Notes under the pieces: model-generated | The model's input: only the letters and a program-made list of their open reading frames with translations | Told to the model about the DNA's origin: nothing | Databases searched by the model: none | Program-made: the position numbers and the translations under genes | DNA from: Acidobacteriota bacterium | GTDB taxonomy: Bacteria; Acidobacteriota; UBA6911 | Assembly: GCA_041501225.1 (NCBI GenBank) | Contig: JBGQNR010000005.1 | Coordinates: forward strand, 3,661-67,660 | Direction of reading: 5' to 3' | Length of the DNA stretch: 64,000 bases | Part shown: positions 1 to 64,000 of the stretch, piece after piece | Layout of the letters: every line of letters begins with the position of its first letter | How positions within the stretch are numbered: position 1 is the stretch's first letter

Positions 1-90
1 TCGCAGGAGAAACTGGAGCGATTGGCGGAGCGGGCCGCTGAAGAATATCGCATTGGCAAGACTGAGAAAAAGGGGTTCGACGCGCTTTGA
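1..90 (+). CDS. 3' end of small antitoxin-like protein (partial; paralog of 2389..2607)
   Basis: In-frame translation SQEKLERLAERAAEEYRIGKTEKKGFDAL* matches the C-terminus of the product of 2389..2607 almost residue for residue. It runs off the left edge. Confidence 0.6.
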   Translation, partial: SQEKLERLAERAAEEYRIGKTEKKGFDAL

Positions 91-221
91 TATTCCATCT
101 CACTGCGGATTTCATTTCTTGCTTTCGAAAACTTCCAATCCGAATCCAGCGCCTGGCGCGCTTTCCTGGGGCATCGTGGGCTTCTTCACTTGAGCGCCGT
201 CTGCTATATTGCCCTACATGA
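87..221 (+). pseudogene. RelE/ParE-type toxin remnant
   Basis: A TTG frame overlapping the stop of 1..90 (TTGA) reads LIFHLTADFISCFRKLPIRIQRLA, the N-terminal pattern (TxxFxxxFxKLPxxIQ) of RelE/ParE-family toxins. Similarity is lost where the duplicated DUF433 cassette begins (~159). Confidence 0.3.
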
Positions 222-439
222 AGCTTGACGAACTGAAAGCGATTGTCCACTCCAACCCCGAAATCATGGGAGGCACGCCCGTTTTTGCAGGCACGCGCGT
301 CCCGCTACAGAACCTCATTGATTATTTGGAGGGCGGCGAATCCATCGAAGATTTTCTCGATGCCTTCCCGACAGTCAGACGAGAACAGGTCATCGCCGTG
401 ATCGAAGCCGGCAAACTCACGATGCTTAAAACCGTCTGA
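218..439 (+). CDS. DUF433 domain protein (antitoxin-like), copy 1
   Basis: MKLDELKAIVHSNPEIMGGTPVFAGTRVPLQNLIDYLEGGESIEDFLDAFPTV is the DUF433 signature (GGxPVFxGTRVP...L). It is a near-identical duplicate of 2094..2315. The ATG at 218 is conserved in both copies. Confidence 0.85.
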   Translation: MKLDELKAIVHSNPEIMGGTPVFAGTRVPLQNLIDYLEGGESIEDFLDAFPTVRREQVIAVIEAGKLTMLKTV

Positions 440-442
440 GTT

Positions 443-597
443 ATGCGCATCCTTATTGACGAGTGCCTTAACAAGTACGGATGTCCGAGGAATTGGTGGG
501 ACCGGAGCCAGTGGAGTTTACCCGGACTCAGTCGGTGAATTGCCATCGGCTGCTTCATTCGGAAGACCGCCGCGAGCAATTCCTTGAGGGTAGATAA
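443..597 (+). pseudogene. chimeric toxin remnant: DUF5615 (PIN-like) 5' end joined to a higB-like 3' fragment
   Basis: MRILIDECLN is a typical DUF5615 start placed right after DUF433, but the ORF stops after 31 codons. The downstream frames contain RSQWSL and NCHRLLHSEDRREQFLEGR*, which resemble the HigB C-terminus (GQxSIRINDQYRICFEW..VEIVDYH), directly upstream of higA 611..925. Confidence 0.35.
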
Positions 598-610
598 AAG
601 AGGTTGCAAT

Positions 611-925
611 ATGGTCCGTGTACCGACACATCGAGAGCCAACTCACCCAGGCGAAATGCTGGTCGAGGAGTTCCTCAAGCCCATGGGCCTGACCCAGCGC
701 GAGCTCGCCGATGGGATCCTGGTGCCCTACCAGAGGGTCAACGAGTTGGCGAGAAGACGGCGGGGAATCACGCCGAGCACTGCCCTGCGCCTCGCCAGGT
801 ATTTCGGCATGTCGCCTGACTTCTGGCTGAACCTGCAGCTTCGGTGGGATCTCTATCATGCCCGGGCGAAAGAAACCGAGGAACTGCGCAAGATCAAGCG
901 GGTCAAGTCGAGAAGCGCAGCCTGA
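611..925 (+). CDS. higA: HigA-family antitoxin (XRE-type HTH), no intact partner toxin
   Basis: HPGEMLVEEFLKPMGLTQRELADGILVPYQRVNELARRRRGITPSTALRLARYFGMSPDFWLNLQLRWDL is the canonical HigA/VapI motif set. The ATG at 611 is preferred over the TTG at 584. Confidence 0.85.
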   Translation: MVRVPTHREPTHPGEMLVEEFLKPMGLTQRELADGILVPYQRVNELARRRRGITPSTALRLARYFGMSPDFWLNLQLRWDLYHARAKETEELRKIKRVKSRSAA

Positions 926-954
926 CATTTGATCTTGAGCACCTGGCGCTGACG

Positions 955-1331
955 TTATGTCTCGCCCGCGTTCAGGTCGTCGGGGAGATGAGGCCGCACT
1001 CGTACTCGCCCGGGCTCCACCGTGACGAGCGCGCCTTTCAGGAGATCATCCCCGTAATGTCCGAGGGCCCGTTGGCACATGAGAGCCTGCTTCCGAACGG
1101 GGATGTCGACGAGCCGGACAATACCGGCATGTTTGGGCCCCAAGGCGACGGCAAGCTCGCCGAAATCCTTATCCAGTGTGATCAGCATGCAAGAATCCCG
1201 TCGAGCGCCTCGAGGATCTCCTCGTCGCCTGGATCCGCGGACCGGTCTCCTGCCCATGCCACCTCATGCCCGGCGGCCACGAGCTCGTCCCGCGTGCGTG
1301 GCGAGACGCATGTGTCGAGAAGTATCTTTAT
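955..1331 (-). pseudogene. DUF5615 (PIN-like/Mut7-C-like) toxin gene, frameshifted and lacking a canonical start
   Basis: The N-part frame reads IKILLDTCVSPRTRDELVAAGHEVAWAGDRSADPGDEEILEALDGILAC*. The C-part (track ORF 955..1257) reads SCMLITLDKDFGELAVALGPKHAGIVRL. The two halves of one DUF5615 protein are in different frames, with the shift near 1190-1200. There is no ATG/GTG/TTG at the expected start after the DUF433 stop. Confidence 0.6.
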
Positions 1332-1579
1332 GCTGGTCCATCGACCAGCGCCGGCTCAACACGTTCTTGTCCTACGATCCGTCGCGCACAGACAAGACAG
1401 GCCTGGATATCTTCCTTCTCGAGGAAGGGATAGAACTCGACGATTTCCCCTGGCGTATCACCGGCTGCGAGCATCCCAAGGATATGCTCGACAGCGATGC
1501 GTCTGCCACGAATAATTGGCTTGCCGCCGAAGATGGCGGGATTGATCGTTATGCGATCCAGCAGTTTCTGTTCGTCCAT
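1328..1579 (-). CDS. DUF433 domain protein (antitoxin-like), copy 3
   Basis: MDEQKLLDRITINPAIFGGKPIIRGRRIAVEHILGMLAAGDTPGEIVEFYPFLEKEDIQACL is the DUF433 signature. The internal ATG at 1579 was chosen because the upstream part of the track ORF has no similarity. Confidence 0.8.
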   Translation of the reverse strand: MDEQKLLDRITINPAIFGGKPIIRGRRIAVEHILGMLAAGDTPGEIVEFYPFLEKEDIQACLVCARRIVGQERVEPALVDGPA

Positions 1580-1772
1580 CGAAGGGCTCCTGGCGAATTG
1601 CGCCGAATTCCATATGCTGCAGGATACCGCAAGGCCGATGAAATTGCACCTCGGAGCGCATAATCCGGATGGCGCCTGACGGACGGCGCCCGCGCCTGCG
1701 CACGGTGTGGCAAATGGATCAGGGCCATATTGCGCCGCACCTGATTGCAGGTTATCCTTTGGGGACAGAGAT

Positions 1773-2003
1773 ATGATTAAAGAACACGATTGCGTGATCT
1801 TAACCCAGGATCTTGCGGACGAGGGCCTGGTGGCCGGCGACATTGGAACCGTCGTCCACATTCATCAGTCGGGCGCTGGCTATGAAGTAGAGTTCATGAC
1901 CCTGGCCGGAGAAACCCTCGCAGTGACAAACTTGCTGCCATCGCAGCTTCGCCCAATTGCCTGCCGTGATATAGTCCACGTCCGCGAGCTGACCCCAGCC
2001 TGA
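1773..2003 (+). CDS. DUF4926 domain protein
   Basis: MIKEHDCVILTQDLADEGLVAGDIGTVVHIHQSGAGYEVEFMTLAGETLAVTNLLPSQLRPI matches the DUF4926 pattern (DxVxLxxDLxxxGLxxGDxGTVVH....YEVEF.TL.GET.AV.TL). Confidence 0.7.
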   Translation: MIKEHDCVILTQDLADEGLVAGDIGTVVHIHQSGAGYEVEFMTLAGETLAVTNLLPSQLRPIACRDIVHVRELTPA

Positions 2004-2093
2004 AGAAATAGGAGACAGAAACACTCGACGCCATCTGTCGCTTTCGGGGGCATCATCGGCTTCTTAAACCGAGCGCCGTCTGCTATGCGGCAC

Positions 2094-2315
2094 ATGAAGC
2101 TTGACGAACTGAAAGGGATTGTCCATTCCGACCCCGAAATCATGGGGGGCACGCCCGTTTTTGTGGGCACACGCGTCCCGCTGCAGAACCTCATTGATTA
2201 TTTGGAGGGCGGCGAATCCATCGAAGATTTTCTCGATGCCTTCCCGACAGTCAAACGCGAGCAAGTCATCGCCGTGATCGAAGCCGGCAAACTCACGATG
2301 CTTAAAACCGTCTGA
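2094..2315 (+). CDS. DUF433 domain protein (antitoxin-like), copy 2
   Basis: Near-identical duplicate of 218..439. It is followed by MRILEAR*, a 7-codon stub of the DUF5615 partner. Confidence 0.85.
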   Translation: MKLDELKGIVHSDPEIMGGTPVFVGTRVPLQNLIDYLEGGESIEDFLDAFPTVKREQVIAVIEAGKLTMLKTV

Positions 2316-2388
2316 GTTATGCGCATCCTTGAAGCACGTTGACGGCACTTGCCGGTGCCAGTACGCTTTCCGCAGTGAGGTGTGGGCC

Positions 2389-2607
2389 ATGACAAAGTTA
2401 CTGGCGCGGGCATTCGAGAAGGCGGCCGAGCTTCATGAGGATTTGCAGGATCAGCTTGCCAGAGAATTGCTTGAGGAAATCGAGTGGGAATCTCGCTGGG
2501 ATGCCACTCTGGCAGGTTCACAGGAAAAACTGGAGCGGTTGGCGGAGCGTGCCGTTGAGGAATATCGCATGGGCAAGACTGAGAAAAAGGGGTTCGACGA
2601 GCTTTGA
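2389..2607 (+). CDS. small antitoxin-like protein (partner of RelE/ParE-type toxins)
   Basis: MTKLLARAFEKAAELHEDLQDQLARELLEEIEWESRWDATLAGSQEKLERLAERAVEEYRMGKTEKKGFDEL is a helical acidic protein of the type found upstream of RelE/ParE toxins. Only a 6-codon toxin stub (LISHLT) follows it. Confidence 0.6.
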   Translation: MTKLLARAFEKAAELHEDLQDQLARELLEEIEWESRWDATLAGSQEKLERLAERAVEEYRMGKTEKKGFDEL

Positions 2608-2632
2608 TATCCCATCTCACTAAGGAGTCCGC

Positions 2633-2827
2633 ATGCTAACCAAAACCAGGACGGACGTTCGAATTCCACGTGCTGAGTGGAACCGTCTCAAGAAGAATCC
2701 CTCCTTCAGGGATCTGGTCGAACTCCTTGAAGATCGGGACGACCTGCAGTCCGCCAAAAAGGTTCGTGGGAAGAGTTTGACTTTGACCCAGTACCTGGAA
2801 AAACGTGGCATACGAGATCGTCGTTAA
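2633..2827 (+). CDS. putative antitoxin overlapping a RelE/ParE remnant
   Basis: 64-aa ORF (MLTKTRTDVRIPRAEWNRLKKNPSFRDLVELLEDRDDLQSAKK...) whose 3' end overlaps the GTG start of a RelE/ParE-like frame. This is typical TA operon geometry. The family is not recognised. Confidence 0.5.
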   Translation: MLTKTRTDVRIPRAEWNRLKKNPSFRDLVELLEDRDDLQSAKKVRGKSLTLTQYLEKRGIRDRR

Positions 2828-2901
2828 ACCATCTGCTCAACGAGACCTCGATTCACTTCCGGAACGGGAAGTAGCGAGGATAGCTCTCCGTCTTGCATGG
2901 A
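2805..2901 (+). pseudogene. RelE/ParE-family toxin, N-terminal remnant only
   Basis: MAYEIVVKPSAQRDLDSLPEREVARIALRL is the standard RelE/ParE N-terminus. Similarity ends where the convergent higA (2902..3210) begins, and the rest of the track ORF is antisense to higA. Confidence 0.5.
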
Positions 2902-3210
2902 CTAGGCAGCCGTGCGGGGCAAGACCTCGCGCTCGATCCGCTCCTTCAGGGAATCCTCAGCCATTTCGAGGTCATACCGTGCTTGGAGATTAATCCACAT
3001 TTGCGCGGAGGTTCCAAAGTACCTTGCCAGCCGCAACGCGGTATCCGCAGTGATGCCCCGCTGGCCTTTGATAATGGCTCCAATGCGGTTCGCGGGCACC
3101 CGCAGCGACAGGGCCAAGGCGTTCACGGTCAGTCCAGCCTCAGTCAGAATTTCGTGTAACACCTGCCCCGGATGAATCGGCGCCAGCCGCTTGGTTTTCC
3201 TGCCCGCCAT
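2902..3210 (-). CDS. higA: HigA-family antitoxin
   Basis: IHPGQVLHEILTEAGLTVNALALSLRVPANRIGAIIKGQRGITADTALRLARYFGTSAQMWINLQARYDL. The ATG at 3210 lies 10 nt after the higB stop. Confidence 0.85.
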   Translation of the reverse strand: MAGRKTKRLAPIHPGQVLHEILTEAGLTVNALALSLRVPANRIGAIIKGQRGITADTALRLARYFGTSAQMWINLQARYDLEMAEDSLKERIEREVLPRTAA

Positions 3211-3220
3211 AATTTTTCTC

Positions 3221-3496
3221 CTAATGGTAGTCGACGATTTCGACGCTGTAGGCATCTCCGTCGCGCCACTCAAAACAGATGCGGTATTGATCGTTGATCC
3301 GAATGCTGCACTGTCCTTTCCGGCCACCCGCAAGCGCTTCGAGCCGTAAACCAGGCACTCTCAAGTCCTGCAGCGACGTAGCCGCATCGAGCAGCGCCAG
3401 ACGAATTCTTGCGGACTGTCCGATCGCGTGAAATTTCTTACTGAACCGGCGCTCCAGCAGCTTCCTCGTCTCCTTGTCCCTGCAAGACCGAATCAT
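3221..3496 (-). CDS. higB: HigB-family toxin (RelE fold), the only apparently intact toxin in the island
   Basis: MIRSCRDKETRKLLERRFSKKFHAIGQSARIRLALLDAATSLQDLRVPGLRLEALAGGRKGQCSIRINDQYRICFEWRDGDAYSVEIVDYH is a full-length match to the HigB (killer protein) pattern. Confidence 0.85.
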   Translation of the reverse strand: MIRSCRDKETRKLLERRFSKKFHAIGQSARIRLALLDAATSLQDLRVPGLRLEALAGGRKGQCSIRINDQYRICFEWRDGDAYSVEIVDYH

Positions 3497-3509
3497 ACGA
3501 TAACTGTAT

Positions 3510-3522
3510 TACGTTCAACGTA
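3510..3522. promoter_or_regulatory. candidate HigA operator palindrome
   Basis: Perfect 6-1-6 palindrome TACGTT-C-AACGTA lying 14-26 nt upstream of the higB ATG. Confidence 0.3.
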
Positions 3523-3885
3523 CAATAGCAACAAGGAAATACCCGGTCCGGGCCGGGTCAGCCTGGTGAATCGGCTGGAGGGATGTACCCGTGGAAGTGT
3601 ATGAATTTCTACAAAATGCTCTCGATCTCGGGCTGTCATCCATCAGCCCTCACGCTGAAGGGAACGCATCGGTCATCGATAGGATGTAGTCGGTTACCAG
3701 CCGGAAGGGCGAAAGAGCCTTCCTGAACGCGCTGTTGCCGCTAGGGCAGCCCCGCTAGAGGATTTACTACGCGCACAGCGCCGTAAGGAAATCATGAGCA
3801 GTCGACAAACCACAACGTATGACCGCAAACAGCAGGAAGGTTACCCGCTAAAATTAAAGGCCGTATTCTCTCGCCAGCCCGGTTC

Positions 3886-4035
3886 GTATCACTTACGTAC
3901 AAGTCCTTGCTATTTAGCCAAGAAAAGCAACAGCTCAACGCAGAGGGCGCGGAGGTCGCAGAGAAAGGTCATTCGCAAAAAGTTCTCTGCGAGCTTTGTG
4001 CCCTCTACGTTGAGGCTTTTCATCGCGGTTATGCC
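3886..4035 (-). mobile_element. MITE-like repeat family A, copy C (inverted relative to copies at 12744 and 16293)
   Basis: The reverse complement aligns along its length with 12744..12888, sharing blocks agaaaagcaa, caacgcagagggcgc.gag.tcgcagaga and ttctctgcga...ctacgttgag. It abuts the 5' break of the tldD fragment. Confidence 0.6.
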
Positions 4036-4049
4036 GACCCCTGTTCTTC

Positions 4050-4585
4050 GTGGCTGCTTTGGATGCACAACCAATTTTGATGACGAAGGCACCCCGATGA
4101 AAAGAAACGTGCTCATCGAAAAGGGCGTGCTCAAGTTGTTCATGACCGACATCCTGTCAGCCAGGCAGCTGAAGATGAAGCGCACCGGAAACGGCCGGCG
4201 CGAAAGCTTCCGTTTCCCGCCCATTCCGCGCATGACCAACACCTTCATCGATAAGGGAACCGACAAGCCGGAGGACATCCTCGCATCGACCAAAAAAGGC
4301 ATCTACGTGCAGAGCCTGAGCGGCGGGAGCGTCAATCCGACTACCGGCATGTTCAACTTCACCTGCCGTGAATCGTACCTGATCGAGGACGGGAAGAAGA
4401 CTAAGCCCGTCAAGGGAGCAACCCTGATCGGCAGCTGCATGGACATCATCTCGAACATCGACGCCGTGGGCAATGACCTGGATTATGGCCAAGCCATCTG
4501 CGGCAAGGGACAGAACGCCGAGGTGAACGCAGGCCAGCCGACGGTGCGCATTCGCGGCATCACCGCGGGCGGAACCCGGGCATGA
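4050..4585 (+). pseudogene. tldD: tldD, C-terminal ~175 codons only
   Basis: FDDEGTPMKRNVLIEKGVL...TGNGRRESFRFPPIPRMTNTFIDKGT...GIYVQSLSGGSVNPTTGMFNF...ICGKGQNAEVNAGQPTVRIRGITAGG is the TldD C-terminal region. The N-terminal two-thirds is missing, and the upstream part of the track ORF (3794..) runs through repeat family A. Confidence 0.7.
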
Positions 4586-4616
4586 GCGCCAGGCAATCGA
4601 GAGGGAGGAAATAATC

Positions 4617-5950
4617 ATGGACTACAAGGCATTATCCGAACAGCTGGTTCAAACCTGTTTAAAAAAAGGAGCCGACAGCGCCAAGGTTTTCGTCCAGACG
4701 GGGCGCCGCCTGAGCATAGAGGTGCGCAAGGGCGAGATCGAGACTGTGGAGGAAGCCTCCTCGCAGGGGATCGGCTTCCGGATTTTCACCCGGGGTAAAA
4801 TGGCCTTCGCAAGCTGCAACGATTCCTCAGAATCAGCCACCGCCAGCGCCATCGACAGTGCGGTCCGCTTTTGCCAGCAAACGACCCCCGATCCGAACAA
4901 CGTGCTCCCCGACGACAAAGGGATCACTGCGGTGGAGGGCCTCTACGACTCCAGGATCGCCCAGATCTCGATGGACAGGAAGATCGAGCTGGCCAAGACC
5001 GTCGAGAAGCTGGCCATGAAGGATAGCCGGATCACCAAGAGCGCAGGGTCCGGATATTCGGAATCGGAGGGCGAGATCTTCATCGCCAATTCCAACGGTT
5101 TGTCGAAGACCTATCAAGCATCGGCCTGCTCCCTTGGAGTTTCCGTGGTTGCAGAGAAGGAGACCAGAAATCTTCAGGGGATGAGTCCTGTTCGCGACGC
5201 TTCTTCGCCGACCGCAAAACACCCGAGGAAATCGCCGCCAAGGCGGCCCGCAAAGCTTACGAGCTGCTCGATCCGCGCATGGTTAAGAACCAAAGGGCAG
5301 CGGTAATCTTCGATCCTGATGTTGCCGGCTCCCTGCTGGGCGGCATCCTGGCAGCCGTGAGCGGGGAGCGTGTGCTCCAGGAAGCCAGTTTCCTCGGCAC
5401 CAGAATAAACAAGAACATCGCTTCGGCGCTGCTAACGATCATCGATGACGGCACGCGTGCCAAGGGCCTGGCGAGCCGGCCATTCGACGGCGAAGGGTGT
5501 CCGACCCAGAAGCGCACGATTATCGGCCAGGGCGTGTTGAAAGGGTTCATGTACAAAACGATCATTGCACGCAGAGCCGGGGTGAAAAGCACAGGCAACG
5601 CTTCACGAGGGGGCTTCACCAGCGTGCCGGGAATCGGGCCCAACAACTTTTACATGGCCGCGGGCAACTCCACACGCGCAGAAATAATCGCTGTCACGCA
5701 AAAGGGCCTGCTGCTGACCGAGGTCACCGGATACGGCATCAATCCGGTTAATGGAGATTTCAGCGGCGGCGCTTCCGGCTTCTGGATCGAAGCCGGAAAG
5801 ATCGCTTTCCCCGTCAAAGGGCTTACCATCGCCGGCCGAGCCGACGAGATGCTCAACGGCATCGACATGGTCGCCAACGACCTGGACATGAATCGCGGAA
5901 CAACAGCTCCGACATTCCGCATTCGCGAACTGCAGATTGGTGGGGAATAG
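4617..5950 (+). pseudogene. pmbA: pmbA (TldE) interrupted by a frameshift near 5150-5175
   Basis: Track ORFs 4617..5306 and 5279..5950 are the N and C halves of one PmbA/TldE protein. The second frame is open from about 5150 and reads ...GDQKSSGDESCSRRFFADRKTPEEIAAKAARKAYELLDPRMVKNQRAAVIFDP. It could instead be a sequencing error. Confidence 0.65.
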
Positions 5951-6056
5951 AAACAGAATAAAGAATATAGAATACAGAATTCAGAAGTTGGCTCACGGTG
6001 GAGAACCCGGATGCCGACTGTTACTCTGAATCCTGAATTCTGTATTCTGAGTTGTG
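5951..6056. repeat. word-built inverted repeat (GAATACAGAATTCAGAA words), probable bidirectional terminator
   Basis: Left arm 5951..5988 (aaacagaataaagaatatagaatacagaattcagaagt) pairs with right arm 6017..6056 (..ctgaatcctgaattctgtattctgag..). The core ctgaattctgtattct is a perfect 16-nt complement. It lies between convergent genes. Confidence 0.6.
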
Positions 6057-6064
6057 TCTTCCTC

Positions 6065-6487
6065 CTACTTGTGCATGTGCAGATGGGCCGAGATGATATC
6101 CCGTGCTGCCGGGCGGATTTCCTCCCAATGGGCTTTGGGCGATTTTTGAAGCACCACCATCGCTTTATCAATAGTCACTTCAATCACTCCGGGGATATCG
6201 AATAGTCCCTTGGCCAAGCCGTCGTCGGTAGCCGGGATGTCCTGCCGGTTGTGATATTTGTGCATTGATTCGGTCAGCTCGGTTTGCAGATAGAAATAAC
6301 AGGAGTTGGCTGTGGAAGATACTACCTCATTCAAAATGCCGTTCGAATTGACTTCCTTGGGAGGCACCTTGTCCTTGTCCCGAAATGTCACAAAGACAAA
6401 TGCACCCAGTCCTCCCAGTCCCAGGATGAAGCACAAAAAAAGGATCAGATTCTGTGCCTCATACCCTTGTAACGTTCCTTTGGCCAT
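6065..6487 (-). CDS. membrane-anchored protein with Nfu/NifU-N-like C-terminal domain
   Basis: N-terminal TM (NLILFLCFILGLGGLGAFVFVTF). The C-terminus LFDIPGVIEVTIDKAMVVLQKSPKAHWEEIRPAARDIISAHL resembles the Nfu_N scaffold domain (GV..V....dfitV.K....W..i). Confidence 0.45.
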   Translation of the reverse strand: MAKGTLQGYEAQNLILFLCFILGLGGLGAFVFVTFRDKDKVPPKEVNSNGILNEVVSSTANSCYFYLQTELTESMHKYHNRQDIPATDDGLAKGLFDIPGVIEVTIDKAMVVLQKSPKAHWEEIRPAARDIISAHLHMHK

Positions 6488-6862
6488 CCTCCTCCTTCAT
6501 TGAAAACCGACGCACGACAATAAGTGCTTAAAAATAGGGGACTTCAGCTCACCATTCAAGAGCCAAACGGATGCGATCCCCGCACCCCCGTTACTAACAC
6601 GCTCATCGCGTACCCTTATTTCACATTGAAATTCGCTAACATCTTCTCGCAGATGGGAAGCGGGTTCAAGATATGTGTGCTGTGCAGCCGTCAAACGGCA
6701 CTAATTTGTTGGGTGCGAAGCAAGGGATTAGCTTGGGAGGGCCAGGTTGGGATCGGGGCCATGCCGGGGCCTATGAATGCTTTGTCCTGCATTATCCTAT
6801 CGTAGTAGAATTCGAGTCAGAGGGTCACTACCCACATTGGTCCCCAAGGGAGAGGTGGAAAT

Positions 6863-7522
6863 ATGCCTGCGGAATCATCGGCTAAACGCAAGGAGCGTGT
6901 CCTCAAGATCCTAACCATCCTCAGGCAAACATATCCCGAGGCGCGTATAGCCCTGAACTTCAGTAACCCGCTGGAACTGCTCGTGGCAACGATTCTCTCG
7001 GCCCAGTGCACAGACAAACGCGTGAATATGGTGACCGAGTATCTGTTCAAGAAATACCGGACGGCGGCCGACTACGCTGCCGCCGACCCCAAGGTATTCG
7101 AAGAGGAAATCCGCTCGACAGGGTTTTATCATAACAAGACCAAGTCGGTGCTCGCGGCGGCGACAAGGATCGCGACAGAATTCGGGGGAAAGGTGCCCGA
7201 CAACATGGCAGACCTGCTCACGCTGCCGGGCGTGGCCCGCAAAACCGCCAATGTGGTGCTCGGCGGCGCCTTCGGCAAGAATGAAGGGATCGTTGTAGAC
7301 ACGCACGTAATCCGGCTGTCTCAGCGCCTCAAGCTCAGCCGGCACAAAGACAACGCCGGCGATAAAATCGAAAACGATCTCCTGGATTTGGTGCCGCGGA
7401 AGGACTGGACCGATTTCGGCAACATGCTCATCTTGCACGGCCGCACGATCTGCGAAGCGCGCCGCCCAAAATGCCCGGCCTGCCCTATTAACAACCTCTG
7501 CCCTTCGAGACAAAATCGGTGA
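6863..7522 (+). CDS. nth: endonuclease III
   Basis: PLELLVATILSAQCTDKRVN, the HhH motif LLTLPGVARKTANVVL, VDTHVIRLSQRL, and the C-terminal 4Fe-4S cluster CEARRPKCPACPINNLC. Confidence 0.9.
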   Translation: MPAESSAKRKERVLKILTILRQTYPEARIALNFSNPLELLVATILSAQCTDKRVNMVTEYLFKKYRTAADYAAADPKVFEEEIRSTGFYHNKTKSVLAAATRIATEFGGKVPDNMADLLTLPGVARKTANVVLGGAFGKNEGIVVDTHVIRLSQRLKLSRHKDNAGDKIENDLLDLVPRKDWTDFGNMLILHGRTICEARRPKCPACPINNLCPSRQNR

Positions 7523-7607
7523 CAGGCTACCATTTCCCCAATTCCATCGCGAAGTGTCTCTTGCGATTGCAGCCTGGAAATTGGTGAAATGGTAGCCTGT
7601 CACCGAT
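7515..7607. terminator. long perfect hairpin, bidirectional terminator between nth and the DinB-like gene
   Basis: atcggtgacaggctaccatttc (7515..7536) is the perfect complement of gaaatggtagcctgtcaccgat (7586..7607). A run of six T (7607..7612) follows the right arm. Confidence 0.7.
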
Positions 7608-7610
7608 TTT

Positions 7611-8114
7611 TTAAAAGTTTCCTTCGTCGGCGGAGGGGCCGTAGATCGAGGGGACGGGGACATCTTTGAGCCGGAGATACACGCTCAGCTGGCCTCGGTG
7701 GTGGATCAGGTGATTGAGCAGGAATGAGCGCAGTACACCCACCTTTGGAATGCTCAACAGCACCTGTTCCCCCTTTTTGAGAGCCCAGGATTCCATCATT
7801 TCCGCGTCGGATTTCGAGTCTATGGCCGCTCTCGCCTTGGCGATGCTCTGATCAAAAGCCGCGAGCAGCTCACCGGTTGTCGCATAACTGGGCCGCACAT
7901 GTTCCGGATTGGCAGCCATATCCACGAATGGAGCGTTGACGATACTTCCCACCCAGCCGGGGATCTCGATGATGTGCGCAGCCAAGTCCCCCATCGTCAT
8001 TGACTTGGCGTGCGGCTTCCACTGGGCGTCCGCCAGCGGCACGCGTTCGAGCATTTTTCGGGTTGTCGCCATTTCATGATCGTACTCAGCAAGCAAAAAA
8101 TCCTTGATTGCCAT
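7611..8114 (-). CDS. DinB-family (DinB_2-like) protein
   Basis: MAIKDFLLAEYDHEMATTRKMLERVP...MGDLAAHI...LNHLIHHRGQLSVYLRLKDVPVPSIYGPSADE shows the conserved His triad spacing of DinB/YfiT-like four-helix bundles. Confidence 0.75.
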   Translation of the reverse strand: MAIKDFLLAEYDHEMATTRKMLERVPLADAQWKPHAKSMTMGDLAAHIIEIPGWVGSIVNAPFVDMAANPEHVRPSYATTGELLAAFDQSIAKARAAIDSKSDAEMMESWALKKGEQVLLSIPKVGVLRSFLLNHLIHHRGQLSVYLRLKDVPVPSIYGPSADEGNF

Positions 8115-8166
8115 ATTCGTTCCTCCGGTTGACTATTGGATATCCGGTTCTGAACCCGGGTCTCGG

Positions 8167-9054
8167 TTATTTTCTGCCGCCACGCTGAGCGGCAGCTATG
8201 AATGGGGTGTCCCAGAGAGTGATCATGCTACCGCCGGCATCAACCGCGATCAGGCCGGCGGATGCGGCCGCCAGGGTTTCGATTTCCGCCATTACGGCCT
8301 GCCCCGCCGCCTCGAGCGATTTGCCGTCGTTCATCAGGTCGCATAATCGCTTGGCCGACAGCAGTACCATGATGCGCTCGCCCACACCCGTAAGCGAAAC
8401 CGCTGCTTTGGGCGTGCAATAGGTTCCTGCCCCGATGATCGGAGAATCCCCGACGCGGCCGGGATAGCACTGCCCGGTGCCCCCGGTGGACGTTCCGGCC
8501 GCCAGGCTGCCGCCGGCATCCAGGGCGACGCAACCCACGGTCCCGAGGCGTGGATGACCGTTTTTCCAATCTCTGCCCATCTGCTCGTAGTCGAGCTCCA
8601 GGCACGCCTGGGTCATGTGCTGTTGCCAGTAAGCGATTTTTTGCGGCGTGGCCACGACACCTGACTCATGGCCGAGCTTGAGCCCAAGCTGGGTAGCCTC
8701 GATGCCGCATAGCATGACGTGCGCGTCGCACTCGAGGATGTAGCGCGCCAGCCGGATCGGATTCTTGAGTCCGGGAACCTGGGCCACGGCACCTGCCCGC
8801 CCGTCGCTCGCCATGAGACTCGCATCCATCCGGGCCACGCCATCTGCCTGGAGATAGCTCCCTGTGCCGGCATTCAGCACCGGCTCGTCCTCGAGCCTGC
8901 GGATTGCGGCCTCCACTGCATCCAGCGCACTTCCCCCCGCTTCCAAGACCTTCCACCCCTCATCGGCGGCCCTGTTGCAAGCGGCTTCACGCAGTGCCTT
9001 TTCATCAGCAGAAACAGCGGCACAGCCACCATGCACGACCACAGTTGGCTTCAT
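8167..9054 (-). CDS. isoaspartyl peptidase / L-asparaginase (Ntn hydrolase)
   Basis: HGGCAAV...LNAGTGSYL...the autoproteolytic site GTVGCVALDAGGSLAAGTSTGG...GDSPIIGAGTY. Confidence 0.85.
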   Translation of the reverse strand: MKPTVVVHGGCAAVSADEKALREAACNRAADEGWKVLEAGGSALDAVEAAIRRLEDEPVLNAGTGSYLQADGVARMDASLMASDGRAGAVAQVPGLKNPIRLARYILECDAHVMLCGIEATQLGLKLGHESGVVATPQKIAYWQQHMTQACLELDYEQMGRDWKNGHPRLGTVGCVALDAGGSLAAGTSTGGTGQCYPGRVGDSPIIGAGTYCTPKAAVSLTGVGERIMVLLSAKRLCDLMNDGKSLEAAGQAVMAEIETLAAASAGLIAVDAGGSMITLWDTPFIAAAQRGGRK

Positions 9055-9133
9055 ACTTCATTCCCCCAAATCTCGGCTTACAGCCCCGATTGAGTGATGA
9101 GTTACGACTCATCACTCTCCCGGGGATTGCGGA

Positions 9134-11302
9134 TTACATCTCTATCAATCCTACCGCTTTTAATTGTTCAAGGTAGTTTAAGACGTCCTGGAGGTCGGTC
9201 TTCGTCTGATATTGGGCGTCGAGCATGTTCTTGATGTCGAGCGCGCTGTGCAGGCCGTTGATCAGCAGCTGCAGCTCGCCGGTATTCAGCCTGCCCTTGA
9301 TGGGGTATTTCGCACGCGCCGCGTCGTAGGCTTCCTTGATTTTGACTTCCACGGGAGTCGGAGTCGCGCCTGGCGCTGCGGGACCAGCGGGTGGCATATA
9401 ATATAGATATCCGCGCTGCCCCCTCTCCTTCACCCTGGCTGTAGGTTTGGGGATGATCTTGGCCGCCTGCTTCTCGAGGTCGGTCAGCTGGAGGACGAGG
9501 GCAGCGGCGTTGAGCCTCCGGGCCACCGCCTTCATGTGGTTTTCGAGGGCGTTGAATTCCGCCTTGCCGATGTCATCGATAGACTTCTGCATGGCAAGCA
9601 CGTAGTCGCCGACCGACTTCTTGTCCGCCGCCAGCTGATTGATGGTGGCAAGCGTATCCTTTTCATTGATGACCGCTGCCGAAATATATGCGCGGCCGGA
9701 CTTGTACGCTTCGGCAAAGTTCTCCGATGTCGCCTTATTCAGTTCCTCCAGACCACGCACCAGCTGGTGGCCCAGACGGCTCGTACCGTTGCTGGTGATC
9801 TCGCCGGCCATCTTCATCGCCATATGGTCGTCGGCGCTCGCGATGGTGTAAGCGGCGGCCGCCGCGATGATGGTCACCCGTTTCATCTGTGTGGCATCGG
9901 ACTTGTCGACATGGTCACCCGAGGTGTGATACCAGCGGTCGGGCCAGGCAATCATCATGATGCCCGGCACACCCACGCCCCAGTCGTTGAACACGGTGTG
10001 ATCGGAAGAGCCATAGTAGGTTTCGATGCTGTAAAGGAAAGGCTCATCGGCTCCGGTCGGCGCCACAATGCGACGCGTCTGCGCGGTAAAATTGCCGCGG
10101 TTCTGAAGGTGCTCCCGATCGGCCTCGCCGACATAACGATAGTAATTCTCCATCACATCGTTGATGTAGTGAGGATTGCCATATGTAGTGCGCATCAGGC
10201 AGAAGAAGGACTGGTTCTTGCTCAACCATTCACCGACCATGTCCAGGTTGATGTCGCACAGGGTCTTGGCCATGATCTCCTTGTGGTCTTTGGCCCAGGC
10301 GCCGGTACCCGACATCTCGGGACCCATGATGAAGCGGATGGTGCGCTTCGGGCGCGGGATGCGGTTCTCTTTGATCAGCGTGTTCAGCACCCGCGCCATC
10401 TCCATGAGGGCGGCGCAACCCGAAATGTCGTCGTTGCCCCCCTGCTTGACATAACCTTCGAACAAATGGGCGGAAAAGATGATCTCGTTTCCGTTCGGGT
10501 CGGTGCCGGGAATATAGGCGACCACATTCTGCATATCCGTGGGCACAGTTTCGGAGACAACCTGTGCGCGCACCTTGATTTTCTGACCGGCCAAAAGGCG
10601 CTTCTTCAGATAGTCGCCATCCCGCGGTGGGATCTGGAATCCAAATTTCATCGAATTTGTGGTCGCCGCACCGCCTCCTCTGCCGCCGATCGATGCCCAG
10701 TTGAGCTGCATCGGATCAAAGTAGGGGCGGCTGTTGCCGATTCCAATCACACCCACAACGCCGGTGCTACCCAATCCCCCCATCGATCCATCCGTGACCG
10801 CAATCTTGTCTTTCAGGTCTTTGCCCTGGCGATCTTCCGGTCTTCCCGAACCCACCCAAACCAGCTCACCCGTCACGTCGCATGTGACGCTGCCGGATGC
10901 GAGCATCGCCGTCATGTCAAAATAGGATGCCAATTTCTCATGGCCGGGTTCGACCTCCCATAGTTCGCCCTTGATGCCGTTCCATGCAGTTCCACCCGGA
11001 TAACGGGCCACTTCGGCGCCAGGAATGCCGTATTCCTTGAATTTGTCCAGGTAGTACTTGGTTTCGTGAAACATCGTGGACGGCCCATACTCTGACGCCG
11101 GGCGGATATGGTCGTAGCCGCCGGTCTCCATAATTGCGTGTATGGCGTTTTCCCCGGATGACTCACCGATGATTTCGTCCATAATGTTCGACGGCAGGAA
11201 CGTCCACTGCAGCCACGGCGTCATCTGCGCCAGAGCCATCACGCCGAGAAACAGGATCGTAACCAGCGACAGAAGAAGGGTTCGCTTTGCCATATGCATC
11301 AC
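9134..11302 (-). CDS. secreted M28-family metallopeptidase with long C-terminal helical extension
   Basis: Signal peptide MAKRTLLLSLVTILFLGVMALA. The M28 core is FSAHLFEGYVKQGGNDDISGCAALMEMARVL...FIMGPEMSGTGAW...GSSDHTVF. A 475-aa antisense ORF opposite it is a shadow. Confidence 0.8.
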   Translation of the reverse strand: MMHMAKRTLLLSLVTILFLGVMALAQMTPWLQWTFLPSNIMDEIIGESSGENAIHAIMETGGYDHIRPASEYGPSTMFHETKYYLDKFKEYGIPGAEVARYPGGTAWNGIKGELWEVEPGHEKLASYFDMTAMLASGSVTCDVTGELVWVGSGRPEDRQGKDLKDKIAVTDGSMGGLGSTGVVGVIGIGNSRPYFDPMQLNWASIGGRGGGAATTNSMKFGFQIPPRDGDYLKKRLLAGQKIKVRAQVVSETVPTDMQNVVAYIPGTDPNGNEIIFSAHLFEGYVKQGGNDDISGCAALMEMARVLNTLIKENRIPRPKRTIRFIMGPEMSGTGAWAKDHKEIMAKTLCDINLDMVGEWLSKNQSFFCLMRTTYGNPHYINDVMENYYRYVGEADREHLQNRGNFTAQTRRIVAPTGADEPFLYSIETYYGSSDHTVFNDWGVGVPGIMMIAWPDRWYHTSGDHVDKSDATQMKRVTIIAAAAAYTIASADDHMAMKMAGEITSNGTSRLGHQLVRGLEELNKATSENFAEAYKSGRAYISAAVINEKDTLATINQLAADKKSVGDYVLAMQKSIDDIGKAEFNALENHMKAVARRLNAAALVLQLTDLEKQAAKIIPKPTARVKERGQRGYLYYMPPAGPAAPGATPTPVEVKIKEAYDAARAKYPIKGRLNTGELQLLINGLHSALDIKNMLDAQYQTKTDLQDVLNYLEQLKAVGLIEM

Positions 11303-11473
11303 CTCATGACATCTTGGATGGGCTGTGCTATGTATGACCTTTAAAAGACGGCATAGTTTAATCGAATTCCATAATAATTGCGACGAAGACGTAATTAAAA
11401 TTTCATTTCAGGCAGGGGAGAAAGAGCCTGGCCACAAATGGCACGGCGCGGCCAAGCCGCAGACAAACAATCT

Positions 11474-11540
11474 CACCGTGAAGACCGCAAAGACCTCAAA
11501 GAATTGCAGTTATTCTTCTTCGCGGTCTTCGAGGTCTTGA
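11474..11540. repeat. word-built imperfect inverted repeat (GAAGACC/GCAAAGACC/TCAAAG words)
   Basis: caccgtgaagaccgcaaagacctcaaagaat / attcttcttcgcggtcttcgaggtcttga. The same words occur inside MITE family B (31975.., 32190.., 61200.., 61330..). Confidence 0.5.
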
Positions 11541-11570
11541 CCGTTCGATGTCTGCAAAGGAGGGGTGGCA

Positions 11571-12731
11571 ATGCGGGAAGAGCTGAGCGGTGAAGCGCTG
11601 GCGGCTTTGGTCGAGCGGGTCTTCAAGTTGCGGGCTTCTGACCGTGCGCTGGCGGTGCTGGTTGATTTGCCCGATCGCCTGCGTGGCGATAGTACCGAGT
11701 GGCGGGAGCGCCGCGAAATGGCTGCACAATGGGTGCGCAGGCTCCTTCCTTTCCAGCAGCGGTTGAGGCTCGAAGTTCATCTGTACCTGTATCGCAACGT
11801 GCGGACCAACAATGCCGATCTCCCGCGCGGCGCCTGGCTGCACGCTGAAGGGCCGTTGCCCGGAACCGCGGATGAACTTGATCCGCTAACAGAGCAGCCG
11901 TTCGCGGACATCTTTCGCGCGCACAGCGTTCTGATGGCCGTCACCGAACTCTCGGCTACTGCGCCCCTCAAACTCATGGCCAAGACCTTCGGATTCCGCG
12001 CCGCTACCATGCCCGGTTTCTCGCCGGCAATGATTCCTTCCCTGCGCCTTGACTATGAGGAGATCAATCACCGGGTCACCAGACTCAAGGAATGGCTCGA
12101 CCGCTCGGAGGGAGCCGACCTGGTCTTCCAGGTGGAAGCCGGCCCTGAGTGCAAGCTGTTCCTGGATCTGCGCCATCGGACCGGCCACGCCTCGGGCGGC
12201 CTGCTTCACGATCCCGGCACGGCGGGCAACCTACCTTCCGGCGAAGCCTACATCGTGCCGTATGAGGGGGAAATTACGGGCACTCCGAGCGCCTCAGCCG
12301 GACAGTTGCCGGTGCAGTTCGGCAGTGAAGTGGTCATTTATGACATCCGCGAGAACAACGCGGTAAAAGCCGGAGGCACGGGCGCAGCCGCGCGCCGCGA
12401 GGCGGATTACCTCGCGCGCGAACCTGCGTATGGAAATATCGCCGAACTGGGTCTCGGCGTGCTAGCGGACTTCGGCGTAAAACCCTGCGGGTCGCTCCTG
12501 TTGGATGAAAAGCTGGGTCTGCACATCGCCTTTGGACGCAGCGATCACTTCGGCGGCCGCGTGGGCGCTGCCCAATTCACCCGGCCTGAGGAGGTGGTGC
12601 ACATCGATCGCGTGTACCTGCCGTCCGTGCAACCCATGGTGCATGTGCGCCGCGTCGACCTGCGCGGACCGGGATTTGAAATCCCCTTGATGCGCGACGA
12701 CCATTTCATCATCGATTTCGGGATCTCTTAG
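11571..12731 (+). CDS. hypothetical protein (weak resemblance to M29/aminopeptidase-T-like enzymes)
   Basis: Long ORF with RBS aaggagggg 5 nt before the ATG at 11571. Motifs GEAYIVPYEGE and EKLGLHIAFGRSDHFGG are reminiscent of aminopeptidase T-like proteins, but I cannot confirm this. Confidence 0.55.
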   Translation: MREELSGEALAALVERVFKLRASDRALAVLVDLPDRLRGDSTEWRERREMAAQWVRRLLPFQQRLRLEVHLYLYRNVRTNNADLPRGAWLHAEGPLPGTADELDPLTEQPFADIFRAHSVLMAVTELSATAPLKLMAKTFGFRAATMPGFSPAMIPSLRLDYEEINHRVTRLKEWLDRSEGADLVFQVEAGPECKLFLDLRHRTGHASGGLLHDPGTAGNLPSGEAYIVPYEGEITGTPSASAGQLPVQFGSEVVIYDIRENNAVKAGGTGAAARREADYLAREPAYGNIAELGLGVLADFGVKPCGSLLLDEKLGLHIAFGRSDHFGGRVGAAQFTRPEEVVHIDRVYLPSVQPMVHVRRVDLRGPGFEIPLMRDDHFIIDFGIS

Positions 12732-12743
12732 ACAAACCACGAT

Positions 12744-12888
12744 GGAATATACGCAACCTAAAAATCTCAACGCAGAGGGCGCAGAGACCGCAGAGCACTT
12801 TTAGTTTTTGAATGACTTCTCTCTGCGACCTCCGCGTTGATCTTTTGCTTTTCTTTGCTTTACGCAAAGATTTATACGTAAGTAGTAC
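12744..12888 (+). mobile_element. MITE-like repeat family A, copy A
   Basis: ~145 bp aligning end to end with 16293..16429. It has an internal inverted repeat tcaacgcagagggcgcagagaccgcagag / ctctctgcgacctccgcgttga, then ttttgcttttctttgctttacgcaaagatttatacgtaagtagtac. Confidence 0.7.
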
Positions 12889-12923
12889 GAAACACACCAA
12901 AGAGGTTTGATATATTTACGAAC

Positions 12924-13706
12924 ATGATTCCTGTTGCATTGACGATCGCCGGGTCTGACCCATCGGGGGGCGCTGGGATTCAGGCCGACATCAAGACTTT
13001 TCATCAGCTTGGCGTTTACGCCACCAGCGTCCTGACGTTGGTGACCGTGCAAAACACGCAGAGCGTCAAAGCCGTGGAGGTGTTGTCCGCAGAGTTGGTG
13101 GGCGCCCAGCTTGAGGCCGTGATTGAAGATATTCCTCCGCAGGCCGCAAAAACCGGAGCTCTTGGCGATGATCGCATCATTTCTGAAATCGCGCGCCGCG
13201 CCTCCGCTTTCACCTTTCCGCTCGTCGTAGATCCCGTCATGATCAGCAAGCACGGGCTGCCTTTGATGACCGAGCGCGCTCGCGCAATCCTGGCGGCAGA
13301 GCTTCTCCCCCATGCATATCTGGTCACTCCCAATGTGCATGAAGCCTCGGTGCTCGCGGGCATGCCGATAAGGGATGTTTCCGACATGGAAGAGGCCGCA
13401 CGCCGCATCGTCAAGCTCGGCGCTGCAGCCGCTCTGGTGAAAGGAGGACACCTCGCAGGGGACGCTATCGATGTGCTCTTCTGGAAGGATGAGATGCGGC
13501 GTTTTTCATCCCCTCGCATCGAGACCCGGCACACCCATGGAACCGGGTGCACCTATTCCGCCGCCATCACCGCCGGACTGGCGCAGGGTCTGCCTTTGCT
13601 CCAAGCCATCGAAAGAGCCAAAAAATTCATTTTCCTGGCCATCCAGTCACACCCGGGCCTCGGCCATGGATGCGGTCCCGTCAACCATTTCATCGAAATT
13701 CGGTAA
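12924..13706 (+). CDS. thiD: hydroxymethylpyrimidine/phosphomethylpyrimidine kinase
   Basis: ALTIAGSDPSGGAGIQADIKTFHQLGVYATSVLTLVTVQNT...VVDPVMISKHG...HTHGTGCTYSAAITAGLAQG. Confidence 0.9.
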   Translation: MIPVALTIAGSDPSGGAGIQADIKTFHQLGVYATSVLTLVTVQNTQSVKAVEVLSAELVGAQLEAVIEDIPPQAAKTGALGDDRIISEIARRASAFTFPLVVDPVMISKHGLPLMTERARAILAAELLPHAYLVTPNVHEASVLAGMPIRDVSDMEEAARRIVKLGAAAALVKGGHLAGDAIDVLFWKDEMRRFSSPRIETRHTHGTGCTYSAAITAGLAQGLPLLQAIERAKKFIFLAIQSHPGLGHGCGPVNHFIEIR

Positions 13707-13735
13707 TATTGGCCTGTTTCGAGCAAGTGGATGGA

Positions 13736-13808
13736 ATTGACGATTTACGATTGACGAATGGAGTACCGTCGGATCCGCGTTAATCGTCAATCGTAAATAG
13801 TCAATCAT
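13736..13808. repeat. word-built inverted repeat (CAATCGT words)
   Basis: attgacgatttacgattgacgaat (13736..13759) versus ttaatcgtcaatcgtaaatagtcaatcat (13780..13808). Confidence 0.55.
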
Positions 13809-13891
13809 CCGGCGCGACTATCCCGAAATTCCCGAGTGAGTTCTGGTATTCTTATGCACTTTATGGATCAAGCATAAATCAGGAGCTTATC

Positions 13892-14737
13892 ATGGATGAT
13901 GCCAACTATCCGCCGAAGGACCTCGCACCTCATAAAGCGTATCAGAACCTGCGCTTCCTCAAGAGCAAGGATGCACGACTCATCAGGATCCTGAGCGAGT
14001 ATCTCGAACCTGCCGCGCGACTGAAATGGCAGCAGGTGGAAGATACCATCGTGTTTTTTGGTTCCGCCCGTTCGGTCCCTCTCGAAGAATCGCAGGCCCG
14101 TCTGGATCTTCTTAAGAAACAGCTCGACTCGGGTAAGGATCCGGGCCCGTCTCTGAAGGAGGAGATTTCCCGCGCCGAGCAGCGGGTCAAGATGTCGCGC
14201 TATTATGAAGATGCCGTCGTGCTCGCGCGGCTGGTAACCCAATGGTCCAGGACCTTAAGCAGCGGCCCGAAGCGCCTCATGGTCTGCTCCGGCGCCGGCC
14301 CGGGGATTATGGAAGCTGCAAATCGCGGCGCCAGCCAGGCCGGGGAGCAGTCGATAGGCTTTTCGATCAGCCTGCCCATGGAACAGCGCATTAATCCTTT
14401 TGTTCCACCCGAGCTGGCCTTCCAGTTCCACTACTTTTTCATGAGGAAATTCTGGTTCATTTACCTTGCCAAGGCGCTGGTGATTTTCCCAGGAGGATTC
14501 GGGACGCTGGACGAGGCTTTCGAGGTATTGACGCTGGTGCAGACCCAGAAAACTCGCAAGAGAATGCCGGTTCTGATGTACGGCTCCGAGTACTGGAACG
14601 AAGTCCTGAATTTTGATGCCATGGTTCGTTGGGGAACCATTGCGCACGACGATCTGTCCCTGATTCATCGCTCCAACGATCCCGAGGAAGCCTTCGCATA
14701 TCTGAAGACCGAATTGAGCAGGATTTGGAATCTGTAG
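13892..14737 (+). CDS. LOG-family / TIGR00730 Rossmann-fold nucleotide-binding protein
   Basis: [18 protein letters not shown]...and [21 protein letters not shown] are hallmark LOG-family motifs. Confidence 0.8.
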
Positions 14738-14748
14738 GAGGAGGAGAC

Positions 14749-14901
14749 GGAATTTAGAATCCAGAATACGGAATTCAGAATAAAAACAGCAGGGTGAACA
14801 TCAATACAGGTTGTTGCGAAGGGCAGATTTACTCCAGAGATTTGCTCCATCTTTTGACTCCTGCCTCCTGTATTCTCAATTCTGTATTCTGTATTCTTTC
14901 C
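14749..14901. repeat. word-built inverted repeat (GAATACAGAATTCAGAA words) with ~75-nt spacer
   Basis: ggaatttagaatccagaatacggaattcagaataaaaacag (14749..14789) versus ctcctgtattctcaattctgtattctgtattctttcc (14865..14901). It uses the same word set as 5951..6056. Confidence 0.55.
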
Positions 14902-14905
14902 AATT

Positions 14906-16246
14906 ATGAACAGCTTTCTTCTCGAGCGCCAATATCCGGAACCGCCGCCTTCGGCGAAGGACCATCGACACCCCACGGAGCGGGATTGCGACCGCATCTT
15001 GCACAGCTCTGCATTTCGCAGGCTCCAGGGCAAGACCCAGGTCTTTGGCATCGGCCAGGCGGATTTCTATCGCACTCGGTTAACGCACAGCATTGAAGCG
15101 GCTCAGCTCGCCCGCGCCATTGCCAACAACATGCTGGTGGAAGAGCCGGCGTTGGAAAGCTGCCTGACTTCCGAACTCGCAGAAGCGGTAGCCCTCGCGC
15201 ATGATCTCGGGCATCCGCCCTTCGGTCATGCGGGGGAAAGAACCCTGGATGCTTGCATGAGGGATGTCAGTGCGCGCGCCCGTCTGAAGGGCAAAGGAGC
15301 GCTGCGCTTCGAGGGCAACGCACAGACGTTCCATGTGCTGGTGGCCGCCGAGCCGAAATCGCCGGCCTTTCCTGGATTGAATCTGACGCGCGCGACCCTG
15401 GCGGGCGTCATGAAGTACCCCTATGAGCAGGACACCGGAAATGACAAGTTCATTTTCACTCTCGATGGGGAAACTGCCCGGTGGGCACTTCGCGATGGCG
15501 GATATCTGGTCACGGCGAAGCAGATGGATAAAGGATTGCAGCCGCAGACGTCCATTGTCTGCCAAATCCTGGATTGGGCCGACGATTGCGCTTACTCCAT
15601 TCACGACATCGAAGACGCGCTGCAAGCCCAATTTCTGCGGCCCGGGGATCTCACGGATGCCCGCTTCGCTCAGCGCGTGCTGCAGCATTATGAGGAAACC
15701 CGCGAAAGCGAAGCAGTTCCGCGGCTGGCCCTGAACGAAATCCGCGAGCAGCTGCGCGCGCTGAAGCGGCGCATACGCCCCCCGGAAAGCGGGGACGAGC
15801 GGGCCCATCGCAAGGAGGCGCTCCGGAACATTCTCAACGAACTGGTCACCGAGGTTACGGTGCGGCCGCGGTCCGGCGTGCAGCGATCCGACTACGCCTG
15901 GTCTCTGATCGTGCCGGTTGAATCCAGAATACTATCGGCTCTGTGCAAATCCGTCATTTGGGAAGCGGTGATCACCGATCCGCGCGTCGCGGCGATGACC
16001 ACCAAAGGGAAAGAGATCCTCCACGACTTGTTCTACCTGCTGGTTGGAGAACTGGTGGAGAAAAAGAGCGACGCGGTCTTCCCGCGCTACTATCGGCCGA
16101 TTATCGAGGAGTCGATGGGCAAAGGGGAGGTCGAAGCCGCGCGCGGCGTGTGCAACTTCCTGGCGCTATTGACCGACATGGATGCGCTGCGACTGCACGC
16201 TCTTCTGCGCGGCTCGAAGGCATCTTCCATTTTCGATCTGCTGTAA
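14906..16246 (+). CDS. dgt: dGTPase-like HD-domain triphosphohydrolase
   Basis: ERDCDRILHSSAFRRLQGKTQVF...FYRTRLTHSIEAAQLARAIA...LAHDLGHPPFGHAGE. Confidence 0.85.
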   Translation: MNSFLLERQYPEPPPSAKDHRHPTERDCDRILHSSAFRRLQGKTQVFGIGQADFYRTRLTHSIEAAQLARAIANNMLVEEPALESCLTSELAEAVALAHDLGHPPFGHAGERTLDACMRDVSARARLKGKGALRFEGNAQTFHVLVAAEPKSPAFPGLNLTRATLAGVMKYPYEQDTGNDKFIFTLDGETARWALRDGGYLVTAKQMDKGLQPQTSIVCQILDWADDCAYSIHDIEDALQAQFLRPGDLTDARFAQRVLQHYEETRESEAVPRLALNEIREQLRALKRRIRPPESGDERAHRKEALRNILNELVTEVTVRPRSGVQRSDYAWSLIVPVESRILSALCKSVIWEAVITDPRVAAMTTKGKEILHDLFYLLVGELVEKKSDAVFPRYYRPIIEESMGKGEVEAARGVCNFLALLTDMDALRLHALLRGSKASSIFDLL

Positions 16247-16292
16247 TCATGAATTGCTGTTCCTGTATCGCCAGCCACGAAGAACACGGTGC

Positions 16293-16429
16293 GGAATATG
16301 CGCAACCTAAAAGCCTTAACGCAGAGGCCGCAGAGGATTTTTTGCTTTTGAATGACTTTTCTCTGCGACCTCTGCGTTGATCTTTTGCTTTTCTTTGTTT
16401 TACCGCAAAGATTTGTACGCAAGTAGTAC
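16293..16429 (+). mobile_element. MITE-like repeat family A, copy B
   Basis: Aligns with 12744..12888: ggaatatgcgcaacctaaaagccttaacgcagaggccgcagagg...ctctgcgacctctgcgttgatcttttgcttttctttgttttaccgcaaagatttgtacgcaagtagtac. Confidence 0.7.
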
Positions 16430-16462
16430 CTATTTGTGATCTTCGTGACTGCTTTTGCATGA

Positions 16463-16840
16463 TCAGGCGAGCACGTCGAGGTCGCGCTGCCTGGTGGGCG
16501 GAGGATCATAAGGAGAGCGCGTTTTCTGCGCCGGTCCGGCATTCTGCGCATTTTCGGGATCGGAGTCCTCGGGCGCTGCTTTCCGCGCGCGGCTTTTGTA
16601 CCGGACCCGTTCAATCGTTTCCGGCAATCGCCGGAGAGAGTCCTCCGTTGAGACCGTCGGGTAGGCTCGAATGGCCGGGCGATCCGGCTCATCCGGCAAG
16701 CTTCTCGGCTTGGCTATGGAATCCGAGCCGTCGGGCGTTTGGCCGGCGGAACGTTTGACGGGTTGCGCGGCATTCGCAGGCGAGCGCGACAATGCCTGTG
16801 AAGGGGTTGCGTTTATCGCATCAGTAATGTTCAATGACAT
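16463..16840 (-). CDS. hypothetical low-complexity P/S/A/R-rich protein
   Basis: ATG with aagga 4 nt upstream and no recognisable domain. Competing overlapping ORFs look worse. Coding status is uncertain. Confidence 0.3.
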   Translation of the reverse strand: MSLNITDAINATPSQALSRSPANAAQPVKRSAGQTPDGSDSIAKPRSLPDEPDRPAIRAYPTVSTEDSLRRLPETIERVRYKSRARKAAPEDSDPENAQNAGPAQKTRSPYDPPPTRQRDLDVLA

Positions 16841-16965
16841 ACATCCTTCGGGTTCGACCGGACCAATCTCAATCAGCCAGAATTCTGGCAGGTCGGTGCC
16901 GAGGGGCAGGCGCTTCAGTGGGCATCCTATGTATCGGCAACACCCGGTTGCAGCATTATGAAAAG

Positions 16966-17040
16966 ATTGACGATTGACGATTTACCATGGAGAGGTGAGA
17001 GGTTTTTCAATCGTCAATCGTCAATCGTCAATCGTCAATA
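16966..17040. repeat. word-built inverted repeat (CAATCGT x5), same family as 21092..21155
   Basis: The left arm attgacgattgacgattt, spacer accatggagaggtgagaggttttt and right arm tcaatcgtcaatcgtcaatcgtcaatcgtcaata together parallel the 21092..21155 copy (spacer tccaatgaatggggataggttttt). Confidence 0.65.
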
Positions 17041-17053
17041 TCCTGGGGGAGCT

Positions 17054-17491
17054 ATGCCAGATTCGATCTTTGTGGAAGGGGGAGTATTGGTGCCGGGCGA
17101 TGCACTCGAGGTGCGGGCTGTGCGCGCCTCCGGCCCGGGTGGACAGAATGTCAACAAAGTCTCCACCAAGGTCGAGATGCATGTCGATCTCGACCGCATT
17201 CAGGGAATGGGGGCCGAAAGCCGGCAGCGATTGCTGCACCTGGTGGCAAAACGATTGGACAGCAGCGGCAGGCTGCTGGTGACCAGCCAACGGACGCGCG
17301 ATCAGCAGCGCAACCTGGACGATGCCCGGCGCAAGGTCCACGACTGGATCGTTCAGGCATTGATCAAACCGAAGAAGCGCGTCCCTACACAACCCAAACC
17401 GGTAAGCCGCGAGCGGCGTCTCGAAGCAAAAAAGCGTCACTCGGTGCGCAAGGCGAGCCGGCACATCCCAACCACGGAGATTGAGTACTGA
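17054..17491 (+). CDS. arfB: alternative ribosome-rescue factor ArfB (peptidyl-tRNA hydrolase, RF-1 domain)
   Basis: [19 protein letters not shown] (GGQ motif) plus a basic C-terminal tail [29 protein letters not shown]. The ATG at 17054 was chosen because the upstream 32 codons of the track ORF are the CAATCGT repeat. Confidence 0.85.
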
Positions 17492-17596
17492 GTGCTGCGT
17501 AGATGACAATCAAATCTTTGATTGGCACAGGCGGTTTGCATTTATAAGCTCCATTCACCACTCAGTATTCAGCACTCAGCACTCAGTACTGAGTAT
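17480..17596. repeat. word-built inverted repeat (CAGTACTGAGT/CAGCACT words)
   Basis: attgagtactgagtgctg (17480..17497, overlapping the arfB stop) versus cactcagtattcagcactcagcactcagtactgagtat (17559..17596). Confidence 0.55.
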
Positions 17597-17627
17597 GTGT
17601 TATGATCCGCGCGGAGGTATACAGACG

Positions 17628-18743
17628 ATGACGCAATCATTCCATCCACCACAGAGAATCCTGCTGGGACCGGGTCCGAGCAATGTTGAATCTCGTGTCC
17701 TGCAGGCTATGCTGGCGCCTCTTCTCGGCCATATGGATCCCGTGTATTTCGAGTGCATGAACGAGGTTCAATCCCTGCTGCGCGCAGTGTTCGAAACTGC
17801 AAACCGCGTGACCTTCGCGGTCCCCGGCACTGGAGGCGCAGGCATGGAAGCCTGTCTCGCCAATCTGATCGAAGCGGACGAAGAGATAGTCGTATGCGTC
17901 AACGGCTTCTTCGGACAGCGCATGGCCGACCTGGCGGCACGCTGGGGCGGCAAGGTTGTGCGGGTCGACGCGGATTGGGGCAAGCCGTTCGACATGCAGC
18001 GCGTTCGCGATGTGTATAGGAGCTCGAGCGCCCGCATCCTCGCCATGGTTCATGCCGAAACTTCCACGGGCATGCGCAATCCCATTGAGGAGCTGAAAAC
18101 GTTGCGGGATGTGCGGGATGCCATTCTGATCGTGGACTCTGTGACCTCACTCGGCGCCCACCCGGTCGGCATCGACCGCAACGGTATCGATGCCAGCTAT
18201 TCCTGCACCCAAAAAGGAATCGGCGCACCTCCGGGACTGGCACCCGTCACCTTCTCCGAACGCGCCCTGGAGAAGATGCGCACGCGCAAAAAACCGCCCA
18301 GAACCTGGTATCTCGACGTGCAGCTCCTCGACAAGTACTGGAACTCGGAGCGGGTGTACCATCACACCGCGCCGGCTTTGATGACCTACGCCATGCGTGA
18401 AGCGCTTGCCATCATTCTGGAGGAAGGGCTGCAGGTACGCTGGCGGCGGCACGAGAGCAACAGTAAGGCCTTCGTGGCCGGCATCGAAACCATGGGGCTG
18501 GAAATGCTGGTTGCGCCCGAGCATCGGCTCTGGTCACTGAATACCGTCAGGATCCCGCCCGGAGTCGATGATGCGCGCGTCCGCTCCCGCCTGCTCAATC
18601 AGCATAACATCGAGATCGGCAGCGGTCTCGGCTCCCTCAAGGGGCAAATCTGGCGCGTGGGCCTGATGGGGACAAACAGCACCGAGAACATCGTCCTGCT
18701 GCTGCTCTCCGCGCTGCGCAGCGTGCTCGCGCTCGAAGGGTAG
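17628..18743 (+). CDS. class-V aminotransferase (alanine-glyoxylate / serine-pyruvate aminotransferase family)
   Basis: [34 protein letters not shown]...[12 protein letters not shown]...HAETSTGM...[13 protein letters not shown] (PLP lysine). Confidence 0.85.
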
Positions 18744-18836
18744 CATGGCATTTAGTTGATATTCAGCGAGCAGACAAGCGTGCTCTGCGGCCTCTGCGCC
18801 CCCTGTTCCGAAAATAACTCGCCTAAAACTGCAAAA

Positions 18837-18887
18837 GCAGCCACGAATGACACGAACTTCTTATCCATTCGTGTCATTCGTGGCTGC
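18837..18887. terminator. perfect 20-bp hairpin, bidirectional terminator
   Basis: gcagccacgaatgacacgaa (18837..18856) and ttcgtgtcattcgtggctgc (18868..18887) are perfect complements, flanked by aaaa and ttaaaaa. It lies between convergent genes. Confidence 0.7.
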
Positions 18888-18931
18888 CTTAAAAAGGCCA
18901 TTAATTTTCATGCGCACGGGTGCGCGTCATG

Positions 18932-19978
18932 TCACTTGCGAATCACATCCAGCGCAACGATCATCCCATTTGAGAGGGCGGCCAGCGTGCGCCTCGCCTG
19001 CGCCGCGTCTGGCGCATTTGGATGCAACTCCAGGTAGCCATGCAGGTACTCCATAGCCTCGGCAAAGGCCCCTTCCCCTAGCGCAATTTGAGCGAGAAAC
19101 AATTGGGGCGCATCCGGAAAGGCCGGATCAAGTGCCAGCACACGCTTAAAGCGCTCCCGGGCCTGGGCGTAATCGTGCAGGTAGTAGTGGCTCAAGCCGA
19201 GCTGCGCATTGGCTATGGCATCGTCGGGCCCCAGCTTTAGGGCCTTTTTATTTGCCTCCAGCGCCTCCTGGTACCTCCCGATCGCCAGGAGGCTGCCGCC
19301 TAGATTCATCCATCCCACGTGGAAGTCGGGATCCAGCTCCGTAACCTTGGTAAAGCTCCGGATCGACTGCTCATAATCCCCGGCGCGATGGTAATAGGCG
19401 CCCAGATTGTTCCACGCATCGGCATAATCAGGGTAGATCTTGATCGCCTCCTTCAGGTGCTTGACCATCGCAGCCTCGTTACCATCGAGCTGATCCTTTT
19501 CCGACTGCTGCATATGCTGGCGGGCCTCTTTGGGAACCGCCAGCGCGCGTACGTTGACCTGGTGCAGGCCCGTGATTTGGGCGGCCGCCCTGGGTACCTT
19601 CACTTCCTTGGCGAATTGCATGTTCTGCGGATCAGCACCCGGCCTCAAATCGATCGATTCGACACTCCGGCGGCCCCCCTTCCCGGACAAATAGATTCGA
19701 TAAATGCCCGGCAACAGGTTCTTGAAATGAACAGTGTCCCCAACCATGCGCAAGGCCCGTCGCAAAGGCGCGCCCGCCGCATTGCATAGCTCGATCAGCC
19801 AGACAGAGCGCGGATGATCTTCCGGCATGCCCACAATCTTGCAGGTCAACTCAACCGCTGAAGCCGGCCGCTCCTTTTTCTGGGCAAACCCGGATTCGGT
19901 AACACCCCGGGACACAATAGTAATGATGACAAGGATCGCCCCCGTCACGAGGCGCACAGATAAGGGATGCTTCATCAC
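18932..19978 (-). CDS. secreted TPR-repeat protein
   Basis: Signal/TM MMKHPLSVRLVTGAILVIITIV. Several TPR units follow (AWNNLGAYYHRAGDYEQSIRSFTKVTELDPDF, GWMNLGGSLLAIGRYQEALEANKKALKLGPDD, ...). Confidence 0.8.
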   Translation of the reverse strand: MMKHPLSVRLVTGAILVIITIVSRGVTESGFAQKKERPASAVELTCKIVGMPEDHPRSVWLIELCNAAGAPLRRALRMVGDTVHFKNLLPGIYRIYLSGKGGRRSVESIDLRPGADPQNMQFAKEVKVPRAAAQITGLHQVNVRALAVPKEARQHMQQSEKDQLDGNEAAMVKHLKEAIKIYPDYADAWNNLGAYYHRAGDYEQSIRSFTKVTELDPDFHVGWMNLGGSLLAIGRYQEALEANKKALKLGPDDAIANAQLGLSHYYLHDYAQARERFKRVLALDPAFPDAPQLFLAQIALGEGAFAEAMEYLHGYLELHPNAPDAAQARRTLAALSNGMIVALDVIRK

Positions 19979-20191
19979 TGGATTACACCTCCGGCGAGTC
20001 AGCGCAAGGCTTCACTGACAATCTGGCAGCAGGGCTATGCAGATTGACTCATTGATTCCAGGTGCATTCCTGGGTGAGGCACTGTCGAGCGATGATCGGG
20101 GTAAACAGTGTCCAGGCAGGGATGACCTGGATGCCCCTAGCATATTTATTTGAAATTGGATTGCAACAACTTTTTCAGTTCAGGCGAAGAT

Positions 20192-21070
20192 CTATCGAAT
20201 CCAGAGCTTGACCACTTTCGGGCCGTTGCGGATAGTGAGAATATTGGTGGAACTCAGTCTTTTCAGGCTATCCCAGATGTTTTCGATGTCGAAACCCTTT
20301 TTGCGGAGCTCCGCTTTCGTGGGTTCGTCGAGCGCCAGAATGGCCAGCTGAGCAAAACTCATCGGAAAATTCATTTCAACGGTGGGCGGCTTGTTCTCGC
20401 CGTTTTCGAAGATCTGAATATAGAACATCTTGACGGTCGCATCTGTCTGCTTGGGCACGCCTTTGGTCTGTTTCGGCGATTCCGGCTGAGCCAGGGCTAC
20501 AGGATCGATCCGCAGCAGGGCGATCGAAGCGGGATTCACGAGATCTGGCTGCTTTTCTTTGGCCCGGATCTCTTTGAGAACGGGGACACACAAGGCGTTC
20601 AGCTCGCGATCCTTCAAGTAACTGCAACGGATGGCGGCAAAATATCGCACTTCCTTGGTCGGGTTTGCCAATGCCGCAATCAACCGGTTGCGATAGGCAG
20701 TTTTCCCCTGCTCGACAAGAGAGACCGCCAGATCCACGACGGCTTTCCCCGCTTCCGCGGCAAGGAAGGGTTCCTTGGAAAACTTCTGCAGGAACAGTTC
20801 GTAGGCCGGCAGCGCTTCCTCAGATTTGTTCTGCAACCGCAGGCAATAGGCGGAATGGAAATAGGCCTGAGGCAAAAGGCCGCTTTGAGGAAACTCGCGG
20901 ATCAGACGCTGGAAAACCTGGCGCGCTTCTTCCCATTTCTGCTCCATCATCAGGATCTTCGCCTGATTGAGCATCACCTGGTCCTTCGTCGCAACGGAGG
21001 CCCGGAGCATGCCCGCACCCAGCACGACTGCCGTAAGCAGAATCAGCATCCTCAATACCACACTCTTCAT
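20192..21070 (-). CDS. secreted helical-repeat protein, distal gene of the ECF sigma operon
   Basis: Signal peptide MKSVVLRMLILLTAVVLGAGMLRA, then TPR/HEAT-like helices. The ATG at 21070 was chosen because the upstream 16 codons are the CAATCGT repeat. Confidence 0.65.
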   Translation of the reverse strand: MKSVVLRMLILLTAVVLGAGMLRASVATKDQVMLNQAKILMMEQKWEEARQVFQRLIREFPQSGLLPQAYFHSAYCLRLQNKSEEALPAYELFLQKFSKEPFLAAEAGKAVVDLAVSLVEQGKTAYRNRLIAALANPTKEVRYFAAIRCSYLKDRELNALCVPVLKEIRAKEKQPDLVNPASIALLRIDPVALAQPESPKQTKGVPKQTDATVKMFYIQIFENGENKPPTVEMNFPMSFAQLAILALDEPTKAELRKKGFDIENIWDSLKRLSSTNILTIRNGPKVVKLWIR

Positions 21071-21091
21071 TGGCAACCCCCTGGAGGGAGT

Positions 21092-21252
21092 AACGATTGA
21101 CGATTGACGATTGTCCAATGAATGGGGATAGGTTTTTCAATCGTCAATCGTAATTCTTTGTTCATCCATCTCCCCATGTTTATCATCCTCACCATCCATT
21201 CTACGACTGCCGGTCCAATTAGAAGTTGCTTCTCAATCGTCAATCGTCAATC
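21092..21252. repeat. word-built inverted repeat (CAATCGT words) plus a third solo arm
   Basis: aacgattgacgattgacgattg (21092..21113) versus tcaatcgtcaatcgtaatt (21137..21155), with an additional tcaatcgtcaatcgtcaatc at 21233..21252. Confidence 0.6.
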
Positions 21253-21282
21253 CCAACCCCTCTACCGAAATCCCCCCATAAT

Positions 21283-22047
21283 CTACGAGATTCCTGATTG
21301 CATTAGATTAATGCGCAGCAACAGCTGATTGCTTTCGATGAATTGCTCCATGCTGTGGACCGCATCGCCGGTTTCACATTCCTGCGCCATCGACAGGCTG
21401 ACCAGGAAGCTTTCCAGTTCATCGCACAAGGCCTTGGCACGCGCCACATCGGGGACACGCAGTTCGGCATCAAGCATCTGCTTCTCCTGCAAGAGCTGGC
21501 GCGCGCGCGTGACTTCCGACGAAACGTCATATCGGTCGCTCACGCACGTTTTGTCGGCGCTGATAAAATCCAGCAGGAGGTCGTGGCATCCGGAGAGGTA
21601 TTGTGCCGTGGCCTCGCGTGCATAGGCGGTATGCATGCGGGCCAGAAACGCTTCGTTGCCCGCGGCCGCCAGGGCCGGCGCGGGTGCCGGCGGCGCGATC
21701 GCCTGGTAGCGCAGCGTCCAGATCAGTCCGATGGCGAGCGGGAGGATCGCAAGAGCAACACAGGCCCACTTGGCCAGGCTCAGGCCGGCCCAGCCGCGCT
21801 TTCCGTCCTGGAGCAGACCGGCGCGGCTGGCGAGCTTTTCGGGGAGGAGCTGCCATGTCAGATCCTGCTCCGGCGCGAACACTTCAGGATCAGCCAGCCA
21901 TGCCCGGATCCTGCCGATCTCATCAGCCTCCGCGCTGCAACCGGCACAGGCTGATAGATGCTCATCCACCTGGCGTTTCTCTTCCGACTCGAGCGCCCCA
22001 TCAACATAAAGGACGAGCTTTTCCCGGATCATTTCACAGCTAGTCAT
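21283..22047 (-). CDS. anti-sigma factor (zf-HC2 type) with one TM segment
   Basis: N-terminal CEMIREKLVLYVDGALESEEKRQVDEHLSACAGCSAEADEI (HxxxCxxC), a central TM WACVALAILPLAIGLIW, and an 8-nt overlap with the sigma gene. Confidence 0.8.
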   Translation of the reverse strand: MTSCEMIREKLVLYVDGALESEEKRQVDEHLSACAGCSAEADEIGRIRAWLADPEVFAPEQDLTWQLLPEKLASRAGLLQDGKRGWAGLSLAKWACVALAILPLAIGLIWTLRYQAIAPPAPAPALAAAGNEAFLARMHTAYAREATAQYLSGCHDLLLDFISADKTCVSDRYDVSSEVTRARQLLQEKQMLDAELRVPDVARAKALCDELESFLVSLSMAQECETGDAVHSMEQFIESNQLLLRINLMQSGIS

Positions 22048-22651
22048 AAATCAACGCTCCCTTCTGTGCGAGGAGCATACCTTTGAGCCCCATGATCGCC
22101 TTGTGAAGGTTGGATTTGACCGTGCCCAGGGGGCAGTCGAGCAGCGCGGCGATTTCCTCCAGCCTCATGTCGCCGAAAAATCTCAAGGAGACGACCTCGC
22201 GCTGCCGCGGCGGCAAGCGGCGCACGGCTGCCTCGAGCAGACGCCGTCGCTCGAGCTCGTGCATTTGGTCAATCGGGCCTCCTGCCGGGCTTACGGTCAC
22301 AGATTGTTGCGACGGCTTCTCCATTATTTCCTCCAGCGACGAGGTCCGCCCACGGTCGGATCTGCGATAACGATCGATGCTGGCATTGATGGCAATCCGG
22401 TAGAGCCAACCCGCGAATGAGAAGCGGTTTTCCCAGGTGTGGCGGGCGGTATAGACCTTGAGAAAGGTGTCTTGAAGCACTTCCATGGCATCTTCGGGAT
22501 TGCGCACATAGGTGCTGATGACCCGAAAGACCTTTTTCTGGTAGCGCCGGACGAGTTCCTGATACGCATACATGTCGCCTCGCTGGACCTGCTTCATCAG
22601 GTCGTCGGTCTCGCAAGAGGCGGGTTCGTCGGGAATTCCTTCTTGGGCCAT
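22040..22651 (-). CDS. ECF (group 4) sigma-70 factor
   Basis: Region 2 is YQELVRRYQKKVFRVISTYVRNPEDAMEVLQDTFLKVY...WLYRIAINASIDRYR. Region 4 is LPPRQREVVSLRFFGDMRLEEIAALLDCPLGTVKSNLHKA. Confidence 0.9.
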   Translation of the reverse strand: MAQEGIPDEPASCETDDLMKQVQRGDMYAYQELVRRYQKKVFRVISTYVRNPEDAMEVLQDTFLKVYTARHTWENRFSFAGWLYRIAINASIDRYRRSDRGRTSSLEEIMEKPSQQSVTVSPAGGPIDQMHELERRRLLEAAVRRLPPRQREVVSLRFFGDMRLEEIAALLDCPLGTVKSNLHKAIMGLKGMLLAQKGALIYD

Positions 22652-23165
22652 GGAGTTCAGCCGTTATGCCGGTCCGGTGGGTCCACCCACCGCAAATAGA
22701 GTGTCGAAAAGCACACGGTCTTGCCGGCCGGATCAGCCCACGCGGTCAGGCGCATGGGACAAGGATTCTAGGTTGGCAGCCATCGTATCTCCATGCCCAT
22801 TAGGAGCTGGAATTTCTTAGCCCGCATCTTCATCTACGCGGCCGGGTAACATAGGGTTCACTTCGTTCCCAGCACGCTAACCCTTTTTGGAAATCATGGC
22901 AAGCAGGATGCGATCTCTGCCTCGTTGGCAGCCTTATGAGATTGCTGTGGAAAACCTGTGGAAATTTCGTGAGACACTTGTGGTTTTCTAGGGCTTGATG
23001 CTTTGGCTGTGTCTTATTTCATTGCTTTGCAATATCTTACAGCCTTAAGATCCTGCACAGCCGACCCATGATCGTTAACCTTGGCTGTGAAAAACTGCCG
23101 GCGACAGATTTCACGGATCACGGATAGCGGCAGCAAGTTCAGGCTGCCGGCTTCAAGTAATTTGG

Positions 23166-23194
23166 TTGACACCGGCCTGGGTCATTCCTATCAT
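23166..23194 (+). promoter_or_regulatory. candidate sigma-70 promoter facing the glycan locus
   Basis: TTGACA (23166..23171), a 17-nt spacer, then TATCAT (23189..23194). It would give a ~450-nt leader ahead of the ATG at 23653. Confidence 0.4.
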
Positions 23195-23300
23195 GACAGT
23201 TCAGACTCGATCGGCGGGATTTCCTTCATCACTCTGACTTCGCTATGCTTGTGGCTCTGCATCGGGAGGGCGATGCACAATGGGCAGGTCGATCATGCAG

Positions 23301-23569
23301 CCCCTAGAGCGAATGGCACTTAGTTAAGCTTCAGCGAATGAGTTCAGGCAGGTACATCACCCTGAAAGGGTCAAACAGTGAAAGCCCAGGGCGCAAGCCC
23401 TGGGGAAATGGTGCAGTCCGAGTGAAGCCCTGTAAGGGCGGCACAGGCTGTTTCGCCCTTCCAGGGCTCTTTCACTCTTTGTTCCCGCATTCTCCCAGGG
23501 CTTGCGCCTTGAGCTGGCGCTGTTAAATCCCTTCGGGGTTTCTTAACTAAGTGCCATTCGCCCCTAGAG
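23301..23569. mobile_element. MITE with 19-bp terminal inverted repeats and 9-bp target-site duplication
   Basis: CCCCTAGAG (23301..23309) | cgaatggcacttagttaag (23310..23328) ... cttaactaagtgccattcg (23542..23560) | CCCCTAGAG (23561..23569). The 251-bp body has no transposase and contains GC-rich agcccagggcgcaagccctgggg and gcccttccagggc motifs. Confidence 0.75.
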
Positions 23570-23652
23570 CCGCAATCTACGGCGGGCGCCTTTTCCCGCC
23601 GCCGTGAGGGCATGTGGCTCCCTAGCCAGTACCTGGAGGCAGCCGGCAGAAG

Positions 23653-24717
23653 ATGTTGCCGATATCGATGCCAGTAATTCTCGCGTGCATTACCGTTGCC
23701 GCAACTTATTGTGGTGTCGCATTTTTCCGCTCTTGGGCGGTAAGGCGGCAAGTCCTCGATATCCCGAATGAACGCAGCTCTCACACCCGGCCGACACCAA
23801 GGGGCGGCGGTCTGGTCATTGTGGTCGTCACCTTGCTGGGCGGTTGGGTACTCGCCGCCGCCTCCGATCTCCGTTCTATGTGGCTGCCGTACCTGTCGTA
23901 TGCGACAGGGGCGCTTCTGGTCGCGGTGATCAGCTGGCTCGACGATTTGCGCCCACTCCCCAGCTCGATTCGGCTTGGCGTTCATTTGGGCGCAGCGGTC
24001 ATTGTGATTGGGGGTCTTGGCTACTGGCGCACTCTGGCTTTGCCTCTCGTCGGGTCGATCACGCTGGGATGGTGGGGGGCTCTCTTGACGGCCGTCTGGA
24101 TCGTGGGGCTTACCAATGCCTACAATTTCATGGATGGCACCGATGGAATCGCCGGCGTACAAGCACTGGTGGGCGGCCTTGGATGGGCGCTCTTGGGCTG
24201 GAAGACGGATCAATCGCTAGTGAGCGGCCTTGGTCTGGCTACGGCCGGCAGCAGCCTGGGATTCCTGTTCCACAACTGGCCGCCCGCGCGCATCTTCATG
24301 GGGGACGTGGGCAGCGCGTTTTTGGGTTACACGTTGGCGGTTTTGCCTGTGATGTATGGTTTTTTCAGCCAGCGCAGCCCTGGGGTTCCGGTAGTTGGAT
24401 TGCTGCTGGTCTGGCCCTTTGTGTTTGACACCTCTTTCACATTCATCCGGCGCCTGCGCAGGCGTGAAAACGTCTTCGTTTCGCACCGGTCCCATCTCTA
24501 CCAGCGCATGAGCACGGCCGAGACTGGCCATGCCCGGATTGCGCTATTATATTCGGGCCTGGCGCTGGCGGGAGGCCTCCTGGCACAAGTCTGGTCCGCA
24601 CGCGTGGTAGGCGGCGAGGTAAATTGCCTGCTTGCCCTGCCGGTCCTGTGTCTGGGATTATGGATATTTGTGGCAATTCATGAGCGCCGGCGGCAAGTGG
24701 CGCCAAATCGCGCCTAG
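23653..24717 (+). CDS. polyprenyl-phosphate HexNAc-1-phosphate transferase (WecA/WbpL/MraY family)
   Basis: Multi-TM protein with LDIPNERSSHTRPTPRGGG, NAYNFMDGTDGIAG and FHNWPPARIFMGDVGSAFLGY motifs. Confidence 0.85.
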   Translation: MLPISMPVILACITVAATYCGVAFFRSWAVRRQVLDIPNERSSHTRPTPRGGGLVIVVVTLLGGWVLAAASDLRSMWLPYLSYATGALLVAVISWLDDLRPLPSSIRLGVHLGAAVIVIGGLGYWRTLALPLVGSITLGWWGALLTAVWIVGLTNAYNFMDGTDGIAGVQALVGGLGWALLGWKTDQSLVSGLGLATAGSSLGFLFHNWPPARIFMGDVGSAFLGYTLAVLPVMYGFFSQRSPGVPVVGLLLVWPFVFDTSFTFIRRLRRRENVFVSHRSHLYQRMSTAETGHARIALLYSGLALAGGLLAQVWSARVVGGEVNCLLALPVLCLGLWIFVAIHERRRQVAPNRA

Positions 24718-24754
24718 TCACTTTCGAGCGGACCTGAGCGAGGGGAATTCTGAA

Positions 24755-26665
24755 GTGCGTTCGCGAATTTTGAAATATCGCAAGATCATCATCGCTCTCT
24801 CCCAGACTATACTGCTGGCACTTACCTATTACCTCAGCTTCCTGTTGCGCTTTGATTTCAATCTGAGCGCGCCATTCCCAGCGGTCTTCATCGAGACACT
24901 GCCCATCGTCCTCGCGATCAAGCTTGCAACCTTCGCCTATTTCCGGTTGTTCCGCGGCTGGTGGCGTTACGTCGGCATGAGCGACCTGTTCGACATCATC
25001 AAGGCTGCACTCACGAGCGCTTTATTGCTTGTGGGAGTCATCTACATCTCGCGGGGGTTGATTGGTTATCCGCGATCGGTTTTTATCATCGATGCCGTGC
25101 TCACGGTCGTGGTCATAGGCGGGATGCGGTTCGCGGTCCGCGCCTATACCGAGTCGGCGCAGCTGCAGATGGCCCAGGCAAATGCGCTGATTATCGGCGC
25201 CGGGCGCGCCGGCACCGCCATCGCGCGTGAACTCAAGAACAACAATGCCCTGGGGTATAACCTGGTCGGTTTCATAGATGATGATCCCGCCAAGAGGGGG
25301 GAGCGCATCCTTGGCGTCAGGGTTCTGGGCAAAACCGACGATCTGTTGCGGGTAGTGAATGAGCACGAAGTCTCCCAGATACTGATCGCCATGCCATTGG
25401 CCACCGGCAAGCAGATGCAACGGATCATCAATGCCTGCATCGAGTGCAAGGTTGATTTTAAGACGCTGCCAGCGCTGGGAGACGTTATTTCAGGATCCGT
25501 CTCGGTAGGCTTGCTGCGGCGGGTGAAAGTCGAAGACCTGCTAGTGCGAGAGCCGGTGCGCCTCGATTCAGCGAAGATCCGGCAGAAATTTCAGCAAAGG
25601 GTGGTTCTGATTACGGGCGCGGCCGGCTCCATTGGATCTGAGTTGGCCCGGCAGATCGCGCGCTTCGATCCGGAAAAGTTGGTGTTTTTCGACCGGTCGG
25701 AAACCGACCTTCACTGGCTAGACATCGAATTCGCCGAAAAGTTCCCGAAGCTGGCGCGCGTCCCCATTCTGGGGGATATACTGGACGTGAACCTGTTGCG
25801 GGAAGTCTTCTCGACCCACAGGCCGGCATCGGTATTCCACGCTGCAGCCTATAAGCATGTCCCCATGATGGAAAGGAACTGCTTCCAGGCGGTGACCAAC
25901 AATGTTTTCGGCACCTACAATGTTGCGCTGATCGCAGGACAGTGCGGGGTCGAGGACTTTGTCATGATTTCATCCGACAAGGCTGTCAACCCGTGCAACA
26001 TCATGGGCGTCAGCAAACGTGTGGCCGAAATCCTGATTCTCGGACAACAGGAGCGGTCCACCCATTTTGTCTCCGTGCGCTTCGGCAACGTGCTCGGCAG
26101 CCATGGAAGTGTAGTCCCTCTGTTTGAAAAGCAGATCGCCAGCCGCAAACCTGTTACGATTACCCACCCCGACGTCCGGCGCTACTTCATGACCATCCCG
26201 GAAGCCGCGCAGCTCGTGCTGCAAGCCTCCACCATGGGAAAGGGCGGGGAAATCTTCGTGCTGGACATGGGAGAACCCATGAAGATCGTGGATCTGGCGC
26301 GCGACCTGATCAAGCTTTCGGGATTGGAACCCGAGACGGACATCCCGATCGTCTTCACCGGCCTGCGCGCGGGAGAGAAGCTATACGAAGAGTTGAAGTT
26401 CGACATGGAAGGTCTGAAGCCGACTGCCCACGAAAAAATCCGCGTACTCGATGGTGGCATGTCCGATGCCGGACGGGTTCAAGCGTGGCTGGATGAGCTT
26501 GCCGCTATGGTCAGCGCCAAGAATGTTCATGGGCTTGTGACCAAACTAAAGGAAATCGTGCCCGAGTACACGCCGAGCCCGGAAATACTCGAACTTGCCA
26601 AATTGGATCGACACGACGGTTTCGTAGCCTACCAGCAGGCGCGGGCCAGTCTCAAACGCGATTAA
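24755..26665 (+). CDS. membrane-anchored nucleotide-sugar 4,6-dehydratase (WbpM/CapD/PglF family)
   Basis: N-terminal TMs, a first Rossmann IIGAGRAGTAIAREL, a second VLITGAAGSIGSEL, and YKHVPMME...SSDKAVNPCNIMGVSKR. The GTG at 24755 (RBS gagggg) is preferred to the overlapping ATGs at 24632/24680. Confidence 0.85.
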   Translation: MRSRILKYRKIIIALSQTILLALTYYLSFLLRFDFNLSAPFPAVFIETLPIVLAIKLATFAYFRLFRGWWRYVGMSDLFDIIKAALTSALLLVGVIYISRGLIGYPRSVFIIDAVLTVVVIGGMRFAVRAYTESAQLQMAQANALIIGAGRAGTAIARELKNNNALGYNLVGFIDDDPAKRGERILGVRVLGKTDDLLRVVNEHEVSQILIAMPLATGKQMQRIINACIECKVDFKTLPALGDVISGSVSVGLLRRVKVEDLLVREPVRLDSAKIRQKFQQRVVLITGAAGSIGSELARQIARFDPEKLVFFDRSETDLHWLDIEFAEKFPKLARVPILGDILDVNLLREVFSTHRPASVFHAAAYKHVPMMERNCFQAVTNNVFGTYNVALIAGQCGVEDFVMISSDKAVNPCNIMGVSKRVAEILILGQQERSTHFVSVRFGNVLGSHGSVVPLFEKQIASRKPVTITHPDVRRYFMTIPEAAQLVLQASTMGKGGEIFVLDMGEPMKIVDLARDLIKLSGLEPETDIPIVFTGLRAGEKLYEELKFDMEGLKPTAHEKIRVLDGGMSDAGRVQAWLDELAAMVSAKNVHGLVTKLKEIVPEYTPSPEILELAKLDRHDGFVAYQQARASLKRD

Positions 26666-26741
26666 ACCTAATCATGATTTACAGAATCTCTGCGGCCTCT
26701 GCGCCGGGATTTTTCTGACTCTTGATTTCGAGGGAGGAGTG

Positions 26742-27653
26742 ATGTTGAGGAGCCGAAGCCTTTATCGGAAGAGTGCCTTTGTTTTTGCATTGCTGATCGT
26801 TGCGGCAGCATTCAGCCAGGAAGCGCCCGAATACGGACCGCCGAACGGCACCCTGGTCATCGTCGGCGGCAACCTGAAAAATCAGGCGATCTACGACCGC
26901 TTTATCCAGCTCGCAGGCGGACCGGATGCCAATTTCGTGATCGTCCCCACCGCCGGCGGAAACAAAAACCCCGACGGGACTATTCGTGTATACAAAGAGG
27001 AAGACGTAGTCGCCCCCTGGAAAAAGCGCGGACTCAAGAACGTCACTATGCTGCACACGCATGACCCCAAGGTCGCCAATACCGAGGAGTTCGTACAGAA
27101 TTTGAGGAAGGCGAATGCCGTATGGTTCGATGGCGGCCGGCAATGGAACTGCGTCGACTCCTATGCCAACACGCTGACCTTCAAGGAATTTCACAAGGTG
27201 CTGGAGCGCGGAGGCGTGATTGCAGGCTCTTCCGCAGGCGCGACCATCCAGGGCGCCTATCTGGTGCGGGGAGCCATATCAGGTCCCGACGTCATGATGG
27301 CCCCCGAGCCGGAGCATCAGGCGGCATTCGGTTTTCTGCGCCGCTCAGCCATCGACCAGCACATCAACGCGCGGAACCGTTGGGATGATCTGATCCCGGT
27401 CATCAAGAAATTTCCTGACCTGCTCGGCATCGGGCTTTCGGAAGACACGGCGATCGTGGTCAAGGGGGACACCTTCGAGGTCATGGGCACCTGGAAAGTC
27501 GCAATTCACGACACTACCAGGCTCTACCAACCCTGGGAAAAACCCTATTACGTGCTCTCTGCCGGTGATGTTTACAACATGAAGACGCGCAAAATTGTCA
27601 AACTGGGCGACGGCACCCAGAGGCCGGCGCAACCGGCGAAGAAACACCCGTAG
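26742..27653 (+). CDS. secreted S51-family (cyanophycinase-like) peptidase / class-I glutamine-amidotransferase-like protein
   Basis: Signal peptide MLRSRSLYRKSAFVFALLIVAAAFS. Motifs LVIVGGN..., FVIVPTAGG, AVWFDGGRQW and GGVIAGSSAGATIQG (nucleophile Ser). Confidence 0.65.
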   Translation: MLRSRSLYRKSAFVFALLIVAAAFSQEAPEYGPPNGTLVIVGGNLKNQAIYDRFIQLAGGPDANFVIVPTAGGNKNPDGTIRVYKEEDVVAPWKKRGLKNVTMLHTHDPKVANTEEFVQNLRKANAVWFDGGRQWNCVDSYANTLTFKEFHKVLERGGVIAGSSAGATIQGAYLVRGAISGPDVMMAPEPEHQAAFGFLRRSAIDQHINARNRWDDLIPVIKKFPDLLGIGLSEDTAIVVKGDTFEVMGTWKVAIHDTTRLYQPWEKPYYVLSAGDVYNMKTRKIVKLGDGTQRPAQPAKKHP

Positions 27654-27664
27654 ACATCCTCGGG

Positions 27665-28690
27665 TTATCCCAGCGGCAGCGTTCCCAATGCGCGCATCCC
27701 GGTAATGGCCTCTCGCCACCCTGCCACCAGATCGAATTCCGGTGCGAAACCCAGTTCCATCCGGATGCGCTCGCTGCTGACGGCGACATCTTCCGTATAC
27801 TTTTTGAGCCTAGCTCCAAAGGCAGGCTTGCGCCCGATCAGTTGTGCGGCGCCATCGAGAGTGCCTGCCACGCATCGCGCCAATCCCAGCGGAACGGAAA
27901 CGGCGGGGGGCTTTCTCCCAAGGGCGAGACAGATAGCGGAGATGATCTCCCGGATGGTGTGGAATTGACCATCGGAGACGTTGAATATTTTCCCGGCAGC
28001 AACAGGATGGCCTACGGCCAACAACGCCGCGCGCGCGGCATCGTCGACGTAGAGGATTGTGCGGCGATTGGTGCCATCTCCAACGGGAATGAATCGTCCT
28101 TTCGCCAAAGCCTGCACCAGTTGCTGATAGTTGCCCTTGAGGCGCGCCCCATAAATGGCACCGCACCTCAATACGGTTCCGTTGACTTTGCCGGCGGCTG
28201 CGGAAGCGCCGAGTATGATCTTCTCAGCTTCTAGCTTGGTCATGGCATAAAACGTATCCGGCCGGGTTGGGCTGGCTTCAGACAAGATTTCTCCCCGCAG
28301 CCCGCCGTAAACCGAAATCGTGCTGAAATACACCACCCGTTTCGTCCCGGCCCGCGCCGCTGCCTCCATGATCGCAGCTGTTCCATCCACGTTGACGCGT
28401 TCATACTCCTTGCGCATGGATAAAGGCGGATCCAGCACGTGGAGCAGAGCCGCAAGGTGCACCACCGCATCCATACCTTTCATCGCGGACCTGACAGCCG
28501 TCACGTCCCTGATATCCCCGATGCGCACATCGACATCTTCGGGCATTAATCCTGCTGCAGGCGCTTCAAGGGAGAGAGTGCGCACACGACACCCTGCGGC
28601 ACGCAACACACGGACCACTCGCGGACCCACACACCCGGTCGAACCGGTCACGAGGACAGTTTCAGGGATAATCATCGCCTCATCTTGCAT
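27665..28690 (-). CDS. NAD-dependent sugar epimerase/dehydratase (SDR)
   Basis: VLVTGSTGCVGPRVVRVL Rossmann motif and a YAMTKLEAE catalytic YxxxK. Confidence 0.8.
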   Translation of the reverse strand: MQDEAMIIPETVLVTGSTGCVGPRVVRVLRAAGCRVRTLSLEAPAAGLMPEDVDVRIGDIRDVTAVRSAMKGMDAVVHLAALLHVLDPPLSMRKEYERVNVDGTAAIMEAAARAGTKRVVYFSTISVYGGLRGEILSEASPTRPDTFYAMTKLEAEKIILGASAAAGKVNGTVLRCGAIYGARLKGNYQQLVQALAKGRFIPVGDGTNRRTILYVDDAARAALLAVGHPVAAGKIFNVSDGQFHTIREIISAICLALGRKPPAVSVPLGLARCVAGTLDGAAQLIGRKPAFGARLKKYTEDVAVSSERIRMELGFAPEFDLVAGWREAITGMRALGTLPLG

Positions 28691-28794
28691 GCGCTCTCGC
28701 AGGGGGTCAAAAGCTCTCCTCTGAATGCCATTGATACGGAATGTGTCAAATCAATGCAATCCGTCGTTCGGGCGCAATTCTGGTCGATTTTTGT

Positions 28795-30741
28795 CTACGG
28801 CCTTTGAGCATCCGACCACGCCTGAAACATGAGAACAGCCCATAGAGCATGATCCGCTTTCCGTTTTCCGGCGAGATGGTCGGCCCATGCGCTCCGCACG
28901 GGTTCGGGTCTCAAGAACCCGCCTTCGCGCAAGCGCTTCTCCTGGAGCAGCTCTTCCGACCAATCACGCAAACTGCCCCGCAGCCAGGCTCCGAGGGGTA
29001 TGCCGAATCCCATTTTGGGTCTTTCGACCAGGTGTGGCGGAACATGCCGGCGAAGCACCTGGCGCAAAAGCCATTTGGATTTGCCGCTGCGCTGCTTGAA
29101 ACTCAAGGGGAGTTTCCAAGCCCACTCGGCAACCCGATGATCAAGCAGGGGGCTCCTGGCTTCGAGGCTGACGCCCATGCTGGCACGGTCCACCTTCACA
29201 AGGATGTCGTCGGGCAGATACGTTACGAGATCACAAAACATCATGCGCTCTGTGAAGTCAGGAAAACGCTCGCGCAAATCAGGGTCATCCAGAATGGTGT
29301 TTGGTTCCCTTCCATCGATCACCAGGTCGTTGGGATTCTTCCAGACACTCACCAGGCTGCGATAGAGGCCGTCCGGATTGGCAGCCGCCAGCAATGCCGC
29401 GAGCTTGTGCGCTTTATCGCCGGGAAGCGTCTGCCGCCAACGACCCGGCAGCAAGGGAGCCAAGCCTTGATAGATCAGGTCCCACATCCTTGTCGGAACG
29501 GCCTGGATGGCTTCGGCCGTGAGACGGCGGGCAGCCGGGGGCGACCGGCGCATGAGATTCCAGATCCGTTGCGCGATCATGTAGCGCGTGTATCCGCCGA
29601 ACAGCTCGTCTCCCCCGTCGCCGGAGAGACATACGGTCACATGTTTTCTCGCCATCCGGCAGACGAGAAACGTGGGAATCTGGGAGGAATCGGCAAACGG
29701 TTCGTCATAATACCGCGGCAGGTCCGGGATGACCTCTTGCGCCTGCTCGGGCGTCACATACAGTTCGGTATGTTCGGTGTGCAGATGCGCTGCGACGGCT
29801 TTCGCGGCCACCGCTTCGTTATACGCGGCTTCGCTGAAGCCAATGGTAAAGGTCCGGACGGGGCGCGTGCTGAGCTGCTGCATCAGCGCTACGACGACCG
29901 ATGAGTCGATGCCTCCGGAAAGCATGGCTCCTAAAGGAACATCAGAAATCATCCTGCGGCCGATCGCATCCAGCAGCAACGACTCCAGATCCCGTACGGC
30001 TTCCTTCTCATTAAGGTCGAGCCGGAGGCCCAATCCCTCTTGAGCTACTTTACCGGCATCCCAGTAAGAGCGGACTTCTGTCGGCTGCTCTGTTCGAACC
30101 AGGGCAATGTGGCCCGGAAGGAGTTTGCGGGCCGATTGATAGATCGAATAGGGCGCGGGCACATAGCCATAGCGCAGATAACCCGCAAGTGCGTCGCGAC
30201 TGATGGTGGCATCAAACGCCGGATGAGCGCGCAAGGCTTTGAGTTCCGAGGCGAATAGAAACACCCCACCCGCGTCGGCGTAGTAAAGCGGCTTTTTGCC
30301 CAGGCGGTCGCGGGCCAGGTAGAGGATGCGATCCACCCGATCCCAAAGGGCAATTGCAAACATGCCCCAGAGGCGCCTACAGGCCGATTCGACTCCCCAG
30401 AAGGCTGCAGCTTCGAGCAAAACCTCGGTGTCCGAAGTACTGCGGAAGCGCACTCCGTGCTTCTCCAGATCGGCGCGCAAATCGCGGAAGTTGTAAATCG
30501 CGCCGTTGAAGACGAGAACGAATCGCCCGTCAGCGGAAAGCATCGGCTGGTGGGCCGCTGCGGACAAATCGATGATGGCAAGGCGGCGGAAGCCAAATGC
30601 CAGTCCCGCCGGTGTATCCACCCAGAAACCGGCATCGTCGGGGCCGCGGTGCGCCAGCGTGTCTGCCATGCGCATGACCTGATCACGGAGAGTGTCCGTC
30701 GTCGTCACGGAGGGCTGCAGGAAACCAGTCAAGCCGCACAT
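28795..30741 (-). CDS. asparagine synthase (glutamine-hydrolysing)-family amidotransferase, copy 1
   Basis: The N-terminal nucleophile MCGLTGF, RGPDD, RLAIIDLS, and the PP-loop GAMLSGGIDSS are all present. Confidence 0.85.
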   Translation of the reverse strand: MCGLTGFLQPSVTTTDTLRDQVMRMADTLAHRGPDDAGFWVDTPAGLAFGFRRLAIIDLSAAAHQPMLSADGRFVLVFNGAIYNFRDLRADLEKHGVRFRSTSDTEVLLEAAAFWGVESACRRLWGMFAIALWDRVDRILYLARDRLGKKPLYYADAGGVFLFASELKALRAHPAFDATISRDALAGYLRYGYVPAPYSIYQSARKLLPGHIALVRTEQPTEVRSYWDAGKVAQEGLGLRLDLNEKEAVRDLESLLLDAIGRRMISDVPLGAMLSGGIDSSVVVALMQQLSTRPVRTFTIGFSEAAYNEAVAAKAVAAHLHTEHTELYVTPEQAQEVIPDLPRYYDEPFADSSQIPTFLVCRMARKHVTVCLSGDGGDELFGGYTRYMIAQRIWNLMRRSPPAARRLTAEAIQAVPTRMWDLIYQGLAPLLPGRWRQTLPGDKAHKLAALLAAANPDGLYRSLVSVWKNPNDLVIDGREPNTILDDPDLRERFPDFTERMMFCDLVTYLPDDILVKVDRASMGVSLEARSPLLDHRVAEWAWKLPLSFKQRSGKSKWLLRQVLRRHVPPHLVERPKMGFGIPLGAWLRGSLRDWSEELLQEKRLREGGFLRPEPVRSAWADHLAGKRKADHALWAVLMFQAWSDAQRP

Positions 30742-30765
30742 TGCAGGTATTCAACTCCTCAAACT

Positions 30766-31905
30766 TTACACGCCAAAGCGAGCGAAGAAATTCTCATATT
30801 CCCGCACGGAGCGTTCCATGGTGAAGTTCTGCAGCACCCGCTCGCGCGCGGCGCGGCCCAGAGCCAGTCTCTTTGCCGATCCCATGGCTATGGCGTGCAG
30901 AAGACCCTGAGCCAGAGCTTCCGGGTCCCCGCGCGGGACAATGATGCCTTCGTCTCCCAGAATCTGCCGCGTATCGCCGGCATCGGTAGCAACGCAGACT
31001 ACCCCACAGGCCATCGCCTCCACCACTGTGTTCGGAAATGCCTCGCTGCGGGAGGCGGAGCAGGCGATATCCAACGCCGCCGTAAAACGGGGAACGTCCC
31101 GGCGTTCCCCGAGCAAATGAACGCGGCCGGCAAGCTGCCTGTAATCCAGGGCAGCCGCAAGCTCCCGGTTATGGTTGTCCATACCCTTGCCGGCGAAGGC
31201 AAAGTGCACCGTATTGTCTGCCTGGGCCACGTGTTTTGCGGCTGCGATGAAATTGGCGTGGTCCTTCATGGGATCAAAGCGCGCCACCAGGCCGGCAAGA
31301 GTATCCTGCGACCGCAGGCCCAATTCACTTCGTACACAATCCCGGGCCTTGTCATCCGGTTTAAACTCCGAGGGATCGACGCCGTTTCTGATCAGCACCC
31401 ATGCGCGCGGCCGATAACCTATCTCCGCATGGAAAGATTTCCCTCGTTCTGAATTCACGATAACTGCAGACGGATAGCAAGAAAGCTTCGTGCCCAACCG
31501 GCGGATCCAGCCTGAAAGGGAGCGATACCTGGACATGTCCATGTCTGCGGCCCGCAAGTTCCACGCGATGTCGCGCACTCCGGCCAGTTTTCCCGCCATC
31601 AGGCCGAGCAAATCGGCATGGTAAAGCCACGTCATCAGAAGATCCGGCCGGTCCTGCCGCAACCAGCGAGTCAGCCTGACCAGTCCGGCAGGCGAAACAG
31701 CGCCGCGTTTCAACCCGAGCGAGCGGACCTCGACCCCCAGTTCCCTGATGCGCATCCCCACCGGCCCCGGTTCGAGCAGCGAGATCACGCTGCACTCGAA
31801 CCGCTCCCGGTTCAAAGCGGCAAGGAGCCGGAACAAAAACATTTCGGCTCCTCCGGTATCGAGGCTGGAAATGAGATGAAAGATTTTTCGCATGTCCGTC
31901 CGCAA
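30766..31905 (-). CDS. glycosyltransferase family 4 (GT-B)
   Basis: IFHLISSLDTGGAEMFLFRL at the N-terminus and the C-terminal SRSEAFPNTVVEAMACGVVCVATDAGD (EX7E-type motif). Confidence 0.8.
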   Translation of the reverse strand: MRTDMRKIFHLISSLDTGGAEMFLFRLLAALNRERFECSVISLLEPGPVGMRIRELGVEVRSLGLKRGAVSPAGLVRLTRWLRQDRPDLLMTWLYHADLLGLMAGKLAGVRDIAWNLRAADMDMSRYRSLSGWIRRLGTKLSCYPSAVIVNSERGKSFHAEIGYRPRAWVLIRNGVDPSEFKPDDKARDCVRSELGLRSQDTLAGLVARFDPMKDHANFIAAAKHVAQADNTVHFAFAGKGMDNHNRELAAALDYRQLAGRVHLLGERRDVPRFTAALDIACSASRSEAFPNTVVEAMACGVVCVATDAGDTRQILGDEGIIVPRGDPEALAQGLLHAIAMGSAKRLALGRAARERVLQNFTMERSVREYENFFARFGV

Positions 31906-31943
31906 AGTATATGGGAATTACGGGAACAGTCACCATAATTCAT

Positions 31944-32268
31944 GGAATGCGGACTGCGATTCAGACAGTGGAGAAGATCGCACCGCGAAGACCTCAAAGA
32001 CCGCAAAGAGGACAATGCGATTCTTCACTCCCGGGGGCCAACGCTTCGCGTTGCGCCATTCTCGGCCTTGAGCGGCGGAAAAGCCGATGAGTGCAGGCTG
32101 AAGAGCAAGAGTCGGCGCAGCTTTTCCGCCGTTCACGGCCGAGAATGACGGCCGAAGGCAGCCCCCGGGCGGGTCTGGGAGTCAGCTTTGCGGTCTCTGA
32201 GGTCTTCGCGGTGAAAAGATGATCGATTTCTACTTTCCATGCCCACTGTCTGAATCGCAGGGAATGCG
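31944..32268 (+). mobile_element. MITE family B, copy 1, with 18-bp TIRs and 8-bp target-site duplication
   Basis: GGAATGCG (31944..31951) ... ctgcgattcagacagtgg (31954..31971) ... ccactgtctgaatcgcag (32243..32260) | GGAATGCG (32261..32268). There is no ORF of transposase size. It lies in the divergent promoter region between 31905(-) and 32366(+). Confidence 0.8.
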
Positions 32269-32365
32269 AACCGTGGGTTGCGCTCCATGGGATTTTCGTG
32301 AATAATCCCTCTTCAGGATACCGTATCCCTGATACCCATGAATTTGGGGAAATGAGAGTTTGAGT

Positions 32366-33907
32366 ATGCCAAAAGAGGGATCTTTGCCTGCCCAGGTGAG
32401 TCTCGAACAGAGTCTCGACGCATACGAGTACGTGATTTCGAAGTTCGGGTATGAACCGGTCATACGCCCTGGCAGGATTGAGCTCCTCGGGTGGTCTTTG
32501 GATTATGCCTGTGGTCCGGCCCTGGCCACCTTCATCGACCAGATCCTCATCCGGCGTTTGAACGATTTATCTCCGGACAACGACCAGCCTGTCATCCTCG
32601 ACTGCGGCGCCAACATCGGTTTCAGTGTGCTCCATTACAAGCGCTGTTTTCCCCGGGCAAAAATTGTCGCCTTTGAACCTGATCCGCAGTTCGCGCCGCT
32701 GTTGAGGAGCAACCTCGCCCGCAATGGAGCCACCGATGTGGAAGTCGTCGAAGCTGCGGCCTGGATCCGGCAAGGCGAAGCCCGCTGGCTGTGTGAGGGA
32801 ATCGACGGCAGCAAAATCATTGCAGAGGGGCCGGCGACGCCCAACACGGTCGTCGTCCGAACGGTTGATCTGGCCGACTACCTTTCCGGTACGGTGGACC
32901 TGCTAAAGCTGGACATCGAGGGGGCCGAATATACGGTGCTCGACCATCTGCGCGACCGACTGCAAAGGGTCAAGAATCTCTTGATCGAATGTCACCTTGA
33001 CCAGACCAATGTTGCGCAATTCGGGAGGATGCTGGGTATCCTGGTCGCGGCCGGATTCAAGACCAGCGTGAATTCCTTTGGCCCGTGGCGAGACCTGATC
33101 CGTCAGGAACCCGTTGGCCCGAATCATTGGGAGCAATATTTGCTCGTCGCGGCATGGCGCAATCCCATTCCGCAGGTTGTTTCGGAGAATCCCTTGCTCC
33201 CCTATACGGGCGCACAGCCCAGCCTGGAAATGCGCATGCTGCGCGCCCAAGCATCGAATCTGGGCCAGGAACTTCGGACGGCACAAGCCCGGCCGAACCA
33301 GTTCCTGGCATTGCTGCGCGCTTTCCTGGCCAGCGGCGGAGAGACCCTGCAAATCCGCCGGCTCGAGACCCGCTTCGAAAAGAGTGATGGCCGCTGTTGG
33401 TTTTTGAATATTCCAGATCTCGAATCCATCGCGGACGACGAACAAAACCCGACACGTTCCACCCTATTGCTTTTCGAGGATCAAAACCCGCTGGGTTCTC
33501 CACACAGCCTGCATAAGGAAATCGTCAAACAGGGCGGCGGCCTCTATTCGCACTGGAAATCCGTTCTTTACTTATCCACCTCCGATGGTTCCGATCCTAA
33601 TACCAATGGACGGAAATATACCATCGTATTCGTCGAGAAAGAGTCCGGTGAAGGACGCCCCATACTCCGGGAACGCCTTGAGGCGCGCGAGCATTTGCTC
33701 AATCAGCTTGACGCCACTCTCACCGGACGGCAGGCCGGCCTGATTGAGCGCGAAAACGGTCTGGCGCAGCGCAACTTGATCTTGGCTGAACACGAGGCCG
33801 ACCTGGTGAAGCGCGAGTCGATCCTGGAAGATCGATTGCGCGAATATGAGGCGCGCTTGTTGGTGCGCATCGGGGCTTTCATCCGCCGGCGTTTTCGTAC
33901 CAATTGA
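32366..33907 (+). CDS. FkbM-family methyltransferase fused to recurrent module (B-type), coiled coil and basic amphipathic tail
   Basis: FkbM core ILDCGANIGFSVLHY...IVAFEPDP...LLKLDIEGAEYTVLDHL. The module is aa 342-424 of the track ORF. A heptad-like region ~33665..33868 reads ERLEAREHLLNQLDATLTGRQAGLIERENGLAQRNLILAEHEADLVKRESILEDRLREYEARL, followed by the tail RIGAFIRRRFRTN. Confidence 0.8.
   Translation: MPKEGSLPAQVSLEQSLDAYEYVISKFGYEPVIRPGRIELLGWSLDYACGPALATFIDQILIRRLNDLSPDNDQPVILDCGANIGFSVLHYKRCFPRAKIVAFEPDPQFAPLLRSNLARNGATDVEVVEAAAWIRQGEARWLCEGIDGSKIIAEGPATPNTVVVRTVDLADYLSGTVDLLKLDIEGAEYTVLDHLRDRLQRVKNLLIECHLDQTNVAQFGRMLGILVAAGFKTSVNSFGPWRDLIRQEPVGPNHWEQYLLVAAWRNPIPQVVSENPLLPYTGAQPSLEMRMLRAQASNLGQELRTAQARPNQFLALLRAFLASGGETLQIRRLETRFEKSDGRCWFLNIPDLESIADDEQNPTRSTLLLFEDQNPLGSPHSLHKEIVKQGGGLYSHWKSVLYLSTSDGSDPNTNGRKYTIVFVEKESGEGRPILRERLEAREHLLNQLDATLTGRQAGLIERENGLAQRNLILAEHEADLVKRESILEDRLREYEARLLVRIGAFIRRRFRTN
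33383..33631 (+). other. recurrent ~82-aa module, B-type copy (in FkbM methyltransferase)
   Basis: SDGRCWFLNIPDLESIADDEQNPTRSTLLLFEDQNPLGSPHSLHKEIVKQGGGLYSHWKSVLYLSTSDGSDPNTNGRKYTIVF. Confidence 0.7.
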
Positions 33908-33929
33908 TAATCATGAAATATAGTGACGG

Positions 33930-34030
33930 AAATAAGATTCCCAGCCCCGAAGGGGCGGAAAGATAATAGCCCCGGGCGTGAGCCCGGGGTTGTGAGCAGA
34001 TGAGGAAGGAGCCCTGAAGGGGCGACACAT
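33930..34030. repeat. partial copy related to the right half of the 23310..23560 MITE (opposite orientation)
   Basis: ccccgaaggggcgg...agccccgggcgtgagcccgggg...gagccctgaaggggcgacaca parallels the reverse complement of 23440..23540 (ccccgaaggga...aggcgcaagccctggg...gagccctggaagggcgaaaca). Confidence 0.45.
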
Positions 34031-34126
34031 CCATCCTCGGAATATCATCACCATAATATCTGATTCTAAATAGTTCGACAATTTCCGTCGATCGTCAGAT
34101 GCGTCCCGGAGAGTAAGGAATCAGGA

Positions 34127-36055
34127 ATGTGCGGAATATGCGGAATCTTATATTTTGATCAAGCCCGGCACGCACCAGAGGGCCTGGTGCATCAAATGAC
34201 CCGCGTTCTCCGCCACCGCGGCCCCGATGATGCCGGCGCCTGGATTAAAAACAACGTCGGCCTTGGCCAGGCGCGCCTTTCCATCATCGATCTCAGCCCG
34301 CTCGGGCGCCAGCCGATGTCCAATGAAGACGGGACCGTGTGGATCACCCTGAACGGTGAAATCTACAACTATCCGGAGCTCCATGAAGAGCTGATCAAAA
34401 AAGGGCACACGTTTCACTCGCGGACCGATACTGAAACCGTCATTCATTTGTGGGAAGAGGAAGGCGAACGTTGTGTCGAGCGTTTGCGCGGGATGTTCGC
34501 CTTCGCGATCTGGGATGACAGGCAGCAGACTCTTTTCCTCGCGCGTGATCGCGAGGGCAAAAAGCCGCTGTTTTACGCGCTCCTGAAGGATCGCCTCCTC
34601 TTCGGCTCCGAGATCAAAGCCATTCTCCAGGATGCAGAATTCAAGCCGGAGCCGGACCTCGAGGCAATCCATCATTACCTCGCGTACCAGTCGGTCCCTT
34701 CGCCCTACTGCGCATTTAAGGGCATCCGAAAGCTGCCGCCTGCACATTCCCTCTTGATCAAGAACGGACACGGGGCGCCTCGCCGATACTGGAAGCTGTC
34801 ATATCGCAATAAGCTGACGGTGAATGGCGATGGCGACCTGACCAGCCTCCAGAACGAGATTATTGAACGGCTCCGCGAAGCGATTCGAATTCGCTTGATG
34901 AGCGATGTGCCGCTCGGCGCGTTTCTCTCCGGGGGGATTGACTCATCCATCATTGTCGCGTTGATGGCGGGATTGATGGATCAGCCGGTCAAAACTTTTT
35001 CCATCGGTTTCACGTCGGATGAATATGACGAACGGCCGTTTGCACGCATGGTGGCCGAGCGTTACGGCACCGATCACCATGAATTTGTGGTCACTCCGGA
35101 CGCCCAGGCCATTTTCCCGGAGCTCGTCTGGCATTACAACGAACCTTTCGCCGATTCATCTGCTATCCCGACCTACTATGTCTCGAAACTCGCGCGCGAG
35201 TATGTCACCGTTGTCTTGACCGGCGATGGCGGCGATGAAAACTTCGCCGGCTATCCGCGCTACCAGAACCAGGGCGAATATGCCCTGCAGCCCGCCTTTC
35301 CATCCCTGTTTTCGCGCTTTGCTCGCCCGGACCAGGTGTTGCGATCCTTTGTGTTCAAGAACGACTGGCGCCGCTCATTTCGCCGCCTCAAAGCGCTTGA
35401 CCAGAAGCGGTTGCTCTATTATCTCCGGATCACCCACTTTCACGAAAATTATCAGACGCAACTGTATACGCCTGAATTCAGACGCCAACTCGGCGACATC
35501 TGTACCGTGGACCTGATGCTGGATAAATATCGTGATTCCGACGCGCGCGACTTCCTGGATGCGACCCTCGATGTGGACCTCGGGCTGTACCTGCCCGACA
35601 CTTTGATGGCCAAGACCGACATTGCGGCGATGGCGCACGCGCTCGAGCTCCGCGCCCCGATGCTCGACCACCATTTTCTCGAGTTCGTTGCGCGCATCCC
35701 CGCGAATTTGAAATTGAAGGACGGCACCGAGAGCAAGTTCATCTTCAAGAAGGCGGTGGAGCCTTACCTGCCGAAGGAAGTAATCTATCGAAAGAAGATG
35801 GGATTTGGCGTGCCCATCGACCACTGGTTCCGCCACGAGTTGAAGGAGATGGCTTACGACACGCTCCTCGACGCGCGCGCGATCGGCCGCGGGTACTTCC
35901 GTCGGGACTACATCGAGAGCATACTCAACCGCCACCAGTCCGGCGAGACGTGGCAGTACCTGATCTGGAACCTGCTCATGCTCGAACTGTGGCATTTGAT
36001 GTTCATCGACCAGACTATGCCGGTTCCGGCGGAACACGCGTTAACCATCCCATGA
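34127..36055 (+). CDS. asparagine synthase (glutamine-hydrolysing)-family amidotransferase, copy 2
   Basis: MCGICGI nucleophile, RGPDD, RLSIIDLS, and the PP-loop GAFLSGGIDSS. Its stop overlaps the next start (ATGA at 36052). Confidence 0.85.
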   Translation: MCGICGILYFDQARHAPEGLVHQMTRVLRHRGPDDAGAWIKNNVGLGQARLSIIDLSPLGRQPMSNEDGTVWITLNGEIYNYPELHEELIKKGHTFHSRTDTETVIHLWEEEGERCVERLRGMFAFAIWDDRQQTLFLARDREGKKPLFYALLKDRLLFGSEIKAILQDAEFKPEPDLEAIHHYLAYQSVPSPYCAFKGIRKLPPAHSLLIKNGHGAPRRYWKLSYRNKLTVNGDGDLTSLQNEIIERLREAIRIRLMSDVPLGAFLSGGIDSSIIVALMAGLMDQPVKTFSIGFTSDEYDERPFARMVAERYGTDHHEFVVTPDAQAIFPELVWHYNEPFADSSAIPTYYVSKLAREYVTVVLTGDGGDENFAGYPRYQNQGEYALQPAFPSLFSRFARPDQVLRSFVFKNDWRRSFRRLKALDQKRLLYYLRITHFHENYQTQLYTPEFRRQLGDICTVDLMLDKYRDSDARDFLDATLDVDLGLYLPDTLMAKTDIAAMAHALELRAPMLDHHFLEFVARIPANLKLKDGTESKFIFKKAVEPYLPKEVIYRKKMGFGVPIDHWFRHELKEMAYDTLLDARAIGRGYFRRDYIESILNRHQSGETWQYLIWNLLMLELWHLMFIDQTMPVPAEHALTIP

Positions 36056-37167
36056 AACCACGCGGAATGATGATCATCCACAACTTTCGTCCCGGCCAGG
36101 TCGGCGGCGCCGAGCTGCAGGCGGAACGCCTATCCGCGCAACTGGTCAAGCTGGGGCATGCGATGCAGATTCTCACCTGGCTTACAGTCCCGGATGCTCC
36201 GCTGGAAGAGACCTGCGAAGGCGTTCAAATTCACCGCGCCCCTTACCGCCTGCCTTACTGGGTCAAGCTTGACAATGCCAACACATTCCGTTACCTCGTA
36301 AAACGCCGGGGAACCTATGAAGTGCTGCACGCACACATGGCATTCGCCCATGCCGTCGTGGCTGTGGTCGTGGCGCGCTGTTTCCGCAAAAAGTGCATCA
36401 TCAAGATTGCGTGCACCGGCGAATATGGCGATCTTTGCACTTTCTCCAAATTCGAGTTGTTCGAAAAGGCATTGCGCATCCTGCACAGGGCCGATGCGGT
36501 TGTCGCGGTCAGCAGCGAAGTAGAACAGGAGTTGCTGCGCTATGGGTTTCCGGCGCAGCGCGTGGTGCGGATTTCCAACGGTGTCGACGCGGCCCATTTC
36601 CAGCGCACGGCACCATTCCCCGATCGCATGAAGATCCGTTTTATCCTGATCGGCCGGCGGCATCCGCAGAAGGGAATCGATACAACCTTGCACGCCGCAC
36701 GCAAGTTGAACCAGGATGGATTCGGCGGCCGCTTTGTTATCGATCTATACGGCATTGATTATCCGGAATATGACTATCGCGCAATGGCCCGGGAGTTGGG
36801 CGTGACGGATGCGGTGCGCTTTTTCCCATTCGAGAAAAATATCCTCGATGTGTATAACTCCGCTCACTGCTTTCTCCTCCCCAGCCGAGGGGAAGGGCTT
36901 TCCAACTCGTTGCTGGAGGCGATGGCGATGGGATTGCCGGTGGTGGCCACCTCGGTCAGCGGTACGCCGGATGTGATCGATGCTGGAGAGAACGGCATTC
37001 TCATTCCATCCGATTCTCCCGATATGCTTGCCGGCGCCATGTCACGCATCATCAGTAATCCGGAGTTGTCGCAACGGCTGGGACAGAACGCAAGACGGAA
37101 GGTTCAAAGCCATTTCTCCCTGGAGAGCGTGGCTTGCCGGTACTCGAAGCTATACGAAGCGCTGTAA
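36052..37167 (+). CDS. glycosyltransferase family 4 (GT-B)
   Basis: MMIIHNFRPGQVGGAELQAERL at the N-terminus and the C-terminal LPSRGEGLSNSLLEAMAMGLPVVATSVSG. Confidence 0.8.
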   Translation: MKPRGMMIIHNFRPGQVGGAELQAERLSAQLVKLGHAMQILTWLTVPDAPLEETCEGVQIHRAPYRLPYWVKLDNANTFRYLVKRRGTYEVLHAHMAFAHAVVAVVVARCFRKKCIIKIACTGEYGDLCTFSKFELFEKALRILHRADAVVAVSSEVEQELLRYGFPAQRVVRISNGVDAAHFQRTAPFPDRMKIRFILIGRRHPQKGIDTTLHAARKLNQDGFGGRFVIDLYGIDYPEYDYRAMARELGVTDAVRFFPFEKNILDVYNSAHCFLLPSRGEGLSNSLLEAMAMGLPVVATSVSGTPDVIDAGENGILIPSDSPDMLAGAMSRIISNPELSQRLGQNARRKVQSHFSLESVACRYSKLYEAL

Positions 37168-37257
37168 ACCGAGGAATTTTGCACTTGCAGGCAGGGAGAA
37201 TCCAGGTTTTAGCAAAAGCCGTGTTCTGAGACGGCTGTCAATTATGGGTGGGGCGTT

Positions 37258-37728
37258 ATGCCAAAACGACGGCTTGTTCATATCCGACACAACGGGGGGT
37301 ATGCCTATAGCGCTGTCACCCGGCGGCCAGGATTGAGTTCGCACCATCATCCTTCATCGGCATCAGTATTAGAGGATGACTTGTCCCTGCCGGGGCCAGC
37401 AAATGCATTACACGATGACATTCGCCATTTGGGTGGCGGCAGATATTCTTTCTGGCATGACGGCGTCTATTTCTCCACTTCGGACAACAGTGATCCACGC
37501 ATCAACGGAAAAACTTACGCTATTCTTTACACTTATGCCCTAGTCCCACGGATCGCCGCCCTGATCCACTATCCATGGCAGCGATGGGGAGTCCAAGTAC
37601 TAAGGCGCGCAACCTGGCTTTTCCGGGCTGACCGGCGGCAGCAGGCGCTCTGGGGGATATTCTATTGGGTGTGCTTTGCAATGGTATTGTCGCGCAAACG
37701 AAAAACGCGCGGCATAACTCTGGATTGA
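37258..37728 (+). CDS. small tail-anchored protein consisting of one recurrent module (A-type) plus C-terminal TM
   Basis: Module aa 11-92, then a hydrophobic ALWGIFYWVCFAMVL near the C-terminus followed by SRKRKTR. Confidence 0.6.
   Translation: MPKRRLVHIRHNGGYAYSAVTRRPGLSSHHHPSSASVLEDDLSLPGPANALHDDIRHLGGGRYSFWHDGVYFSTSDNSDPRINGKTYAILYTYALVPRIAALIHYPWQRWGVQVLRRATWLFRADRRQQALWGIFYWVCFAMVLSRKRKTRGITLD
37288..37533 (+). other. recurrent ~82-aa module, A-type copy (small tail-anchored protein)
   Basis: HNGGYAYSAVTRRPGLSSHHHPSSASVLEDDLSLPGPANALHDDIRHLGGGRYSFWHDGVYFSTSDNSDPRINGKTYAILYT. Confidence 0.7.
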
Positions 37729-37749
37729 TGGGCTAACCGCAAGGTCACC

Positions 37750-38697
37750 ATGGAATATATCCGTTGTCCTTTGTGTGAAGCTGATCGAACCAAGCTGGTC
37801 TTCCGCCGGAAAGACTTCATGCACAAGGTGTCGGAAGAGGAATTTTGCGTGGTCCGGTGCAAAAAGTGCGGACTCGTATACATCAATCCGCGCCCGAGTG
37901 AGGAGGAGATTCACGCCTTCTACCCGAAGGAGTTTTACACCGTCCATTTGAATGCCGAGACACTGCTGGAGGAGAAAAAAGGGCAGCTGGGTCTGAAGTA
38001 TCAGTATGTGAAGGACCTGCGGCCGGGAAGGTTGCTGGATGTGGGATGCATGAAAGGCGAGTTCATGTACTACATGCAACAGCGAGGGTGGAAGGTCCAG
38101 GGGATCGATTTTTCCACCAAACCGCCGAATGTTTTCGGCCTCGACATCTTTTATGGAGACCTGGAGGCAGCGGGATATGAGGAGAGTTCATTTGATCTGA
38201 TCACATTATGGGCCGTGCTTGAACATGTGTACCAACCACGGAAAATCTTGTCCGAGGTGCACAAATTACTGAAACCAAGTGGTATGACGATCGTGTTGGT
38301 CACCAATTTCCGCAGCCTGCCGGGGCGGTTTATGCGGCACGACGATATTCCCCGCCATACGACTCTGTTCACGAAACACACATTGACAAAAACCTTGCGA
38401 TCGTGCGGATTCAGACCGATGAGCTTCCATTTCAACTGCGACTTGTTTGGCGGCAACAACCGGGGCATGCTCAATTACCTGGTCAAGATCGCCGCCGGCG
38501 AACGCATTGGGGATATCGTGGCGCAAAACCGGCAGGTAGCGCGTTGGCACGAATTCTCCAGCCAGCTGCGTGGCCGGCCGTCCCCGTGGATGCTGAAGGT
38601 AGATGCCAAGGATCAATTATTGATGCCGCATCTGGATCGCTGGATGGACCGATTGCATTGCGGTTTCATAATGATCGCCAAGGCGACCAGGGATTGA
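37750..38697 (+). CDS. class I SAM-dependent methyltransferase with N-terminal Cys4 zinc-ribbon-like motif
   Basis: CPLCEADRT...VRCKKCGLVYINP, then LLDVGCMKGEF (motif I) and FDLITLWAVLEHVYQP. Confidence 0.8.
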   Translation: MEYIRCPLCEADRTKLVFRRKDFMHKVSEEEFCVVRCKKCGLVYINPRPSEEEIHAFYPKEFYTVHLNAETLLEEKKGQLGLKYQYVKDLRPGRLLDVGCMKGEFMYYMQQRGWKVQGIDFSTKPPNVFGLDIFYGDLEAAGYEESSFDLITLWAVLEHVYQPRKILSEVHKLLKPSGMTIVLVTNFRSLPGRFMRHDDIPRHTTLFTKHTLTKTLRSCGFRPMSFHFNCDLFGGNNRGMLNYLVKIAAGERIGDIVAQNRQVARWHEFSSQLRGRPSPWMLKVDAKDQLLMPHLDRWMDRLHCGFIMIAKATRD

Positions 38698-38805
38698 TCT
38701 CACCAGTTTCCGCTCCGCGATGATATAATAGTATGATTTTTGTCCCCGAATCTGCGGGGAGTGTCAGTTTTGCTGCGGCGCATCGACAGGAGCTCGGAAA
38801 AGCCA

Positions 38806-39858
38806 ATGCATATGGATTCCACAAACCCGGTGTGCCTGGTTTTGAAGAGGGATTGGAGTCTCGAAACCGCAGACGAAATCCGGAGTATTGATTTCTTTGA
38901 TCCGCTGTTCGGCGATTACCGCAAAACCGTCAATCCGGCCAGACCGGACATCTGTGGCCATACGCTCGTATTTCCCTCGGCGGGAGAATACTACCTTCGG
39001 ATCAACGAGACCCGCTTTGCTAAAGTATTGGTGATTCCCGCGGAGGAATGCCTGTCGAGCAGCGTCCTGAGGGTTTTTGATTTCTGCATCGCCAACATGT
39101 GTGCAACGGGGAAGGACGAAGAGCGTTATGCCGCCGACCCTCTCGCGACCGTCGCGGACTGGTTTCGCAACCGATCGCCCCTTACGCTCTATTGTTCCTC
39201 GGCCCATGAAGTCTTCAGGACGATCCTGGTTAATGTGTTTGCCCTACCGACACGCCGCGTGATGTTGCCGGGAACAGGACGAATTAACCGAAAAGTATAC
39301 CGGGTTATCCACCATGTCTTGGAGGTGTACTTGCCGGACCTCGGCAAGTGGGTGCTTTTTGATCTGCCCAATCGCTTTGTAATCCGGTGGCTGGATGCTT
39401 TCCAGATCGTTGACTTTGTGCGGCAGAACACATTGCAGACGCCTCTGGGCACGGGATATGTCAAATCGGAGGCCCTCACTTCGCTGGACATATACAACGG
39501 CGGTGTAATATCTCTCTTGCCGAAAGGCTACGATGGTAATGGGGACTTGGGGCAGGGATCGACGGATCTGAGCGGCCTTCCGGTTTCCTATAATTGGGTC
39601 AATATCTTCAAGTATTACTACGGCGGGGTGGCCTACTTGGGTGCTGACTCCAGAGTTTGCGAATGTGAACCACCCAATTTCTGGCCCTCCTGTGTATTTG
39701 CATCCAGGCATACCGATCTGAAACTACATCAGGTCACATTGAAGTGGATCGAAGGGAATGGATGCCGGGTTCAGGTTGTATCCCAGGAAGAACTCCAGAG
39801 GCGGCTGAACGGCGCATTCCGCGAAACAGTCGCTGCAAAGTCCTGGCTCGAAAAATGA
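38806..39858 (+). CDS. transglutaminase-like (Cys-His-Asp) superfamily protein
   Basis: LTLYCSSAHEVFRTILVNVFALPTRRVML...VIHHVLEVYLPDLGKWVLFDLPN fits the transglutaminase-core spacing (C....GxPxRxV ... HxWxEVY...xW..xD). The ATG at 38806 has aggag upstream. Confidence 0.5.
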   Translation: MHMDSTNPVCLVLKRDWSLETADEIRSIDFFDPLFGDYRKTVNPARPDICGHTLVFPSAGEYYLRINETRFAKVLVIPAEECLSSSVLRVFDFCIANMCATGKDEERYAADPLATVADWFRNRSPLTLYCSSAHEVFRTILVNVFALPTRRVMLPGTGRINRKVYRVIHHVLEVYLPDLGKWVLFDLPNRFVIRWLDAFQIVDFVRQNTLQTPLGTGYVKSEALTSLDIYNGGVISLLPKGYDGNGDLGQGSTDLSGLPVSYNWVNIFKYYYGGVAYLGADSRVCECEPPNFWPSCVFASRHTDLKLHQVTLKWIEGNGCRVQVVSQEELQRRLNGAFRETVAAKSWLEK

Positions 39859-39945
39859 AAAGGATCGTATGAGCCGGGGGTGCATGCCCGAGGTTACCTT
39901 CCTGCGCGACTAGCTTTCCGCTCTCGAAAGGGAGCGCCCGACTTT

Positions 39946-41130
39946 TCAGATTTCGTAACGGATGGAATAGGCCCTGCCGTTAGTGTTTGGATCGCTGTTG
40001 TCCGATGTGGAAAACAGCAATGCGTCATTCCAATGGCTGTATCGCCCATGACCGCCGCGGGAGATCCAATCATGCAGCGAATGAGCGTAGTCCAGCATCT
40101 GGCCATTCTCGAAGAGGCGCAGGGATGACTTCCTCTGATCGGAGACTGAATCGGCGATGGATTGGAGATGCGGCAGGGGAAAGGACCAGCACGAACCCGC
40201 CTGCCTTTGGAAGGGACCGGGCAGAGGTTCGGTCCTCCGATTCTTGAGTATGGCATCCCAGTAATTCCTTGCCGAAGCCGGTCTAAGGATGAATTCCGTA
40301 TTCCCCTCTCCCGTGTGCATGTCGAGCAGGTCGAGTTTGAGCCGTTCCGTGGCGAACCGGAGAAAATCGTACTCTTTGACAAATTCCATCGGCCACCCTC
40401 CCAGCCAATCCCGCATATCTGTCCAGATTTCCATGCCACGAGAAGCGATATAGGCCTTGGCTAGCCTGGGGAAGCCGATCAGATTTCGAAGGCAACGAAT
40501 CGGATTGGGGTGATGGACGTATGTCTTCCACATGTAGCGGTACTCCATCAGCGATTTTCCCCATCGTGAGGCTTGATTGTACTTTTTCTTGATCGACAGC
40601 CATTGCTCCGGGCTGGCCCCCCCCGAGAAGCTCCCGTTCTGATAGGAGGTATAGCTGTAGAGAGCCACAAAAAAAATGCCTTCCGGTTTCAATGGGATCC
40701 GGGCATTCTCTATGGCTTTCCACATGTCGCCCGTGTGATGCAGCACGCCCCAGGAATAAACGACGTCGGCCGGTGCCAGGGATTTCATGAAAGCGTCATC
40801 CAGCACCGAGCCCTGCAGGATGGTCCACTGGGGCGGATTGCCATGCATCTCCTTCAGGTAGCGCGAAGTGGCCACCGAATCGGGATCATAATCGAAGCTC
40901 AGGACGGAGGAGGCTCCCGACTGGAGAGCGGCCAGGGAATGCAACCCGCTGCCGCAGCCGATATCCAGGAAGGACATGTCCCTGAGATGCTCGCGGCGAA
41001 GGGTTCCTAGAAGCCTCGTCCTTGCGACTTCGAGCCGTTCCGGAGACAACTGGGATTGAATAAAGCGGCTCCAATTCTCGCCAAAACGATAACGCATCTC
41101 TTCATTCTGCATGCCGGGTTCCTCGATCAT
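39946..41130 (-). CDS. class I SAM-dependent methyltransferase with C-terminal recurrent module (B-type)
   Basis: FLDIGCGSGLHSLAALQSGA..VLSFDYDPDSV (motif I/II), GVLHHTGDMW, and DWLGGWPMEF. The last 85 aa are the module. The start is uncertain (41130 or 41112). Confidence 0.8.
   Translation of the reverse strand: MIEEPGMQNEEMRYRFGENWSRFIQSQLSPERLEVARTRLLGTLRREHLRDMSFLDIGCGSGLHSLAALQSGASSVLSFDYDPDSVATSRYLKEMHGNPPQWTILQGSVLDDAFMKSLAPADVVYSWGVLHHTGDMWKAIENARIPLKPEGIFFVALYSYTSYQNGSFSGGASPEQWLSIKKKYNQASRWGKSLMEYRYMWKTYVHHPNPIRCLRNLIGFPRLAKAYIASRGMEIWTDMRDWLGGWPMEFVKEYDFLRFATERLKLDLLDMHTGEGNTEFILRPASARNYWDAILKNRRTEPLPGPFQRQAGSCWSFPLPHLQSIADSVSDQRKSSLRLFENGQMLDYAHSLHDWISRGGHGRYSHWNDALLFSTSDNSDPNTNGRAYSIRYEI
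39949..40203 (-). other. recurrent ~82-aa module, B-type copy (C-terminus of methyltransferase)
   Basis: QAGSCWSFPLPHLQSIADSVSDQRKSSLRLFENGQMLDYAHSLHDWISRGGHGRYSHWNDALLFSTSDNSDPNTNGRAYSIRYEI*. Confidence 0.7.
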
Positions 41131-41225
41131 CCGCAGCACGGATGATGGATGCAATCGGCCCGAACCGCACCGTATCTGCCATCGGCCGGCAGCTTGGCCC
41201 TCGTGATGGGCGCGCGGAGAGCGGA

Positions 41226-42551
41226 TCAAACCAATGCCAACAGGATCTTTTCATAGCGCTCGACAAGAACATCCTTATCGTGGTTTTGCTTTACGTACTG
41301 CACAGCCTGACGGCTCAGGGCTTCGTACTCGGCGGAAGCCTCCATCAGGCGGCTCACGGCCTCTCTGAACTGTTGCAGGTTTCCCCCGCACACCAAGCCG
41401 CTGCCGTACTGGGATAGCATGGAGCCGGGATCCACCTGCAGGGAAATCGTCGGGACCCCATATTTGGCGGCTTGGAGGAAAGTGTTGGGAAACCCCTCGA
41501 AGACGGACGTATTGATGTGCAACCTGGCGTCTGCGAAATAGGATTCGATCCGGGAGAATGGGACCCGCTCCACCAGCGTGACGTTAGGGAGCCCTCGGAT
41601 CTGCTTGACGCACATTTCGTGTGTTGCCTGCACCGCCGGATTCATGATGACCACAAACTGATATTGCGGCAAAGCGCGCGCCAGATCCAAAACGAGGGAG
41701 GGTCGCTTGATCCGTTCATCGGATTTGCCGACCCACAGGATGGTGCGTGGCTGCGGGTTTCGTGGAAATCTGGGCTTCGTGTCGATCGGATTGGGAATGA
41801 CGTCGGCGCTCCGCTGGTACACGTCCCGGAGCATCGCAGCCTGGCGCTGATTTTGCACGATATGGGCAGCGGCTTTTTCGATGGAATACAGCTTCAATAC
41901 ATGGGGAACTCCATACATGTCCGATTGTTCGGGATGAAGCTTATATTCCGGAAAGTAATCAAAATCGGAACCGGACAGGAAAACAAACTTCCGGCCGCGT
42001 TCTGCGCAAAAAAATGCGACCTCCGCCGAAAACTGGGAGTTCCCGGGCACCATGTAGATGTCGGCGTTCACCCTGTCATAAATGGAGATCATTTCGGGAG
42101 TGATAACGTACGGGCCCACCTTTCCCTGAAGCGGCCCTGGGCCGACTGGACCCGCCGATCGCCGACGAATCAATCGCATCAGCCTTTCGTGTAGATGGGA
42201 CCGCTCCTGAGACTCGGATGCAGAAGTTTCCTCCGGAGGTTTTTCACGAACCGGGATGCCCCAGATTTGCCTTCCGGTCCAGGAATGGAACGTGATGCCG
42301 TCGATTTGTTCGATAGGATCCTGGCCGTGATCGCCCACGACAAGGGAAACCTTCAAGCGTCCGCGCCGCGCCAGTTCCCGCGCGATGACCGCGATTCGGA
42401 CCTCCCACCCCCCGAAATGGGTCTGGCAGTCCGGCTGAAACAGGGGATAGTTCCACGGGCTCGTGATGCAGAGATGCGGTTGTCGAGTCATGTGTGCCAT
42501 CCCAAGGAAGGTGGAGGAAACGAGACATCCATTGTCGTCGATGGTATGCAT
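41226..42551 (-). CDS. glycosyltransferase family 4-like, paralog of 61395..62828
   Basis: NYPLFQPDCQTHFGGWEVRIAVIARELARRG...ILWVGKSDERIKRP...NTSVFEGFPNTFLQAAKYGVPTISL. The start is uncertain: the track start at 42572 is TTG, with ATGs at 42551/42500/42491. Confidence 0.75.
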   Translation of the reverse strand: MHTIDDNGCLVSSTFLGMAHMTRQPHLCITSPWNYPLFQPDCQTHFGGWEVRIAVIARELARRGRLKVSLVVGDHGQDPIEQIDGITFHSWTGRQIWGIPVREKPPEETSASESQERSHLHERLMRLIRRRSAGPVGPGPLQGKVGPYVITPEMISIYDRVNADIYMVPGNSQFSAEVAFFCAERGRKFVFLSGSDFDYFPEYKLHPEQSDMYGVPHVLKLYSIEKAAAHIVQNQRQAAMLRDVYQRSADVIPNPIDTKPRFPRNPQPRTILWVGKSDERIKRPSLVLDLARALPQYQFVVIMNPAVQATHEMCVKQIRGLPNVTLVERVPFSRIESYFADARLHINTSVFEGFPNTFLQAAKYGVPTISLQVDPGSMLSQYGSGLVCGGNLQQFREAVSRLMEASAEYEALSRQAVQYVKQNHDKDVLVERYEKILLALV

Positions 42552-42643
42552 GGATTTGGAATCCGGCGCCAACCGAATCGAATCCTATCTTCGACTCAAC
42601 TCTACCTCCAACCGGCAAGGATGCGCTTTGTACATGTCACTGT

Positions 42644-43351
42644 TTAATGGCTACGACGGGAAGGGCCGTGATCGTCGGTACGGTTGGAGAAGCGCTCTCC
42701 GAGAATCGTGGTGACCAGCTGGGCGGCGGCCCGCATTTTCGGTACTTTGACTGCGCCGCCGACTCTGGGAGGCTCATCTCCCGGGATCTCCACAATTCTC
42801 AGCCCTTTCTTCACCGCCCGTAACAAGAGGATCTGTCCCCAAGTGCGAAGGTTATTGTCGATCTTCAGATCCTCGATGACATCCCTCTTAAAGGCAAGAT
42901 AGGTGTACAGGAAGTCGGTGAATCGAAACATCCGGCCGAAAAACAGGTTTGCCATGCCATTGAATACACGGTTTCCCATGCCAGTGAAAAAGGTGTCGTC
43001 GTAACTTTTCGCGCCATAGCCGTACCGGGTGACATTGACAATGTCGTATCCCTCCCGGATCTTCTGGACCATCATGGGGATTCGGTCCGGGAGAAAGCTG
43101 CCGTCGGGCGCATAAATAATGACCACATCGCCTGAAACCTTTCGGACGGCTTCGTTCAGAGCTCCGCCCACCCCCTTCTGAGTCTGCACAAAAAGGGGGT
43201 AACCGTTTTCGCGGGCATATTCGATAGTGCCATCGGTGGACCCCCCATCCACGATGATGAGCTCCTCGTACCATTCCTTTTCGATAAGTGGCATGGTCGC
43301 GCGCATTCCCGCGATTTCGTTGATCTCGAAGACAATGATCGATATCTTCAT
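42644..43351 (-). CDS. glycosyltransferase family 2 (polyprenyl-phosphate sugar synthase-like, soluble)
   Basis: MKISIIVFEINE...ELIIVDGGSTDGT...VVIIYAPDGSFLPDRIP has the typical GT2 DxD/DGS architecture of DPM1/GtrB/ArnC-like enzymes. Confidence 0.75.
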   Translation of the reverse strand: MKISIIVFEINEIAGMRATMPLIEKEWYEELIIVDGGSTDGTIEYARENGYPLFVQTQKGVGGALNEAVRKVSGDVVIIYAPDGSFLPDRIPMMVQKIREGYDIVNVTRYGYGAKSYDDTFFTGMGNRVFNGMANLFFGRMFRFTDFLYTYLAFKRDVIEDLKIDNNLRTWGQILLLRAVKKGLRIVEIPGDEPPRVGGAVKVPKMRAAAQLVTTILGERFSNRTDDHGPSRRSH

Positions 43352-43393
43352 TTCACCACCAGCCGATTAGTTAATTTCTGATTTGCGAAGCCA

Positions 43394-44374
43394 TCACTTC
43401 CCGGGCGCCCAGACTATATATGAGTAGGGATCGTCGTATAGATTGCCGAACATCTGCCTGTGGATCTTCAAGATCCGGATGGCTCCCCTGGACTCCAGCT
43501 CCTGCAGGCTTGCGAGATATCCGCGCAGGTAATTGCGCCTCCTGTGATATAGCCATGCCAGATAATCTACGAGGTCCTCGGGGTTGTACAGTTCGAAAAT
43601 GCCGACCACGTCGATGCAGATTTGCGGCTTTTTCCTCAGGAGGAAATCGAGGAACTTTTCGTGCTCCACCCCCAGCTGTTCCAGAGCCCCGAATGTGAAA
43701 ACTGCACTTCCCGGGCTGAACCCCAGCGTCTCGTCGGGATCGAAGAAATTGAACCGGCCCCCGCGAATCTTCATTCCGAACTGGCTTCCGATCAGTTGGA
43801 GAATCCTTTCCGAGGAGTAGGCCCAATCGAAACCATACAGGGACTTCTCAGGGTAAAGTGAGGCGAGGTGAACGAGATTGTGGCCGGTTCCGCACCCGAA
43901 TTCATACACCGATTCGAATTCACGGAAGTATTCTTTGAAGAGCCACTCCCGGAATATCTGGGTGTACTTGTACACAAAGTCGCATTGCGCCGGCAACACG
44001 TATTCACGGTTCAACCGGATCGGGACGTTACTCTTGTAGTACTTGGGGATAAGCTTGCTGAGATCGAAATTGGCCCCGACAAACTCCTCCAGATTCTGTT
44101 TCCACCCGTCTTCCCAATCTCCTTTCCGGTGATCCCCGGCATTCTTGAGATCGGGCGCGTGGATTCGTTTCAGAATTTGCAATATCAGCTGGTCCCGATC
44201 GCTGCCTTGGATAATGCCGTATCCCGGATCGATAGCGTCGATCAGAAAACCGGCACTTTGGCGGATTTTTTCTTCCGTCGTTCCGAAGAGCGCAGCGAAA
44301 TCCTCGTCCTTCAGTTGGCGGCGTTCAGTTGTCACTTGATTCATGGAATTTTGCATGGGCATGGGGATTATCAA
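43394..44374 (-). CDS. SAM-dependent methyltransferase (class I core in the C-terminal half)
   Basis: VYEFGCGTGHNLVHLASLYPEKSLYGFDWAYSS (motif I) and AVFTFGALEQLG. The track start is TTG, and the ATGs at codons 5/7/11 are alternatives. Confidence 0.7.
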   Translation of the reverse strand: MIIPMPMQNSMNQVTTERRQLKDEDFAALFGTTEEKIRQSAGFLIDAIDPGYGIIQGSDRDQLILQILKRIHAPDLKNAGDHRKGDWEDGWKQNLEEFVGANFDLSKLIPKYYKSNVPIRLNREYVLPAQCDFVYKYTQIFREWLFKEYFREFESVYEFGCGTGHNLVHLASLYPEKSLYGFDWAYSSERILQLIGSQFGMKIRGGRFNFFDPDETLGFSPGSAVFTFGALEQLGVEHEKFLDFLLRKKPQICIDVVGIFELYNPEDLVDYLAWLYHRRRNYLRGYLASLQELESRGAIRILKIHRQMFGNLYDDPYSYIVWAPGK

Positions 44375-44375
44375 A

Positions 44376-45503
44376 TCAAGGGGTCCAATCTACGAAGGTC
44401 CGCAGAATTCGCGCCAACATGGTGAGGCGAGTCTGCTCTCCGGCGATCAACCGGGAGAGTTGCCGAATGCTGGTTTCGTGATGTTCGCAGACATCATCGG
44501 GGAAAAGGAACGGGCCAAAGGCATGCTCGAACATGGACAGGATCTCCGCCCAAAAAATGAATTCGTTCCGCGCGCCGGTATCCGCACGCAGTCTGGCATA
44601 GTCCGCTTTGACGGCATGAGCGAGGAGATAGCACAAAGTCAGGCTGTCGAGCACGGTGATGTTCTCTTCCGGAACGCCGCGTTTCCGTAGACTCTCAGGG
44701 GATTCGCCTCCAGGGTGCGGGCTGGCAATATATTGGGTGCCGGGATTACAAACCCGATCCACTGGAATAGCCGCCAGGGTTCCATCGGCATGCAGAATGT
44801 GATCGAGCAGGAGGACGAGTCGAGGATCCGCTACGACTGAGGCGTGACTGTGGTTGGCATCCCGGATTCCAACAATGTGTCTGCCTATGGCTTTGAGGGT
44901 ATGCGCGCATGCGTTTGCGCTGAGCGAGGCCGTCCTGGGCGCCTCCAGAATTCCGTACGCCAGTTTATATTTGTGATGAAAGTGCAGCATAAAACCATGC
45001 GCCAGAATGGTCTCTACCGCGACGCGAATCGCTAAATGCACGATGCCGCCGCGTTCCACGGGATCAAAATCATGAATGGCGACGGTCCCCCCGGGGCGAA
45101 GGAAGGGTGCCCAGGCGTTCCAATCTCCAACCACACCATCCAGCGTATGATCCCCATCTATGAAAAGGAAATCGATGGGAGGCGCAGAACTAAGGCCCCA
45201 TGTTTCGGCGAAGGCTCTGGATGGCTGGGCAATGCTGATGACCCCTGTCCCTTCAAGGGTCGCAAGCGCTTCGCGGGAGGGGGAGACGTCGACCGTGTAG
45301 ATTTGAATCCGCCTGCCTTCAACGGCGCGATGCATAAGCCAGGCGCTGCCGCCGTCGGCAGTGCCGATTTCGACAATCGTGCCACCGTCGGGAACGGATG
45401 CCGCGACACCGGACAAGATTTCATACTCCTCTTTCCACAGTTGGGTCTGAGGAATTTTGTGATCGATCAAGAAGTGCTCCCACGACAAGGATGGAAAGGG
45501 CAT
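44376..45503 (-). CDS. class I methyltransferase (Methyltransf_24/CmcI-like) with C-terminal extension
   Basis: TIVEIGTADGGSAWLMHRA...IYTVDVSPS...IDFLFIDGDHTLDGVVGDWNAWAPFLRPGGTVAIHDF. Confidence 0.75.
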   Translation of the reverse strand: MPFPSLSWEHFLIDHKIPQTQLWKEEYEILSGVAASVPDGGTIVEIGTADGGSAWLMHRAVEGRRIQIYTVDVSPSREALATLEGTGVISIAQPSRAFAETWGLSSAPPIDFLFIDGDHTLDGVVGDWNAWAPFLRPGGTVAIHDFDPVERGGIVHLAIRVAVETILAHGFMLHFHHKYKLAYGILEAPRTASLSANACAHTLKAIGRHIVGIRDANHSHASVVADPRLVLLLDHILHADGTLAAIPVDRVCNPGTQYIASPHPGGESPESLRKRGVPEENITVLDSLTLCYLLAHAVKADYARLRADTGARNEFIFWAEILSMFEHAFGPFLFPDDVCEHHETSIRQLSRLIAGEQTRLTMLARILRTFVDWTP

Positions 45504-45524
45504 ACCTCCATCGGCAGTGTAAAA

Positions 45525-46499
45525 TTACGAGAGGCTCTTGGCCTTTGGGTCATAGAAAATCTGGTTTTGATACGTCGTCCGGATTCTATCCAGTTCGTTG
45601 GCGGTTAAGGCAGATAATCCCACAGCGGAAGAATTCTCTATGACTTCCGTGCAGGACATCATTCCCGGAATGACCGTCGAGACGCCCTCTTCTGCCAGAC
45701 AAAACTGCAGGGCCAATTGGACGAGAGTTCGATTCGTGCCCGCGTTGAGAGGATTGAATAGTTCCGGAGCCCGAGCCCAACGCCGCAGCTGCTCGCGGGG
45801 CCAATTAGCCCGGTGGTCGCACCCCTTGAATTCCTCATCGCCCGTGAGCTTGCCGGAAAGGTATCCGAAACAAAGGGGCGTCCTCGCAACGACGCCGACC
45901 TTTTTTTTCCGGCAAATATCGAACAGCCCGCAGTCGATAGCCCGATGGTCGATCAAATTGAAGTTCACCTGCACCGCGCCAAAGCCATACTTCTCCATGG
46001 CGATCAGGGCATCCGCCGGGGAACGCGCAGAAATACCGTAGGCGCGAATTTTCCCCGCCTGTCGCAGGCATTGCAGCGTGTCTATTATCTCGTCCCAATT
46101 GGGTAGGTCGATCTGAGGGCTGTGCAATTGATAAAGATCGACACAGTCGGTCCGGAGACGCCGCAGGCTGGCATCGATTCCGCTGCCAATTTTGGCTCGG
46201 GAGAAATCCTGAGGCATGTAAAAGCCACTGTGTGGGAGCGTACCTACTTTCGTGGCAAGGACTACCTTATCGCGGCATTTGAGGAAAACCTCGCCGAGGA
46301 TTTCTTCGCTGTGGCCGTTGCCGTACAGGTCCGAGGTGTCGAAAAACGTGATCCCGAGTTCGAATGCATGACGCAGTGCACGACAAGACTCGTCGTCATT
46401 CACCGGTCCATAGGAATCGCCGCCCAGGCCCCAGGTGCCAAAACCGATCTCGGAAACTACTAAGCCGGTGCGGCCGAGTTCACGGTACTTCATTTCCAT
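45525..46499 (-). CDS. aldo/keto reductase
   Basis: MKYRELGRTGLVVSEIGFGTWGLGG...FFDTSDLYGNGHSEEILG...VDLYQLHSP. Confidence 0.85.
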   Translation of the reverse strand: MEMKYRELGRTGLVVSEIGFGTWGLGGDSYGPVNDDESCRALRHAFELGITFFDTSDLYGNGHSEEILGEVFLKCRDKVVLATKVGTLPHSGFYMPQDFSRAKIGSGIDASLRRLRTDCVDLYQLHSPQIDLPNWDEIIDTLQCLRQAGKIRAYGISARSPADALIAMEKYGFGAVQVNFNLIDHRAIDCGLFDICRKKKVGVVARTPLCFGYLSGKLTGDEEFKGCDHRANWPREQLRRWARAPELFNPLNAGTNRTLVQLALQFCLAEEGVSTVIPGMMSCTEVIENSSAVGLSALTANELDRIRTTYQNQIFYDPKAKSLS

Positions 46500-46532
46500 G
46501 CTGCCTCCACGATTCTCCCCGATCCTGCGTTT

Positions 46533-47477
46533 TCAGAGACGGATGTTCCCCTTTTTGCCATAGTTATCACAGAACCAGCGAATGGTACTCTCTAATCCAA
46601 TCCGAAACGGCGTGTACCTAAACCTGGAGCGTTCGATGAAACGGGAATTGTCGGTGCTCTTCTTCTGAATGCCTCCGGGTTTGGAACTGTCGAATACAAT
46701 GCGGTCGGGTGAGATGCAGAGAATCTCTGCGATCATCCAGGCCGTTTCCTTGACGGAGTGTTCCTCGACGGATCCCACGTGCAGAATCTGCGGGTCATCA
46801 TAATGATCGAGGCACCAGAGATAGGCCCGCGCCATATCTTTTGCATAGGTGTACTCACGCACCGGCGAGCCATCTCCCCAGATGACGATGGGTTCATTCG
46901 ATTGGCGGCTTTCGCAAAACCGACGGATCAATGCTGCCACCATGACCGATTCTTCGGGCCGAAAGTTGGCTCGTTCTCCAAAAATGCCGTTGGAAACCAG
47001 GCCGATCACGTTCATCCCGTACTCGGTGCGGTAGGCCCGGATGCTTGGCTCAATCAGCCTCTTGGCAAAAGAGTAGCTATAATTCGATTCGTGCGGCGGG
47101 CCATCATGAATATATTCTTCCCGGATTGGATTGGGGGCGTCGACTGGGTACATCCCGGTAGAAAGCGTCAGGATGCATTTGGCCACACAATGCAGTCGGG
47201 CGGCTTCCAGAACATTGAGGTTCATCAAGACGTTGTCGCGGAGCAGGGTCGCCGGATGTTTTTGGCTGTATTGAATGCCCCCTGCCAGCGCCGCGGTGTG
47301 AATTATCGCATCCGGGCGGAAACGATCGACAAGTCCCACCGTGTCATCCAGCCGGGTCAGATCACAATCTCGGGAGCCGACAAACAGGAACTCCCCGCCG
47401 GGATATTTCCCCGAGACTGCCTGGATGGCGCTTCCCAACAGCCCGGTGCCGCCGGTAACGAGGATTTTATGATACAT
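46533..47477 (-). CDS. NAD(P)-dependent epimerase/reductase, GDP-L-fucose-synthase-like (SDR)
   Basis: KILVTGGTGLLGSAI, then a short N-terminal Rossmann domain followed by NYSYSFAKR (YxxxK) and ALIRRF. Confidence 0.7.
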   Translation of the reverse strand: MYHKILVTGGTGLLGSAIQAVSGKYPGGEFLFVGSRDCDLTRLDDTVGLVDRFRPDAIIHTAALAGGIQYSQKHPATLLRDNVLMNLNVLEAARLHCVAKCILTLSTGMYPVDAPNPIREEYIHDGPPHESNYSYSFAKRLIEPSIRAYRTEYGMNVIGLVSNGIFGERANFRPEESVMVAALIRRFCESRQSNEPIVIWGDGSPVREYTYAKDMARAYLWCLDHYDDPQILHVGSVEEHSVKETAWMIAEILCISPDRIVFDSSKPGGIQKKSTDNSRFIERSRFRYTPFRIGLESTIRWFCDNYGKKGNIRL

Positions 47478-47486
47478 ACTCGATGA

Positions 47487-48452
47487 TCATCCCTTTGGAG
47501 AGACCGCCGGAAAGATGAATTTCGGTTTGTCTTTGATTTCGTCATAATGTGCCGAATACCAGTTCACGGTCCGCTGGATTCCTTCCGCCAGATCCTGGTT
47601 CAGACACATTTTATATTTCTCCGCGAGCCTGGTCGTGTTCAGGAATTTTGACTGCACGCCGACATAACGCTGGGTATTGAAGAAAAGTTGGCTTTGGAAA
47701 TCGGCGGCTTTCCCGATCGCGAGCGCCAAGTCCCGGATCGATGTGCCTTTCCCGGGAGCCAGATTGAGGATCTCACGATCCAGGCGCGGAATCAGGTCGA
47801 GCAAGGCACGGACAAAATCCTTCACGTATAGGAATTCGCGTATTTGCGATCCATCCCCCCAGATTTCCACCATCGGCAGATGCTCCCGCGTGGCGCGAAC
47901 GAATTTGGCGACGAGGGCGCCACACACATGGGCGGTATCCGCGTGAAAATCGTCGTGTTCGCCAAAGAGAGTCGGCGGGATGATATAACTCCCGTTCATG
48001 CCGAACTGGTCATTGTAGGCCAGGATGCCGGTGTATAGGAGGCGCTTGGTGAATGCATAGGAATAGACGCTCCCGTGAATCTCTCCGTCCAGGAAGCTGG
48101 CTTCTCGCAAGTCGTCCAGTCGGCTGGGGTAGGCGCAGGAGGATCCCATGGCAATTAATTTCGCCTGGGGAGAAAATCTCCTCCATGCCTCCAGCACATG
48201 GGTGTGAATCAAGCTGTTGATGCGGAACTGCTCTGCCGTATGTTTCGCCGGGAAATCTCCGGCAGCCTGAAAACAGGCGAGGTGGAGTATGACTTCCGCA
48301 CCGTCATTCTGCGCAAACACAGCGTCGGCCTGCTCTCGGATCGTCAAGTCGAATTGACTTTTTGAGAATACAACAAAGTCGGCCTTTCGACTCTCCAGCT
48401 CTTCCTGGAGGTGCCTGCCGATGAAACCAGTTCCGCCTGTCACAAGGATCAT
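47487..48452 (-). CDS. NAD(P)-dependent epimerase/reductase, GDP-L-fucose-synthase-like (SDR), second copy
   Basis: MILVTGGTGFIGRHL, SSCAYP, VYSYAFTKR and ALVAKF. The start overlaps the upstream stop (ATGA at 48449..48452). Confidence 0.7.
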   Translation of the reverse strand: MILVTGGTGFIGRHLQEELESRKADFVVFSKSQFDLTIREQADAVFAQNDGAEVILHLACFQAAGDFPAKHTAEQFRINSLIHTHVLEAWRRFSPQAKLIAMGSSCAYPSRLDDLREASFLDGEIHGSVYSYAFTKRLLYTGILAYNDQFGMNGSYIIPPTLFGEHDDFHADTAHVCGALVAKFVRATREHLPMVEIWGDGSQIREFLYVKDFVRALLDLIPRLDREILNLAPGKGTSIRDLALAIGKAADFQSQLFFNTQRYVGVQSKFLNTTRLAEKYKMCLNQDLAEGIQRTVNWYSAHYDEIKDKPKFIFPAVSPKG

Positions 48453-49453
48453 GGTGCCAGCATCTCTTTGATTTTTGCCGCGATTTTTGCAGTGGATGGA
48501 TAGAAACACTTTTCTAAAACACCGCTAGCCGGCATCGAACATTCGGGAAAGGTGAAGCGCCGGACGGGTGCCTTCAGGTATGGGAAGGCCTTTTCGGCGG
48601 CCAACGCACAAACTTCCGCGGCAAAGCCGCACATCGGGAAATCATAGTCCACGACCAAGAGACGCCCGGTCTTTTTTATCGAGTCGATGATCAATCCGTC
48701 GTCGAGAGGTTTCAGCGTTTGCGGATCGATCACCTCCACATCCAGTCCATGCTCTTCGCAGGCATTGAAGGCGTCGATGGCGGCGATGGAGGTAGCCACC
48801 ACCGTCAACCGCTTCCCCTGTCGCATCACAAGCCCCTTCCCTAGAGGCAGCGTGTACATTTCCGGGGGCACATGGCCGGTGTTTTTGTACAGCCATCGGT
48901 GTTCGATGAAAATTACCGGGTAATCATCCTGGATCGAGGCGAGAAACAATCCTTTCACATTGTAGGGAGTGGAAGGCATCACGACTTTGAGACCCGGAAT
49001 GTGGGCGAACAGAGATTGCATGGAGCCGGAATGCTGAGCGCCTGATCCCCATCCCCGGCCGATAACGGCCCGAATCACAAGCGGTACCTTGACTTGACCC
49101 TGGGTCATGTAGCGCCATTTCGCGATGTAGTTCACGATCTGGTCCATGGTGAGCATCATGAAGTCGACGCGCAATTGAATAAAGATCGGGCGCATGCCCG
49201 ACAGTGCAGCGCCGAGCGCGACGCCGGTCATCGCGTTTTCCGATATCGGCGTGCCGATGATTCTGTCCGGATAGGACATGTTGTGCATGCTGCCGAAAAC
49301 GCCAAATTTATCGTTGGCGTCCAGGCCGATGGCGAACACGGATGGATCGAGAACCATCGCCTGGTCGATCGCTTCTCGGATGGAATCCTTGAAGCTGAGG
49401 ATCCGGTCGCCGTCGACTAGGTTCTGGCATTGAGGAATTCTGCTCCAGGGCAT
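48449..49453 (-). CDS. TPP-dependent 2-oxoacid dehydrogenase E1 component, beta subunit-like
   Basis: SFKDSIREAIDQAMVLDPSVFAIGLD...RIIGTPISENAMTGVALGAALSGMRPI...PLVIRAVIGRGWGSGAQHS is the transketolase pyrimidine-binding plus C-terminal domain pattern. Confidence 0.8.
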   Translation of the reverse strand: MPWSRIPQCQNLVDGDRILSFKDSIREAIDQAMVLDPSVFAIGLDANDKFGVFGSMHNMSYPDRIIGTPISENAMTGVALGAALSGMRPIFIQLRVDFMMLTMDQIVNYIAKWRYMTQGQVKVPLVIRAVIGRGWGSGAQHSGSMQSLFAHIPGLKVVMPSTPYNVKGLFLASIQDDYPVIFIEHRWLYKNTGHVPPEMYTLPLGKGLVMRQGKRLTVVATSIAAIDAFNACEEHGLDVEVIDPQTLKPLDDGLIIDSIKKTGRLLVVDYDFPMCGFAAEVCALAAEKAFPYLKAPVRRFTFPECSMPASGVLEKCFYPSTAKIAAKIKEMLAP

Positions 49454-49454
49454 C

Positions 49455-50408
49455 TTACACCTCCCTCACGAGATCGGATTCGTTCGGGAAAGGGCTGTTC
49501 AGTGAAAACTCGATGGCCTCATCAATCTCCGCCTCCACCGCAGCGATCATTTCCTGAATCTCGTCGGAAGAGACGATTTGATTCTCCCGCAGCGTGTCTT
49601 CGAGCTTTTTGATAGGGCAATCACGTGCCCGATCGACGGGATTATATGCTAAGTCATCCACTTCCACCCCTTGGTGCTTCATCCAACGTTTGGTCGTACA
49701 TCGCAAAAACATCGGGGCCCGGTTTGATCGGACGTAATCCGTCGCCTGCGCGGCGGCATGGTAGACCGATAGAACGTCCGTGCCGTCAGCGCACGCGACG
49801 GGCATGAATTGGCGGGCGACGTTTTCGATTTCCACGAAAAGGTGTTCCGACTTGGGCATGACATTCGAGAGGGCATTGTCTTCGCACACCAGGAGAACGG
49901 GGACCCGTTTGAGTGCCGCGAAATTGATGCTCTCCCAGAATACGCCGGCATCCATAGCCCCATCGCCGAAGCAGGAGACCGAAATCCAGTCGGATCCTGT
50001 GAGCTTAGCGGCCAGAGCCGATCCAACCCCCAGGGCAATGCTACCACCAACGATCGAAGAGCTGCCCAGCATGCCGTTCGGCACGTCCACGAGGTGCATG
50101 GACCCCCCATACCCGCGCGCGCACCCTGTGGTTCTGCCGTATAGTTCCGCCACCAGCTTCTTCATATCCATCCCTTTTGCCAGGGCGGGGCCGTGGGAGC
50201 GGTGCCCGAAGAAGATTTTGTCGGCCGTAGCCAAGTGGGCACAAACGCCAACGGGAACCGCTTCCTGCCCAATGTGCAGATGGACCGGAGTCACCATCAC
50301 GTCCGTCGGGTAGATCGTTATGATTCTCTCTTGGAGCTGGCGGATCTCCCGCATTTTCCGCAGCAACCGGAGGGAGATGTCACGCGGAGGGATCGTGGGA
50401 TGTTGCAT
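49455..50408 (-). CDS. TPP-dependent 2-oxoacid dehydrogenase E1 component, alpha subunit-like
   Basis: HLHIGQEAVPVGV...GYGGSMHL...SCFGDGAMDAGVFWESINFAALKRVPVLLVCEDN is the TPP-binding GDG..N motif. Confidence 0.8.
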   Translation of the reverse strand: MQHPTIPPRDISLRLLRKMREIRQLQERIITIYPTDVMVTPVHLHIGQEAVPVGVCAHLATADKIFFGHRSHGPALAKGMDMKKLVAELYGRTTGCARGYGGSMHLVDVPNGMLGSSSIVGGSIALGVGSALAAKLTGSDWISVSCFGDGAMDAGVFWESINFAALKRVPVLLVCEDNALSNVMPKSEHLFVEIENVARQFMPVACADGTDVLSVYHAAAQATDYVRSNRAPMFLRCTTKRWMKHQGVEVDDLAYNPVDRARDCPIKKLEDTLRENQIVSSDEIQEMIAAVEAEIDEAIEFSLNSPFPNESDLVREV

Positions 50409-50427
50409 ATTGCATTCGCCTTATTCA

Positions 50428-51519
50428 CTAGGTTGTGCCGCATTCTTTCGTTTGCAGCCGGATAGCGAGATCGGACTCACGGAACGCTTCAATCGGACGG
50501 TTTTCCCTGTCCTTTTCCTCGACGGAATAGTCCTGTTCCGGGTCGAAGAAAATGATCTGGCTGCCGGAGAACGAGATGCAGAAGGGTACATATAGCAGTT
50601 TAGACAAACGTTCCCGCACCGCAACCTGGCAGGAAGGAGGCACGAAAAGAAGCATGAATCCGCCACCTCCGGCTCCGGTCAATTTCCCGCCGATCGCTCC
50701 GGCGGAACGGGCTTGCTGATACAGCGTATCCACGTCACCATTGGAAACCTGATCGCTGAGGCTTCGTTTCGTCTCCCAGCTTTCATGGAGGAGTTTACCA
50801 AACAAGGAAATATCCTGCCCGCTGCTGATGACGGAAAGTCCTTCATCCACCATATCCCGCAGGATGCGCAGTTGGCGCTTCCGTTTCTCGATTTCCCGTG
50901 TGTACGTGTGTGCGACTTCTGCGGCGGTGCGTGTAATACCCGTATAAAACAACATCAGGTAAGATTCCAGTTCCCGGAGGCGCTCCTTGGTGATGGTGAC
51001 CGGTTTGATGGAGATTTCTCCATTCTGCAGAAATTCGATATGGTTGAGCCCGCCGTAGGCAGCAATGACCTGATCCTGGGATCCTACGTTTTCCCTCATG
51101 ACTTCCTGTTCGATATAGATGCTCTCCAGCGCAAGCTTCCGCTTGCCCGGCATCTGCCCCTGGAGCGCATAAAGAGCGTGCAATAGCCCTACGGTGAACG
51201 AGGAACTCGATCCCATGCCGCTGCGCGCGGGCAGATCGCCCTGGTGATGGATTTCGATTCCGCGCTCAATCTTTAGATACTTCAATATGCCCCGCACGGC
51301 CGGGTGAAGAATCTCTTCCAGAGACATGCAGTTCTCAATTTTCGACCAGACCACACGATACCTGTATTCGAAAAACGGCGGCAAATGTCGACAGGTCAGG
51401 TAAGCGTATTTGTCGATGGAACAAGCCAGAACGGCACCGCCGTGATCACGATACCAGACCGGGTAATCCGTTCCGCCACCGAAGAATGAAATACGATAGG
51501 GTGTTCTACTGATGATCAT
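50428..51519 (-). CDS. GHMP-family sugar kinase (HddA / heptose-7-phosphate-kinase-like)
   Basis: IISRTPYRISFFGGGTDYP...GDLPARSGMGSSSSFTVGLLHAL...GKLTGAGGGGFMLLF. The ATG at 51519 has RBS aggaaagga. Confidence 0.8.
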   Translation of the reverse strand: MIISRTPYRISFFGGGTDYPVWYRDHGGAVLACSIDKYAYLTCRHLPPFFEYRYRVVWSKIENCMSLEEILHPAVRGILKYLKIERGIEIHHQGDLPARSGMGSSSSFTVGLLHALYALQGQMPGKRKLALESIYIEQEVMRENVGSQDQVIAAYGGLNHIEFLQNGEISIKPVTITKERLRELESYLMLFYTGITRTAAEVAHTYTREIEKRKRQLRILRDMVDEGLSVISSGQDISLFGKLLHESWETKRSLSDQVSNGDVDTLYQQARSAGAIGGKLTGAGGGGFMLLFVPPSCQVAVRERLSKLLYVPFCISFSGSQIIFFDPEQDYSVEEKDRENRPIEAFRESDLAIRLQTKECGTT

Positions 51520-51643
51520 AATTCCTTTCCTTTGCACGCGGTACTCGTGATGGTACATGTGCGTTTGATACCTGACACTGCTGTCCGGGGTATGAGCGAT
51601 CTACGGGATCCCACCGGCGACCAAAGACTCCCTGATACGGAAC

Positions 51644-52363
51644 TCAATCGCAAGCCAAAAACCCGGGAGCCATGCCATAGGTATCCGGCGTGCCGATATC
51701 AAGAAACCGGACGAAACTCCGATATCCATAAAATGCCCGTCCGATCCACGAGGGAAATATGTCGCGTTCGATCGACAGGGGAACATGAGCCGGCATGGCT
51801 TCGATCCAGGATCTTGCAATCAAGTACACGCCGGCATTAATCCATCCCGGTCCGCCCTCGTTCTTTTCGCGGAATGACTGGATCGCTCCCACAGCATCCA
51901 CTAGGACTTGCCCGTAGCGGCTCACATCGTCAACCTCCGCCAGGAGCAAGGAAGCGCCCGCGTTCCGCTCGAGATGCCATGCCCAGAAGGCGACGAAATC
52001 CGCTTTGGCGATCGAATCGCCGTTCATGACCAGAACGTATCGGGATTGGATCCTCGCCAGTGCATGACGCAGAGCTCCTGCGGTTCCCAATGGGGTAGGC
52101 TCTTGGGAATACAACAACTGCCGGCCAGCATATGTGTCCCCCAGCACGGCGCGCACCTGATCTCCGCGATACCCGGTACAGAGTACAATGCGGGTAATCC
52201 CGGCTGTGGCTACCTGGTCCAGAAGATAAGTCAGAAACGGCTTTTGATTTACCTCTGCGAGCACCTTGGGGCGGTCCGCGACCGCCGAGCGCAAACGAGT
52301 TCCCAATCCGCCCACCAGAATTACCGCCGTCGCGTCCGACAAATTTTCCGCAGTTTTACACAT
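51644..52363 (-). CDS. sugar-1-phosphate nucleotidyltransferase (HddC/GMP-like)
   Basis: AVILVGGLGTRLRSAVADRPKVLAEV..KPFL is the N-terminal G-x-G-T-R-L signature. There is an 8-nt overlap with the upstream gene. Confidence 0.8.
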   Translation of the reverse strand: MCKTAENLSDATAVILVGGLGTRLRSAVADRPKVLAEVNQKPFLTYLLDQVATAGITRIVLCTGYRGDQVRAVLGDTYAGRQLLYSQEPTPLGTAGALRHALARIQSRYVLVMNGDSIAKADFVAFWAWHLERNAGASLLLAEVDDVSRYGQVLVDAVGAIQSFREKNEGGPGWINAGVYLIARSWIEAMPAHVPLSIERDIFPSWIGRAFYGYRSFVRFLDIGTPDTYGMAPGFLACD

Positions 52364-53297
52364 TTTTGAACGGCGCCCGCCCCAGCATCCGGTACCCCTT
52401 GAGGAGTTCTTGAATCCCGACATCCAACGAACGGCGCGCCTGGAAGCCAGCTTCCTTCAATCGCCGATTGGACACGATGTAATCGCGTTTGTCGGGATCA
52501 CTTCCCACGGGAGCGAAGTGTATATAAAATCGGGGCACGTATTCCTTGACTTTCAAAGCGAGCTCTTCTTTCGAGAGATTGGCCTCGTCGAGCCCCAGAT
52601 TGTAAGGGCGACCGACCATTTCTGAAGAATGCGCAATGCAATGGAGGAAGCAGTCTGCCACGTCACGAATGTGGATGTAGTTGCGTTTGGCGTCTTTTTC
52701 GAAAATGACGATGTATCCATCGGTCACGGATGCGTAGACAAAATGATTTACCAACAGGTCGAGCCTCATCCGGGGAGACATTCCGAAAACCGTGGCCAGT
52801 CGCAGCGTCACGGTGTTCGGACTGTCCAATAGTTCTTTTTCTGCCTGGACTTTGGTTTGGCCGTAAAGCGAGATGGGCTCGAGCGAGGTATCCTCCGTGC
52901 AAAACCTGTCACCCGATTGGGTGCCGTAGCCGCTATTGGTGTTCGGGTATATGACCAGCTGTTGCGGGCTACGCAATCGATTGACGAGCCGAACCGCTTC
53001 GAGGTTGATCGATCGCGCCATCCAGGGATCTCGATCGCAGGCCGGTGCGCCGACGAGGGCCGCCAAGGGGATGATGACATCGGCATTCTTGATGCACCGG
53101 CTCATCAAAGATTCGTCGCGGGCATCTCCGAATACAAAATCAAAACCCGGCTGCGCACAATGTTGGAAAAGCGTATGCTGCGAGTAGTAGAGGTTGTCGA
53201 CCACCGTGACCTGATGGCCTGCCTGGAGCAGGTGTTCGCATAAAATGGAACCCAGGTATCCTGCGCCGCCTGTGATCAAAACTCGCAAATCCATCAT
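52356..53297 (-). CDS. NAD-dependent sugar epimerase/dehydratase (SDR)
   Basis: VLITGGAGYLGSILCEHLL and the catalytic YxxxK LYGQTKVQAE. Confidence 0.8.
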   Translation of the reverse strand: MMDLRVLITGGAGYLGSILCEHLLQAGHQVTVVDNLYYSQHTLFQHCAQPGFDFVFGDARDESLMSRCIKNADVIIPLAALVGAPACDRDPWMARSINLEAVRLVNRLRSPQQLVIYPNTNSGYGTQSGDRFCTEDTSLEPISLYGQTKVQAEKELLDSPNTVTLRLATVFGMSPRMRLDLLVNHFVYASVTDGYIVIFEKDAKRNYIHIRDVADCFLHCIAHSSEMVGRPYNLGLDEANLSKEELALKVKEYVPRFYIHFAPVGSDPDKRDYIVSNRRLKEAGFQARRSLDVGIQELLKGYRMLGRAPFKNV

Positions 53298-53475
53298 TCA
53301 CTCCATCGCGTCATTCGACTGCAATGACGCATGCCTCCAAAATGCGATAGTTTTCCGCAATATCTCACAGAAGAAGGCATATTGCAATCACCACAAGGAG
53401 CCCTTCGCCTGCGGGATCCCTATTGGGAAAGGTTGATTCGCACCTGCCGCGGTTCGCATCGCAAGTTGCTGTTCC

Positions 53476-56301
53476 TCAATGGCTTCCAGCCCCTCTTAGC
53501 CCGATCCCTGGGCGACAAGAGAGGCGGTGGTTGATTCGCAATGCTATCTCCCAAAGCAGGAGAAACGCCGCGACGACGGCCAGAAACTCGGAGGCTTTGA
53601 CCATCCTGGGGATCGGCGCGGCGAAAAGCGCCGTAAGTCCGACGTGGGCCAGATGAGCGAGGATCATGACCGCTGCGGCATAGCCGCACCGCCCACGCAG
53701 CCAAAGCGCAGCGAGGAAGCAAAGACCATAGAGAAAATACGGATCGAGGAAACCACAACGGAACCTGGCTCCGCTAGGCTGGGTAAGCCCCAATACCCAG
53801 AACCTGATGCCAAAACTCAGATAATCCAGCCGCCGGGTGGCCAGGATTGGAGTGGCAATCTTCATCAAGAATTCGGCCGGCTTCGGGTGGCCGGCGATCA
53901 TGGGCAGCGCCACCTTATATAGATTGTTGTTGATGTAGTACACGTACCGGCAGTATTCATCCCCTTTACACATCTCATCTACGCTCCGGTGCTCCATCTC
54001 TCGGCGTGCGAGCGCAGACTGCAACCATTGACGCGACTCCTCATCCGGCATCAACCCGACATCCTGCGGCTGAGCGACCTGCAGGGCATAGGTGATACGG
54101 TACTGGTACTGAAGATTCTCCTGGGCCGCCCCTAATTGGCCGGTCTTGATCATGCCGTAAATATCCGGGATGGTTGCCAACGCGATCAGCGGCAGGATGG
54201 AGAGCAGGGCCCAGCGCCAGTAGGTTCTCCAATTGACAAACAACGCCCAAAGAATCATGGCGACCAGAAACAGGAACGTATAACCGGCGGCCTGGCGAGT
54301 AAGATAAATGGCGCCGCACAGCAGACCGGCGAGGGGCAGCATGCTCTTCCGTGCATTCCAAAGGAACAGGAGGAATACGGACATCAGAAGCAACACCAGG
54401 GTCTGCACCAGGTCTTCGGTCAGGATCAGATTCAATTCCTGTGCGGTAAAGAAAAGAAAGTCATATAAAAAAAGGAAGAGAATCGCGGGGAGAGGTGACC
54501 TCAGAAGGGTCATCAAGAACCAGCAGCTGACGAGGCCTGCCGCGAGCAACAAAAAAATCTGCACGCGTCCCACCCGAAGCAAGGGATCGCCAGGGTCGGT
54601 AATCGCGATATTCACCGGATGGACCTTGGCCCACGCCGCGGGATCAAAACCGCTCCCGAGCGTGACCAGCTTGATGAACCATGGGTACAAAGGCTGCCGT
54701 GGAGAACCCACATAATACCCGAAATAGTAACTTGCAGAATCGGGTGCCGTGCAACAGGCGTCCCACGCGGAAAGGGGCGCCTCCGTGCGACACCACTGCG
54801 CTGGGTTCGGGGCGACGGCGGTCAGAAGATAGTAGGCGACAACGAGCGCAGCAAAATGAGGTGCAAGGTACTTCTTCGGACAGAGTGCCCCGAATTTTTT
54901 TCGCAACAGCCATGCCAGCAGTACATTCAGCGGGACGATAACCCGCCAAAGAGTTCCATGCAGCAAGGACAGGGAAGAGAAGGCACGGGATAAAGCGATG
55001 ACGACTATCGGAAATGCTGCGCACAACACGACCGCCCATACCACTTTGGGAGTCCATAGGGACTCTAGCGAAATCCGTCGCTTCCTCATCAGCAAAACTG
55101 TAGAGGAGGTCGCCAAACCACAAAACAAAACCGTCAGAGCGTACAGGACATAAGCGGGCAGCCTGCCTACCATGCGCGGGTAACGCATCTCATACCGACG
55201 ACCGTTCATCCGAGGGTCGGCATTATCCGAGGCCGAAAAATAAACACACTCGTGCCAGAACGAATAGCGCCCTTTTCCGAGGGTACGAATGTCGTCGTGC
55301 AAGGCATTGGCCGGGCCTGCCAGGGGTGTGCCGTCCTCCAATAATTGTGCCGGGGAGGGGCCCTTGTGGGAACTCAACAGGGGATCATGGGTAGGAGCCA
55401 TGTAGGCGAAGCCATGTTCCGCCTGGATGCCGGCGATGACGCCCGAACCCCAATAGGGAGTCAATCTCCCCAAGCGATTCAGATAAATCAGGAGGGATAA
55501 ACTCAACAGAAGCAAAGAAGCCGGCCAAAGTATCCGCGGAGAGATTGTTACTTGCTCTGCCAATTGCAGGAATGCCTTCGGCACGAACGCCAAAATGGCT
55601 GCCACTCGGGCACGCCGATTCGCAGGGGACGCAACACGTTCGGGCCAGAGGCGGCGCAAACCCTCCCTTTTCCTCCATGCGATGCGCAGGGCGAGGAGCG
55701 CGACCCCAAAGACGGCGATGAATGTGATGCCGTACAGTATGCGAGCCGAACCATCATCCAGAGAGCGCGGGAAGGAGATTTCGTACTTTCTGCCATTGGT
55801 GCGGGGGTCCGTATTGTCGGAGGTGGCGAAATAGACGAAATCGTGCCAAAAGGAGTAGCGGCCCCGGCCCGACCTCCGTATGTCGTCATGCAGAGAATTC
55901 CCGCCTCCCGGCAGAGGGGACCCGTTCTCGAGGATTCGGGCCGGGGAAGGTCTCTCATGCGAACTCAATTCCGGCAAATGCGTGGGCGCCACATAGGCGA
56001 AACCGCGCTCCGGCTGAAAGCTATCCAATGTGGTCTGTTTCCACAGAACGGTCAACTTTCCCACGTGGCTCTCATACACCACGTAGGATGTCGTGCTTAA
56101 GAGGGCCACCAACAATACGTAACCCACGAACAGTGCCGTCCGCCAACGCTTCCCAATTACCAATGCAACCTCATTCTTGATTCCGAATCGACGGCATGGC
56201 CTACTTCCATGCAGCACAGCTGCCAAATCCGTGCCGGGAAGTGCCTCAGGCAGGGCCTGCCCCTGAGACGCCGGTGCCAGGTATTTATGGAACAGAACCA
56301 A
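53476..56301 (-). CDS. large polytopic membrane protein carrying two recurrent modules (A-type); possible GT-C-like enzyme
   Basis: 941-aa ORF. One TM precedes module 1, 2-3 TMs separate the two modules, and 12 or more hydrophobic segments follow module 2. There is no ATG near the 5' end: the track start is TTG, and a TTG at 56163 with gagg upstream is an alternative. Confidence 0.75.
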   Translation of the reverse strand: MVLFHKYLAPASQGQALPEALPGTDLAAVLHGSRPCRRFGIKNEVALVIGKRWRTALFVGYVLLVALLSTTSYVVYESHVGKLTVLWKQTTLDSFQPERGFAYVAPTHLPELSSHERPSPARILENGSPLPGGGNSLHDDIRRSGRGRYSFWHDFVYFATSDNTDPRTNGRKYEISFPRSLDDGSARILYGITFIAVFGVALLALRIAWRKREGLRRLWPERVASPANRRARVAAILAFVPKAFLQLAEQVTISPRILWPASLLLLSLSLLIYLNRLGRLTPYWGSGVIAGIQAEHGFAYMAPTHDPLLSSHKGPSPAQLLEDGTPLAGPANALHDDIRTLGKGRYSFWHECVYFSASDNADPRMNGRRYEMRYPRMVGRLPAYVLYALTVLFCGLATSSTVLLMRKRRISLESLWTPKVVWAVVLCAAFPIVVIALSRAFSSLSLLHGTLWRVIVPLNVLLAWLLRKKFGALCPKKYLAPHFAALVVAYYLLTAVAPNPAQWCRTEAPLSAWDACCTAPDSASYYFGYYVGSPRQPLYPWFIKLVTLGSGFDPAAWAKVHPVNIAITDPGDPLLRVGRVQIFLLLAAGLVSCWFLMTLLRSPLPAILFLFLYDFLFFTAQELNLILTEDLVQTLVLLLMSVFLLFLWNARKSMLPLAGLLCGAIYLTRQAAGYTFLFLVAMILWALFVNWRTYWRWALLSILPLIALATIPDIYGMIKTGQLGAAQENLQYQYRITYALQVAQPQDVGLMPDEESRQWLQSALARREMEHRSVDEMCKGDEYCRYVYYINNNLYKVALPMIAGHPKPAEFLMKIATPILATRRLDYLSFGIRFWVLGLTQPSGARFRCGFLDPYFLYGLCFLAALWLRGRCGYAAAVMILAHLAHVGLTALFAAPIPRMVKASEFLAVVAAFLLLWEIALRINHRLSCRPGIGLRGAGSH
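55177..55422 (-). other. recurrent ~82-aa module, A-type copy 2 of the membrane protein
   Basis: AEHGFAYMAPTHDPLLSSHKGPSPAQLLEDGTPLAGPANALHDDIRTLGKGRYSFWHECVYFSASDNADPRMNGRRYEMRYP. Confidence 0.7.
55768..56013 (-). other. recurrent ~82-aa module, A-type copy 1 of the membrane protein
   Basis: PERGFAYVAPTHLPELSSHERPSPARILENGSPLPGGGNSLHDDIRRSGRGRYSFWHDFVYFATSDNTDPRTNGRKYEISFP. Confidence 0.7.
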
Positions 56302-56435
56302 TTCTCAGAATGTTCTTTGAATGTTCAAGAAATAAACATCACTCCGCCTGAAAGCCAGACTTATTTGTCCCCATATCTCCGGATTTGCCGTCGTGACAGA
56401 ATGGAAATCCCAGTTAGAGGCATGTTTTCCATCGT

Positions 56436-57647
56436 TTACGGCCGTTCCACGGTAAACCGACCGCCGATATGTTTCAGATGTGCGGGATCCAGGTTCTGGT
56501 ATCTAGAACCGTTAGCTTGGCGAAGCCGTGGTATAAAATCGGACAAGTACGCGTCGTCGGCAGTACAACTTGATGTGAATTCACGTACACGGAATCCCGC
56601 GAGCTGAAACATCTCATGATAATCCGAAGGGCGATATCGATTGCCGCATTCGCCATGTTTCTCGATAAACTGCTTGGCGAATTCCTGATCGCCCATAAGC
56701 AAAAACTCGAGGGGTTTGGAGAAATCATTGTGATCGCGAAAATCTACTTGATGATAGCCTAGGGCGGCGCGCTTAGAAACGCGCGCCATTTGACGAAATG
56801 CGGAGAGTGGATCAAACAAATGCTCCAGTACCGCAATGGAAAATATGATGTCCATAGTCGCATCAGGTATGCCTTCAAGTTTCTCCAATGACGTGGCGAA
56901 GCACTGAATGCTCAGGGGATCATACCCTTTTTGTCCCAGAATTTTATCTAGCGGGGCCAGATCGACTGATGAAAACGTAGCCCTAATCCGCTCGCGAAGA
57001 AGTGAGTAGAATCTTGGATGATAGGCCTCGTCCCAAGGCGCCAGAAAGCGGTCGCTCACCGTCACGTGGGCACCCATGCATGCCATCAGGAGTGGGCTGC
57101 CGAAATTGATGCCTGGCCCAATCTCGAGCACGGTCTTCCCAACTAAGGTGCGGCTTCCTTCGGGGAGCCATCGAACTAAGTTCTGGCCTATTTCCATCGC
57201 GTATGCGACATCCTTGTCTATAGCTTCGGGAGAAAAATTGCGCATGGATAGGTTTACCGGCTTATTTTCGGTAGGAAGAGAATTGTGAGTCAGACTATTT
57301 TTCATCTCACGGGCCTTCCGGAAACACCATGCAATAGGGGTCAATAGCTTCGGCGGGAAGGCGATCTCATACCTCCGACCATTTGTGCGCGGGTCGGTAT
57401 TATCCGAAGCCGAAAAATAAACCGCATCGTGCCAAAAGGAGAATCGCCCTTCCCCAAGGTTGCGAATGTTGTCGTGCAAGTCATTTCCGGGTCCAGAAAG
57501 CGGAACACCATCTTCCAACACATGCGCCGGGGATGGCACCCGGTGTGAGCTCAATTCGGGTCGACAGGTCCCTGCAATATAGGCAAACCCCCTCTCGGGC
57601 CTGATTTCCGCCAACAGGGCATGTCGCCAAGGCCCGTATCGCTTCAT
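56436..57647 (-). CDS. recurrent module (A-type, N-terminal) fused to class I SAM-dependent methyltransferase
   Basis: Module aa 17-98, then VLEIGPGINFGSPLLMACMGAHVTVSD (motif I) and IIFSIAVLEHLFDP. Confidence 0.8.
   Translation of the reverse strand: MKRYGPWRHALLAEIRPERGFAYIAGTCRPELSSHRVPSPAHVLEDGVPLSGPGNDLHDNIRNLGEGRFSFWHDAVYFSASDNTDPRTNGRRYEIAFPPKLLTPIAWCFRKAREMKNSLTHNSLPTENKPVNLSMRNFSPEAIDKDVAYAMEIGQNLVRWLPEGSRTLVGKTVLEIGPGINFGSPLLMACMGAHVTVSDRFLAPWDEAYHPRFYSLLRERIRATFSSVDLAPLDKILGQKGYDPLSIQCFATSLEKLEGIPDATMDIIFSIAVLEHLFDPLSAFRQMARVSKRAALGYHQVDFRDHNDFSKPLEFLLMGDQEFAKQFIEKHGECGNRYRPSDYHEMFQLAGFRVREFTSSCTADDAYLSDFIPRLRQANGSRYQNLDPAHLKHIGGRFTVERP
57354..57599 (-). other. recurrent ~82-aa module, A-type copy (N-terminus of methyltransferase)
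   Basis: PERGFAYIAGTCRPELSSHRVPSPAHVLEDGVPLSGPGNDLHDNIRNLGEGRFSFWHDAVYFSASDNTDPRTNGRRYEIAFP. Confidence 0.7.
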
Positions 57648-57697
57648 GGCTTTTCTCTCAGGCTGCGCGTTAGACTGCCTCCACTCAACGGAAACAA

Positions 57698-57805
57698 CCT
57701 AGCAATGCAAAACTCTTCGTCAGACACTTTATGCATGAAGTCTCGTCGGCGAAAAACGGGTTTTGTTCGGTCTGCCTCACAAAGAGGACAGCGGATATGC
57801 TCCAT
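57698..57805 (-). pseudogene. 5' remnant of a methyltransferase paralogous to 37750..38697
   Basis: MEHIRCPLCEADRTKPVFRRRDFMHKVSDEEFCIAR versus MEYIRCPLCEADRTKLVFRRKDFMHKVSEEEFCVVR gives 30 of 36 identical by hand count. Similarity then stops. Confidence 0.7.
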
Positions 57806-57828
57806 GCCCGGCTCATGTACCTTCGAAA

Positions 57829-58533
57829 TCATGCCTGAACATCGTAGGGGCAAACAAAATCTTGGGGATTTATTTTCTGATGCGCGACCATGTACAACAC
57901 GTTCGGCACGGAAAGCTGGGCTCTCAGGTGGACGAAGATTTTTTCCCGGATATCCTCGTGTTTCAGTCCGTCAAAAGTGATGTACATTTTCGGTCGGGAC
58001 CCACCGGCCTCATCCAGCGCATCGCGCACAAAGTGAAATGCCTCGGCTAATAATCGATACCCATTCGCTTCCGCAACGCCTCTGAATATCATCGGGTTAA
58101 AATTGTAGTAACCATGCTCAAACCATGAAATCGGCGCAACATGAATGATCGTACCGCCGACGCACGTCAACTCGTGAAGATTGCGAAACGCCGTCCCAAT
58201 ATCAAAAATATGCTCTATGGTTCCTGCATCCAGGACCGTCCTGGCGGCTGCAATCCACGGCTTCGGCAGCGGCTGCCCAAAATCAAGAGCCAGATCGGCC
58301 TTCCCGTTGAGATCGCAATCGCGATAATCCGCAACGGCATAGCGGTCCAGGAACAGACTCCGCGCGGTCATTTCCCTGGCCAGATGTCTATGGCCATTTT
58401 GTGCGGCAAAATCAAGGATCTTATCCTTCGTCTCGTGAATCTCCTGAGACCCCAGGACGAAAAGCGGAGACTGGATAGCTTTTTGTGCGTAGCACAGGTC
58501 ATAAAACGGAAGATGAGAGAAACCTATTCCCAT
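57829..58533 (-). CDS. methyltransferase-like protein immediately downstream of wzt
   Basis: VLDAGTIEHIFD and GGTIIHVAPISW resemble the post-motif-I/II region of class I methyltransferases. The start codon abuts the wzt stop (TGAATG). No clear GxGxG motif was seen, so the assignment is tentative. Confidence 0.55.
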   Translation of the reverse strand: MGIGFSHLPFYDLCYAQKAIQSPLFVLGSQEIHETKDKILDFAAQNGHRHLAREMTARSLFLDRYAVADYRDCDLNGKADLALDFGQPLPKPWIAAARTVLDAGTIEHIFDIGTAFRNLHELTCVGGTIIHVAPISWFEHGYYNFNPMIFRGVAEANGYRLLAEAFHFVRDALDEAGGSRPKMYITFDGLKHEDIREKIFVHLRAQLSVPNVLYMVAHQKINPQDFVCPYDVQA

Positions 58534-60246
58534 TCACTTCTCCGGCTGAAGCCCTGCCTGGAAGTCAGCCCGGGATGATGCCAGCAGACGCTCTTCAATG
58601 GGCTGCGCATTCAAATCTACGATGGAAGTGGTAAAAATCTCATTGTTCCTGCCAACTTCAAACTGCAATCCATCATATTGGAGGTCGTACTGGACATTAT
58701 CCTCGGCATAAGGATCGGCGGCTGCAGAGGTCAGGAAGTATATCTCATTGGTGAGCCACATGGTCACCTTCATGGCGGCTTCCACAAGGTCTCCCTTATA
58801 TTGCTTCCGGATCGTGGATTTTTGAAGTCGTGTGCTCGTCCCGAACATGTCCACGCCTTTGCGGTCTCGTATCACGAAGCCGAAAACCGTTCCTTCCACA
58901 TCCTCATAATACAGCACCCGCATAAACAGGGTACAATGCGCGCCCGACGTCAATATTACGGCAGGATTTCCGTCCTCATCGAGGATTCCGGATTCAAGGA
59001 TCTCGGCCTTGCCGTTCCCCATGCGCGCCAGTCGAGGGCTGGACAATTCCATCGGTTGGGATCTCCCTAATCGGTCCAGCGCGCGTCGGCGCAGAGTCTC
59101 TCTATCCGGATCCTGGATCATCCCCGGAGATGGCTGGGAAATGGGACGTACAACCTCACGCCGAAGACTATAAACGCGGCCATTAGATCTTGGATCGCTG
59201 TTGTCGCTGGTTGAAAAGAGCAGCGCTTTTTCCCAGTGGGAATATCCTCCTCTGCCATGTTTGCGGATCAGGTCATGCGTGTAATGAGCCGGGCGCAGTG
59301 GCTTGTCATCTTCATACAGCACAAAACGGGATCGCTGCGGATTCTCTGACGAATCGCTATGTACTGCATGGCCGGTCAGGTCGATCCACCAGGCATGGCC
59401 GCCCTCATGCTTGATCTTGCCTGCATCCAGGATAATTTCGGATTCCCCCTCCAGGGCTTCTTCCACTGCAGGAGCCGTTATTGAGGTTACTCTTTTCTCT
59501 CCCGCATCGCTGGCGAAGAGCATTTTGTAATACACCTTGCTGATGCGCTGGGGCTCGCCCTGATCGGCAATCTGCCCGCCCTCTAATAGGACGGCATGGT
59601 CACAGAAGGTGCTGATGGTATTGCTGTCGTGCGAAACCAGCAGGATCGTCCGGCCGACATTTCTGAACTCTTCGATCTTGCCGAAGGACTTGCGCTGGAA
59701 TTTGGCGTCCCCGACCGACAAGGCTTCGTCGATGATCAGGATGTCGGGATCGACGCATACCGCGGTGCTGAAGGTCAACCGGGCCTGCATACCCGTGGAA
59801 TAGGTCTTGAAGGGCTGGTCAATAAAGTCCTCGAGCTCGCTGAACCGGATGATCCAATCCATTTTGTCCAGGATTTCCTCGCGGCTCAATCCGACCATAA
59901 GCCCGCCGAGGTAGATGTTTTCCCGGCCGCTGTATTCGCTGTGAAAGCCGGTGCCGAGTTCCAGAATGGAAGAAACCCGGCCCTGGACCGCAACTCCACC
60001 GGCAGTGTAATCGAGCGTTCCGGTGATAATTTTGAGCAGCGTGCTCTTCCCCGCGCCGTTGCGCCCCATGATGCCCACAACCTGCCCCCGGCCCACTTCG
60101 AGGGACACGTTTTTCAGAGCCCAGAAAGGCTTGTATCTCGGCTTGCCGGTACACAGTTCCCAGAACATGTCCGCCGGCCTGGCGTAGATCTTGAACATCT
60201 TGGAGAGACTGGAAACGCGGATCGCAATCCCGTCGGCACCATTCAT
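58534..60246 (-). CDS. wzt: O-antigen/glycan ABC exporter ATP-binding protein Wzt with inserted recurrent module (B-type) and C-terminal Wzt_C-like domain
   Basis: Walker A GRNGAGKSTLLK, signature YSTGMQARL, Walker B ILIIDEALSVGD, and H-loop LVSHD. The module is at 59155..59406, and a beta-rich Wzt_C-like region lies at ~58645..59028 (GKAEILESGILDEDGNP...SGAHCTLFMRVLY...). The ATG at 60246 overlaps the wzm stop (ATGA). Confidence 0.85.
   Translation of the reverse strand: MNGADGIAIRVSSLSKMFKIYARPADMFWELCTGKPRYKPFWALKNVSLEVGRGQVVGIMGRNGAGKSTLLKIITGTLDYTAGGVAVQGRVSSILELGTGFHSEYSGRENIYLGGLMVGLSREEILDKMDWIIRFSELEDFIDQPFKTYSTGMQARLTFSTAVCVDPDILIIDEALSVGDAKFQRKSFGKIEEFRNVGRTILLVSHDSNTISTFCDHAVLLEGGQIADQGEPQRISKVYYKMLFASDAGEKRVTSITAPAVEEALEGESEIILDAGKIKHEGGHAWWIDLTGHAVHSDSSENPQRSRFVLYEDDKPLRPAHYTHDLIRKHGRGGYSHWEKALLFSTSDNSDPRSNGRVYSLRREVVRPISQPSPGMIQDPDRETLRRRALDRLGRSQPMELSSPRLARMGNGKAEILESGILDEDGNPAVILTSGAHCTLFMRVLYYEDVEGTVFGFVIRDRKGVDMFGTSTRLQKSTIRKQYKGDLVEAAMKVTMWLTNEIYFLTSAAADPYAEDNVQYDLQYDGLQFEVGRNNEIFTTSIVDLNAQPIEERLLASSRADFQAGLQPEK
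59155..59406 (-). other. recurrent ~82-aa module, B-type copy (inside Wzt)
   Basis: EGGHAWWIDLTGHAVHSDSSENPQRSRFVLYEDDKPLRPAHYTHDLIRKHGRGGYSHWEKALLFSTSDNSDPRSNGRVYSLRRE. Confidence 0.7.
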
Positions 60247-61079
60247 AGCACGTTCCCGAACATCACCTTCATTTTGCGAAACACACGATATCCCAGGACG
60301 AAAACGAAGAGGCTCGTCCCAACGAATGCCGCCCACGACCACGGGTGAACAAACCGCCCGAAATACAGAATATCCTGATAACACCAGACCATATAGCTGA
60401 AGGGATTGACGAAGAGGACGACGCGCACGGCCGTGGGCACGGATTCGGGCAGATACAGGATCGGCAGAATGAAAAACGCGACGGAGCAAAAGACCTGGAC
60501 AAAGTCTTTCACGTCACGAAAGTAGGCGCCCACGGATGAAAGCAGATAACTTGCGCCGATCATTGCCAACGCCTGCACCAGGAAAAGCAACGGCAGCAAA
60601 GCAAAAGTCCAAAGCAATTTGTGATAGGTGAAGAGATTGTATGCGGTCAGGAGCGCCAGGAAGATGATCTGAGTCGCAAGCGTGGCGATCACACCCTTGA
60701 CCGGAAGGACCTCGATCGGAAAGATCACCTGCTTGACCAGGTTGGCGTTCGCGACAATCACCGTCCCGGATTTCGTCATGCTCTCCTGGAATGCCAGCCA
60801 TGGGATCAGGCCGGCAAGCATGTACGATGTGTAGTTGAGCGGCATATCCAAGGTGCCGCCTACGCGCGTTCGAAAAACATACGCAAATATAAAAACGTAG
60901 ATCAGGATCAGGGCGAGCGGGTGGCCGATGGCCCAGAACGTCCCGAAGAACTGGCCGGAATAGCGCTCGCCGATCTCGCGCTTCGCCAACTCCAGAGTCA
61001 GGCGGCGGTGCCGGGTGAGCAGCGCAATCAGCTCATGAAATGCCTGCAAATTGGCCTTGAGATTCAATGCCGAAACCAT
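60243..61079 (-). CDS. wzm: ABC-2 type glycan exporter permease Wzm
   Basis: ~278 aa with six hydrophobic segments (FWAIGHPLALILIYVFIF, YMLAGLIPWLAF, ...) and translational coupling to wzt. The ATG at 61079 was chosen because the upstream 64 codons of the track ORF run through MITE family B. Confidence 0.85.
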   Translation of the reverse strand: MVSALNLKANLQAFHELIALLTRHRRLTLELAKREIGERYSGQFFGTFWAIGHPLALILIYVFIFAYVFRTRVGGTLDMPLNYTSYMLAGLIPWLAFQESMTKSGTVIVANANLVKQVIFPIEVLPVKGVIATLATQIIFLALLTAYNLFTYHKLLWTFALLPLLFLVQALAMIGASYLLSSVGAYFRDVKDFVQVFCSVAFFILPILYLPESVPTAVRVVLFVNPFSYMVWCYQDILYFGRFVHPWSWAAFVGTSLFVFVLGYRVFRKMKVMFGNVL

Positions 61080-61142
61080 AGGTCGTCCGGAACGTGGAAA
61101 ATCCAATGATAAGGGAGATCGCCGGAGAACGCAAAGACTGAT

Positions 61143-61393
61143 CCGAGGACCCTGCGATTCAGACAGTGGGCATGGAAAGTAGAAATCGATTATCTTTTCA
61201 CCGCGAAGACCACAAAGACCGCAAAGCTGACTCCCAGGCCCGCCCGGGGGCTGCCTTCGGCCGCCGCTCACGGCCGAGAATGGCGCAACGCGAAGCGTTG
61301 GCCCCCGGGTGTGAAGAATCGAATTCGCCTCTTTGCGGTCTTTGAGGTCTTCCCGGTTCGGTGTTTTCCTCTGTCTGAATTACAGCCGAGGAC
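61143..61393 (-). mobile_element. MITE family B, copy 2 (inverted relative to copy 1), with its own 8-bp target-site duplication
   Basis: CCGAGGAC (61143..61150) . ctgcgattcagacagtgg (61152..61169) ... cctctgtctgaattacag (61368..61385) | CCGAGGAC (61386..61393). The body aligns with the reverse complement of 31954..32260 but lacks an ~80-bp internal duplication present there. Confidence 0.8.
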
Positions 61394-61394
61394 G

Positions 61395-62828
61395 CTACAG
61401 GTTCAGCAGCGCCTCGCGATATTTCGGCACCAGGATATCCTTGTCGTGATATCGCGCAAGATAAGCCCTGCAGCAGTCGCTGGCATGGAGGTACCGGCTC
61501 CGGTCCGACATGAGCAGCGAAACTTCGCGCTCCAGCCGGTCAAAATCACCGTCGCAAACCGCGCCACATCCATGCCGGGCAAGCATGCCGTCGGGATCGA
61601 CCATCAGGCTGACCACGGGCACGCCGTATTTCATTGCCTGCAGGAAGGTGTTGGGAAAGCCTTCGAACGCCGACGTGTTCACAAAAAGAGCCGCCTCCGC
61701 AAAATACTTCTCGACCCGGTCAAAGGGGACATACGTCAGAACCTTCAAGCGTGAGAGATCCCTGCTCTTCTCGAGAATGCGCCTATGAACGCTGTCGACT
61801 GCAAGGTTCATGATCATCAGATACTCGTATTCGGGCTTCCTGTGCGCGAGATCGACGAACAGCTCCGGCTGCTTGATCAGATCATCGGATTTGCCCACCC
61901 ACAAGATCTTTCCGGTCGCGGAACTCCTCGGGAAACGCGGAGTAAGATCAACCGGATTGGGAATGATGATCGTATCCCGCCCGAAATAGGTCCTGGCTAA
62001 CTCCGCCTGCCTCCCGGTCTGGACAAAAATCAGATCCGCGTTCTTGACGGTGTATACCAGCAAAAAACCCAGCGAGCCGTACATATCCGTCGAATTCGTT
62101 TCCGCATCATGGGCGGCAATGAAATCGTGGTCGGATGCGCTCAGCATCACATACTTTCTGCCGCGCTTCCGGCAATAGTACGCAAGCGCCGCAGCCAGGT
62201 CGTGATTCCCATGGGTGAGGTAAATGTCAGCCCCGACCTCGTCGTAGATTCTCACATCCGCCAGCCGGATCGCGTGTGACTGAATGCTTCCAAAGAGACT
62301 CTCCTCGCGCAAGAAAGCTGCGGTTCGATGCCTGAAGGACGCAAGCGCGGCGGAAAGGGGCCGCAACCTCCGGACGAGGCTGACCACGAACCGGGGTGAA
62401 TGCGATTTGATCCGAAGCCTGGTCTGATGCCATCTTAAAGAGAGCCTGGGGCTGCCGGTCACCAGGGAAACGCCTGCCTGAGCCTGAGCTGCCACAGCAG
62501 CATCTGTCATGTCCGTCGCTGATTGAGGCTGCACAAGTGCGTTGACCGAGACATGGTCGGCACGGATCGGGCAATACTTTCCGGACCAGGAATGCAGAGT
62601 CACGCCGTCGCGCACTTCGAGCTTTGGCTGGCCGTGGTCGAAAACCACAAGGTGGACATCCAGGTCCGGGTACTTCGCCAATTCCCGGGCGATCAGGGAA
62701 ATGCGCACTTCCGATCCCCCGAAAGGGCTGATGCATGCCGGATTGAAAAGAGGGTAGCTGTATAGGCTGACCGCGCAGATCCTGAGCTTCCGTTCTTTGG
62801 ATGCCGCCGCGGGAGATTGTCCGCTCAT
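61395..62828 (-). CDS. glycosyltransferase family 4-like, paralog of 41226..42551
   Basis: SYPLFNPACISPFGGSEVRISLIARELAK...ILWVGKSDDLIKQP...NTSAFEGFPNTFLQAMKYGVPVVSL. It has a longer variable insert after the first Rossmann unit. Confidence 0.75.
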   Translation of the reverse strand: MSGQSPAAASKERKLRICAVSLYSYPLFNPACISPFGGSEVRISLIARELAKYPDLDVHLVVFDHGQPKLEVRDGVTLHSWSGKYCPIRADHVSVNALVQPQSATDMTDAAVAAQAQAGVSLVTGSPRLSLRWHQTRLRIKSHSPRFVVSLVRRLRPLSAALASFRHRTAAFLREESLFGSIQSHAIRLADVRIYDEVGADIYLTHGNHDLAAALAYYCRKRGRKYVMLSASDHDFIAAHDAETNSTDMYGSLGFLLVYTVKNADLIFVQTGRQAELARTYFGRDTIIIPNPVDLTPRFPRSSATGKILWVGKSDDLIKQPELFVDLAHRKPEYEYLMIMNLAVDSVHRRILEKSRDLSRLKVLTYVPFDRVEKYFAEAALFVNTSAFEGFPNTFLQAMKYGVPVVSLMVDPDGMLARHGCGAVCDGDFDRLEREVSLLMSDRSRYLHASDCCRAYLARYHDKDILVPKYREALLNL

Positions 62829-62834
62829 CTTGGA

Positions 62835-63257
62835 TTACTTTCCTTGTGAGTACATTTCAAGAAGCTTTCCTTCCCTGCATCCGTTCCCAGCGGGCCTCCC
62901 GGCGCGGCGGTGGAACAGATATTCCATGTTGGCCTCGCCGGTTTTCATCGCCATCATTTCCAACCCGGTCCTCACGGCCCACTCCTTCACATCCTTCCGC
63001 CTGGCAAACTCCATCGGCCATCCGCCAAGCCAGTCAACCACATCTGTATAAAACGACATTCCTCGAGTCATGCTACGGTGCCCAAACCTTCGCATAAAAT
63101 GTCTGGGGCCCCTGGCGAAACCAACCACGGCCGATCCCAGGATGTAGCCCAATTCAATGGCGCGCTTGCCCGCCCAGCCGGTGCGATTTTACCGACGCTT
63201 GACCTTGAGCCAGAATTCCGCGGAGGGGCGGACACGAATGAAAAATAATATCCTCAT
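62835..63257 (-). pseudogene. 3' remnant of a methyltransferase paralogous to 39946..41130, with in-frame TAA
   Basis: The frame reads MRILFFIRVRPSAEFWLKVKRR*NRTGWAGKRAIELGYILGS...RGMSFYTDVVDWLGGWPMEFARRKDV...GEANMEYLFHRR. Compare GIFFVAL...ASPEQWLSIKKKYNQASRWGKSLME...RGMEIWTDMRDWLGGWPMEFVKEYD...GEGNTEFILRP. The stop is at 63189..63191, and both the methyltransferase core and the module are absent. Confidence 0.6.
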
Positions 63258-63381
63258 GATACTCATGAACGTTGAATGTTACAGCGGCAACCCTTATCCG
63301 AAAAAACAAAAAGCACATTTTTATTAGCGTTGCCAGTCCATTCCGATATCATTGTATTCCGCCGCAAAGCAAAATCGTGAA

Positions 63382-64000
63382 ATGGACCAGCAAGAGCCTA
63401 TGGGGAGCCGACCACGGATACTTTATGTCATTAATGTCGACTGGTTCTTTCTGTCTCATCGTCTGCCGATCGCCAGAGCTGCCCGGGATGAAGGCGCGGA
63501 AGTGCTGATAGCCGCAGCAGATACAGGACGCGGGGATGAGATCCGTGCCGAAGGCTTCCGTTTTCTCCCGATCCCTCTGTCCCGCTCCGGGACGAACCTG
63601 ATTGCCGAGCTGCGCACGCTCTGGTGTCTTGTGAAGATCTATCGGGAGGTAAAGCCGGACCTGCTCCACCATTCAACGATCAAGCCGGTTATTTATGGGT
63701 CGCTGGCTGCGCGCATGCGGGGAATCCGGCCGGTGATCAACACCATCAGCGGATTCGGTTACTCTCTCTCCGAAGGACCGCACACCCACGTGTTGCGCCC
63801 CCTCAGCAGAACCCTGTATCGACTGGCCCTTCGATCTTCCCACACCCTCACCGTATTTCAAAACCCTGATGATAGACGAGACTTTGTCCGTCTGGGTTTG
63901 GTGCGTCAAGATCAGACCACCCTTGTGAGGGGATCGGGCGTGGATTGCGCGCGATTCCGTGCCACTCCGCAGGTGGAGGGGGATCCGAGTGTCATTTTTG
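63382..64000 (+). CDS. glycosyltransferase family 4 (GT-B), 5' part; continues beyond the window (not in the ORF track)
   Basis: Open frame from the ATG at 63382 (second ATG at 63400) to the window end. It reads MDQQEPMGSRPRILYVINVDWFFLSHRLPIARAARDEGAEVLIAAADTGRGDEIRAEGFRFLPIPLSRSGTNLIAELRTLWCLVKIYREVKPDLLHHSTIKPVIYGSLAARMRGIRPVINTISGFGY..., a typical N-terminal half of GT4 enzymes from polysaccharide loci. Confidence 0.75.
   Translation, partial: MDQQEPMGSRPRILYVINVDWFFLSHRLPIARAARDEGAEVLIAAADTGRGDEIRAEGFRFLPIPLSRSGTNLIAELRTLWCLVKIYREVKPDLLHHSTIKPVIYGSLAARMRGIRPVINTISGFGYSLSEGPHTHVLRPLSRTLYRLALRSSHTLTVFQNPDDRRDFVRLGLVRQDQTTLVRGSGVDCARFRATPQVEGDPSVIF

Follow-up and report, generated by a model that had tools for sequence, protein, structure and literature searches.

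A repeated ~82-residue module on enzymes and exporter of an acidobacterial polysaccharide locus, a candidate polymer-binding handle

Polymer-recognition domains in described systems

In O-antigen ABC transporters, the cytoplasmic ATPase of the Wzm/Wzt pair carries a non-catalytic domain, Wzt_C (PF14524), which is thought to read the polymer and is a cytoplasmic carbohydrate-binding module (CBM) (PMC9445017). Some GT-C glycosyltransferases, such as Citrobacter youngae ORF12 (GT136) and the mycobacterial EmbA/B/C and AftD, possess extra extracytoplasmic domains that bind the acceptor polysaccharide. The periplasmic CBM of ORF12 binds the acceptor polymer, and the enzyme belongs to an ABC-transporter-dependent O-antigen locus whose other products include a chain terminator and a Wzt that bears a CBM (PMC11127046); AftD is a second GT-C enzyme whose periplasmic CBM binds the acceptor polymer (bioRxiv 10.1101/2019.12.22.885152). 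Methyltransferases also occur in such loci, as exemplified by the terminator WbdD of E. coli O9a, a kinase/methyltransferase with a coiled-coil ruler (PMC3482155).

In the window, by which we mean the whole stretch of 64,000 nucleotides analysed, a module of ~82 aa is present in seven copies in six ORFs of one polysaccharide-export gene cluster. The cluster resembles the O9a system in combining methyltransferases with Wzm/Wzt and a CBM-bearing Wzt, and its FkbM methyltransferase likewise has a C-terminal helical tail. WbdD differs in lacking the module, and a terminator role for the methyltransferases of the present locus is putative.

The seven copies and their hosts

The seven stretches listed in an initial annotation all translate exactly as quoted there, at the positions given below. 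Their MAFFT alignment (A1) contains 17 invariant columns with a mean column identity of 61%, and the earlier hand count of 59 identical positions out of 82 between the copies starting at 57354 and 55768 matches the 72% identity of that alignment. A BLASTP comparison of one A-type with one B-type copy gave 45% identity across 64 aa and E = 3e-16, so the two types are homologous. A hidden Markov model (HMM) built from A1 and run with filters off against the six-frame translation of the window recovered exactly these seven copies. Their domain E-values, 1e-33 to 1e-42, are inflated, since the model was trained on the same copies; the next match in rank had E = 0.7. The residues that never vary (E, H, R, W, D, N, D, N, Y) are polar or aromatic. 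A histidine lies directly before the invariant Trp in B-type copies (i-1) and directly after it in A-type copies (i+1), corresponding to the same face of a strand.

The exporter itself is one of the hosts. Wzt (58534..60489, minus strand; 651 aa as the longest ORF, 570 aa by the gene caller) contains ABC_tran at aa 125-257, a cytoplasmic B-type copy at aa ~362-445 (59155..59406, minus) and Wzt_C at aa 489-625, while its partner Wzm, an ABC-2 permease, is encoded at 60243..61271 (minus), where PF01061 is found on the matching gene. The module thus directly precedes Wzt_C in the same polypeptide. The two bear no sequence relationship: Pfam assigns Wzt_C to its own segment and nothing to the module, and the module is smaller (about 82 versus about 140 aa). 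Unlike Wzt_C, it is also found on methyltransferases, GT-C and exported enzymes, on both membrane faces and mostly in loci without wzm/wzt.

Three further hosts are methyltransferases. In the FkbM enzyme (ORF 32360-33907), the FkbM domain (aa 81-234) is followed by a B-type copy at aa ~342-424 (33383..33631, plus) and a helical or coiled-coil-like tail of ~90 aa. A class I SAM methyltransferase of 427 aa (ORF 39946-41229) carries a B-type copy at its extreme C-terminus (39949..40203, minus), and another of 403 aa (ORF 56436-57647) an A-type copy at its N-terminus (57354..57599, minus). The latter enzyme has no transmembrane (TM) segment, and its module is therefore cytoplasmic. An A-type copy (37288..37533, plus) makes up most of a 156-aa protein (ORF 37258-37728). 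The description of this protein as a module with a tail anchor stands as regards the module; the anchor is probable, as the single C-terminal hydrophobic stretch of 16 residues lies below the 19-residue hydropathy threshold for a TM segment. An EPS-type AsnB-like glutamine amidotransferase without module is encoded at 34127..36055 (plus); its family also adjoins module genes elsewhere.

The sixth host is a polytopic GT-C glycosyltransferase of 941 aa (53476..56301, minus; 895 aa by the metagenome gene caller). A profile comparison links it to ArnT (E = 2.4e-4). From aa ~480 on it has an ArnT/Emb-like core, and a conserved residue of the first loop of this core, D521, aligns to the PDEGRY loop of ArnT; structural matches of its AlphaFold2 model (pLDDT 80.5) are mainly GT-C enzymes. 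Six helices precede the core. The first A-type copy (55768..56013, minus) lies between TM1 (aa 42-79) and TM2 (aa 183-216), the second (55177..55422, minus) between TM3 (aa 255-276) and TM4 (aa 380-407), and the module loops alternate with short ones rich in K/R. Both copies are predicted to be periplasmic, from homology, a count of the helices and the positive-inside rule. Modules are accordingly predicted on both membrane faces within one locus, those of Wzt and the methyltransferases being cytoplasmic. In contrast to known GT-C CBMs, the two modules are N-terminal to the GT-C core, each in its own TM hairpin (T-D-T-T-D-T), and are much smaller than known beta-sandwich CBMs, have no PDB fold match and belong to a domain that is reused on cytoplasmic enzymes. 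The same T-D-T-T-D-T-GT-C protein occurs in an Anaerolineales locus together with four soluble module proteins, among them a Wzt with module.

Fold, distribution and genomic context of the family

No named family matches the module in Pfam-A, NCBIfam or PDB sequences. AlphaFold2 applied to the module alone (the 39949 copy extended eight residues upstream, 39949-40227) gave a pLDDT of 95.8 and a pTM of 0.87, and confidently predicts a small fold that is largely beta and includes two short helices; the conserved loop S-x-S-D-N-x-D-P-x-x-N-G-[RK]-x-Y is rigid. Foldseek comparison with the PDB gave no match to a known fold, CBMs and lectins included (best E = 0.32, TM ≤ 0.42). The suggestion that this is a real but unnamed domain is thereby borne out. 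The family is large: database searches gave 569 proteins at E ≤ 1e-3, and 4,126 representative clusters at 50% identity, from many phyla and from soil giant-virus bins.

The module is located N-terminally, internally or C-terminally, in one to six tandem copies, and arrays of up to six also occur in proteins without a TM segment. Most matches are single-module proteins with only a membrane anchor, in which K/R residues are slightly more frequent on the module side (2.9 versus 1.6); many modules are wired between two TM helices by linkers of only about 5-10 residues. A scan of 104 hosts identified methyltransferases of class I (28/104), FkbM, TylF and CmcI types as partners. Others include radical SAM/SPASM, GT4, GT2, GT61, sulfotransferase, SGNH/GDSL, TupA-like ATP-grasp, Wzt and GT-C proteins, and the NBD-module-Wzt_C architecture recurs in other phyla, Wzt with module being present in at least five other loci. 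Some homologues have lipoprotein or Sec signals, and fusions to exported enzymes or domains involve PL1 pectate lyase, sulfatase, galactose oxidase with Big_7, and PKD. About 17 Pedobacter loci encode a lipoprotein signal, a module, a Thr/Ser/Ala/Pro-rich linker and a PL1 pectate lyase; other architectures combine galactose oxidase, seven Big_7 repeats and four modules, or DUF4838 and five modules. The Pedobacter proteins follow the textbook plan of CAZy-type CBMs on lyases and hydrolases, with a signal, the module, a flexible linker and PL1 in that order, and the tandem multiplicity in secreted proteins is CBM-like too. Neither sequence nor fold, however, places the module in an existing CBM family, and it is unusual for CBMs that most members reside on enzymes of cytoplasmic biosynthesis.

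Among 75 genome loci, the most consistent neighbour of module genes within 10 kb is an EPS-type AsnB-like amidotransferase (50/75), and 32 of the 75 encode two to five module proteins. The loci contain NDP-sugar pathways, GT4/GT2, Bac_transf, Wzy_C, GT-C, and Wzm/Wzt with Wzt_C; in the one Pedobacter locus scanned in full, the module-PL1 gene lies inside a polysaccharide biosynthesis operon (Wzy_C, Bac_transf, three GT4, AsnB-like). Genes for glycan assembly make up the overwhelming majority of neighbours and fusion partners, and the placement of the module is not random. An association with wzm/wzt applies in part: these genes are found within 10 kb in 15 of the 75 loci and the Wzt fusion recurs, but 60 loci are without them, and the giant-virus homologues also have no Wzm/Wzt context.

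What the module may recognise

The initial annotation proposed a docking unit at the cytoplasmic face, tying enzymes to the exporter, with glycan recognition as one option. This interpretation is partly supported: the glycan option survives and now leads. We propose, at a probability of roughly 0.45, that the module is a new non-catalytic polymer-binding handle that keeps enzymes and exporter attached to a single polysaccharide at both faces of the membrane. The ligand is most likely the polymer that the locus produces, or a chemical property common to polymers of this class. Varied position and copy number and the stand-alone predicted fold indicate a mobile, discrete domain. The polar and aromatic invariant residues resemble sugar-binding sites, and the Pedobacter lyases have the classical CBM layout; both argue for polymer binding. 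So do the partners, nearly all of them enzymes of sugar polymers, the predicted occurrence on both membrane faces of one locus, and the precedents of ORF12, AftD and Wzt_C. A handle on every enzyme acting on one polymer would also lead one to expect several module proteins per locus. Against this, the polar residues are kept across phyla with presumably different polymers, for which one common ligand or a structural role is a better fit; substrate tethering is not obvious for the predominant single-module anchored proteins; a second binding domain on a Wzt that already has Wzt_C needs a reason; and the fold resembles no known CBM or lectin in the PDB.

Undecaprenyl-linked intermediates occur on both membrane faces. 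The module might therefore recognise the polyprenyl-(pyro)phosphate carrier or the membrane surface rather than glycan, placing enzymes at the lipid-linked intermediate on either side. The near-invariant polar residues suggest one universal ligand, the short linkers between TM helices require many modules to lie on the membrane surface, and every host enzyme in the window acts at the membrane. We nevertheless consider this unlikely, since long-linker fusions to secreted or surface enzymes never meet the carrier (PL1 lyase, galactose oxidase with Big_7, PKD), six-module arrays exist without TM segments, and homologues occur in giant-virus bins. Slightly less likely is a domain without ligand of its own, serving structure, oligomerisation or metal-dependent stability and spread by shuffling among glycan enzymes. 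The D/N-rich loop and the His/Glu/Asp set could form a structural metal site, the Trp-adjacent histidine keeps to one face of a strand in both types, and the absence of a fold match to any binding family would agree with it; the strong, specific bias towards glycan-tailoring enzymes and the AsnB-like neighbour, the repeated independent fusions typical of functional binding modules and the abundance of free-standing anchored modules do not.

Docking in its original form, a homotypic or Wzm/Wzt-directed contact that gathers chain-modifying or chain-terminating enzymes at the ABC exporter, we rate about as low. Module proteins occur several to a locus, here and in the 32 others, Wzt itself carries the module, and the plentiful anchored proteins, with their slight K/R bias, could be membrane receptors for soluble module enzymes. 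The predicted topology, however, separates the membrane-protein copies (periplasmic) from the enzyme-fused ones (cytoplasmic), a division named beforehand as evidence against a single interaction role, and the seven cannot form one complex. Homologues with export signals or exported partners contradict a cytoplasmic-face location, and docking at the exporter does not suit the lipoprotein, lyase, sulfatase and Ig-repeat contexts, nor the loci without wzm/wzt, a Wzy-type Pedobacter operon among them, or the viral homologues. Very improbable is a recognition element for RiPP-like peptide modification, common to an AsnB-like cyclase, radical SAM/SPASM enzymes, methyltransferases and an ABC exporter. 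The gene set (AsnB-like, radical SAM with SPASM, methyltransferase, sulfotransferase, ATP-grasp, ABC transporter) resembles RiPP clusters, and one small substrate-recognition domain on many tailoring enzymes follows the logic of the PqqD-like RiPP recognition element. The resemblance is an analogy only: the predicted fold is mostly beta rather than a winged helix, with no PqqD match, the loci are glycan loci, and the AsnB-like protein has its best score, 640 bits, with the EPS-type model TIGR03108, far above its 267 bits against the lasso cyclase model (cut-off 525).

The module is thus best described as an accessory domain that is autonomous and non-catalytic and belongs to a large family without a name so far. 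As a polymer-binding handle, it would hold each enzyme near its polymeric substrate, and all copies of one locus would read the same polymer. In the present locus, the three cytoplasmic methyltransferases and the Wzt ATPase would use it on the undecaprenyl-linked chain before and during export; after export, the two periplasmic modules of the GT-C enzyme would hold the same chain while it is modified.

Module copies in the window and relation to known families

All seven translations listed in the initial annotation were reproduced exactly from the window DNA, and a hidden Markov model built from their MAFFT alignment (A1), run with filters off against the six-frame translation of the 64-kb window, recovered these seven copies and no more, the next score standing at E=0.7. 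A1 contains 17 invariant columns, among them E, H, G-x-G, S-x-W and S-D-x-x-D-P-x-x-N-G-x-x-Y, at a mean column identity of 61%. Identity between the copies at 57354 and 55768 is 72%, in agreement with the earlier hand count of 59 of 82 positions, and a single comparison of one A-type with one B-type copy gave 45% identity over 64 residues (E=3e-16). We also note that a histidine lies beside the invariant tryptophan in both types, before it in the B-type (S-H-W) and after it in the A-type (S-F-W-H). Both positions point to one side of the predicted strand, an arrangement that suggests functional retention of the histidine.

The hosts had been assigned correctly for all six proteins. The FkbM methyltransferase (32360-33907 (+)) carries its FkbM domain at aa 81-234 and the module at 342-424, followed by a helical tail. 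The module is C-terminal in the 427-aa class I methyltransferase (39946-41229 (-)) and N-terminal in the 403-aa class I methyltransferase (56436-57647 (-)). In Wzt (58534-60489 (-)) it lies at aa ~362-445, between ABC_tran (125-257) and Wzt_C (489-625). The 941-aa polytopic protein (53476-56301 (-)) holds two copies, at 55768..56013 and 55177..55422, and the 156-aa protein (37258-37728 (+)) consists of little beyond the module and a 16-residue hydrophobic C-terminal stretch. The tail of the FkbM host, aa ~430-515 (33650-33904 (+)), is charged and heptad-like and gives a weak NCBIfam match to the coiled-coil protein FlbB (E=6e-4); it recalls the coiled-coil ruler of the WbdD chain terminator.

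The statement that the module belongs to no named family holds up: scans of the six hosts at E<=1 with 24,736 Pfam-A and 18,950 NCBIfam models leave it uncovered. The Wzt_C profile (PF14524) matches neither the module, from which the Wzt_C domain of Wzt stands apart, nor any of the other five hosts. None of the 120 single-module proteins listed carries a precomputed Pfam domain, the two of them annotated by NCBI (P0056 and P0075) are named “hypothetical protein”, and a plasmid-borne host is annotated there for its SGNH domain only. The label “pectate lyase” given by JGI to some single-module proteins was rejected, as the lyase domain is absent from them; it probably came from the fusions of the Pedobacter type described below. 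A profile search of all PDB chain sequences returned noise only, including a cyclodextrin glucanotransferase at the best E value of 0.22 and an antibody chain, and a full-text literature search with motif strings (STSDNSDP, SDNSDP and others) retrieved no paper.

An AlphaFold2 model of the 93-residue C-terminal segment of the 427-aa methyltransferase, built from 127 aligned sequences, reached a pLDDT of 95.8 and a pTM of 0.87, and the module is predicted to fold autonomously. Five or six short strands and two short helices make up the model, together with a long ordered loop that bears the S-T-S-D-N-S-D-P-x-T-N-G-R motif. The Foldseek comparison with the PDB proposed in the initial annotation gave no match at E<=1e-3 (best E=0.32, TM<=0.42); no known CBM family appeared at a meaningful score, nor did any Pfam CBM match the module. 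The seven-copy module is confirmed as a real unit, with no earlier name in the resources searched.

Family size, fusion partners and genomic neighbourhood

HMMER, run without filters on 1.84 billion representative proteins, retrieved 4,126 clusters at E<=1e-3, of which 3,071 reach E<=1e-10, with up to six copies per protein. A first homologue search had returned only proteins shorter than 150 aa, a limit that probably reflects a bias of candidate collection, and the architectures are therefore drawn from the representative search, which is free of this bias. One genome per GTDB species was also scanned with a restrictive peptide pattern, which confirmed 482 places, in phyla that include Planctomycetota, Desulfobacterota, Acidobacteriota, Nitrospirota, Chloroflexota and Gemmatimonadota, in Victivallales, in Azospirillum, Bradyrhizobium and Magnetospirillum of the Alphaproteobacteria, and in Pedobacter of the Bacteroidota.

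The module also extends to sequences assigned to viruses. A Foldseek search of predicted viral structures gave five strong matches (BFVD A0A3G5ADE5, A0A3G5A2W3, A0A3G5AEI9, A0A3G5AAL9 and A0A3G5A4X5; E 7e-11 to 8e-8, TM 0.77-0.90, 30-42% identity), all from bins assigned to soil giant viruses (Hyperionvirus, Harvfovirus). In these bins the module is joined to class I methyltransferase, radical SAM, AsnB-like amidotransferase and GT8-like transferase proteins. Fourteen IMG/VR contigs (L078-L091) encode module proteins of 124 to 593 aa, mostly small and with the module C-terminal; AsnB-like or wzm/wzt genes were not found near them. On plasmids, tblastn gave one match, an SGNH/GDSL protein on a Solidesulfovibrio plasmid in a glycan/asnB context.

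Fusion partners were scanned in the 104 module-bearing ORFs of 75 genome loci. The commonest is a class I methyltransferase (28 ORFs), and further methyltransferases are of the FkbM, Methyltransf_24/TylF and CmcI types. Radical SAM enzymes with or without SPASM, Wzt with ABC_tran and Wzt_C (five cases), GDSL/SGNH proteins, sulfotransferases, TupA-like ATP-grasp, MptE-like, GT61 and Pectate_lyase_4 also occur. Multi-copy representatives add GT4, GT2, BNR, sulfatase and DUF4838, and one of them, a galactose-oxidase protein, combines seven Big_7 repeats with four modules. About one third of the multi-copy representatives are polytopic, with a repeated (TM-module-TM) unit followed by many TM helices. 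The most numerous form is a 100-150-aa protein with one module and an N-terminal anchor, lipoprotein signal or Sec signal. A second membrane architecture, seen at three loci (L051, L067 and L075) in Bacteroidota and Gemmatimonadota, has 11-13 TM helices followed by one C-terminal module and differs from the (TM-module-TM)n-GT-C type of the window.

Module genes cluster, with two to five module proteins within 20 kb in 32 of the 75 loci. The three nearest non-module ORFs of each locus are most often GT4 (21/133) and methyltransferases (14/133), followed by Asn_synthase, Wzt, ABC2_membrane, DegT, GT2, TylF and radical SAM. As to enrichment next to wzm/wzt, a question raised in the initial annotation, both genes lie within 10 kb in 15 of the 75 loci, five of which have a module-bearing Wzt, and are absent at that distance from the other 60. 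As a genome holds only few wzm/wzt pairs, we estimate, without a control set, that 15 of 75 is well above chance. The AsnB-like amidotransferase, encoded in the window at 34127-36055 (+), is a much stronger neighbour; homologues lie within 10 kb (median 2 kb) in 50 of the 75 loci, and many of the remaining 25 loci are short contigs. The best model for these proteins is TIGR03108, the amidotransferase of the XrtA/PEP-CTERM EPS system, at 640 bits against a cut-off of 817, and they score far lower on lasso-peptide cyclase models. A Bradyrhizobium locus (L027) unites an AsnB-like domain, the module and GT4 in one polypeptide of 1297 aa, and the AsnB-like match of a further locus (L029) likewise lies inside a module-bearing ORF.

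About 17 Pedobacter loci encode a ~467-aa protein in which a lipoprotein signal (…FFSNC) precedes the module, and a Thr/Ser/Ala/Pro-rich linker joins the module to a PL1 pectate-lyase domain. In one of these loci the gene (L038:9785-11188) lies mid-way in, and on the same strand as, a Wzy-type polysaccharide biosynthesis operon ordered Wzy_C, DegT, Bac_transf, GT4, AsnB-like, GT4, epimerase, lyase, GT4, which also contains PhyH; wzm/wzt were not found in this stretch. Polymer-trimming enzymes take such a position in other exopolysaccharide operons. By this analogy the exported lyase would be expected to cut the polymer of its own locus, and it carries the module in the classical position of a CBM.

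Glycan locus and membrane side of the GT-C host

The locus in the window follows the Wzm/Wzt pathway, with an ABC-2 permease and an ATPase carrying Wzt_C beside glycosyltransferase and NDP-sugar genes. From ~62.8 kb downward on the minus strand lie a GT4-like gene, wzm (60243..61271) and wzt with its module. A 234-aa ORF (57829-58533 (-)), to which the Pfam scan assigns no family, separates wzt from the module-bearing 403-aa methyltransferase, which is followed by the GT-C host with two modules. Close homologues of the 234-aa ORF are found in two other loci, directly downstream of wzt in L024 (E=1e-62), and overlapping wzt, continuing downstream of it and fused to the module in L006 (6564-7775; E=2e-69); from sequence, its LDAGTIEHIFD motif looks methyltransferase-like. 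The nucleotide-sugar block that follows (46533-53297 (-)) encodes an epimerase/dehydratase, then a nucleotidyltransferase and a GHMP kinase, the alpha and beta halves of a (transketolase-like) thiamine-diphosphate E1, a further two epimerase/dehydratases and an aldo-keto reductase, an unusual mix that suggests a modified or branched sugar. A Methyltransf_24 enzyme, a 326-aa gene, a small GT2, a GT4 and the 427-aa methyltransferase with its module continue on the minus strand down to ~41 kb. The plus strand carries, from ~32.4 kb, the FkbM methyltransferase with its module, the AsnB-like gene, a GT4, the 156-aa module protein, a class I methyltransferase and a 372-aa gene. For the 372-aa (38740-39858 (+)) and 326-aa (43394-44374 (-)) ORFs, neither a Pfam family nor a homologue in the 75 related loci was found. 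The locus is a methylation-rich, ABC-transporter-dependent glycan locus, and a periplasmic, post-export glycosylation step is probably part of it.

This step would fall to the 941-aa host. A profile of this protein and 29 homologues matched ArnT (5ezm) at E=2.4e-4, and D521, nearly invariant in the alignment (A5), aligns with the Asp of the P-D-E-G-R-Y first periplasmic loop of ArnT. The AlphaFold2 model (pLDDT 80.5) matched mainly the GT-C enzymes EmbB/EmbA, ArnT, ALG9, AglB, PglB and Pmt4, with probabilities up to 0.99 but E values of only 3.5e-3 to 0.1 and low global TM-scores. Similarity to the polytopic GT-C core is thus joined in this protein by a conserved acidic residue in the first loop on the extracytoplasmic side, the one that follows core TM1. 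Its membership in the family would imply a polyprenyl-phosphate sugar donor and periplasmic catalysis, and the small GT2 (42644-43351) could make the donor. The longest ORFs of Wzt (651 aa) and of the GT-C host (941 aa) begin with TTG, and the gene calls on a matching metagenome contig are 570 and 895 aa, respectively; the 941-aa model stays below a pLDDT of 50 over its first ~47 residues, which suggests that the true starts probably lie downstream.

The side of the membrane can be predicted from the helix order. TM1 (42-79) is followed by module 1, TM2 (183-216), TM3 (255-276), module 2, TM4 (380-407), TM5 (418-440) and TM6 (442-470), and the GT-C core begins with its own TM1 at 480-496. GT-C cores start in the cytoplasm and have the loop after the first helix outside, an established feature of the fold restated in PMC11127046; six helices counted back from such a start would place the two modules outside. 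This is in line with the positive-inside rule: the loops without a module are strongly basic, with 12 K/R against 3 D/E in 206-256, which is disordered in the model, and 5 K/R against 1 D/E in 400-419, and TM6 is separated from core TM1 by the basic stretch RKKFGALCPKKY. In the homologues, the helix preceding a module has on average 2.4 K/R on the far side and 1.3 on the module side; among the small module proteins the same counting gives only a weak bias.

The Wzt copy is flanked on either side by a cytoplasmic domain, and TM segments are absent from the three methyltransferase hosts. Hence the topology test put forward in the initial annotation goes against its own placement of the module at the cytoplasmic face: the GT-C copies fall outside and the Wzt and methyltransferase copies inside, so that one locus would deploy the module on both faces of the membrane. 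An Anaerolineales locus (L015) similarly encodes a T-D-T-T-D-T-GT-C protein together with four soluble module proteins, one of them Wzt with a module, and polytopic and soluble hosts also occur together in L026 and L043. The A- and B-types were considered as markers of compartment and rejected; A-type copies are enriched among TM-flanked copies (53 of 73), but B-type copies are TM-flanked as well (65) and 13 A-type copies occur in TM-less proteins.

A putative polymer-binding module

The best-supported interpretation is that the module is a new non-catalytic polymer-binding module, with a ligand that we infer from its context. Like a CBM, it is a discrete non-catalytic unit appended to carbohydrate-active enzymes, among them PL1 lyase, GT4, GT-C and sulfatase, in varying position and copy number. 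It would tether tailoring enzymes, the exporter ATPase, the periplasmic GT-C enzyme and the lyase to the polysaccharide of their locus, a reading that accounts for the spectrum of partners, the tandem copies, the occurrence on both faces and the presence of several module proteins per locus. Three documented parallels exist: Wzt_C (PMC9445017); the GT-C enzyme ORF12 of Citrobacter youngae, whose CBM binds the unmodified O-antigen backbone of an ABC-transporter locus (PMC11127046); and AftD with its three CBMs (bioRxiv 10.1101/2019.12.22.885152).

The mechanism proposed earlier, a docking scaffold on the cytoplasmic face that ties enzymes to the exporter, is only partly right; the scaffold is weakened by the two-sided topology and by the 60 of 75 loci that lack wzm/wzt. 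Recognition of the membrane or of undecaprenyl-phosphate would suit the copies held in TM hairpins and sits poorly with the secreted enzymes that carry the module. A RiPP-like system is contradicted by the gene content of the loci, and a purely structural or metal-binding domain is possible.

Within the polymer-binding interpretation, polar residues that hardly vary between phyla speak for one shared chemical feature and against a variety of epitopes; that this feature is of the uronic-acid type, as the AsnB-like, PL1 and GT8 links might hint, is only a guess. We regard as rather unlikely, and put forward tentatively, a more specific proposal, in which the module reads one chemical feature of the polysaccharides made by EPS-type AsnB-like loci, a class that would be widespread and unstudied. 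The feature might be a uronic-acid carboxylate, its amide or its ester, and the same small reader would sit on tailoring methyltransferases, radical SAM enzymes, sulfotransferases, Wzt, the periplasmic GT-C enzyme and a housekeeping PL1 lyase, as a glycan counterpart of the RiPP recognition element that acts on both membrane faces and was borrowed by giant viruses. Hints in this direction are the AsnB-like neighbour in two thirds of the loci (50/75), the AsnB-module fusions in bacteria and Hyperionvirus, the fusions to PL1 pectate lyase and to a GT8 annotated as galacturonosyltransferase-like, and the invariance of the polar residues.

Among the domains of glycan enzymes, accessory binding modules are a familiar kind, and the ligand of the present one is putative; what stands out is a large, confidently folded and unannotated family, its unusual deployment on both faces and its unexpected tie to AsnB-like amidotransferases of the EPS type. 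Current models stand, and the module extends the concept of the CBM and of Wzt_C. If the polymer-binding interpretation is true, it defines a new and very common accessory-domain family in bacterial polysaccharide assembly, of at least ~4,000 clusters at 50% identity, which is invisible to current Pfam and NCBIfam annotation and is present in cultured carriers such as Pedobacter, Azospirillum and Bradyrhizobium. To our knowledge, no role of EPS-type AsnB-like amidotransferases in polysaccharide loci has been described, and the tie to them points to an uncharacterised class of polymer. As a polymer-binding unit the module would flag those enzymes of a cluster whose substrate is the polymer, finished or growing, and not a nucleotide sugar, and one handle shared by cytoplasmic tailoring enzymes, the exporter and a periplasmic GT-C enzyme suggests a simple means to hold successive steps on one chain from one side of the membrane to the other.

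Follow-up and report, generated by a model that had tools for sequence, protein, structure and literature searches.

The window, a 64,000-nt stretch of an Acidobacteriota genome, is by its Pfam content part of a Wzm/Wzt (ABC-transporter) glycan locus, and in it a two-subunit thiamine enzyme is encoded among nucleotide-sugar genes. We propose that the operon makes GDP-heptose, oxidizes it at C4 and adds a two-carbon branch by means of this E1 alpha/beta pair to give a C-branched heptose, a reading to which we assign a probability of about 0.55. Gene families and their neighborhoods are observed directly, and the activities predicted up to and including C4 oxidation are drawn from close homology. 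Those proposed from the epimerization by Fcl1 through to transfer onto the polymer are drawn by analogy, above all where the branch is placed, which donor is used and in what order the steps run.

An orphan E1 pair in a glycan locus

The sugar-nucleotide genes form a block of eight minus-strand open reading frames between 45525 and 53297. Their coordinates, as given in an earlier note on this DNA, were confirmed, with ATG starts and proper stops throughout, and our Pfam assignments agree with the family proposed there for each gene. From SDR1 to the aldo/keto reductase (AKR), the successive intergenic spacings are -8, 124, 19, 1, -4, 9 and 33 nt. Tight packing on the same strand extends past 45525 down to 39946, through two methyltransferases, a GT2 and a GT4 glycosyltransferase and a further methyltransferase; the first of these genes starts 21 nt beyond the AKR. 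Upstream, a 178-nt gap separates SDR1 from the gene for a 941-residue membrane protein, and the Wzt and Wzm exporter genes (58534..61271, minus strand; ABC_tran and Wzt_C, ABC2_membrane) lie further on. The eight genes thus supply the sugar-nucleotide portion of a long operon, and the glycan locus around it is of the ABC-transporter-dependent type.

E1 alpha (49455..50408, minus strand; E1_dh, PF00676, 1e-45) is of the alphaKADH2 type, and E1 beta (48449..49453, minus strand), which begins 1 nt beyond its end, combines Transket_pyr (PF02779) with Transketolase_C (PF02780). The cofactor motif of the alpha subunit, G148-D-G...N178 (GDG-X27-N), is intact, and the beta subunit has both catalytic residues, Glu72 of its PISE motif and His141 of its AQH motif. 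No paralogue of E1 alpha was found elsewhere in the genome, while more than 120 relatives share 58-79% identity with it. The order kinase-E1 alpha-E1 beta is conserved in related loci. Solidesulfovibrio magneticus RS-1 and Azospirillum lipoferum 4B are among the bacteria with such E1 genes.

The earlier note had suggested a role outside the dehydrogenase complexes, and several observations favor it. E1 alpha scores 256 bits against the NCBI pyruvate dehydrogenase model TIGR03182 (cut-off 394) and E1 beta 279 bits against PRK09212 (cut-off 321). Neither the window nor its 83-kb contig yielded an E2 or E3 gene. The genome has three E2 genes, all on other contigs (C178, C335 and C127), whereas the genuine complexes used for comparison have E1, E2 and E3 genes adjacent. 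In a tree restricted to glycan-locus pairs and three E2-linked outgroup pairs, the window's pair stands apart from the three pairs adjoining E2/E3 genes, and the group-A E1 clade is fully supported on a stem of 0.84 substitutions per site. Among 300 other genomes of the phylum no relative exceeds 43% identity, and every related locus with enough readable flank has the pair among sugar-nucleotide or other glycan genes, in some cases with a sugar dehydratase gene between the two subunit genes. On the grounds of the scores, the lack of adjacent E2/E3 genes and the absence from those 300 genomes above 43% identity, we rejected a housekeeping pyruvate, acetoin or branched-chain 2-oxo-acid dehydrogenase E1. 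It is accordingly very improbable that the pair is an ordinary dehydrogenase E1 with E2/E3 encoded elsewhere, which either owes its place among the glycan genes to chance or supplies acetyl-CoA. Such an enzyme would fit the three E2 genes in the genome, the retention of the catalytic His residues that serve in reactions with lipoamide, and the beta subunit's equal similarity (44-47%) to genuine E2-linked E1 beta subunits and to those of distant glycan-locus pairs. We propose instead, by analogy with the branching enzymes discussed below, that the pair is a carboligase.

A probable heptose scaffold and a proposed 4-keto sugar

The GHMP sugar kinase (50428..51519, minus strand; GHMP_kinases_N and GHMP_kinases_C) has heptose kinases as its best PDB matches (3K85, 4USK/4USM and 4N3O; 1e-33 to 1e-36), and scores 141 bits against the HddA model NF049969, far under the cut-off of 600. 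It shares 49-80% identity with the kinases of most E1 loci (36% in L028). The adjacent nucleotidyltransferase (51644..52363, minus strand; NTP_transferase, 8e-27) reaches 169 bits against the NCBIfam mannose-1-phosphate guanylyltransferase, below the cut-off, and 136 bits against HddC, far under the cut-off of 300. We regard it as a candidate sugar-1-phosphate guanylyltransferase of the HddC/ManC-like kind, and the nucleotide of the pathway is probably GDP. The resemblance of this kinase and guanylyltransferase to HddA and HddC, pointed out previously, is in line with the structure matches and the literature. In planctomycete loci L002, L012 and L013 a GmhB-type phosphatase is fused or adjacent to the orthologous nucleotidyltransferase; GmhA too is encoded in related loci, and in L015 gmhA overlaps the kinase gene. 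A search of the window's own genome found both functions outside the window, GmhA-like on contig C259 (222 bits) and GmhB-like on contig C118 (167 bits), both just under their equivalog cut-offs. The block would thus make GDP-heptose as its scaffold.

SDR1 (52356..53297, minus strand; Epimerase, 1e-29) matches PDB entries 6VO6/6VO8 with an E-value of 8e-106 and 357 bits. Its alignment to 6VO6 covers 308 residues without gaps at 57% identity, and the stretch YPNTNSGYG is identical in the two proteins. Going by its deposited molecule name, we take 6VO6 to be Cj1427. SDR1 is most likely a GDP-heptose C4-dehydrogenase of the Cj1427 type, a candidate on sequence grounds for generating the 4-keto sugar. 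It is this first SDR, as a Cj1427-type 4-keto generator, that ties the pathway to heptose. The earlier note was right to call the gene an SDR; its likely part in making the 4-keto sugar went unrecognized.

Orthologues of SDR1 (50-80% identity) occur in 14 related loci; no Cj1427-type gene was found within 10 kb in L002, L012 and L013, which belong to the same E1 clade. In published work, Cj1427 is a C4-dehydrogenase with a ping-pong mechanism, and L-2-hydroxyglutarate is its by-product. By the same route, SDR1 would oxidize C4, its bound NADH would be re-oxidized by alpha-ketoglutarate, and the L-2-hydroxyglutarate released would be recycled by the oxidase LhgO. Five related loci, all with SDR1, contain a gene for LhgO, and the window's own genome encodes LhgO elsewhere.

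Proposed branching and later steps

With pyruvate as donor, E1-type pairs are known to attach a two-carbon branch to keto sugars, either at C3 or at C4, on in vitro evidence for KbDH and genetic evidence for AviB1/AviB2, Pau11/Pau12 and the aldgamycin pair. The earlier analogy with AviB1/AviB2 and YerE agrees with this literature. Like the enzymes of kibdelomycin (KbDH-alpha/beta), avilamycin (AviB1/AviB2), paulomycin (Pau11/Pau12, also Plm8/Plm9) and aldgamycin synthesis, the window's pair is encoded by adjacent genes, without E2/E3, in a keto-sugar pathway; the likeness is one of gene arrangement, motif and context. The antibiotic enzymes belong to actinomycete secondary metabolism and act on TDP-deoxyhexoses or pentoses, whereas the window has a proposed GDP-heptose scaffold and a Wzm/Wzt-exported cell-surface glycan in a Gram-negative soil bacterium.

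Similar chemistry operates in LPS O-antigens, where YerE/YerF (yersiniose A) and ErwE/ErwF (erwiniose) attach an acyl branch to C4 of a 4-keto nucleotide sugar in a thiamine-dependent step, followed by reduction of the branch ketone, the product again serving a surface polysaccharide. YerE-like enzymes are single-chain members of the decarboxylase superfamily that act on CDP-3,6-dideoxy-4-keto-glucose. We rejected membership of the YerE-like group for the window's enzyme, which has its E1_dh and transketolase-type domains on two polypeptides, although it may still work in a YerE-like manner; it also differs in its probable use of GDP, its proposed heptose substrate and the lack of a 3-dehydratase in the window. 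Relatives of the cassette come closer to the yersiniose route. In 13 related loci the Schiff-base Lys of a neighboring 'DegT' protein is replaced by His, as in 3-dehydratases of the ColD/RfbH type, and in L027, L029 and L033 the ColD-type gene separates the two E1 genes. By analogy, a His-type 3-dehydratase beside E1 genes would reproduce the 3-deoxy-4-keto acceptor logic of yersiniose synthesis. Unlike these more distant loci, the window has no ColD-type dehydratase. Earlier expectations of NDP-sugar activation and a thiamine-derived branch are supported, all the checks that the earlier note set out as able to overturn its reading having turned out in its favor. For the deoxygenation also suggested there is no such enzyme in the window.

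The toolkit that modifies GDP-heptose for the Campylobacter jejuni capsule (GmhA/HddA/GmhB/HddC, Cj1427 and Fcl-like C4-reductases) resembles the proposed route in its entry enzymes, in its C4-dehydrogenase (57% identical) and in having Fcl-like SDRs that work on a 4-keto-heptose. It differs in having cupin epimerases and in lacking a thiamine enzyme, an AKR and a B12 radical SAM enzyme, and its products are unbranched heptose epimers.

Both Fcl1 (47487..48452) and Fcl2 (46533..47477), minus-strand members of the Epimerase family, have GDP-L-fucose synthase as their best NCBIfam match (152 and 188 bits; cut-off 500). Aligned to E. coli GMER, Fcl1 retains equivalents of S107, C109, Y136, K140 and H179, and we class it as a GDP-fucose-synthase-like SDR with a predicted full epimerase/4-reductase active site. 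Five other group-A loci have orthologues with 54-72% identity. Three of these orthologues retain the full set of residues; that of L003 has Thr at the Ser107 position, and the open reading frame of L011 is truncated over positions 107-109. Fcl2, whose best PDB match is human GDP-fucose synthase (220 bits), shows the pattern S-G-Y-K-V, with Gly at 109 and Val at 179, and therefore lacks equivalents of Cys109 and His179; it is predicted to be a reductase only. Among related loci it is present only in the window and L001. The AKR (45525..46499, minus strand; Aldo_ket_red, 1e-60) has the tetrad D54, Y59, K84 and H126, and in L020 an AKR also follows the E1 pair. It is a candidate reductase of the branch ketone, with a direct precedent in Pau7 of paulomycin synthesis, an AKR responsible for reducing the acetyl branch at C4' of paulomycose.

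In the pathway we propose, Fcl1 may epimerize the 4-keto sugar at C3 and C5. The orphan E1 pair would then decarboxylate pyruvate on thiamine diphosphate, and attack of the resulting hydroxyethyl carbanion on the C4 ketone would give a 4-C-acetyl tertiary alcohol, whose branch ketone would be reduced to 1-hydroxyethyl by the AKR, Fcl2 or both. Should Fcl1 reduce C4, it would use the very ketone that the E1 pair needs, which makes our sequence of steps tentative.

Two methyltransferases would O-methylate the sugar. One (44376..45503, minus strand; Methyltransf_24, 2.5e-17) has an orthologue at the same position in L001. The other, a 326-residue class-I methyltransferase-like protein (43394..44374, minus strand), carries the motif YEFGCGTGHN, has no Pfam family and matches 6HP1 weakly (1e-5); its orthologues are in L001 (60%) and in L022 (41%), there adjoining E1 beta. 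Transfer to the polymer would fall to the small GT2 glycosyltransferase (42644..43351, minus strand; Glycos_transf_2), a candidate transferase for the modified heptose. It has no predicted membrane segment, its best PDB matches are dolichol-phosphate-mannose synthase 5MLZ and ArnC 9HWJ, and homologues occur in seven E1 loci. It may act with the 941-residue polytopic membrane protein (53476..56301, minus strand), a possible GT-C partner with about 13 hydrophobic segments, no Pfam family and a 51% identical orthologue at the same position in L001.

Alternative chemistries and implications

A carbon-carbon bond might instead form elsewhere on GDP-heptose or from another donor: at C3 after keto migration, on the C6/C7 chain to give a linear higher sugar, or from 2-oxobutyrate or hydroxypyruvate. 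Characterized E1-type enzymes do branch at C3 as well as C4, a PALP-fold enzyme beside the cassette in L002 might provide a 2-oxo acid, Fcl1 seems equipped to consume the C4 ketone itself, and most group-A loci have B12 radical SAM enzymes, which suggest additional carbon chemistry. We nevertheless consider this unlikely, as the C4-dehydrogenase SDR1 is the only recognizable keto-generating enzyme in the block, no 3,4-ketoisomerase or C6/C7 oxidase was found, and published work describes the E1-type group as specialized for C2 units from pyruvate.

Less probable again is action before activation, in the manner of DXS or transketolase, with a longer ketose or deoxy-ketose phosphate then activated by the HddA-, GmhB- and HddC-like enzymes. 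This would resemble the GDP-octose route of lincomycin and suits the conserved position of the kinase gene beside the pair, the distant relationship of kinase and transferase to HddA and HddC, and the extra split transketolases in L022, L025 and L029. Against it, the presence of gmhA in several related loci, and its overlap with the kinase gene in L015, suggest that the kinase acts on ordinary heptose 7-phosphate; SDR1 closely resembles a GDP-heptose enzyme, and the 3-dehydratase gene between E1 genes argues for the nucleotide-sugar stage. We rate it just as improbable that the pair performs a reaction other than carboligation, either decarboxylating a keto-acid sugar or cleaving or rearranging a keto-heptose to an unforeseen skeleton. 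The superfamily also includes acetoin-cleaving enzymes, and the long group-A stem leaves room for changed chemistry, but there is no precedent in sugar pathways, and the context fits the known branching logic step by step.

We found no published description of a cassette like the one proposed here for C4 branching of GDP-heptose, and C2 branching by an E1-type pair has so far been described for antibiotic sugars only, never for a heptose. At somewhat less than even odds, the cassette would define an undescribed class of monosaccharide, a nine-carbon, O-methylated heptose with an acetyl or hydroxyethyl branch at C4, borne on cell-surface glycans across many phyla, mostly uncultured. Its maker would be the first E1-type thiamine carboligase known in primary cell-envelope synthesis, and the L-2-hydroxyglutarate oxidase encoded alongside would reveal how cells keep Cj1427-type dehydrogenases turning over.

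The gene block and its surroundings

The eight minus-strand genes that the earlier note placed between 45525 and 53297 are all present, each with an ATG start and a stop codon, and its family assignments were confirmed throughout by Pfam and NCBIfam. In order, the genes encode an SDR (SDR1; 52356-53297), a nucleotidyltransferase (NTP_transferase; 51644-52363), a GHMP kinase (50428-51519), E1 alpha (E1_dh; 49455-50408), E1 beta (Transket_pyr and Transketolase_C; 48449-49453), two GDP-fucose-synthase-like SDRs (Fcl1, 47487-48452; Fcl2, 46533-47477) and an aldo/keto reductase (AKR; 45525-46499). Successive genes are separated by -8, 124, 19, 1, -4, 9 and 33 nt. The tight packing extends past the block to 39946, through genes for a Methyltransf_24 protein, a 326-aa methyltransferase-like protein, a small GT2, a GT4 and another methyltransferase. 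The sole PDB match of the 326-aa protein is a weak one, to a polyketide synthase fragment. A 941-aa membrane protein is encoded 178 nt upstream of the block, and the flanks carry Wzt, Wzm and more glycosyltransferases and methyltransferases; the locus is an ABC-transporter-dependent glycan locus. A promoter and terminator scan of positions 39000-58900 gave sites no more numerous than in shuffled sequence and thus holds no information on operon limits.

A module of 80-95 residues, with copies 38-65% identical, occurs twice in the 941-aa protein and also in three methyltransferases, a 156-aa ORF and Wzt (carriers at 53476-56301, 56436-57647, 37258-37728, 39946-41229, 32360-33907 and 58534-60489).

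The probable GDP-heptose scaffold

The sugar scaffold of the pathway is very probably GDP-heptose. SDR1 aligns without gaps to PDB 6VO6/6VO8 over 308 residues (57% identity, E 8e-106). We take 6VO6 to be Cj1427 of Campylobacter jejuni, and its deposited name is consistent with the annotation of that gene. In Cj1427, a tightly bound NADH is re-oxidised by alpha-ketoglutarate, releasing L-2-hydroxyglutarate. The closest solved structures to the GHMP kinase are heptose kinases (3K85, WcbL 4USK/4USM and 4N3O), and the top families of the nucleotidyltransferase are guanylyltransferases, HddC among them; both proteins score well below the equivalog cut-offs. The genome-wide search for gmhA and gmhB proposed in the earlier note found GmhA-like and GmhB-like genes on other contigs. 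Among the related loci in other genomes (L001-L036), several contain a GmhA gene, which overlaps the kinase gene in L015, and three planctomycete loci have a GmhB-type phosphatase, with a CxHx6CxCRKP motif, either as a fusion to the nucleotidyltransferase or next to it. Several versions of the cassette share a small NUDIX protein of ~150-160 aa (L001, 8430-8915; L031, 9209-9664; L036, 7456-7935), which in L001 stands where the nucleotidyltransferase would be; a Gmm-like GDP-sugar hydrolase is a possible identity.

Five related glycan loci (L017, L021, L023, L033 and L036), all with a Cj1427-type dehydrogenase gene, encode an L-2-hydroxyglutarate oxidase that scores above the family cut-off (314 bits; cut-off 299). 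One of the five belongs to Solidesulfovibrio magneticus RS-1 (plasmid pDMC1), and there the NCBI annotation itself names lhgO; in the window's own genome the gene lies on another contig (C19:12904-14076). This co-location suggests dedicated recycling of the dehydrogenase by-product. Since the oxidase otherwise has no obvious role in a glycan locus, its presence points to Cj1427 ping-pong chemistry operating there.

Role of the E1 pair

By analogy with characterised systems, the E1 pair most likely adds a two-carbon unit from pyruvate to a keto sugar. The comparison with AviB1/B2 and YerE drawn in the earlier note agrees with the literature, which describes C2 branching of keto sugars in avilamycin and acyl branching in LPS. 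In the avilamycin, paulomycin, aldgamycin, kosinostatin and kibdelomycin pathways, keto sugars receive a C2 unit from pyruvate at C3 or C4 through two-subunit E1-type enzymes of the alphaKADH2 group, and for one of these enzymes, KbDH, branching has been demonstrated in vitro. In LPS, the same branching is performed by unrelated YerE-type enzymes acting on CDP-3,6-dideoxy-4-keto-glucose; a 2025 review lists E1-type branchers under secondary metabolites and YerE-like ones under LPS. The GDG-X27-N cofactor motif, Glu72 of the beta subunit and the catalytic His residues are all intact in the E1 pair. In the paulomycin pathway it is an AKR, Pau7, that turns the C4' acetyl branch of paulomycose into hydroxyethyl by reduction; the window's operon likewise carries an AKR, and L020 also has one after an E1 pair.

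The E1 pair is no component of a dehydrogenase complex. All three E2 genes of the genome lie on other contigs, the adjacent E2/E3 genes that would have refuted the earlier note's reading are absent, and both subunits score below NCBI's PDH cut-offs. A tblastn search of the genome with the window's subunits found no second E1 alpha; the sole other E1-beta-like sequence is a fused E1 alpha-beta protein of 800 aa (C4:71733-72488 and surroundings). More than 120 relatives of E1 alpha show 58-79% identity, and across the 36 related loci the pair stands among sugar-nucleotide genes wherever the flank suffices. Culturable carriers of the E1 genes include Azospirillum lipoferum 4B (plasmid p6) and S. 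magneticus RS-1 (pDMC1). A concatenated maximum-likelihood tree places the window in a fully supported 12-member clade, group A, drawn from Acidobacteriota, Verrucomicrobiota and Planctomycetota. Three pairs located beside E2/E3 genes fall apart from all glycan-locus pairs, although with these three as the only outgroups the tree does not prove a single glycan-locus clade within the whole superfamily. A sample of 300 further genomes of the phylum contained no relative with more than 43% identity. The cassette thus has a patchy distribution, which is usual for variable glycan genes. On the scores, the missing second E1 alpha, the remote E2 genes and this phylum survey, a housekeeping E1 role was rejected.

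Of the other readings, the one in which the pair branches the sugar elsewhere or takes another donor is the least improbable, though still unlikely. It is doubtful that the pair acts before activation, on sugar phosphates, and just as doubtful that its chemistry is something other than carboligation; that it is an ordinary dehydrogenase E1 is very improbable. Against these last three stand, jointly, the presence of gmhA, a dehydratase gene between the E1 genes of some loci, the lack of E2/E3 and the scores under the cut-offs.

That dehydratase belongs to the more distant relatives (E1 alpha 33-42% identity). When their 16 neighbouring 'DegT' proteins are aligned, 13 show His where the Schiff-base Lys would stand, which marks ColD/RfbH-type 3-dehydratases. 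The His-type gene separates E1 alpha from E1 beta in L027, L029 and L033. Such loci imply the order C4-dehydrogenase, 3-dehydratase, thiamine enzyme, reductase, which is the logic of yersiniose synthesis moved onto GDP-heptose. The window represents a variant without the 3-dehydratase and with an AKR instead.

Several related loci hold further enzymes. Two E1 alpha/beta pairs each occur in L020 and L027, and an extra split transketolase in L022, L025 and L029, so that one glycan locus may contain more than one thiamine-dependent C-C step. In the planctomycete locus L002, a PALP-fold, serine/threonine-dehydratase-like enzyme (6561-7523) adjoins the cassette and might provide the E1 pair with its 2-oxo-acid donor. 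Most group-A loci encode a B12-binding radical SAM enzyme alongside the E1 pair; its best family is HpnJ, far under cut-off, and it was seen in L003, L005, L006, L011, L012, L013, L014, L017, L031, L033 and L036. It is absent from the window and L001, where Fcl2, the AKR and two methyltransferases take its place.

Order of steps, transfer and significance

All five catalytic residues of GMER are conserved in Fcl1, among them Cys109 and His179 (E. coli numbering), the epimerisation pair. Three of its five orthologues in other group-A loci likewise retain the full set; in L003 the Ser107 position holds Thr, and the ORF of L011 is truncated in this region. Fcl2, seen in the window and L001 only, has Gly and Val in place of Cys109 and His179 and, lacking this pair, should be a reductase only. 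In the proposed pathway, Fcl1 would epimerise the 4-keto-heptose ahead of branching, and the branch ketone would be reduced by the AKR, Fcl2 or both. Fcl1 could equally well reduce C4, and the E1 pair would then have a competitor. The model is at its weakest where it orders the steps.

The small GT2 is similar to dolichol-phosphate-mannose synthase and ArnC; in verrucomicrobial relatives, large polytopic proteins are encoded after a GtrB/ArnC-like GT2 that has membrane segments, and the S. magneticus cassette includes a lipid-carrier-dependent glycosyltransferase. These likenesses make plausible a transfer route via a polyprenyl-phosphate-linked sugar and a candidate periplasmic transferase, here the 941-aa protein.

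A literature search found E1-type branchers described neither for polysaccharide loci nor for heptose substrates. The branching proposal is moderately interesting and directly testable. The occurrence of lhgO beside Cj1427-type genes offers a physiological rationale for the unusual alpha-ketoglutarate dependence of Cj1427. If it is true that an E1-type enzyme branches GDP-heptose, this would link Campylobacter heptose tailoring with thiamine carboligases, hitherto studied apart, and would be a source of new carboligases that tolerate polar ketone acceptors. C-branched sugars are uncommon and stand out immunologically, and a new surface sugar would be predicted for Acidobacteriota, Verrucomicrobiota, Planctomycetota and many other groups.

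Follow-up and report, generated by a model that had tools for sequence, protein, structure and literature searches.

A two-module membrane protein of an Acidobacteriota polysaccharide locus as a candidate periplasmic GT-C glycosyltransferase

What is the role of a large polytopic membrane protein that is encoded in a Wzm/Wzt polysaccharide locus, carries two copies of a ~95-residue module and resembles none of the usual polysaccharide-assembly proteins? The question was raised by a reading of a 64,000-nucleotide stretch of an Acidobacteriota contig, which we refer to as the window. This original prediction suggested that the protein is a GT-C-type transferase partnering a GT2 enzyme of the same locus, and that the modules tether it to the cytoplasmic assembly machinery. 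Here, we present an analysis of the gene, of the topology and relatives of its product, and of the module. The features of the window are listed in Table 1.

The open reading frame of the membrane protein had been noted for its want of a canonical ATG start. The maximal frame is TTG-initiated, and no in-frame ATG occurs before residue 301 of the translation. Among the in-frame starts, only the TTG at codon 47 (56161..56163) is preceded by an SD-like sequence (GAGG, 5 nt upstream). The gene call for the same protein in a public collection (P0001) is 895 residues long, in agreement with this start, and residues 1–45 of the 941-residue frame are disordered in the AlphaFold model. Therefore, the true product is probably the 895-residue protein initiated at this TTG, not the 941-residue one.

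The membrane protein is predicted to contain 16 TM helices and to have both termini in the cytoplasm, as judged from hydropathy, DSSP of the model and loop charges across 70 homologues. One TM helix precedes module 1, two TM helices and two short basic amphipathic helices separate the modules, and 13 TM helices follow module 2, a layout in line with the one claimed before. The AlphaFold model has a pLDDT of 88.4 and a pTM of 0.78. The orientation derives from the positive-inside rule together with helix parity: the density of K+R in the 70 homologues is 0.15–0.40 in predicted cytoplasmic loops versus 0.01–0.09 in predicted periplasmic loops. Since TM parity and the positive-inside rule agree across the homologues, sequence and model place both modules in the periplasm. 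The modules are joined to TM hairpins by very short linkers, on the same predicted periplasmic face as the conserved loops of the core. Their periplasmic site is unproblematic, as the module also occurs in secreted proteins. The original prediction had named a periplasmic position of both modules as a refuting outcome, and the cytoplasmic tether is thus unsupported.

Table 1 Features of the window and of the membrane protein (residues numbered in the 941-residue frame)
Feature	Coordinates	Strand	Description
WecA/MraY-type initiating transferase of the same polysaccharide locus	23653..24717	+	PF00953
FkbM methyltransferase, 515 aa	32360..33907	+	B-type module 33407..33631
156-aa ORF	37258..37728	+	One A-type module and a C-terminal hydrophobic segment
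Methyltransferase, 427 aa	39946..41229	-	C-terminal B-type module 39955..40143
GT2, polyprenyl-phosphate sugar-synthase-like, proposed maker of the lipid-linked donor	42644..43351	-	235 aa, without TM segment
Sugar-nucleotide cassette between GT2 and membrane protein	43394..53297	-	SDR, nucleotidyltransferase, GHMP kinase, E1 alpha/beta, two SDRs, AKR, methyltransferases; syntenic with membrane protein in L002 and L003
Membrane protein, maximal ORF	53476..56301	-	941 aa, TTG-initiated
Conserved GT-C-like core, TM7–TM16 (last ten helices)	53536..54864	-	Residues 480–922
Alpha-helical periplasmic domain, TM13–TM14	53746..54144	-	Residues 720–852; invariant D747
First periplasmic loop of the core (EL1)	54580..54810	-	Residues 498–574; C504/C517 pair, W513, invariant D521 (54739..54741) in PDSxSYY, R535-x-P-L-Y539
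TM4–TM6, joining module 2 to the conserved core	54904..55155	-	Residues 383–466
Module 2, predicted periplasmic, within TM3/TM4 hairpin	55168..55467	-	Residues 279–378; model of the domain alone has pLDDT 94.8
TM2–TM3 basic cytoplasmic loop	55540..55683	-	Residues 207–254; 12 K+R versus 3 D+E
Module 1, small, beta-rich, predicted periplasmic, within TM1/TM2 hairpin	55762..56058	-	Residues 82–180
TM1, N-in signal-anchor ahead of module 1	56068..56133	-	Residues 57–78; from hydropathy, model and loop charges
SAM methyltransferase (MT403), 403 aa	56436..57647	-	N-terminal A-type module 57345..57596
Wzt ABC ATPase	58534..60489	-	B-type module 59164..59370 between NBD and Wzt_C
Wzm ABC-2 permease	60243..61271	-	–

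The membrane protein belongs to a small sequence family that is annotated by no domain library. Neither the whole protein nor the profile of its core has a significant match in Pfam, NCBIfam or the PDB sequences, and the earlier failure to match it to Wzx, Wzy, WaaL or Wzm holds for the families of Pfam and NCBIfam. The core family is rare, with 177 representative clusters matching among 1.84 billion proteins. Residues D521, Q581 and D747 are invariant in the alignment of 70 sequences, and W513, S522, Y525, R535, P537, Y539, E629, R669, H883, P896 and R899 are conserved in at least 90% of them. All of these residues are located in predicted periplasmic loops, except for Q581 in the first turns of TM8 and H883 within TM15. 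The search for conserved acidic residues in periplasmic loops, which the original prediction had proposed, hence yields D521, D747 and E629. EL1, the loop after TM7 that contains D521, is poor in Lys and Arg, and its Cys pair is conserved in close homologues. GT-C enzymes have about 8–13 or more TM helices and a conserved catalytic Asp or Glu in the extracytoplasmic loop behind the first core helix, which is the position of D521 in the predicted topology.

The fold of the model points to GT-C enzymes. A Foldseek search of the PDB returned nothing at E ≤ 1e-3; the high-probability matches are nearly all GT-C proteins, namely EmbA/B/C, ALG9, ArnT 5ezm, Pmt4 (probability 0.99), PglB 5ogl (0.98), STT3, ALG3 and Pmt1/2. 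About 20 of the 30 top matches are GT-C enzymes, with probabilities of 0.85–0.99, a best E of 3.6e-3 and TM-scores of at most 0.41. Sequence comparisons lead in the same direction. The Pfam profiles PMT_2 (PF13231) and PMT (PF02366) do not match the membrane protein; the PMT profile matches one of its 70 relatives (E 4.9e-4). An hhalign comparison with PMT_2 proteins of the same genome extends over 181 columns (P=4e-4) and pairs RQPLYPWF with KPPLTYW, and YLTRQA with FMTKGP. The hhalign probabilities against seven such proteins are 35% and 26% for the shallow and deep family profiles, both below 50%, and we regard this likeness as supportive only. When the core HMM is run against the 5,025 ORFs of the genome, the best non-family match and the best single-domain match are two of its 11 PMT_2 proteins, in the same region, both sub-threshold (E 0.008 and 0.0015).

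The membrane-protein gene heads a conserved operon, which encodes a modified NDP-sugar pathway and, at its end, a DPM1/GtrB/ArnC-type GT2. The assignment of the GT2 agrees with the earlier reading, as polyprenyl-phosphate sugar synthases account for all of its best NCBIfam matches (AglJ, Dol-P-hexose transferase, ArnC and PpgS), each scoring below the equivalog cut-off. C-terminal TM helices are typical of GtrB and ArnC; the GT2 of the window has none. The polytopic ORFs of the window are only WecA, a WbpM-like protein, the membrane protein and Wzm. No GtrA-, SMR- or MATE-like flippase was found in the window, with the PF04138 profile for GtrA and by the census of polytopic ORFs only for SMR and MATE. 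The sole GtrA homologue of the genome (PF04138) is encoded on contig C30. A genome-wide search for Wzy_C (PF04932) identified three canonical proteins elsewhere in the genome, none of which is this gene or its paralogue, so the ligase role is probably covered.

A GtrB/ArnC/DPM1-type GT2 is located beside the core family in all five informative loci, the co-occurrence that the original prediction had suggested to check. GT2 genes are common in glycan loci, and part of the co-occurrence is therefore expected by chance. In locus L002, where the core is 40% and the GT2 63% identical to those of the window, cassette and GT2 are in the same order, and in L003 the cassette is kept as far as the contig end. 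Distant family members in L017, L021 and L022 adjoin GtrB/ArnC-type GT2s with two C-terminal TM helices; the pair in L022 is translationally coupled and lies inside another Wzm/Wzt locus, which also has a gene for a 294-aa protein with 7 TM helices, a possible flippase candidate. L017 encodes two core-family members together with two further polytopic proteins of no known family. Glycan genes are absent from the surroundings of a same-genome paralogue on contig C29. When 185,579 species genomes were scanned with a pattern, one locus only was retrieved, which is uninformative on context because its gene is split over three frames, and when 401 genomes of the phylum were scanned with the profile, only the genome of the window matched. 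Fold search, periplasm-facing conserved acidic and basic residues, weak but specific links to PMT_2 and the GT2 in 5/5 loci together support the identification of the membrane protein as a periplasm-facing GT-C-fold glycosyltransferase with a putative polyprenyl-phosphate-sugar donor, as predicted from sequence and model. Of the initial proposal, the partnership of a GT-C-type transferase with the GT2 is thus supported, and the tether is not.

The two modules of the membrane protein (residues ~82–180 and ~279–378) are 65% identical (tblastn E about 1e-37), which bears out the duplication first noticed. Seven modules are present in the window, in Wzt, three methyltransferases, the 156-aa ORF and twice in the membrane protein, and one further copy is in the C29 paralogue. 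The module occurs in at least 70 of 160 core-family proteins, always in the order TM-module-TM. Outside the core family, it is found in methyltransferases, radical-SAM enzymes and secreted lyases. In Pedobacter pectate lyases, the module is positioned between a lipoprotein signal and a Pro/Thr linker; it follows a poly-Pro linker in a secreted beta-helix protein and adjoins LamG/PKD domains in others. It is thus separated by linkers in carbohydrate-active enzymes, in the manner of accessory domains. The module profile has no sequence match in Pfam, NCBIfam or the PDB. A Foldseek comparison with solved structures revealed no relative among solved CBMs, and we therefore infer from the fusion partners only that the module may bind glycan. 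In this comparison, the C-terminal domain of fluorinase scored best (probability 0.72–0.85, E ≥ 0.05). This domain was considered as a functional clue, since many module partners are SAM enzymes, and was rejected because of the weak score and the presence of the module in secreted lyases and in the periplasm, where SAM is absent.

The module copies share 58–70% protein identity, and their third-position identity is 0.30–0.46, so that synonymous sites are saturated. The latter value led us to reject recent gene conversion among the copies. Since the proteins have stayed similar despite the saturation, selection, not recent duplication, keeps the copies alike. The module tree, in which grouping by genome would have pointed to co-evolution with the ligand, is mixed, grouping clearly by neither genome nor position, and its decisive nodes are poorly resolved. 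We tentatively speculate, at less than even odds, that the module represents a new CBM-like family for polymer recognition that functions on either side of the membrane, on cytoplasmic tailoring enzymes, on Wzt and twice on the periplasmic GT-C enzyme, so that all steps, beginning with capping, continuing with export and ending with glycosylation after export, would read the same polysaccharide feature.

We propose, with a probability of about 0.6, that the membrane protein is a periplasmic GT-C enzyme that adds an unusual sugar to the exported surface polysaccharide of the locus, with the donor made lipid-linked by the GT2 and the acceptor held by the modules. The cassette would produce an unusual NDP-sugar, and the GT2 would attach this sugar to undecaprenyl phosphate on the inner side of the membrane. 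A flippase, for which the window offers no candidate, would carry the lipid-linked sugar to the outer face. There, the membrane protein would transfer the sugar to the polysaccharide, with D521 as the putative catalytic base. The acceptor would be the polysaccharide built in the cytoplasm by GT4 enzymes of the locus and exported by Wzm/Wzt, before its ligation. The two modules may keep the acceptor polymer at the active site, similarly to the periplasmic carbohydrate-binding domains of Emb, AftD and Citrobacter ORF12, and the same module on Wzt and the cytoplasmic methyltransferases could provide all enzymes of the pathway with a common grip on the polymer.

The acceptor of the GT-C enzyme could also be lipid A or core, as for ArnT, a protein, as for PMT or PglB, or another envelope glycan, with the modules recognizing that target. 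The structural matches include ArnT, PMT and PglB, PMT_2/ArnT-type proteins provide the nearest sequence links, and the C29 paralogue lies outside any glycan locus. However, the gene is embedded in and co-oriented with Wzm/Wzt polysaccharide loci, here and in L022, and the presence of the same module on Wzt and the glycan methyltransferases of the locus points to the polymer as a shared ligand, which makes a different acceptor rather unlikely. We regard as unlikely, too, a WaaL/Wzy-like ligase or polymerase in the periplasm, or a polymerising transferase akin to Emb, that would handle an Und-PP-linked glycan or a whole glycan domain instead of single side-chain residues. Such an enzyme would fit the large, late alpha-helical periplasmic domain, the conserved Arg and His on the outer face, the Emb proteins as top fold matches, the four polytopic proteins of L017 described above, and the weak Wzy_C match of one of the 70 family members (E 0.004). 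The Wzy_C profile, though, does not match the membrane protein itself, the top 50 fold matches include no WaaL structure, the genome has its three canonical Wzy_C proteins elsewhere, and the tight linkage to a GT2 of the polyprenyl-P-sugar-synthase type fits a monophosphate-linked donor.

Two further explanations appear improbable to a higher degree. If both modules were cytoplasmic, the GT-C enzyme might dock on the methyltransferases and Wzt through module-module contacts. The 58–70% identity to modules on clearly cytoplasmic proteins of the locus is compatible with docking; these are Wzt, other SAM enzymes and MT403, which is cytoplasmic since it has neither signal peptide nor TM helix. We consider such docking very unlikely, as module 2 and the periplasmic D521 loop are four TM helices apart, the basic short loops are all on the side opposite the modules in the 70 homologues, and a module that follows signal peptides in secreted enzymes is not intrinsically a cytoplasmic docking unit. 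Least probable of all is that the protein is a non-enzyme, either a transporter, a flippase or a scaffold, whose resemblance to GT-C proteins reflects no more than the generic packing of a helical bundle. No fold match is statistically strong, a flippase for the presumed lipid-linked donor was not found in the locus, and one homologue is labelled at its source as "MFS family permease". Another homologue, however, is labelled ArnT-like, and the invariant positions, which bear acidic or basic residues, are in outer loops, not along a mid-membrane pathway. The transporter reading suggested by the MFS label was rejected on the Foldseek probabilities, which are at most 0.1 for transporter structures versus 0.85–0.99 for GT-C enzymes.

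Periplasmic three-component glycosylation is among the main sources of diversity in surface antigens, and the founding of new GT-C families continues, with GT136 established in 2024. The membrane protein would be another GT-C-like family, unrecognised by domain libraries and tied to an unusual sugar pathway. The architecture of the protein is new, as its binding-type domains are inserted into TM hairpins that precede the catalytic core. The reuse of the module by the exporter and the cytoplasmic tailoring enzymes offers a handle on how one polymer may be recognised by enzymes at either side of the membrane. Given its occurrence in secreted pectate lyases, the module is a candidate for a new CBM family with practical interest.

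The module is comparable to Wzt_C (PF14524), a polymer-recognition domain on pathway machinery that is present beside it in the Wzt of the locus. In contrast to Wzt_C, the module is a separate, unannotated domain that is common to methyltransferases, radical-SAM enzymes, secreted lyases and the GT-C family. The proposed pathway follows the logic of the GtrA/GtrB/Gtr* systems of Shigella and Salmonella and that of Klebsiella, in which a GT2 makes Und-P-sugar and a GT-C enzyme adds the sugar to O-PS in the periplasm. In Klebsiella O antigens, a galactose-adding three-component system acts also on polymers exported by ABC transporters (reviewed in PMC11127046). Unlike the Gtr systems, the locus described here lacks a GtrA-type flippase and C-terminal TM helices in the GT2, the GT-C protein has extra modules, and the donor, made by a 10-kb cassette, is probably a heavily modified sugar, not Glc or Gal.

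ArnT/PMT_2 proteins (PF13231; GT83/GT39-type) are the nearest detectable sequence relatives of the membrane protein. Their first-loop pattern, D-x-x-x-Y ... [KR]-x-P-L-Y-x-W, is similar to that of the membrane protein, as is a (T/N)-(R/K)-(P/Q/G) motif that follows the fifth core helix, whereas the membrane protein has a much shorter spacing within the loop motif. The mycobacterial EmbA/B/C and AftD (PDB 7bvf, 7bvc, 7bwr) are its top structural matches, yet have no detectable sequence similarity to it. The periplasmic carbohydrate-binding domains of Emb and AftD hold the acceptor polymer, and their donors are decaprenyl-P-sugars (PMC11127046). The binding domains of Emb are jelly-roll CBMs, located in a loop and at the C-terminus, whereas the module has a different small fold without a solved relative.

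By analogy, the closest precedent is ORF12 of Citrobacter youngae O1, a GT-C enzyme with a CBM that is the founder of CAZy GT136 and part of a three-component system acting on an ABC-exported O-PS (PMC11127046). ORF12 contains 11 TM helices and one C-terminal CBM, which binds the unmodified O-PS backbone; its donor is made by a phosphoribosyl-type synthase, and the system includes a MATE flippase (PMC11127046). Compared with this description, the membrane protein has 16 predicted TM helices and two N-terminal modules in TM hairpins, its proposed donor maker is a DPM1/GtrB-like GT2, and a flippase was not found in the window. The two proteins are alike in having a predicted or established periplasmic GT-C fold without sequence similarity to older GT families, and in combining a place in an O-polysaccharide locus with an adjoining enzyme for a polyprenyl-phosphate donor and an extra periplasmic beta-rich domain. 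In both, the first outer loop contains a catalytic-type Asp together with a Tyr, D31/E34/Y35 in ORF12 and D521/Y525 in the membrane protein.

The GT-C-like membrane protein is encoded by the frame 53476..56301 (-), which has 941 open codons from a TTG and contains no in-frame ATG before residue 301. Residues 1-45 are disordered in the AlphaFold model, the TTG at codon 47 (56161..56163) is the sole in-frame alternative start with an SD-like GAGG, located 5 bases upstream, and the gene call of the public collection begins there (P0001). The gene product is therefore probably 895 aa long; residue numbers follow the 941-aa frame. As originally predicted, the protein contains two copies of a ~95-aa β-rich module, at residues about 82-180 and 279-378, which are 65% identical (tblastn E about 1e-37). 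The predicted membrane layout also holds, as hydropathy and the model agree on one transmembrane (TM) helix ahead of module 1, two between the modules, and 13 past module 2. Two short basic helices also lie between the modules.

Searches of Pfam, NCBIfam, and PDB sequences gave no match for the core of the protein (TM7-TM16, residues 480-922), and the protein belongs to neither the PMT_2/PMT nor the Wzy_C families of Pfam. A word-indexed search retrieved 18 homologues of 42-60% identity, in which zero to three modules precede the conserved core. When 1.84 billion representatives were searched exhaustively with a profile, 177 clusters in all matched at E<=1e-3, so the family is small and, at the sequence level, stays apart from the large GT-C families already known. 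Among 401 sampled genomes of the phylum, only that of the window carries it. Residues D521, Q581, and D747 are invariant in 70 diverse members, and conservation is 90% or more at W513, S522, Y525, R535, P537, Y539, F542, E629, R669, H883, P896, and R899. A 695-aa paralogue on contig C29 of the same genome, composed of one module and the core, is 59% identical. It adjoins an IS integrase and an AbiEi/AbiEii pair, has no glycan genes nearby, and possibly owes its position to the IS. The sole family member found in the species-representative genome collection, from an Acidobacteriota MAG (SPRUCE peatland), is split over three frames, which marks it as either a pseudogene or a misassembly.

The AlphaFold model computed with the 70-sequence alignment has a mean pLDDT of 88.4 and a pTM of 0.78. 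Its high-probability Foldseek matches in the PDB are nearly all GT-C glycosyltransferases (EmbA/B/C, ALG9, ArnT, STT3, ALG3, Pmt1/2; Pmt4 at 0.99 and PglB at 0.98), and pumps and transporters score at most 0.1. No match reaches an E of 1e-3 and TM-scores are low, and taken alone the fold search is suggestive, short of proof. Two independent sequence tests point the same way. The alignment of the family with seven PMT_2 proteins of the same genome by hhalign covers 181 columns (P 4e-4, probability 35%, or 26% with a deeper profile) and pairs RQPLYPWF with KPPLTYW and YLTRQA with FMTKGP. The first-loop signature PDSxSYY...R-x-P-L-Y-P-W likewise resembles DE..Y...KPPLyYW of ArnT/PMT_2 proteins of this genome. 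When the core HMM was run against the genome's 5,025 ORFs outside the family, the top sub-threshold match (E 0.008) and the top single-domain match (E 0.0015) were both PMT_2 proteins, of which the genome has eleven, aligned over the same helices. We estimate the probability of a GT-C fold at about 0.8.

The positive-inside rule, applied to 70 of 70 homologues, predicts 16 TM helices with both termini in the cytoplasm. The density of K+R is 0.15-0.40 in the N-terminus, the C-terminus, and loops TM2-3, TM4-5, TM6-7, TM10-11, TM12-13, and TM14-15, and 0.01-0.09 in the TM5-6 turn and periplasmic loops EL1 and EL2. The three-residue EL3 is an exception, because the invariant R669 makes up most of it. 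Both modules, the D521 loop (EL1), E629, R669, the D747 helical domain, and R899 are thereby predicted to face the periplasm. A cysteine pair in EL1 is kept among close homologues. In the model, the linkers between module and flanking helix are only 4-8 residues long, and each module must therefore sit at the outer membrane surface. The original prediction was half right: the GT-C partner of the GT2 stands, whereas the cytoplasmic tether is contradicted by the periplasmic placement predicted from the 70 homologues, which that proposal had itself named as incompatible with it.

The window contains seven modules, two of them in the GT-C-like protein, and an eighth is in the C29 paralogue. A lone module was modelled with a pLDDT of 94.8 as six strands and one helix; Foldseek found no convincing relative among solved structures, and a PDB sequence search found no match. 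Of 160 fetched family proteins, at least 70 contain the module, each time between TM helices. Elsewhere it is fused to many SAM methyltransferases, radical-SAM/SPASM enzymes, transglutaminase-like proteins, a β-helix protein (after a poly-Pro linker), and a PKD/LamG protein. In secreted PL1-type pectate lyases of Pedobacter (P0207-P0220; e.g. P0208 residues ~60-150), it follows a lipoprotein signal and precedes a Pro/Thr linker; the stretch, annotated by no library, is a candidate for a new family of carbohydrate-binding modules. Judging by these partners, the module works on either side of the membrane, invariably as part of glycan-related proteins, and its simplest common function would be polysaccharide binding. 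A-type copies of this genome share 58-70% protein identity although their third positions are near-saturated (identity 0.30-0.46), and it is selection, rather than recent duplication, that keeps them alike. The module tree does not tell grouping by genome from grouping by position.

The window encodes a complete ABC-transporter-type polysaccharide locus with a WecA-type initiator, a WbpM-like dehydratase, GT4 enzymes, methyltransferases, Wzm/Wzt, and two AsnB-type amidotransferases. A sugar-nucleotide cassette separates the GT2 from the GT-C-like gene. The membrane protein of L002, a JGI contig, shares only 40% identity, yet the genes that follow it are ordered as in the window: SDR, GHMP kinase, TPP-enzyme pair, two SDRs, AKR, methyltransferase, an unannotated 326-aa gene (56% identical), and GT2 (63%). 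L003 keeps the order as far as its contig end. Distant members (L017, L021, L022) occur in other sugar contexts, still beside GT2s whose best matches are polyprenyl-phosphate sugar synthases; L021 has an SDR-DegT-GT2-acetyltransferase set, and in L022 the family gene overlaps the GT2 stop/start within another Wzm/Wzt locus. These three GT2s have two C-terminal TM helices, as GtrB/ArnC do, whereas those of the window and L002 are bare 235-aa catalytic domains devoid of any TM helix. A family member lies beside a GT2 in all five informative loci.

Coordinates of module-bearing and other genes in the window and in other family loci
Feature	Locus	Coordinates	Strand
GT2	window	42644..43351	-
Sugar-nucleotide cassette	window	43394..53297	-
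SAM methyltransferase adjoining GT-C-like gene, module at N-terminus	window	56436..57647	-
156-aa ORF with module	window	37258..37728	
Second methyltransferase, module at C-terminus	window	39946..41229	
FkbM methyltransferase with module	window	32360..33907	
Wzt, module between ATPase and Wzt_C domain	window	58534..60489	
234-aa ORF	window	57829..58533	-
AsnB-type	window	28795..30741	-
AsnB-type	window	34127..36055	+
AsnB-type	L002	3299-5173	
AsnB-type	L017	4112-6007	
AsnB-type	L021	17685-19649	
AsnB-type	L022	7763-9736, 18984-20864	
GT2	L017	2540-3457	
GT2	L021	15956-16951	
GT2	L022	12064-13053	
Family members, 736 aa; 1174 aa	L017	6232-8442; 10001-13525	
Polytopic proteins, 452 aa; 590 aa	L017	13675-15033; 14999-16771	
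294-aa protein	L022	13624-14508	
SIS-domain and NUDIX genes	L003	5963-7041	
695-aa paralogue	L001 (C29)	3846..5933	
IS integrase	L001 (C29)	6155..7186	
AbiEi/AbiEii pair	L001 (C29)	7704..9237	
Split family member	L004	8419-10656	

AsnB-type glutamine amidotransferases are present in every examined family locus, often adjoining the GT2, which suggests that the same glycan chemistry includes amidated uronic acids or some related step. The metagenomic L017 has two family members and two unannotated polytopic proteins with ~9 and ~8 TM segments, a content that hints at multi-step periplasmic glycan building. Extra SIS-domain (GmhA-like) and NUDIX genes between the nucleotidyltransferase and GHMP kinase of L003 hint at a heptose-type starting sugar. 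The 234-aa ORF that separates Wzt from the methyltransferase in the window resembles a class-I methyltransferase core (…VLDAGTIEHIFD…) and has no Pfam or NCBIfam match.

Alongside the demonstrated architecture, conservation, rule-based topology, fold resemblance, and gene linkage of the GT-C-like protein, we infer its donor and acceptor, its catalysis, and what its modules bind. The cassette would make an unusual NDP-sugar, whose sugar the GT2 would place on undecaprenyl phosphate. After flipping of the lipid-linked sugar across the membrane, the GT-C-like protein would move the sugar, with D521 as the base, onto the Wzm/Wzt-exported polymer held by the two modules. The flippase is the main gap, as the window has no GtrA homologue or other unassigned polytopic protein. 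It is possible that an unannotated 294-aa protein with ~7 hydrophobic segments, two genes downstream of the coupled GT-C/GT2 pair of L022, is a flippase of the family's systems.

The closest functional precedent is Citrobacter youngae, where the GT-C protein ORF12 (founder of GT136) adds a side-chain sugar to O-PS in the periplasm and its appended CBM binds the unmodified backbone (PMC11127046). The same logic operates on ABC-exported O-PS of Klebsiella, and Emb/AftD are GT-C enzymes with CBMs (both cited in PMC11127046). Relative to ORF12, which was compared by its described architecture, the GT-C-like protein would be a separate sequence family and has 16 TM helices versus 11. In contrast to the Citrobacter system, the window has a DPM1-like GT2 devoid of TM helices and no flippase in the locus. 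The putative binding domains of the GT-C-like protein, unlike that of ORF12, are N-terminal, tandem, and threaded into TM hairpins. Their fold, which has no solved relative, is common to the exporter and cytoplasmic tailoring enzymes, and the most interesting point is the module as a putative polymer reader in two compartments.
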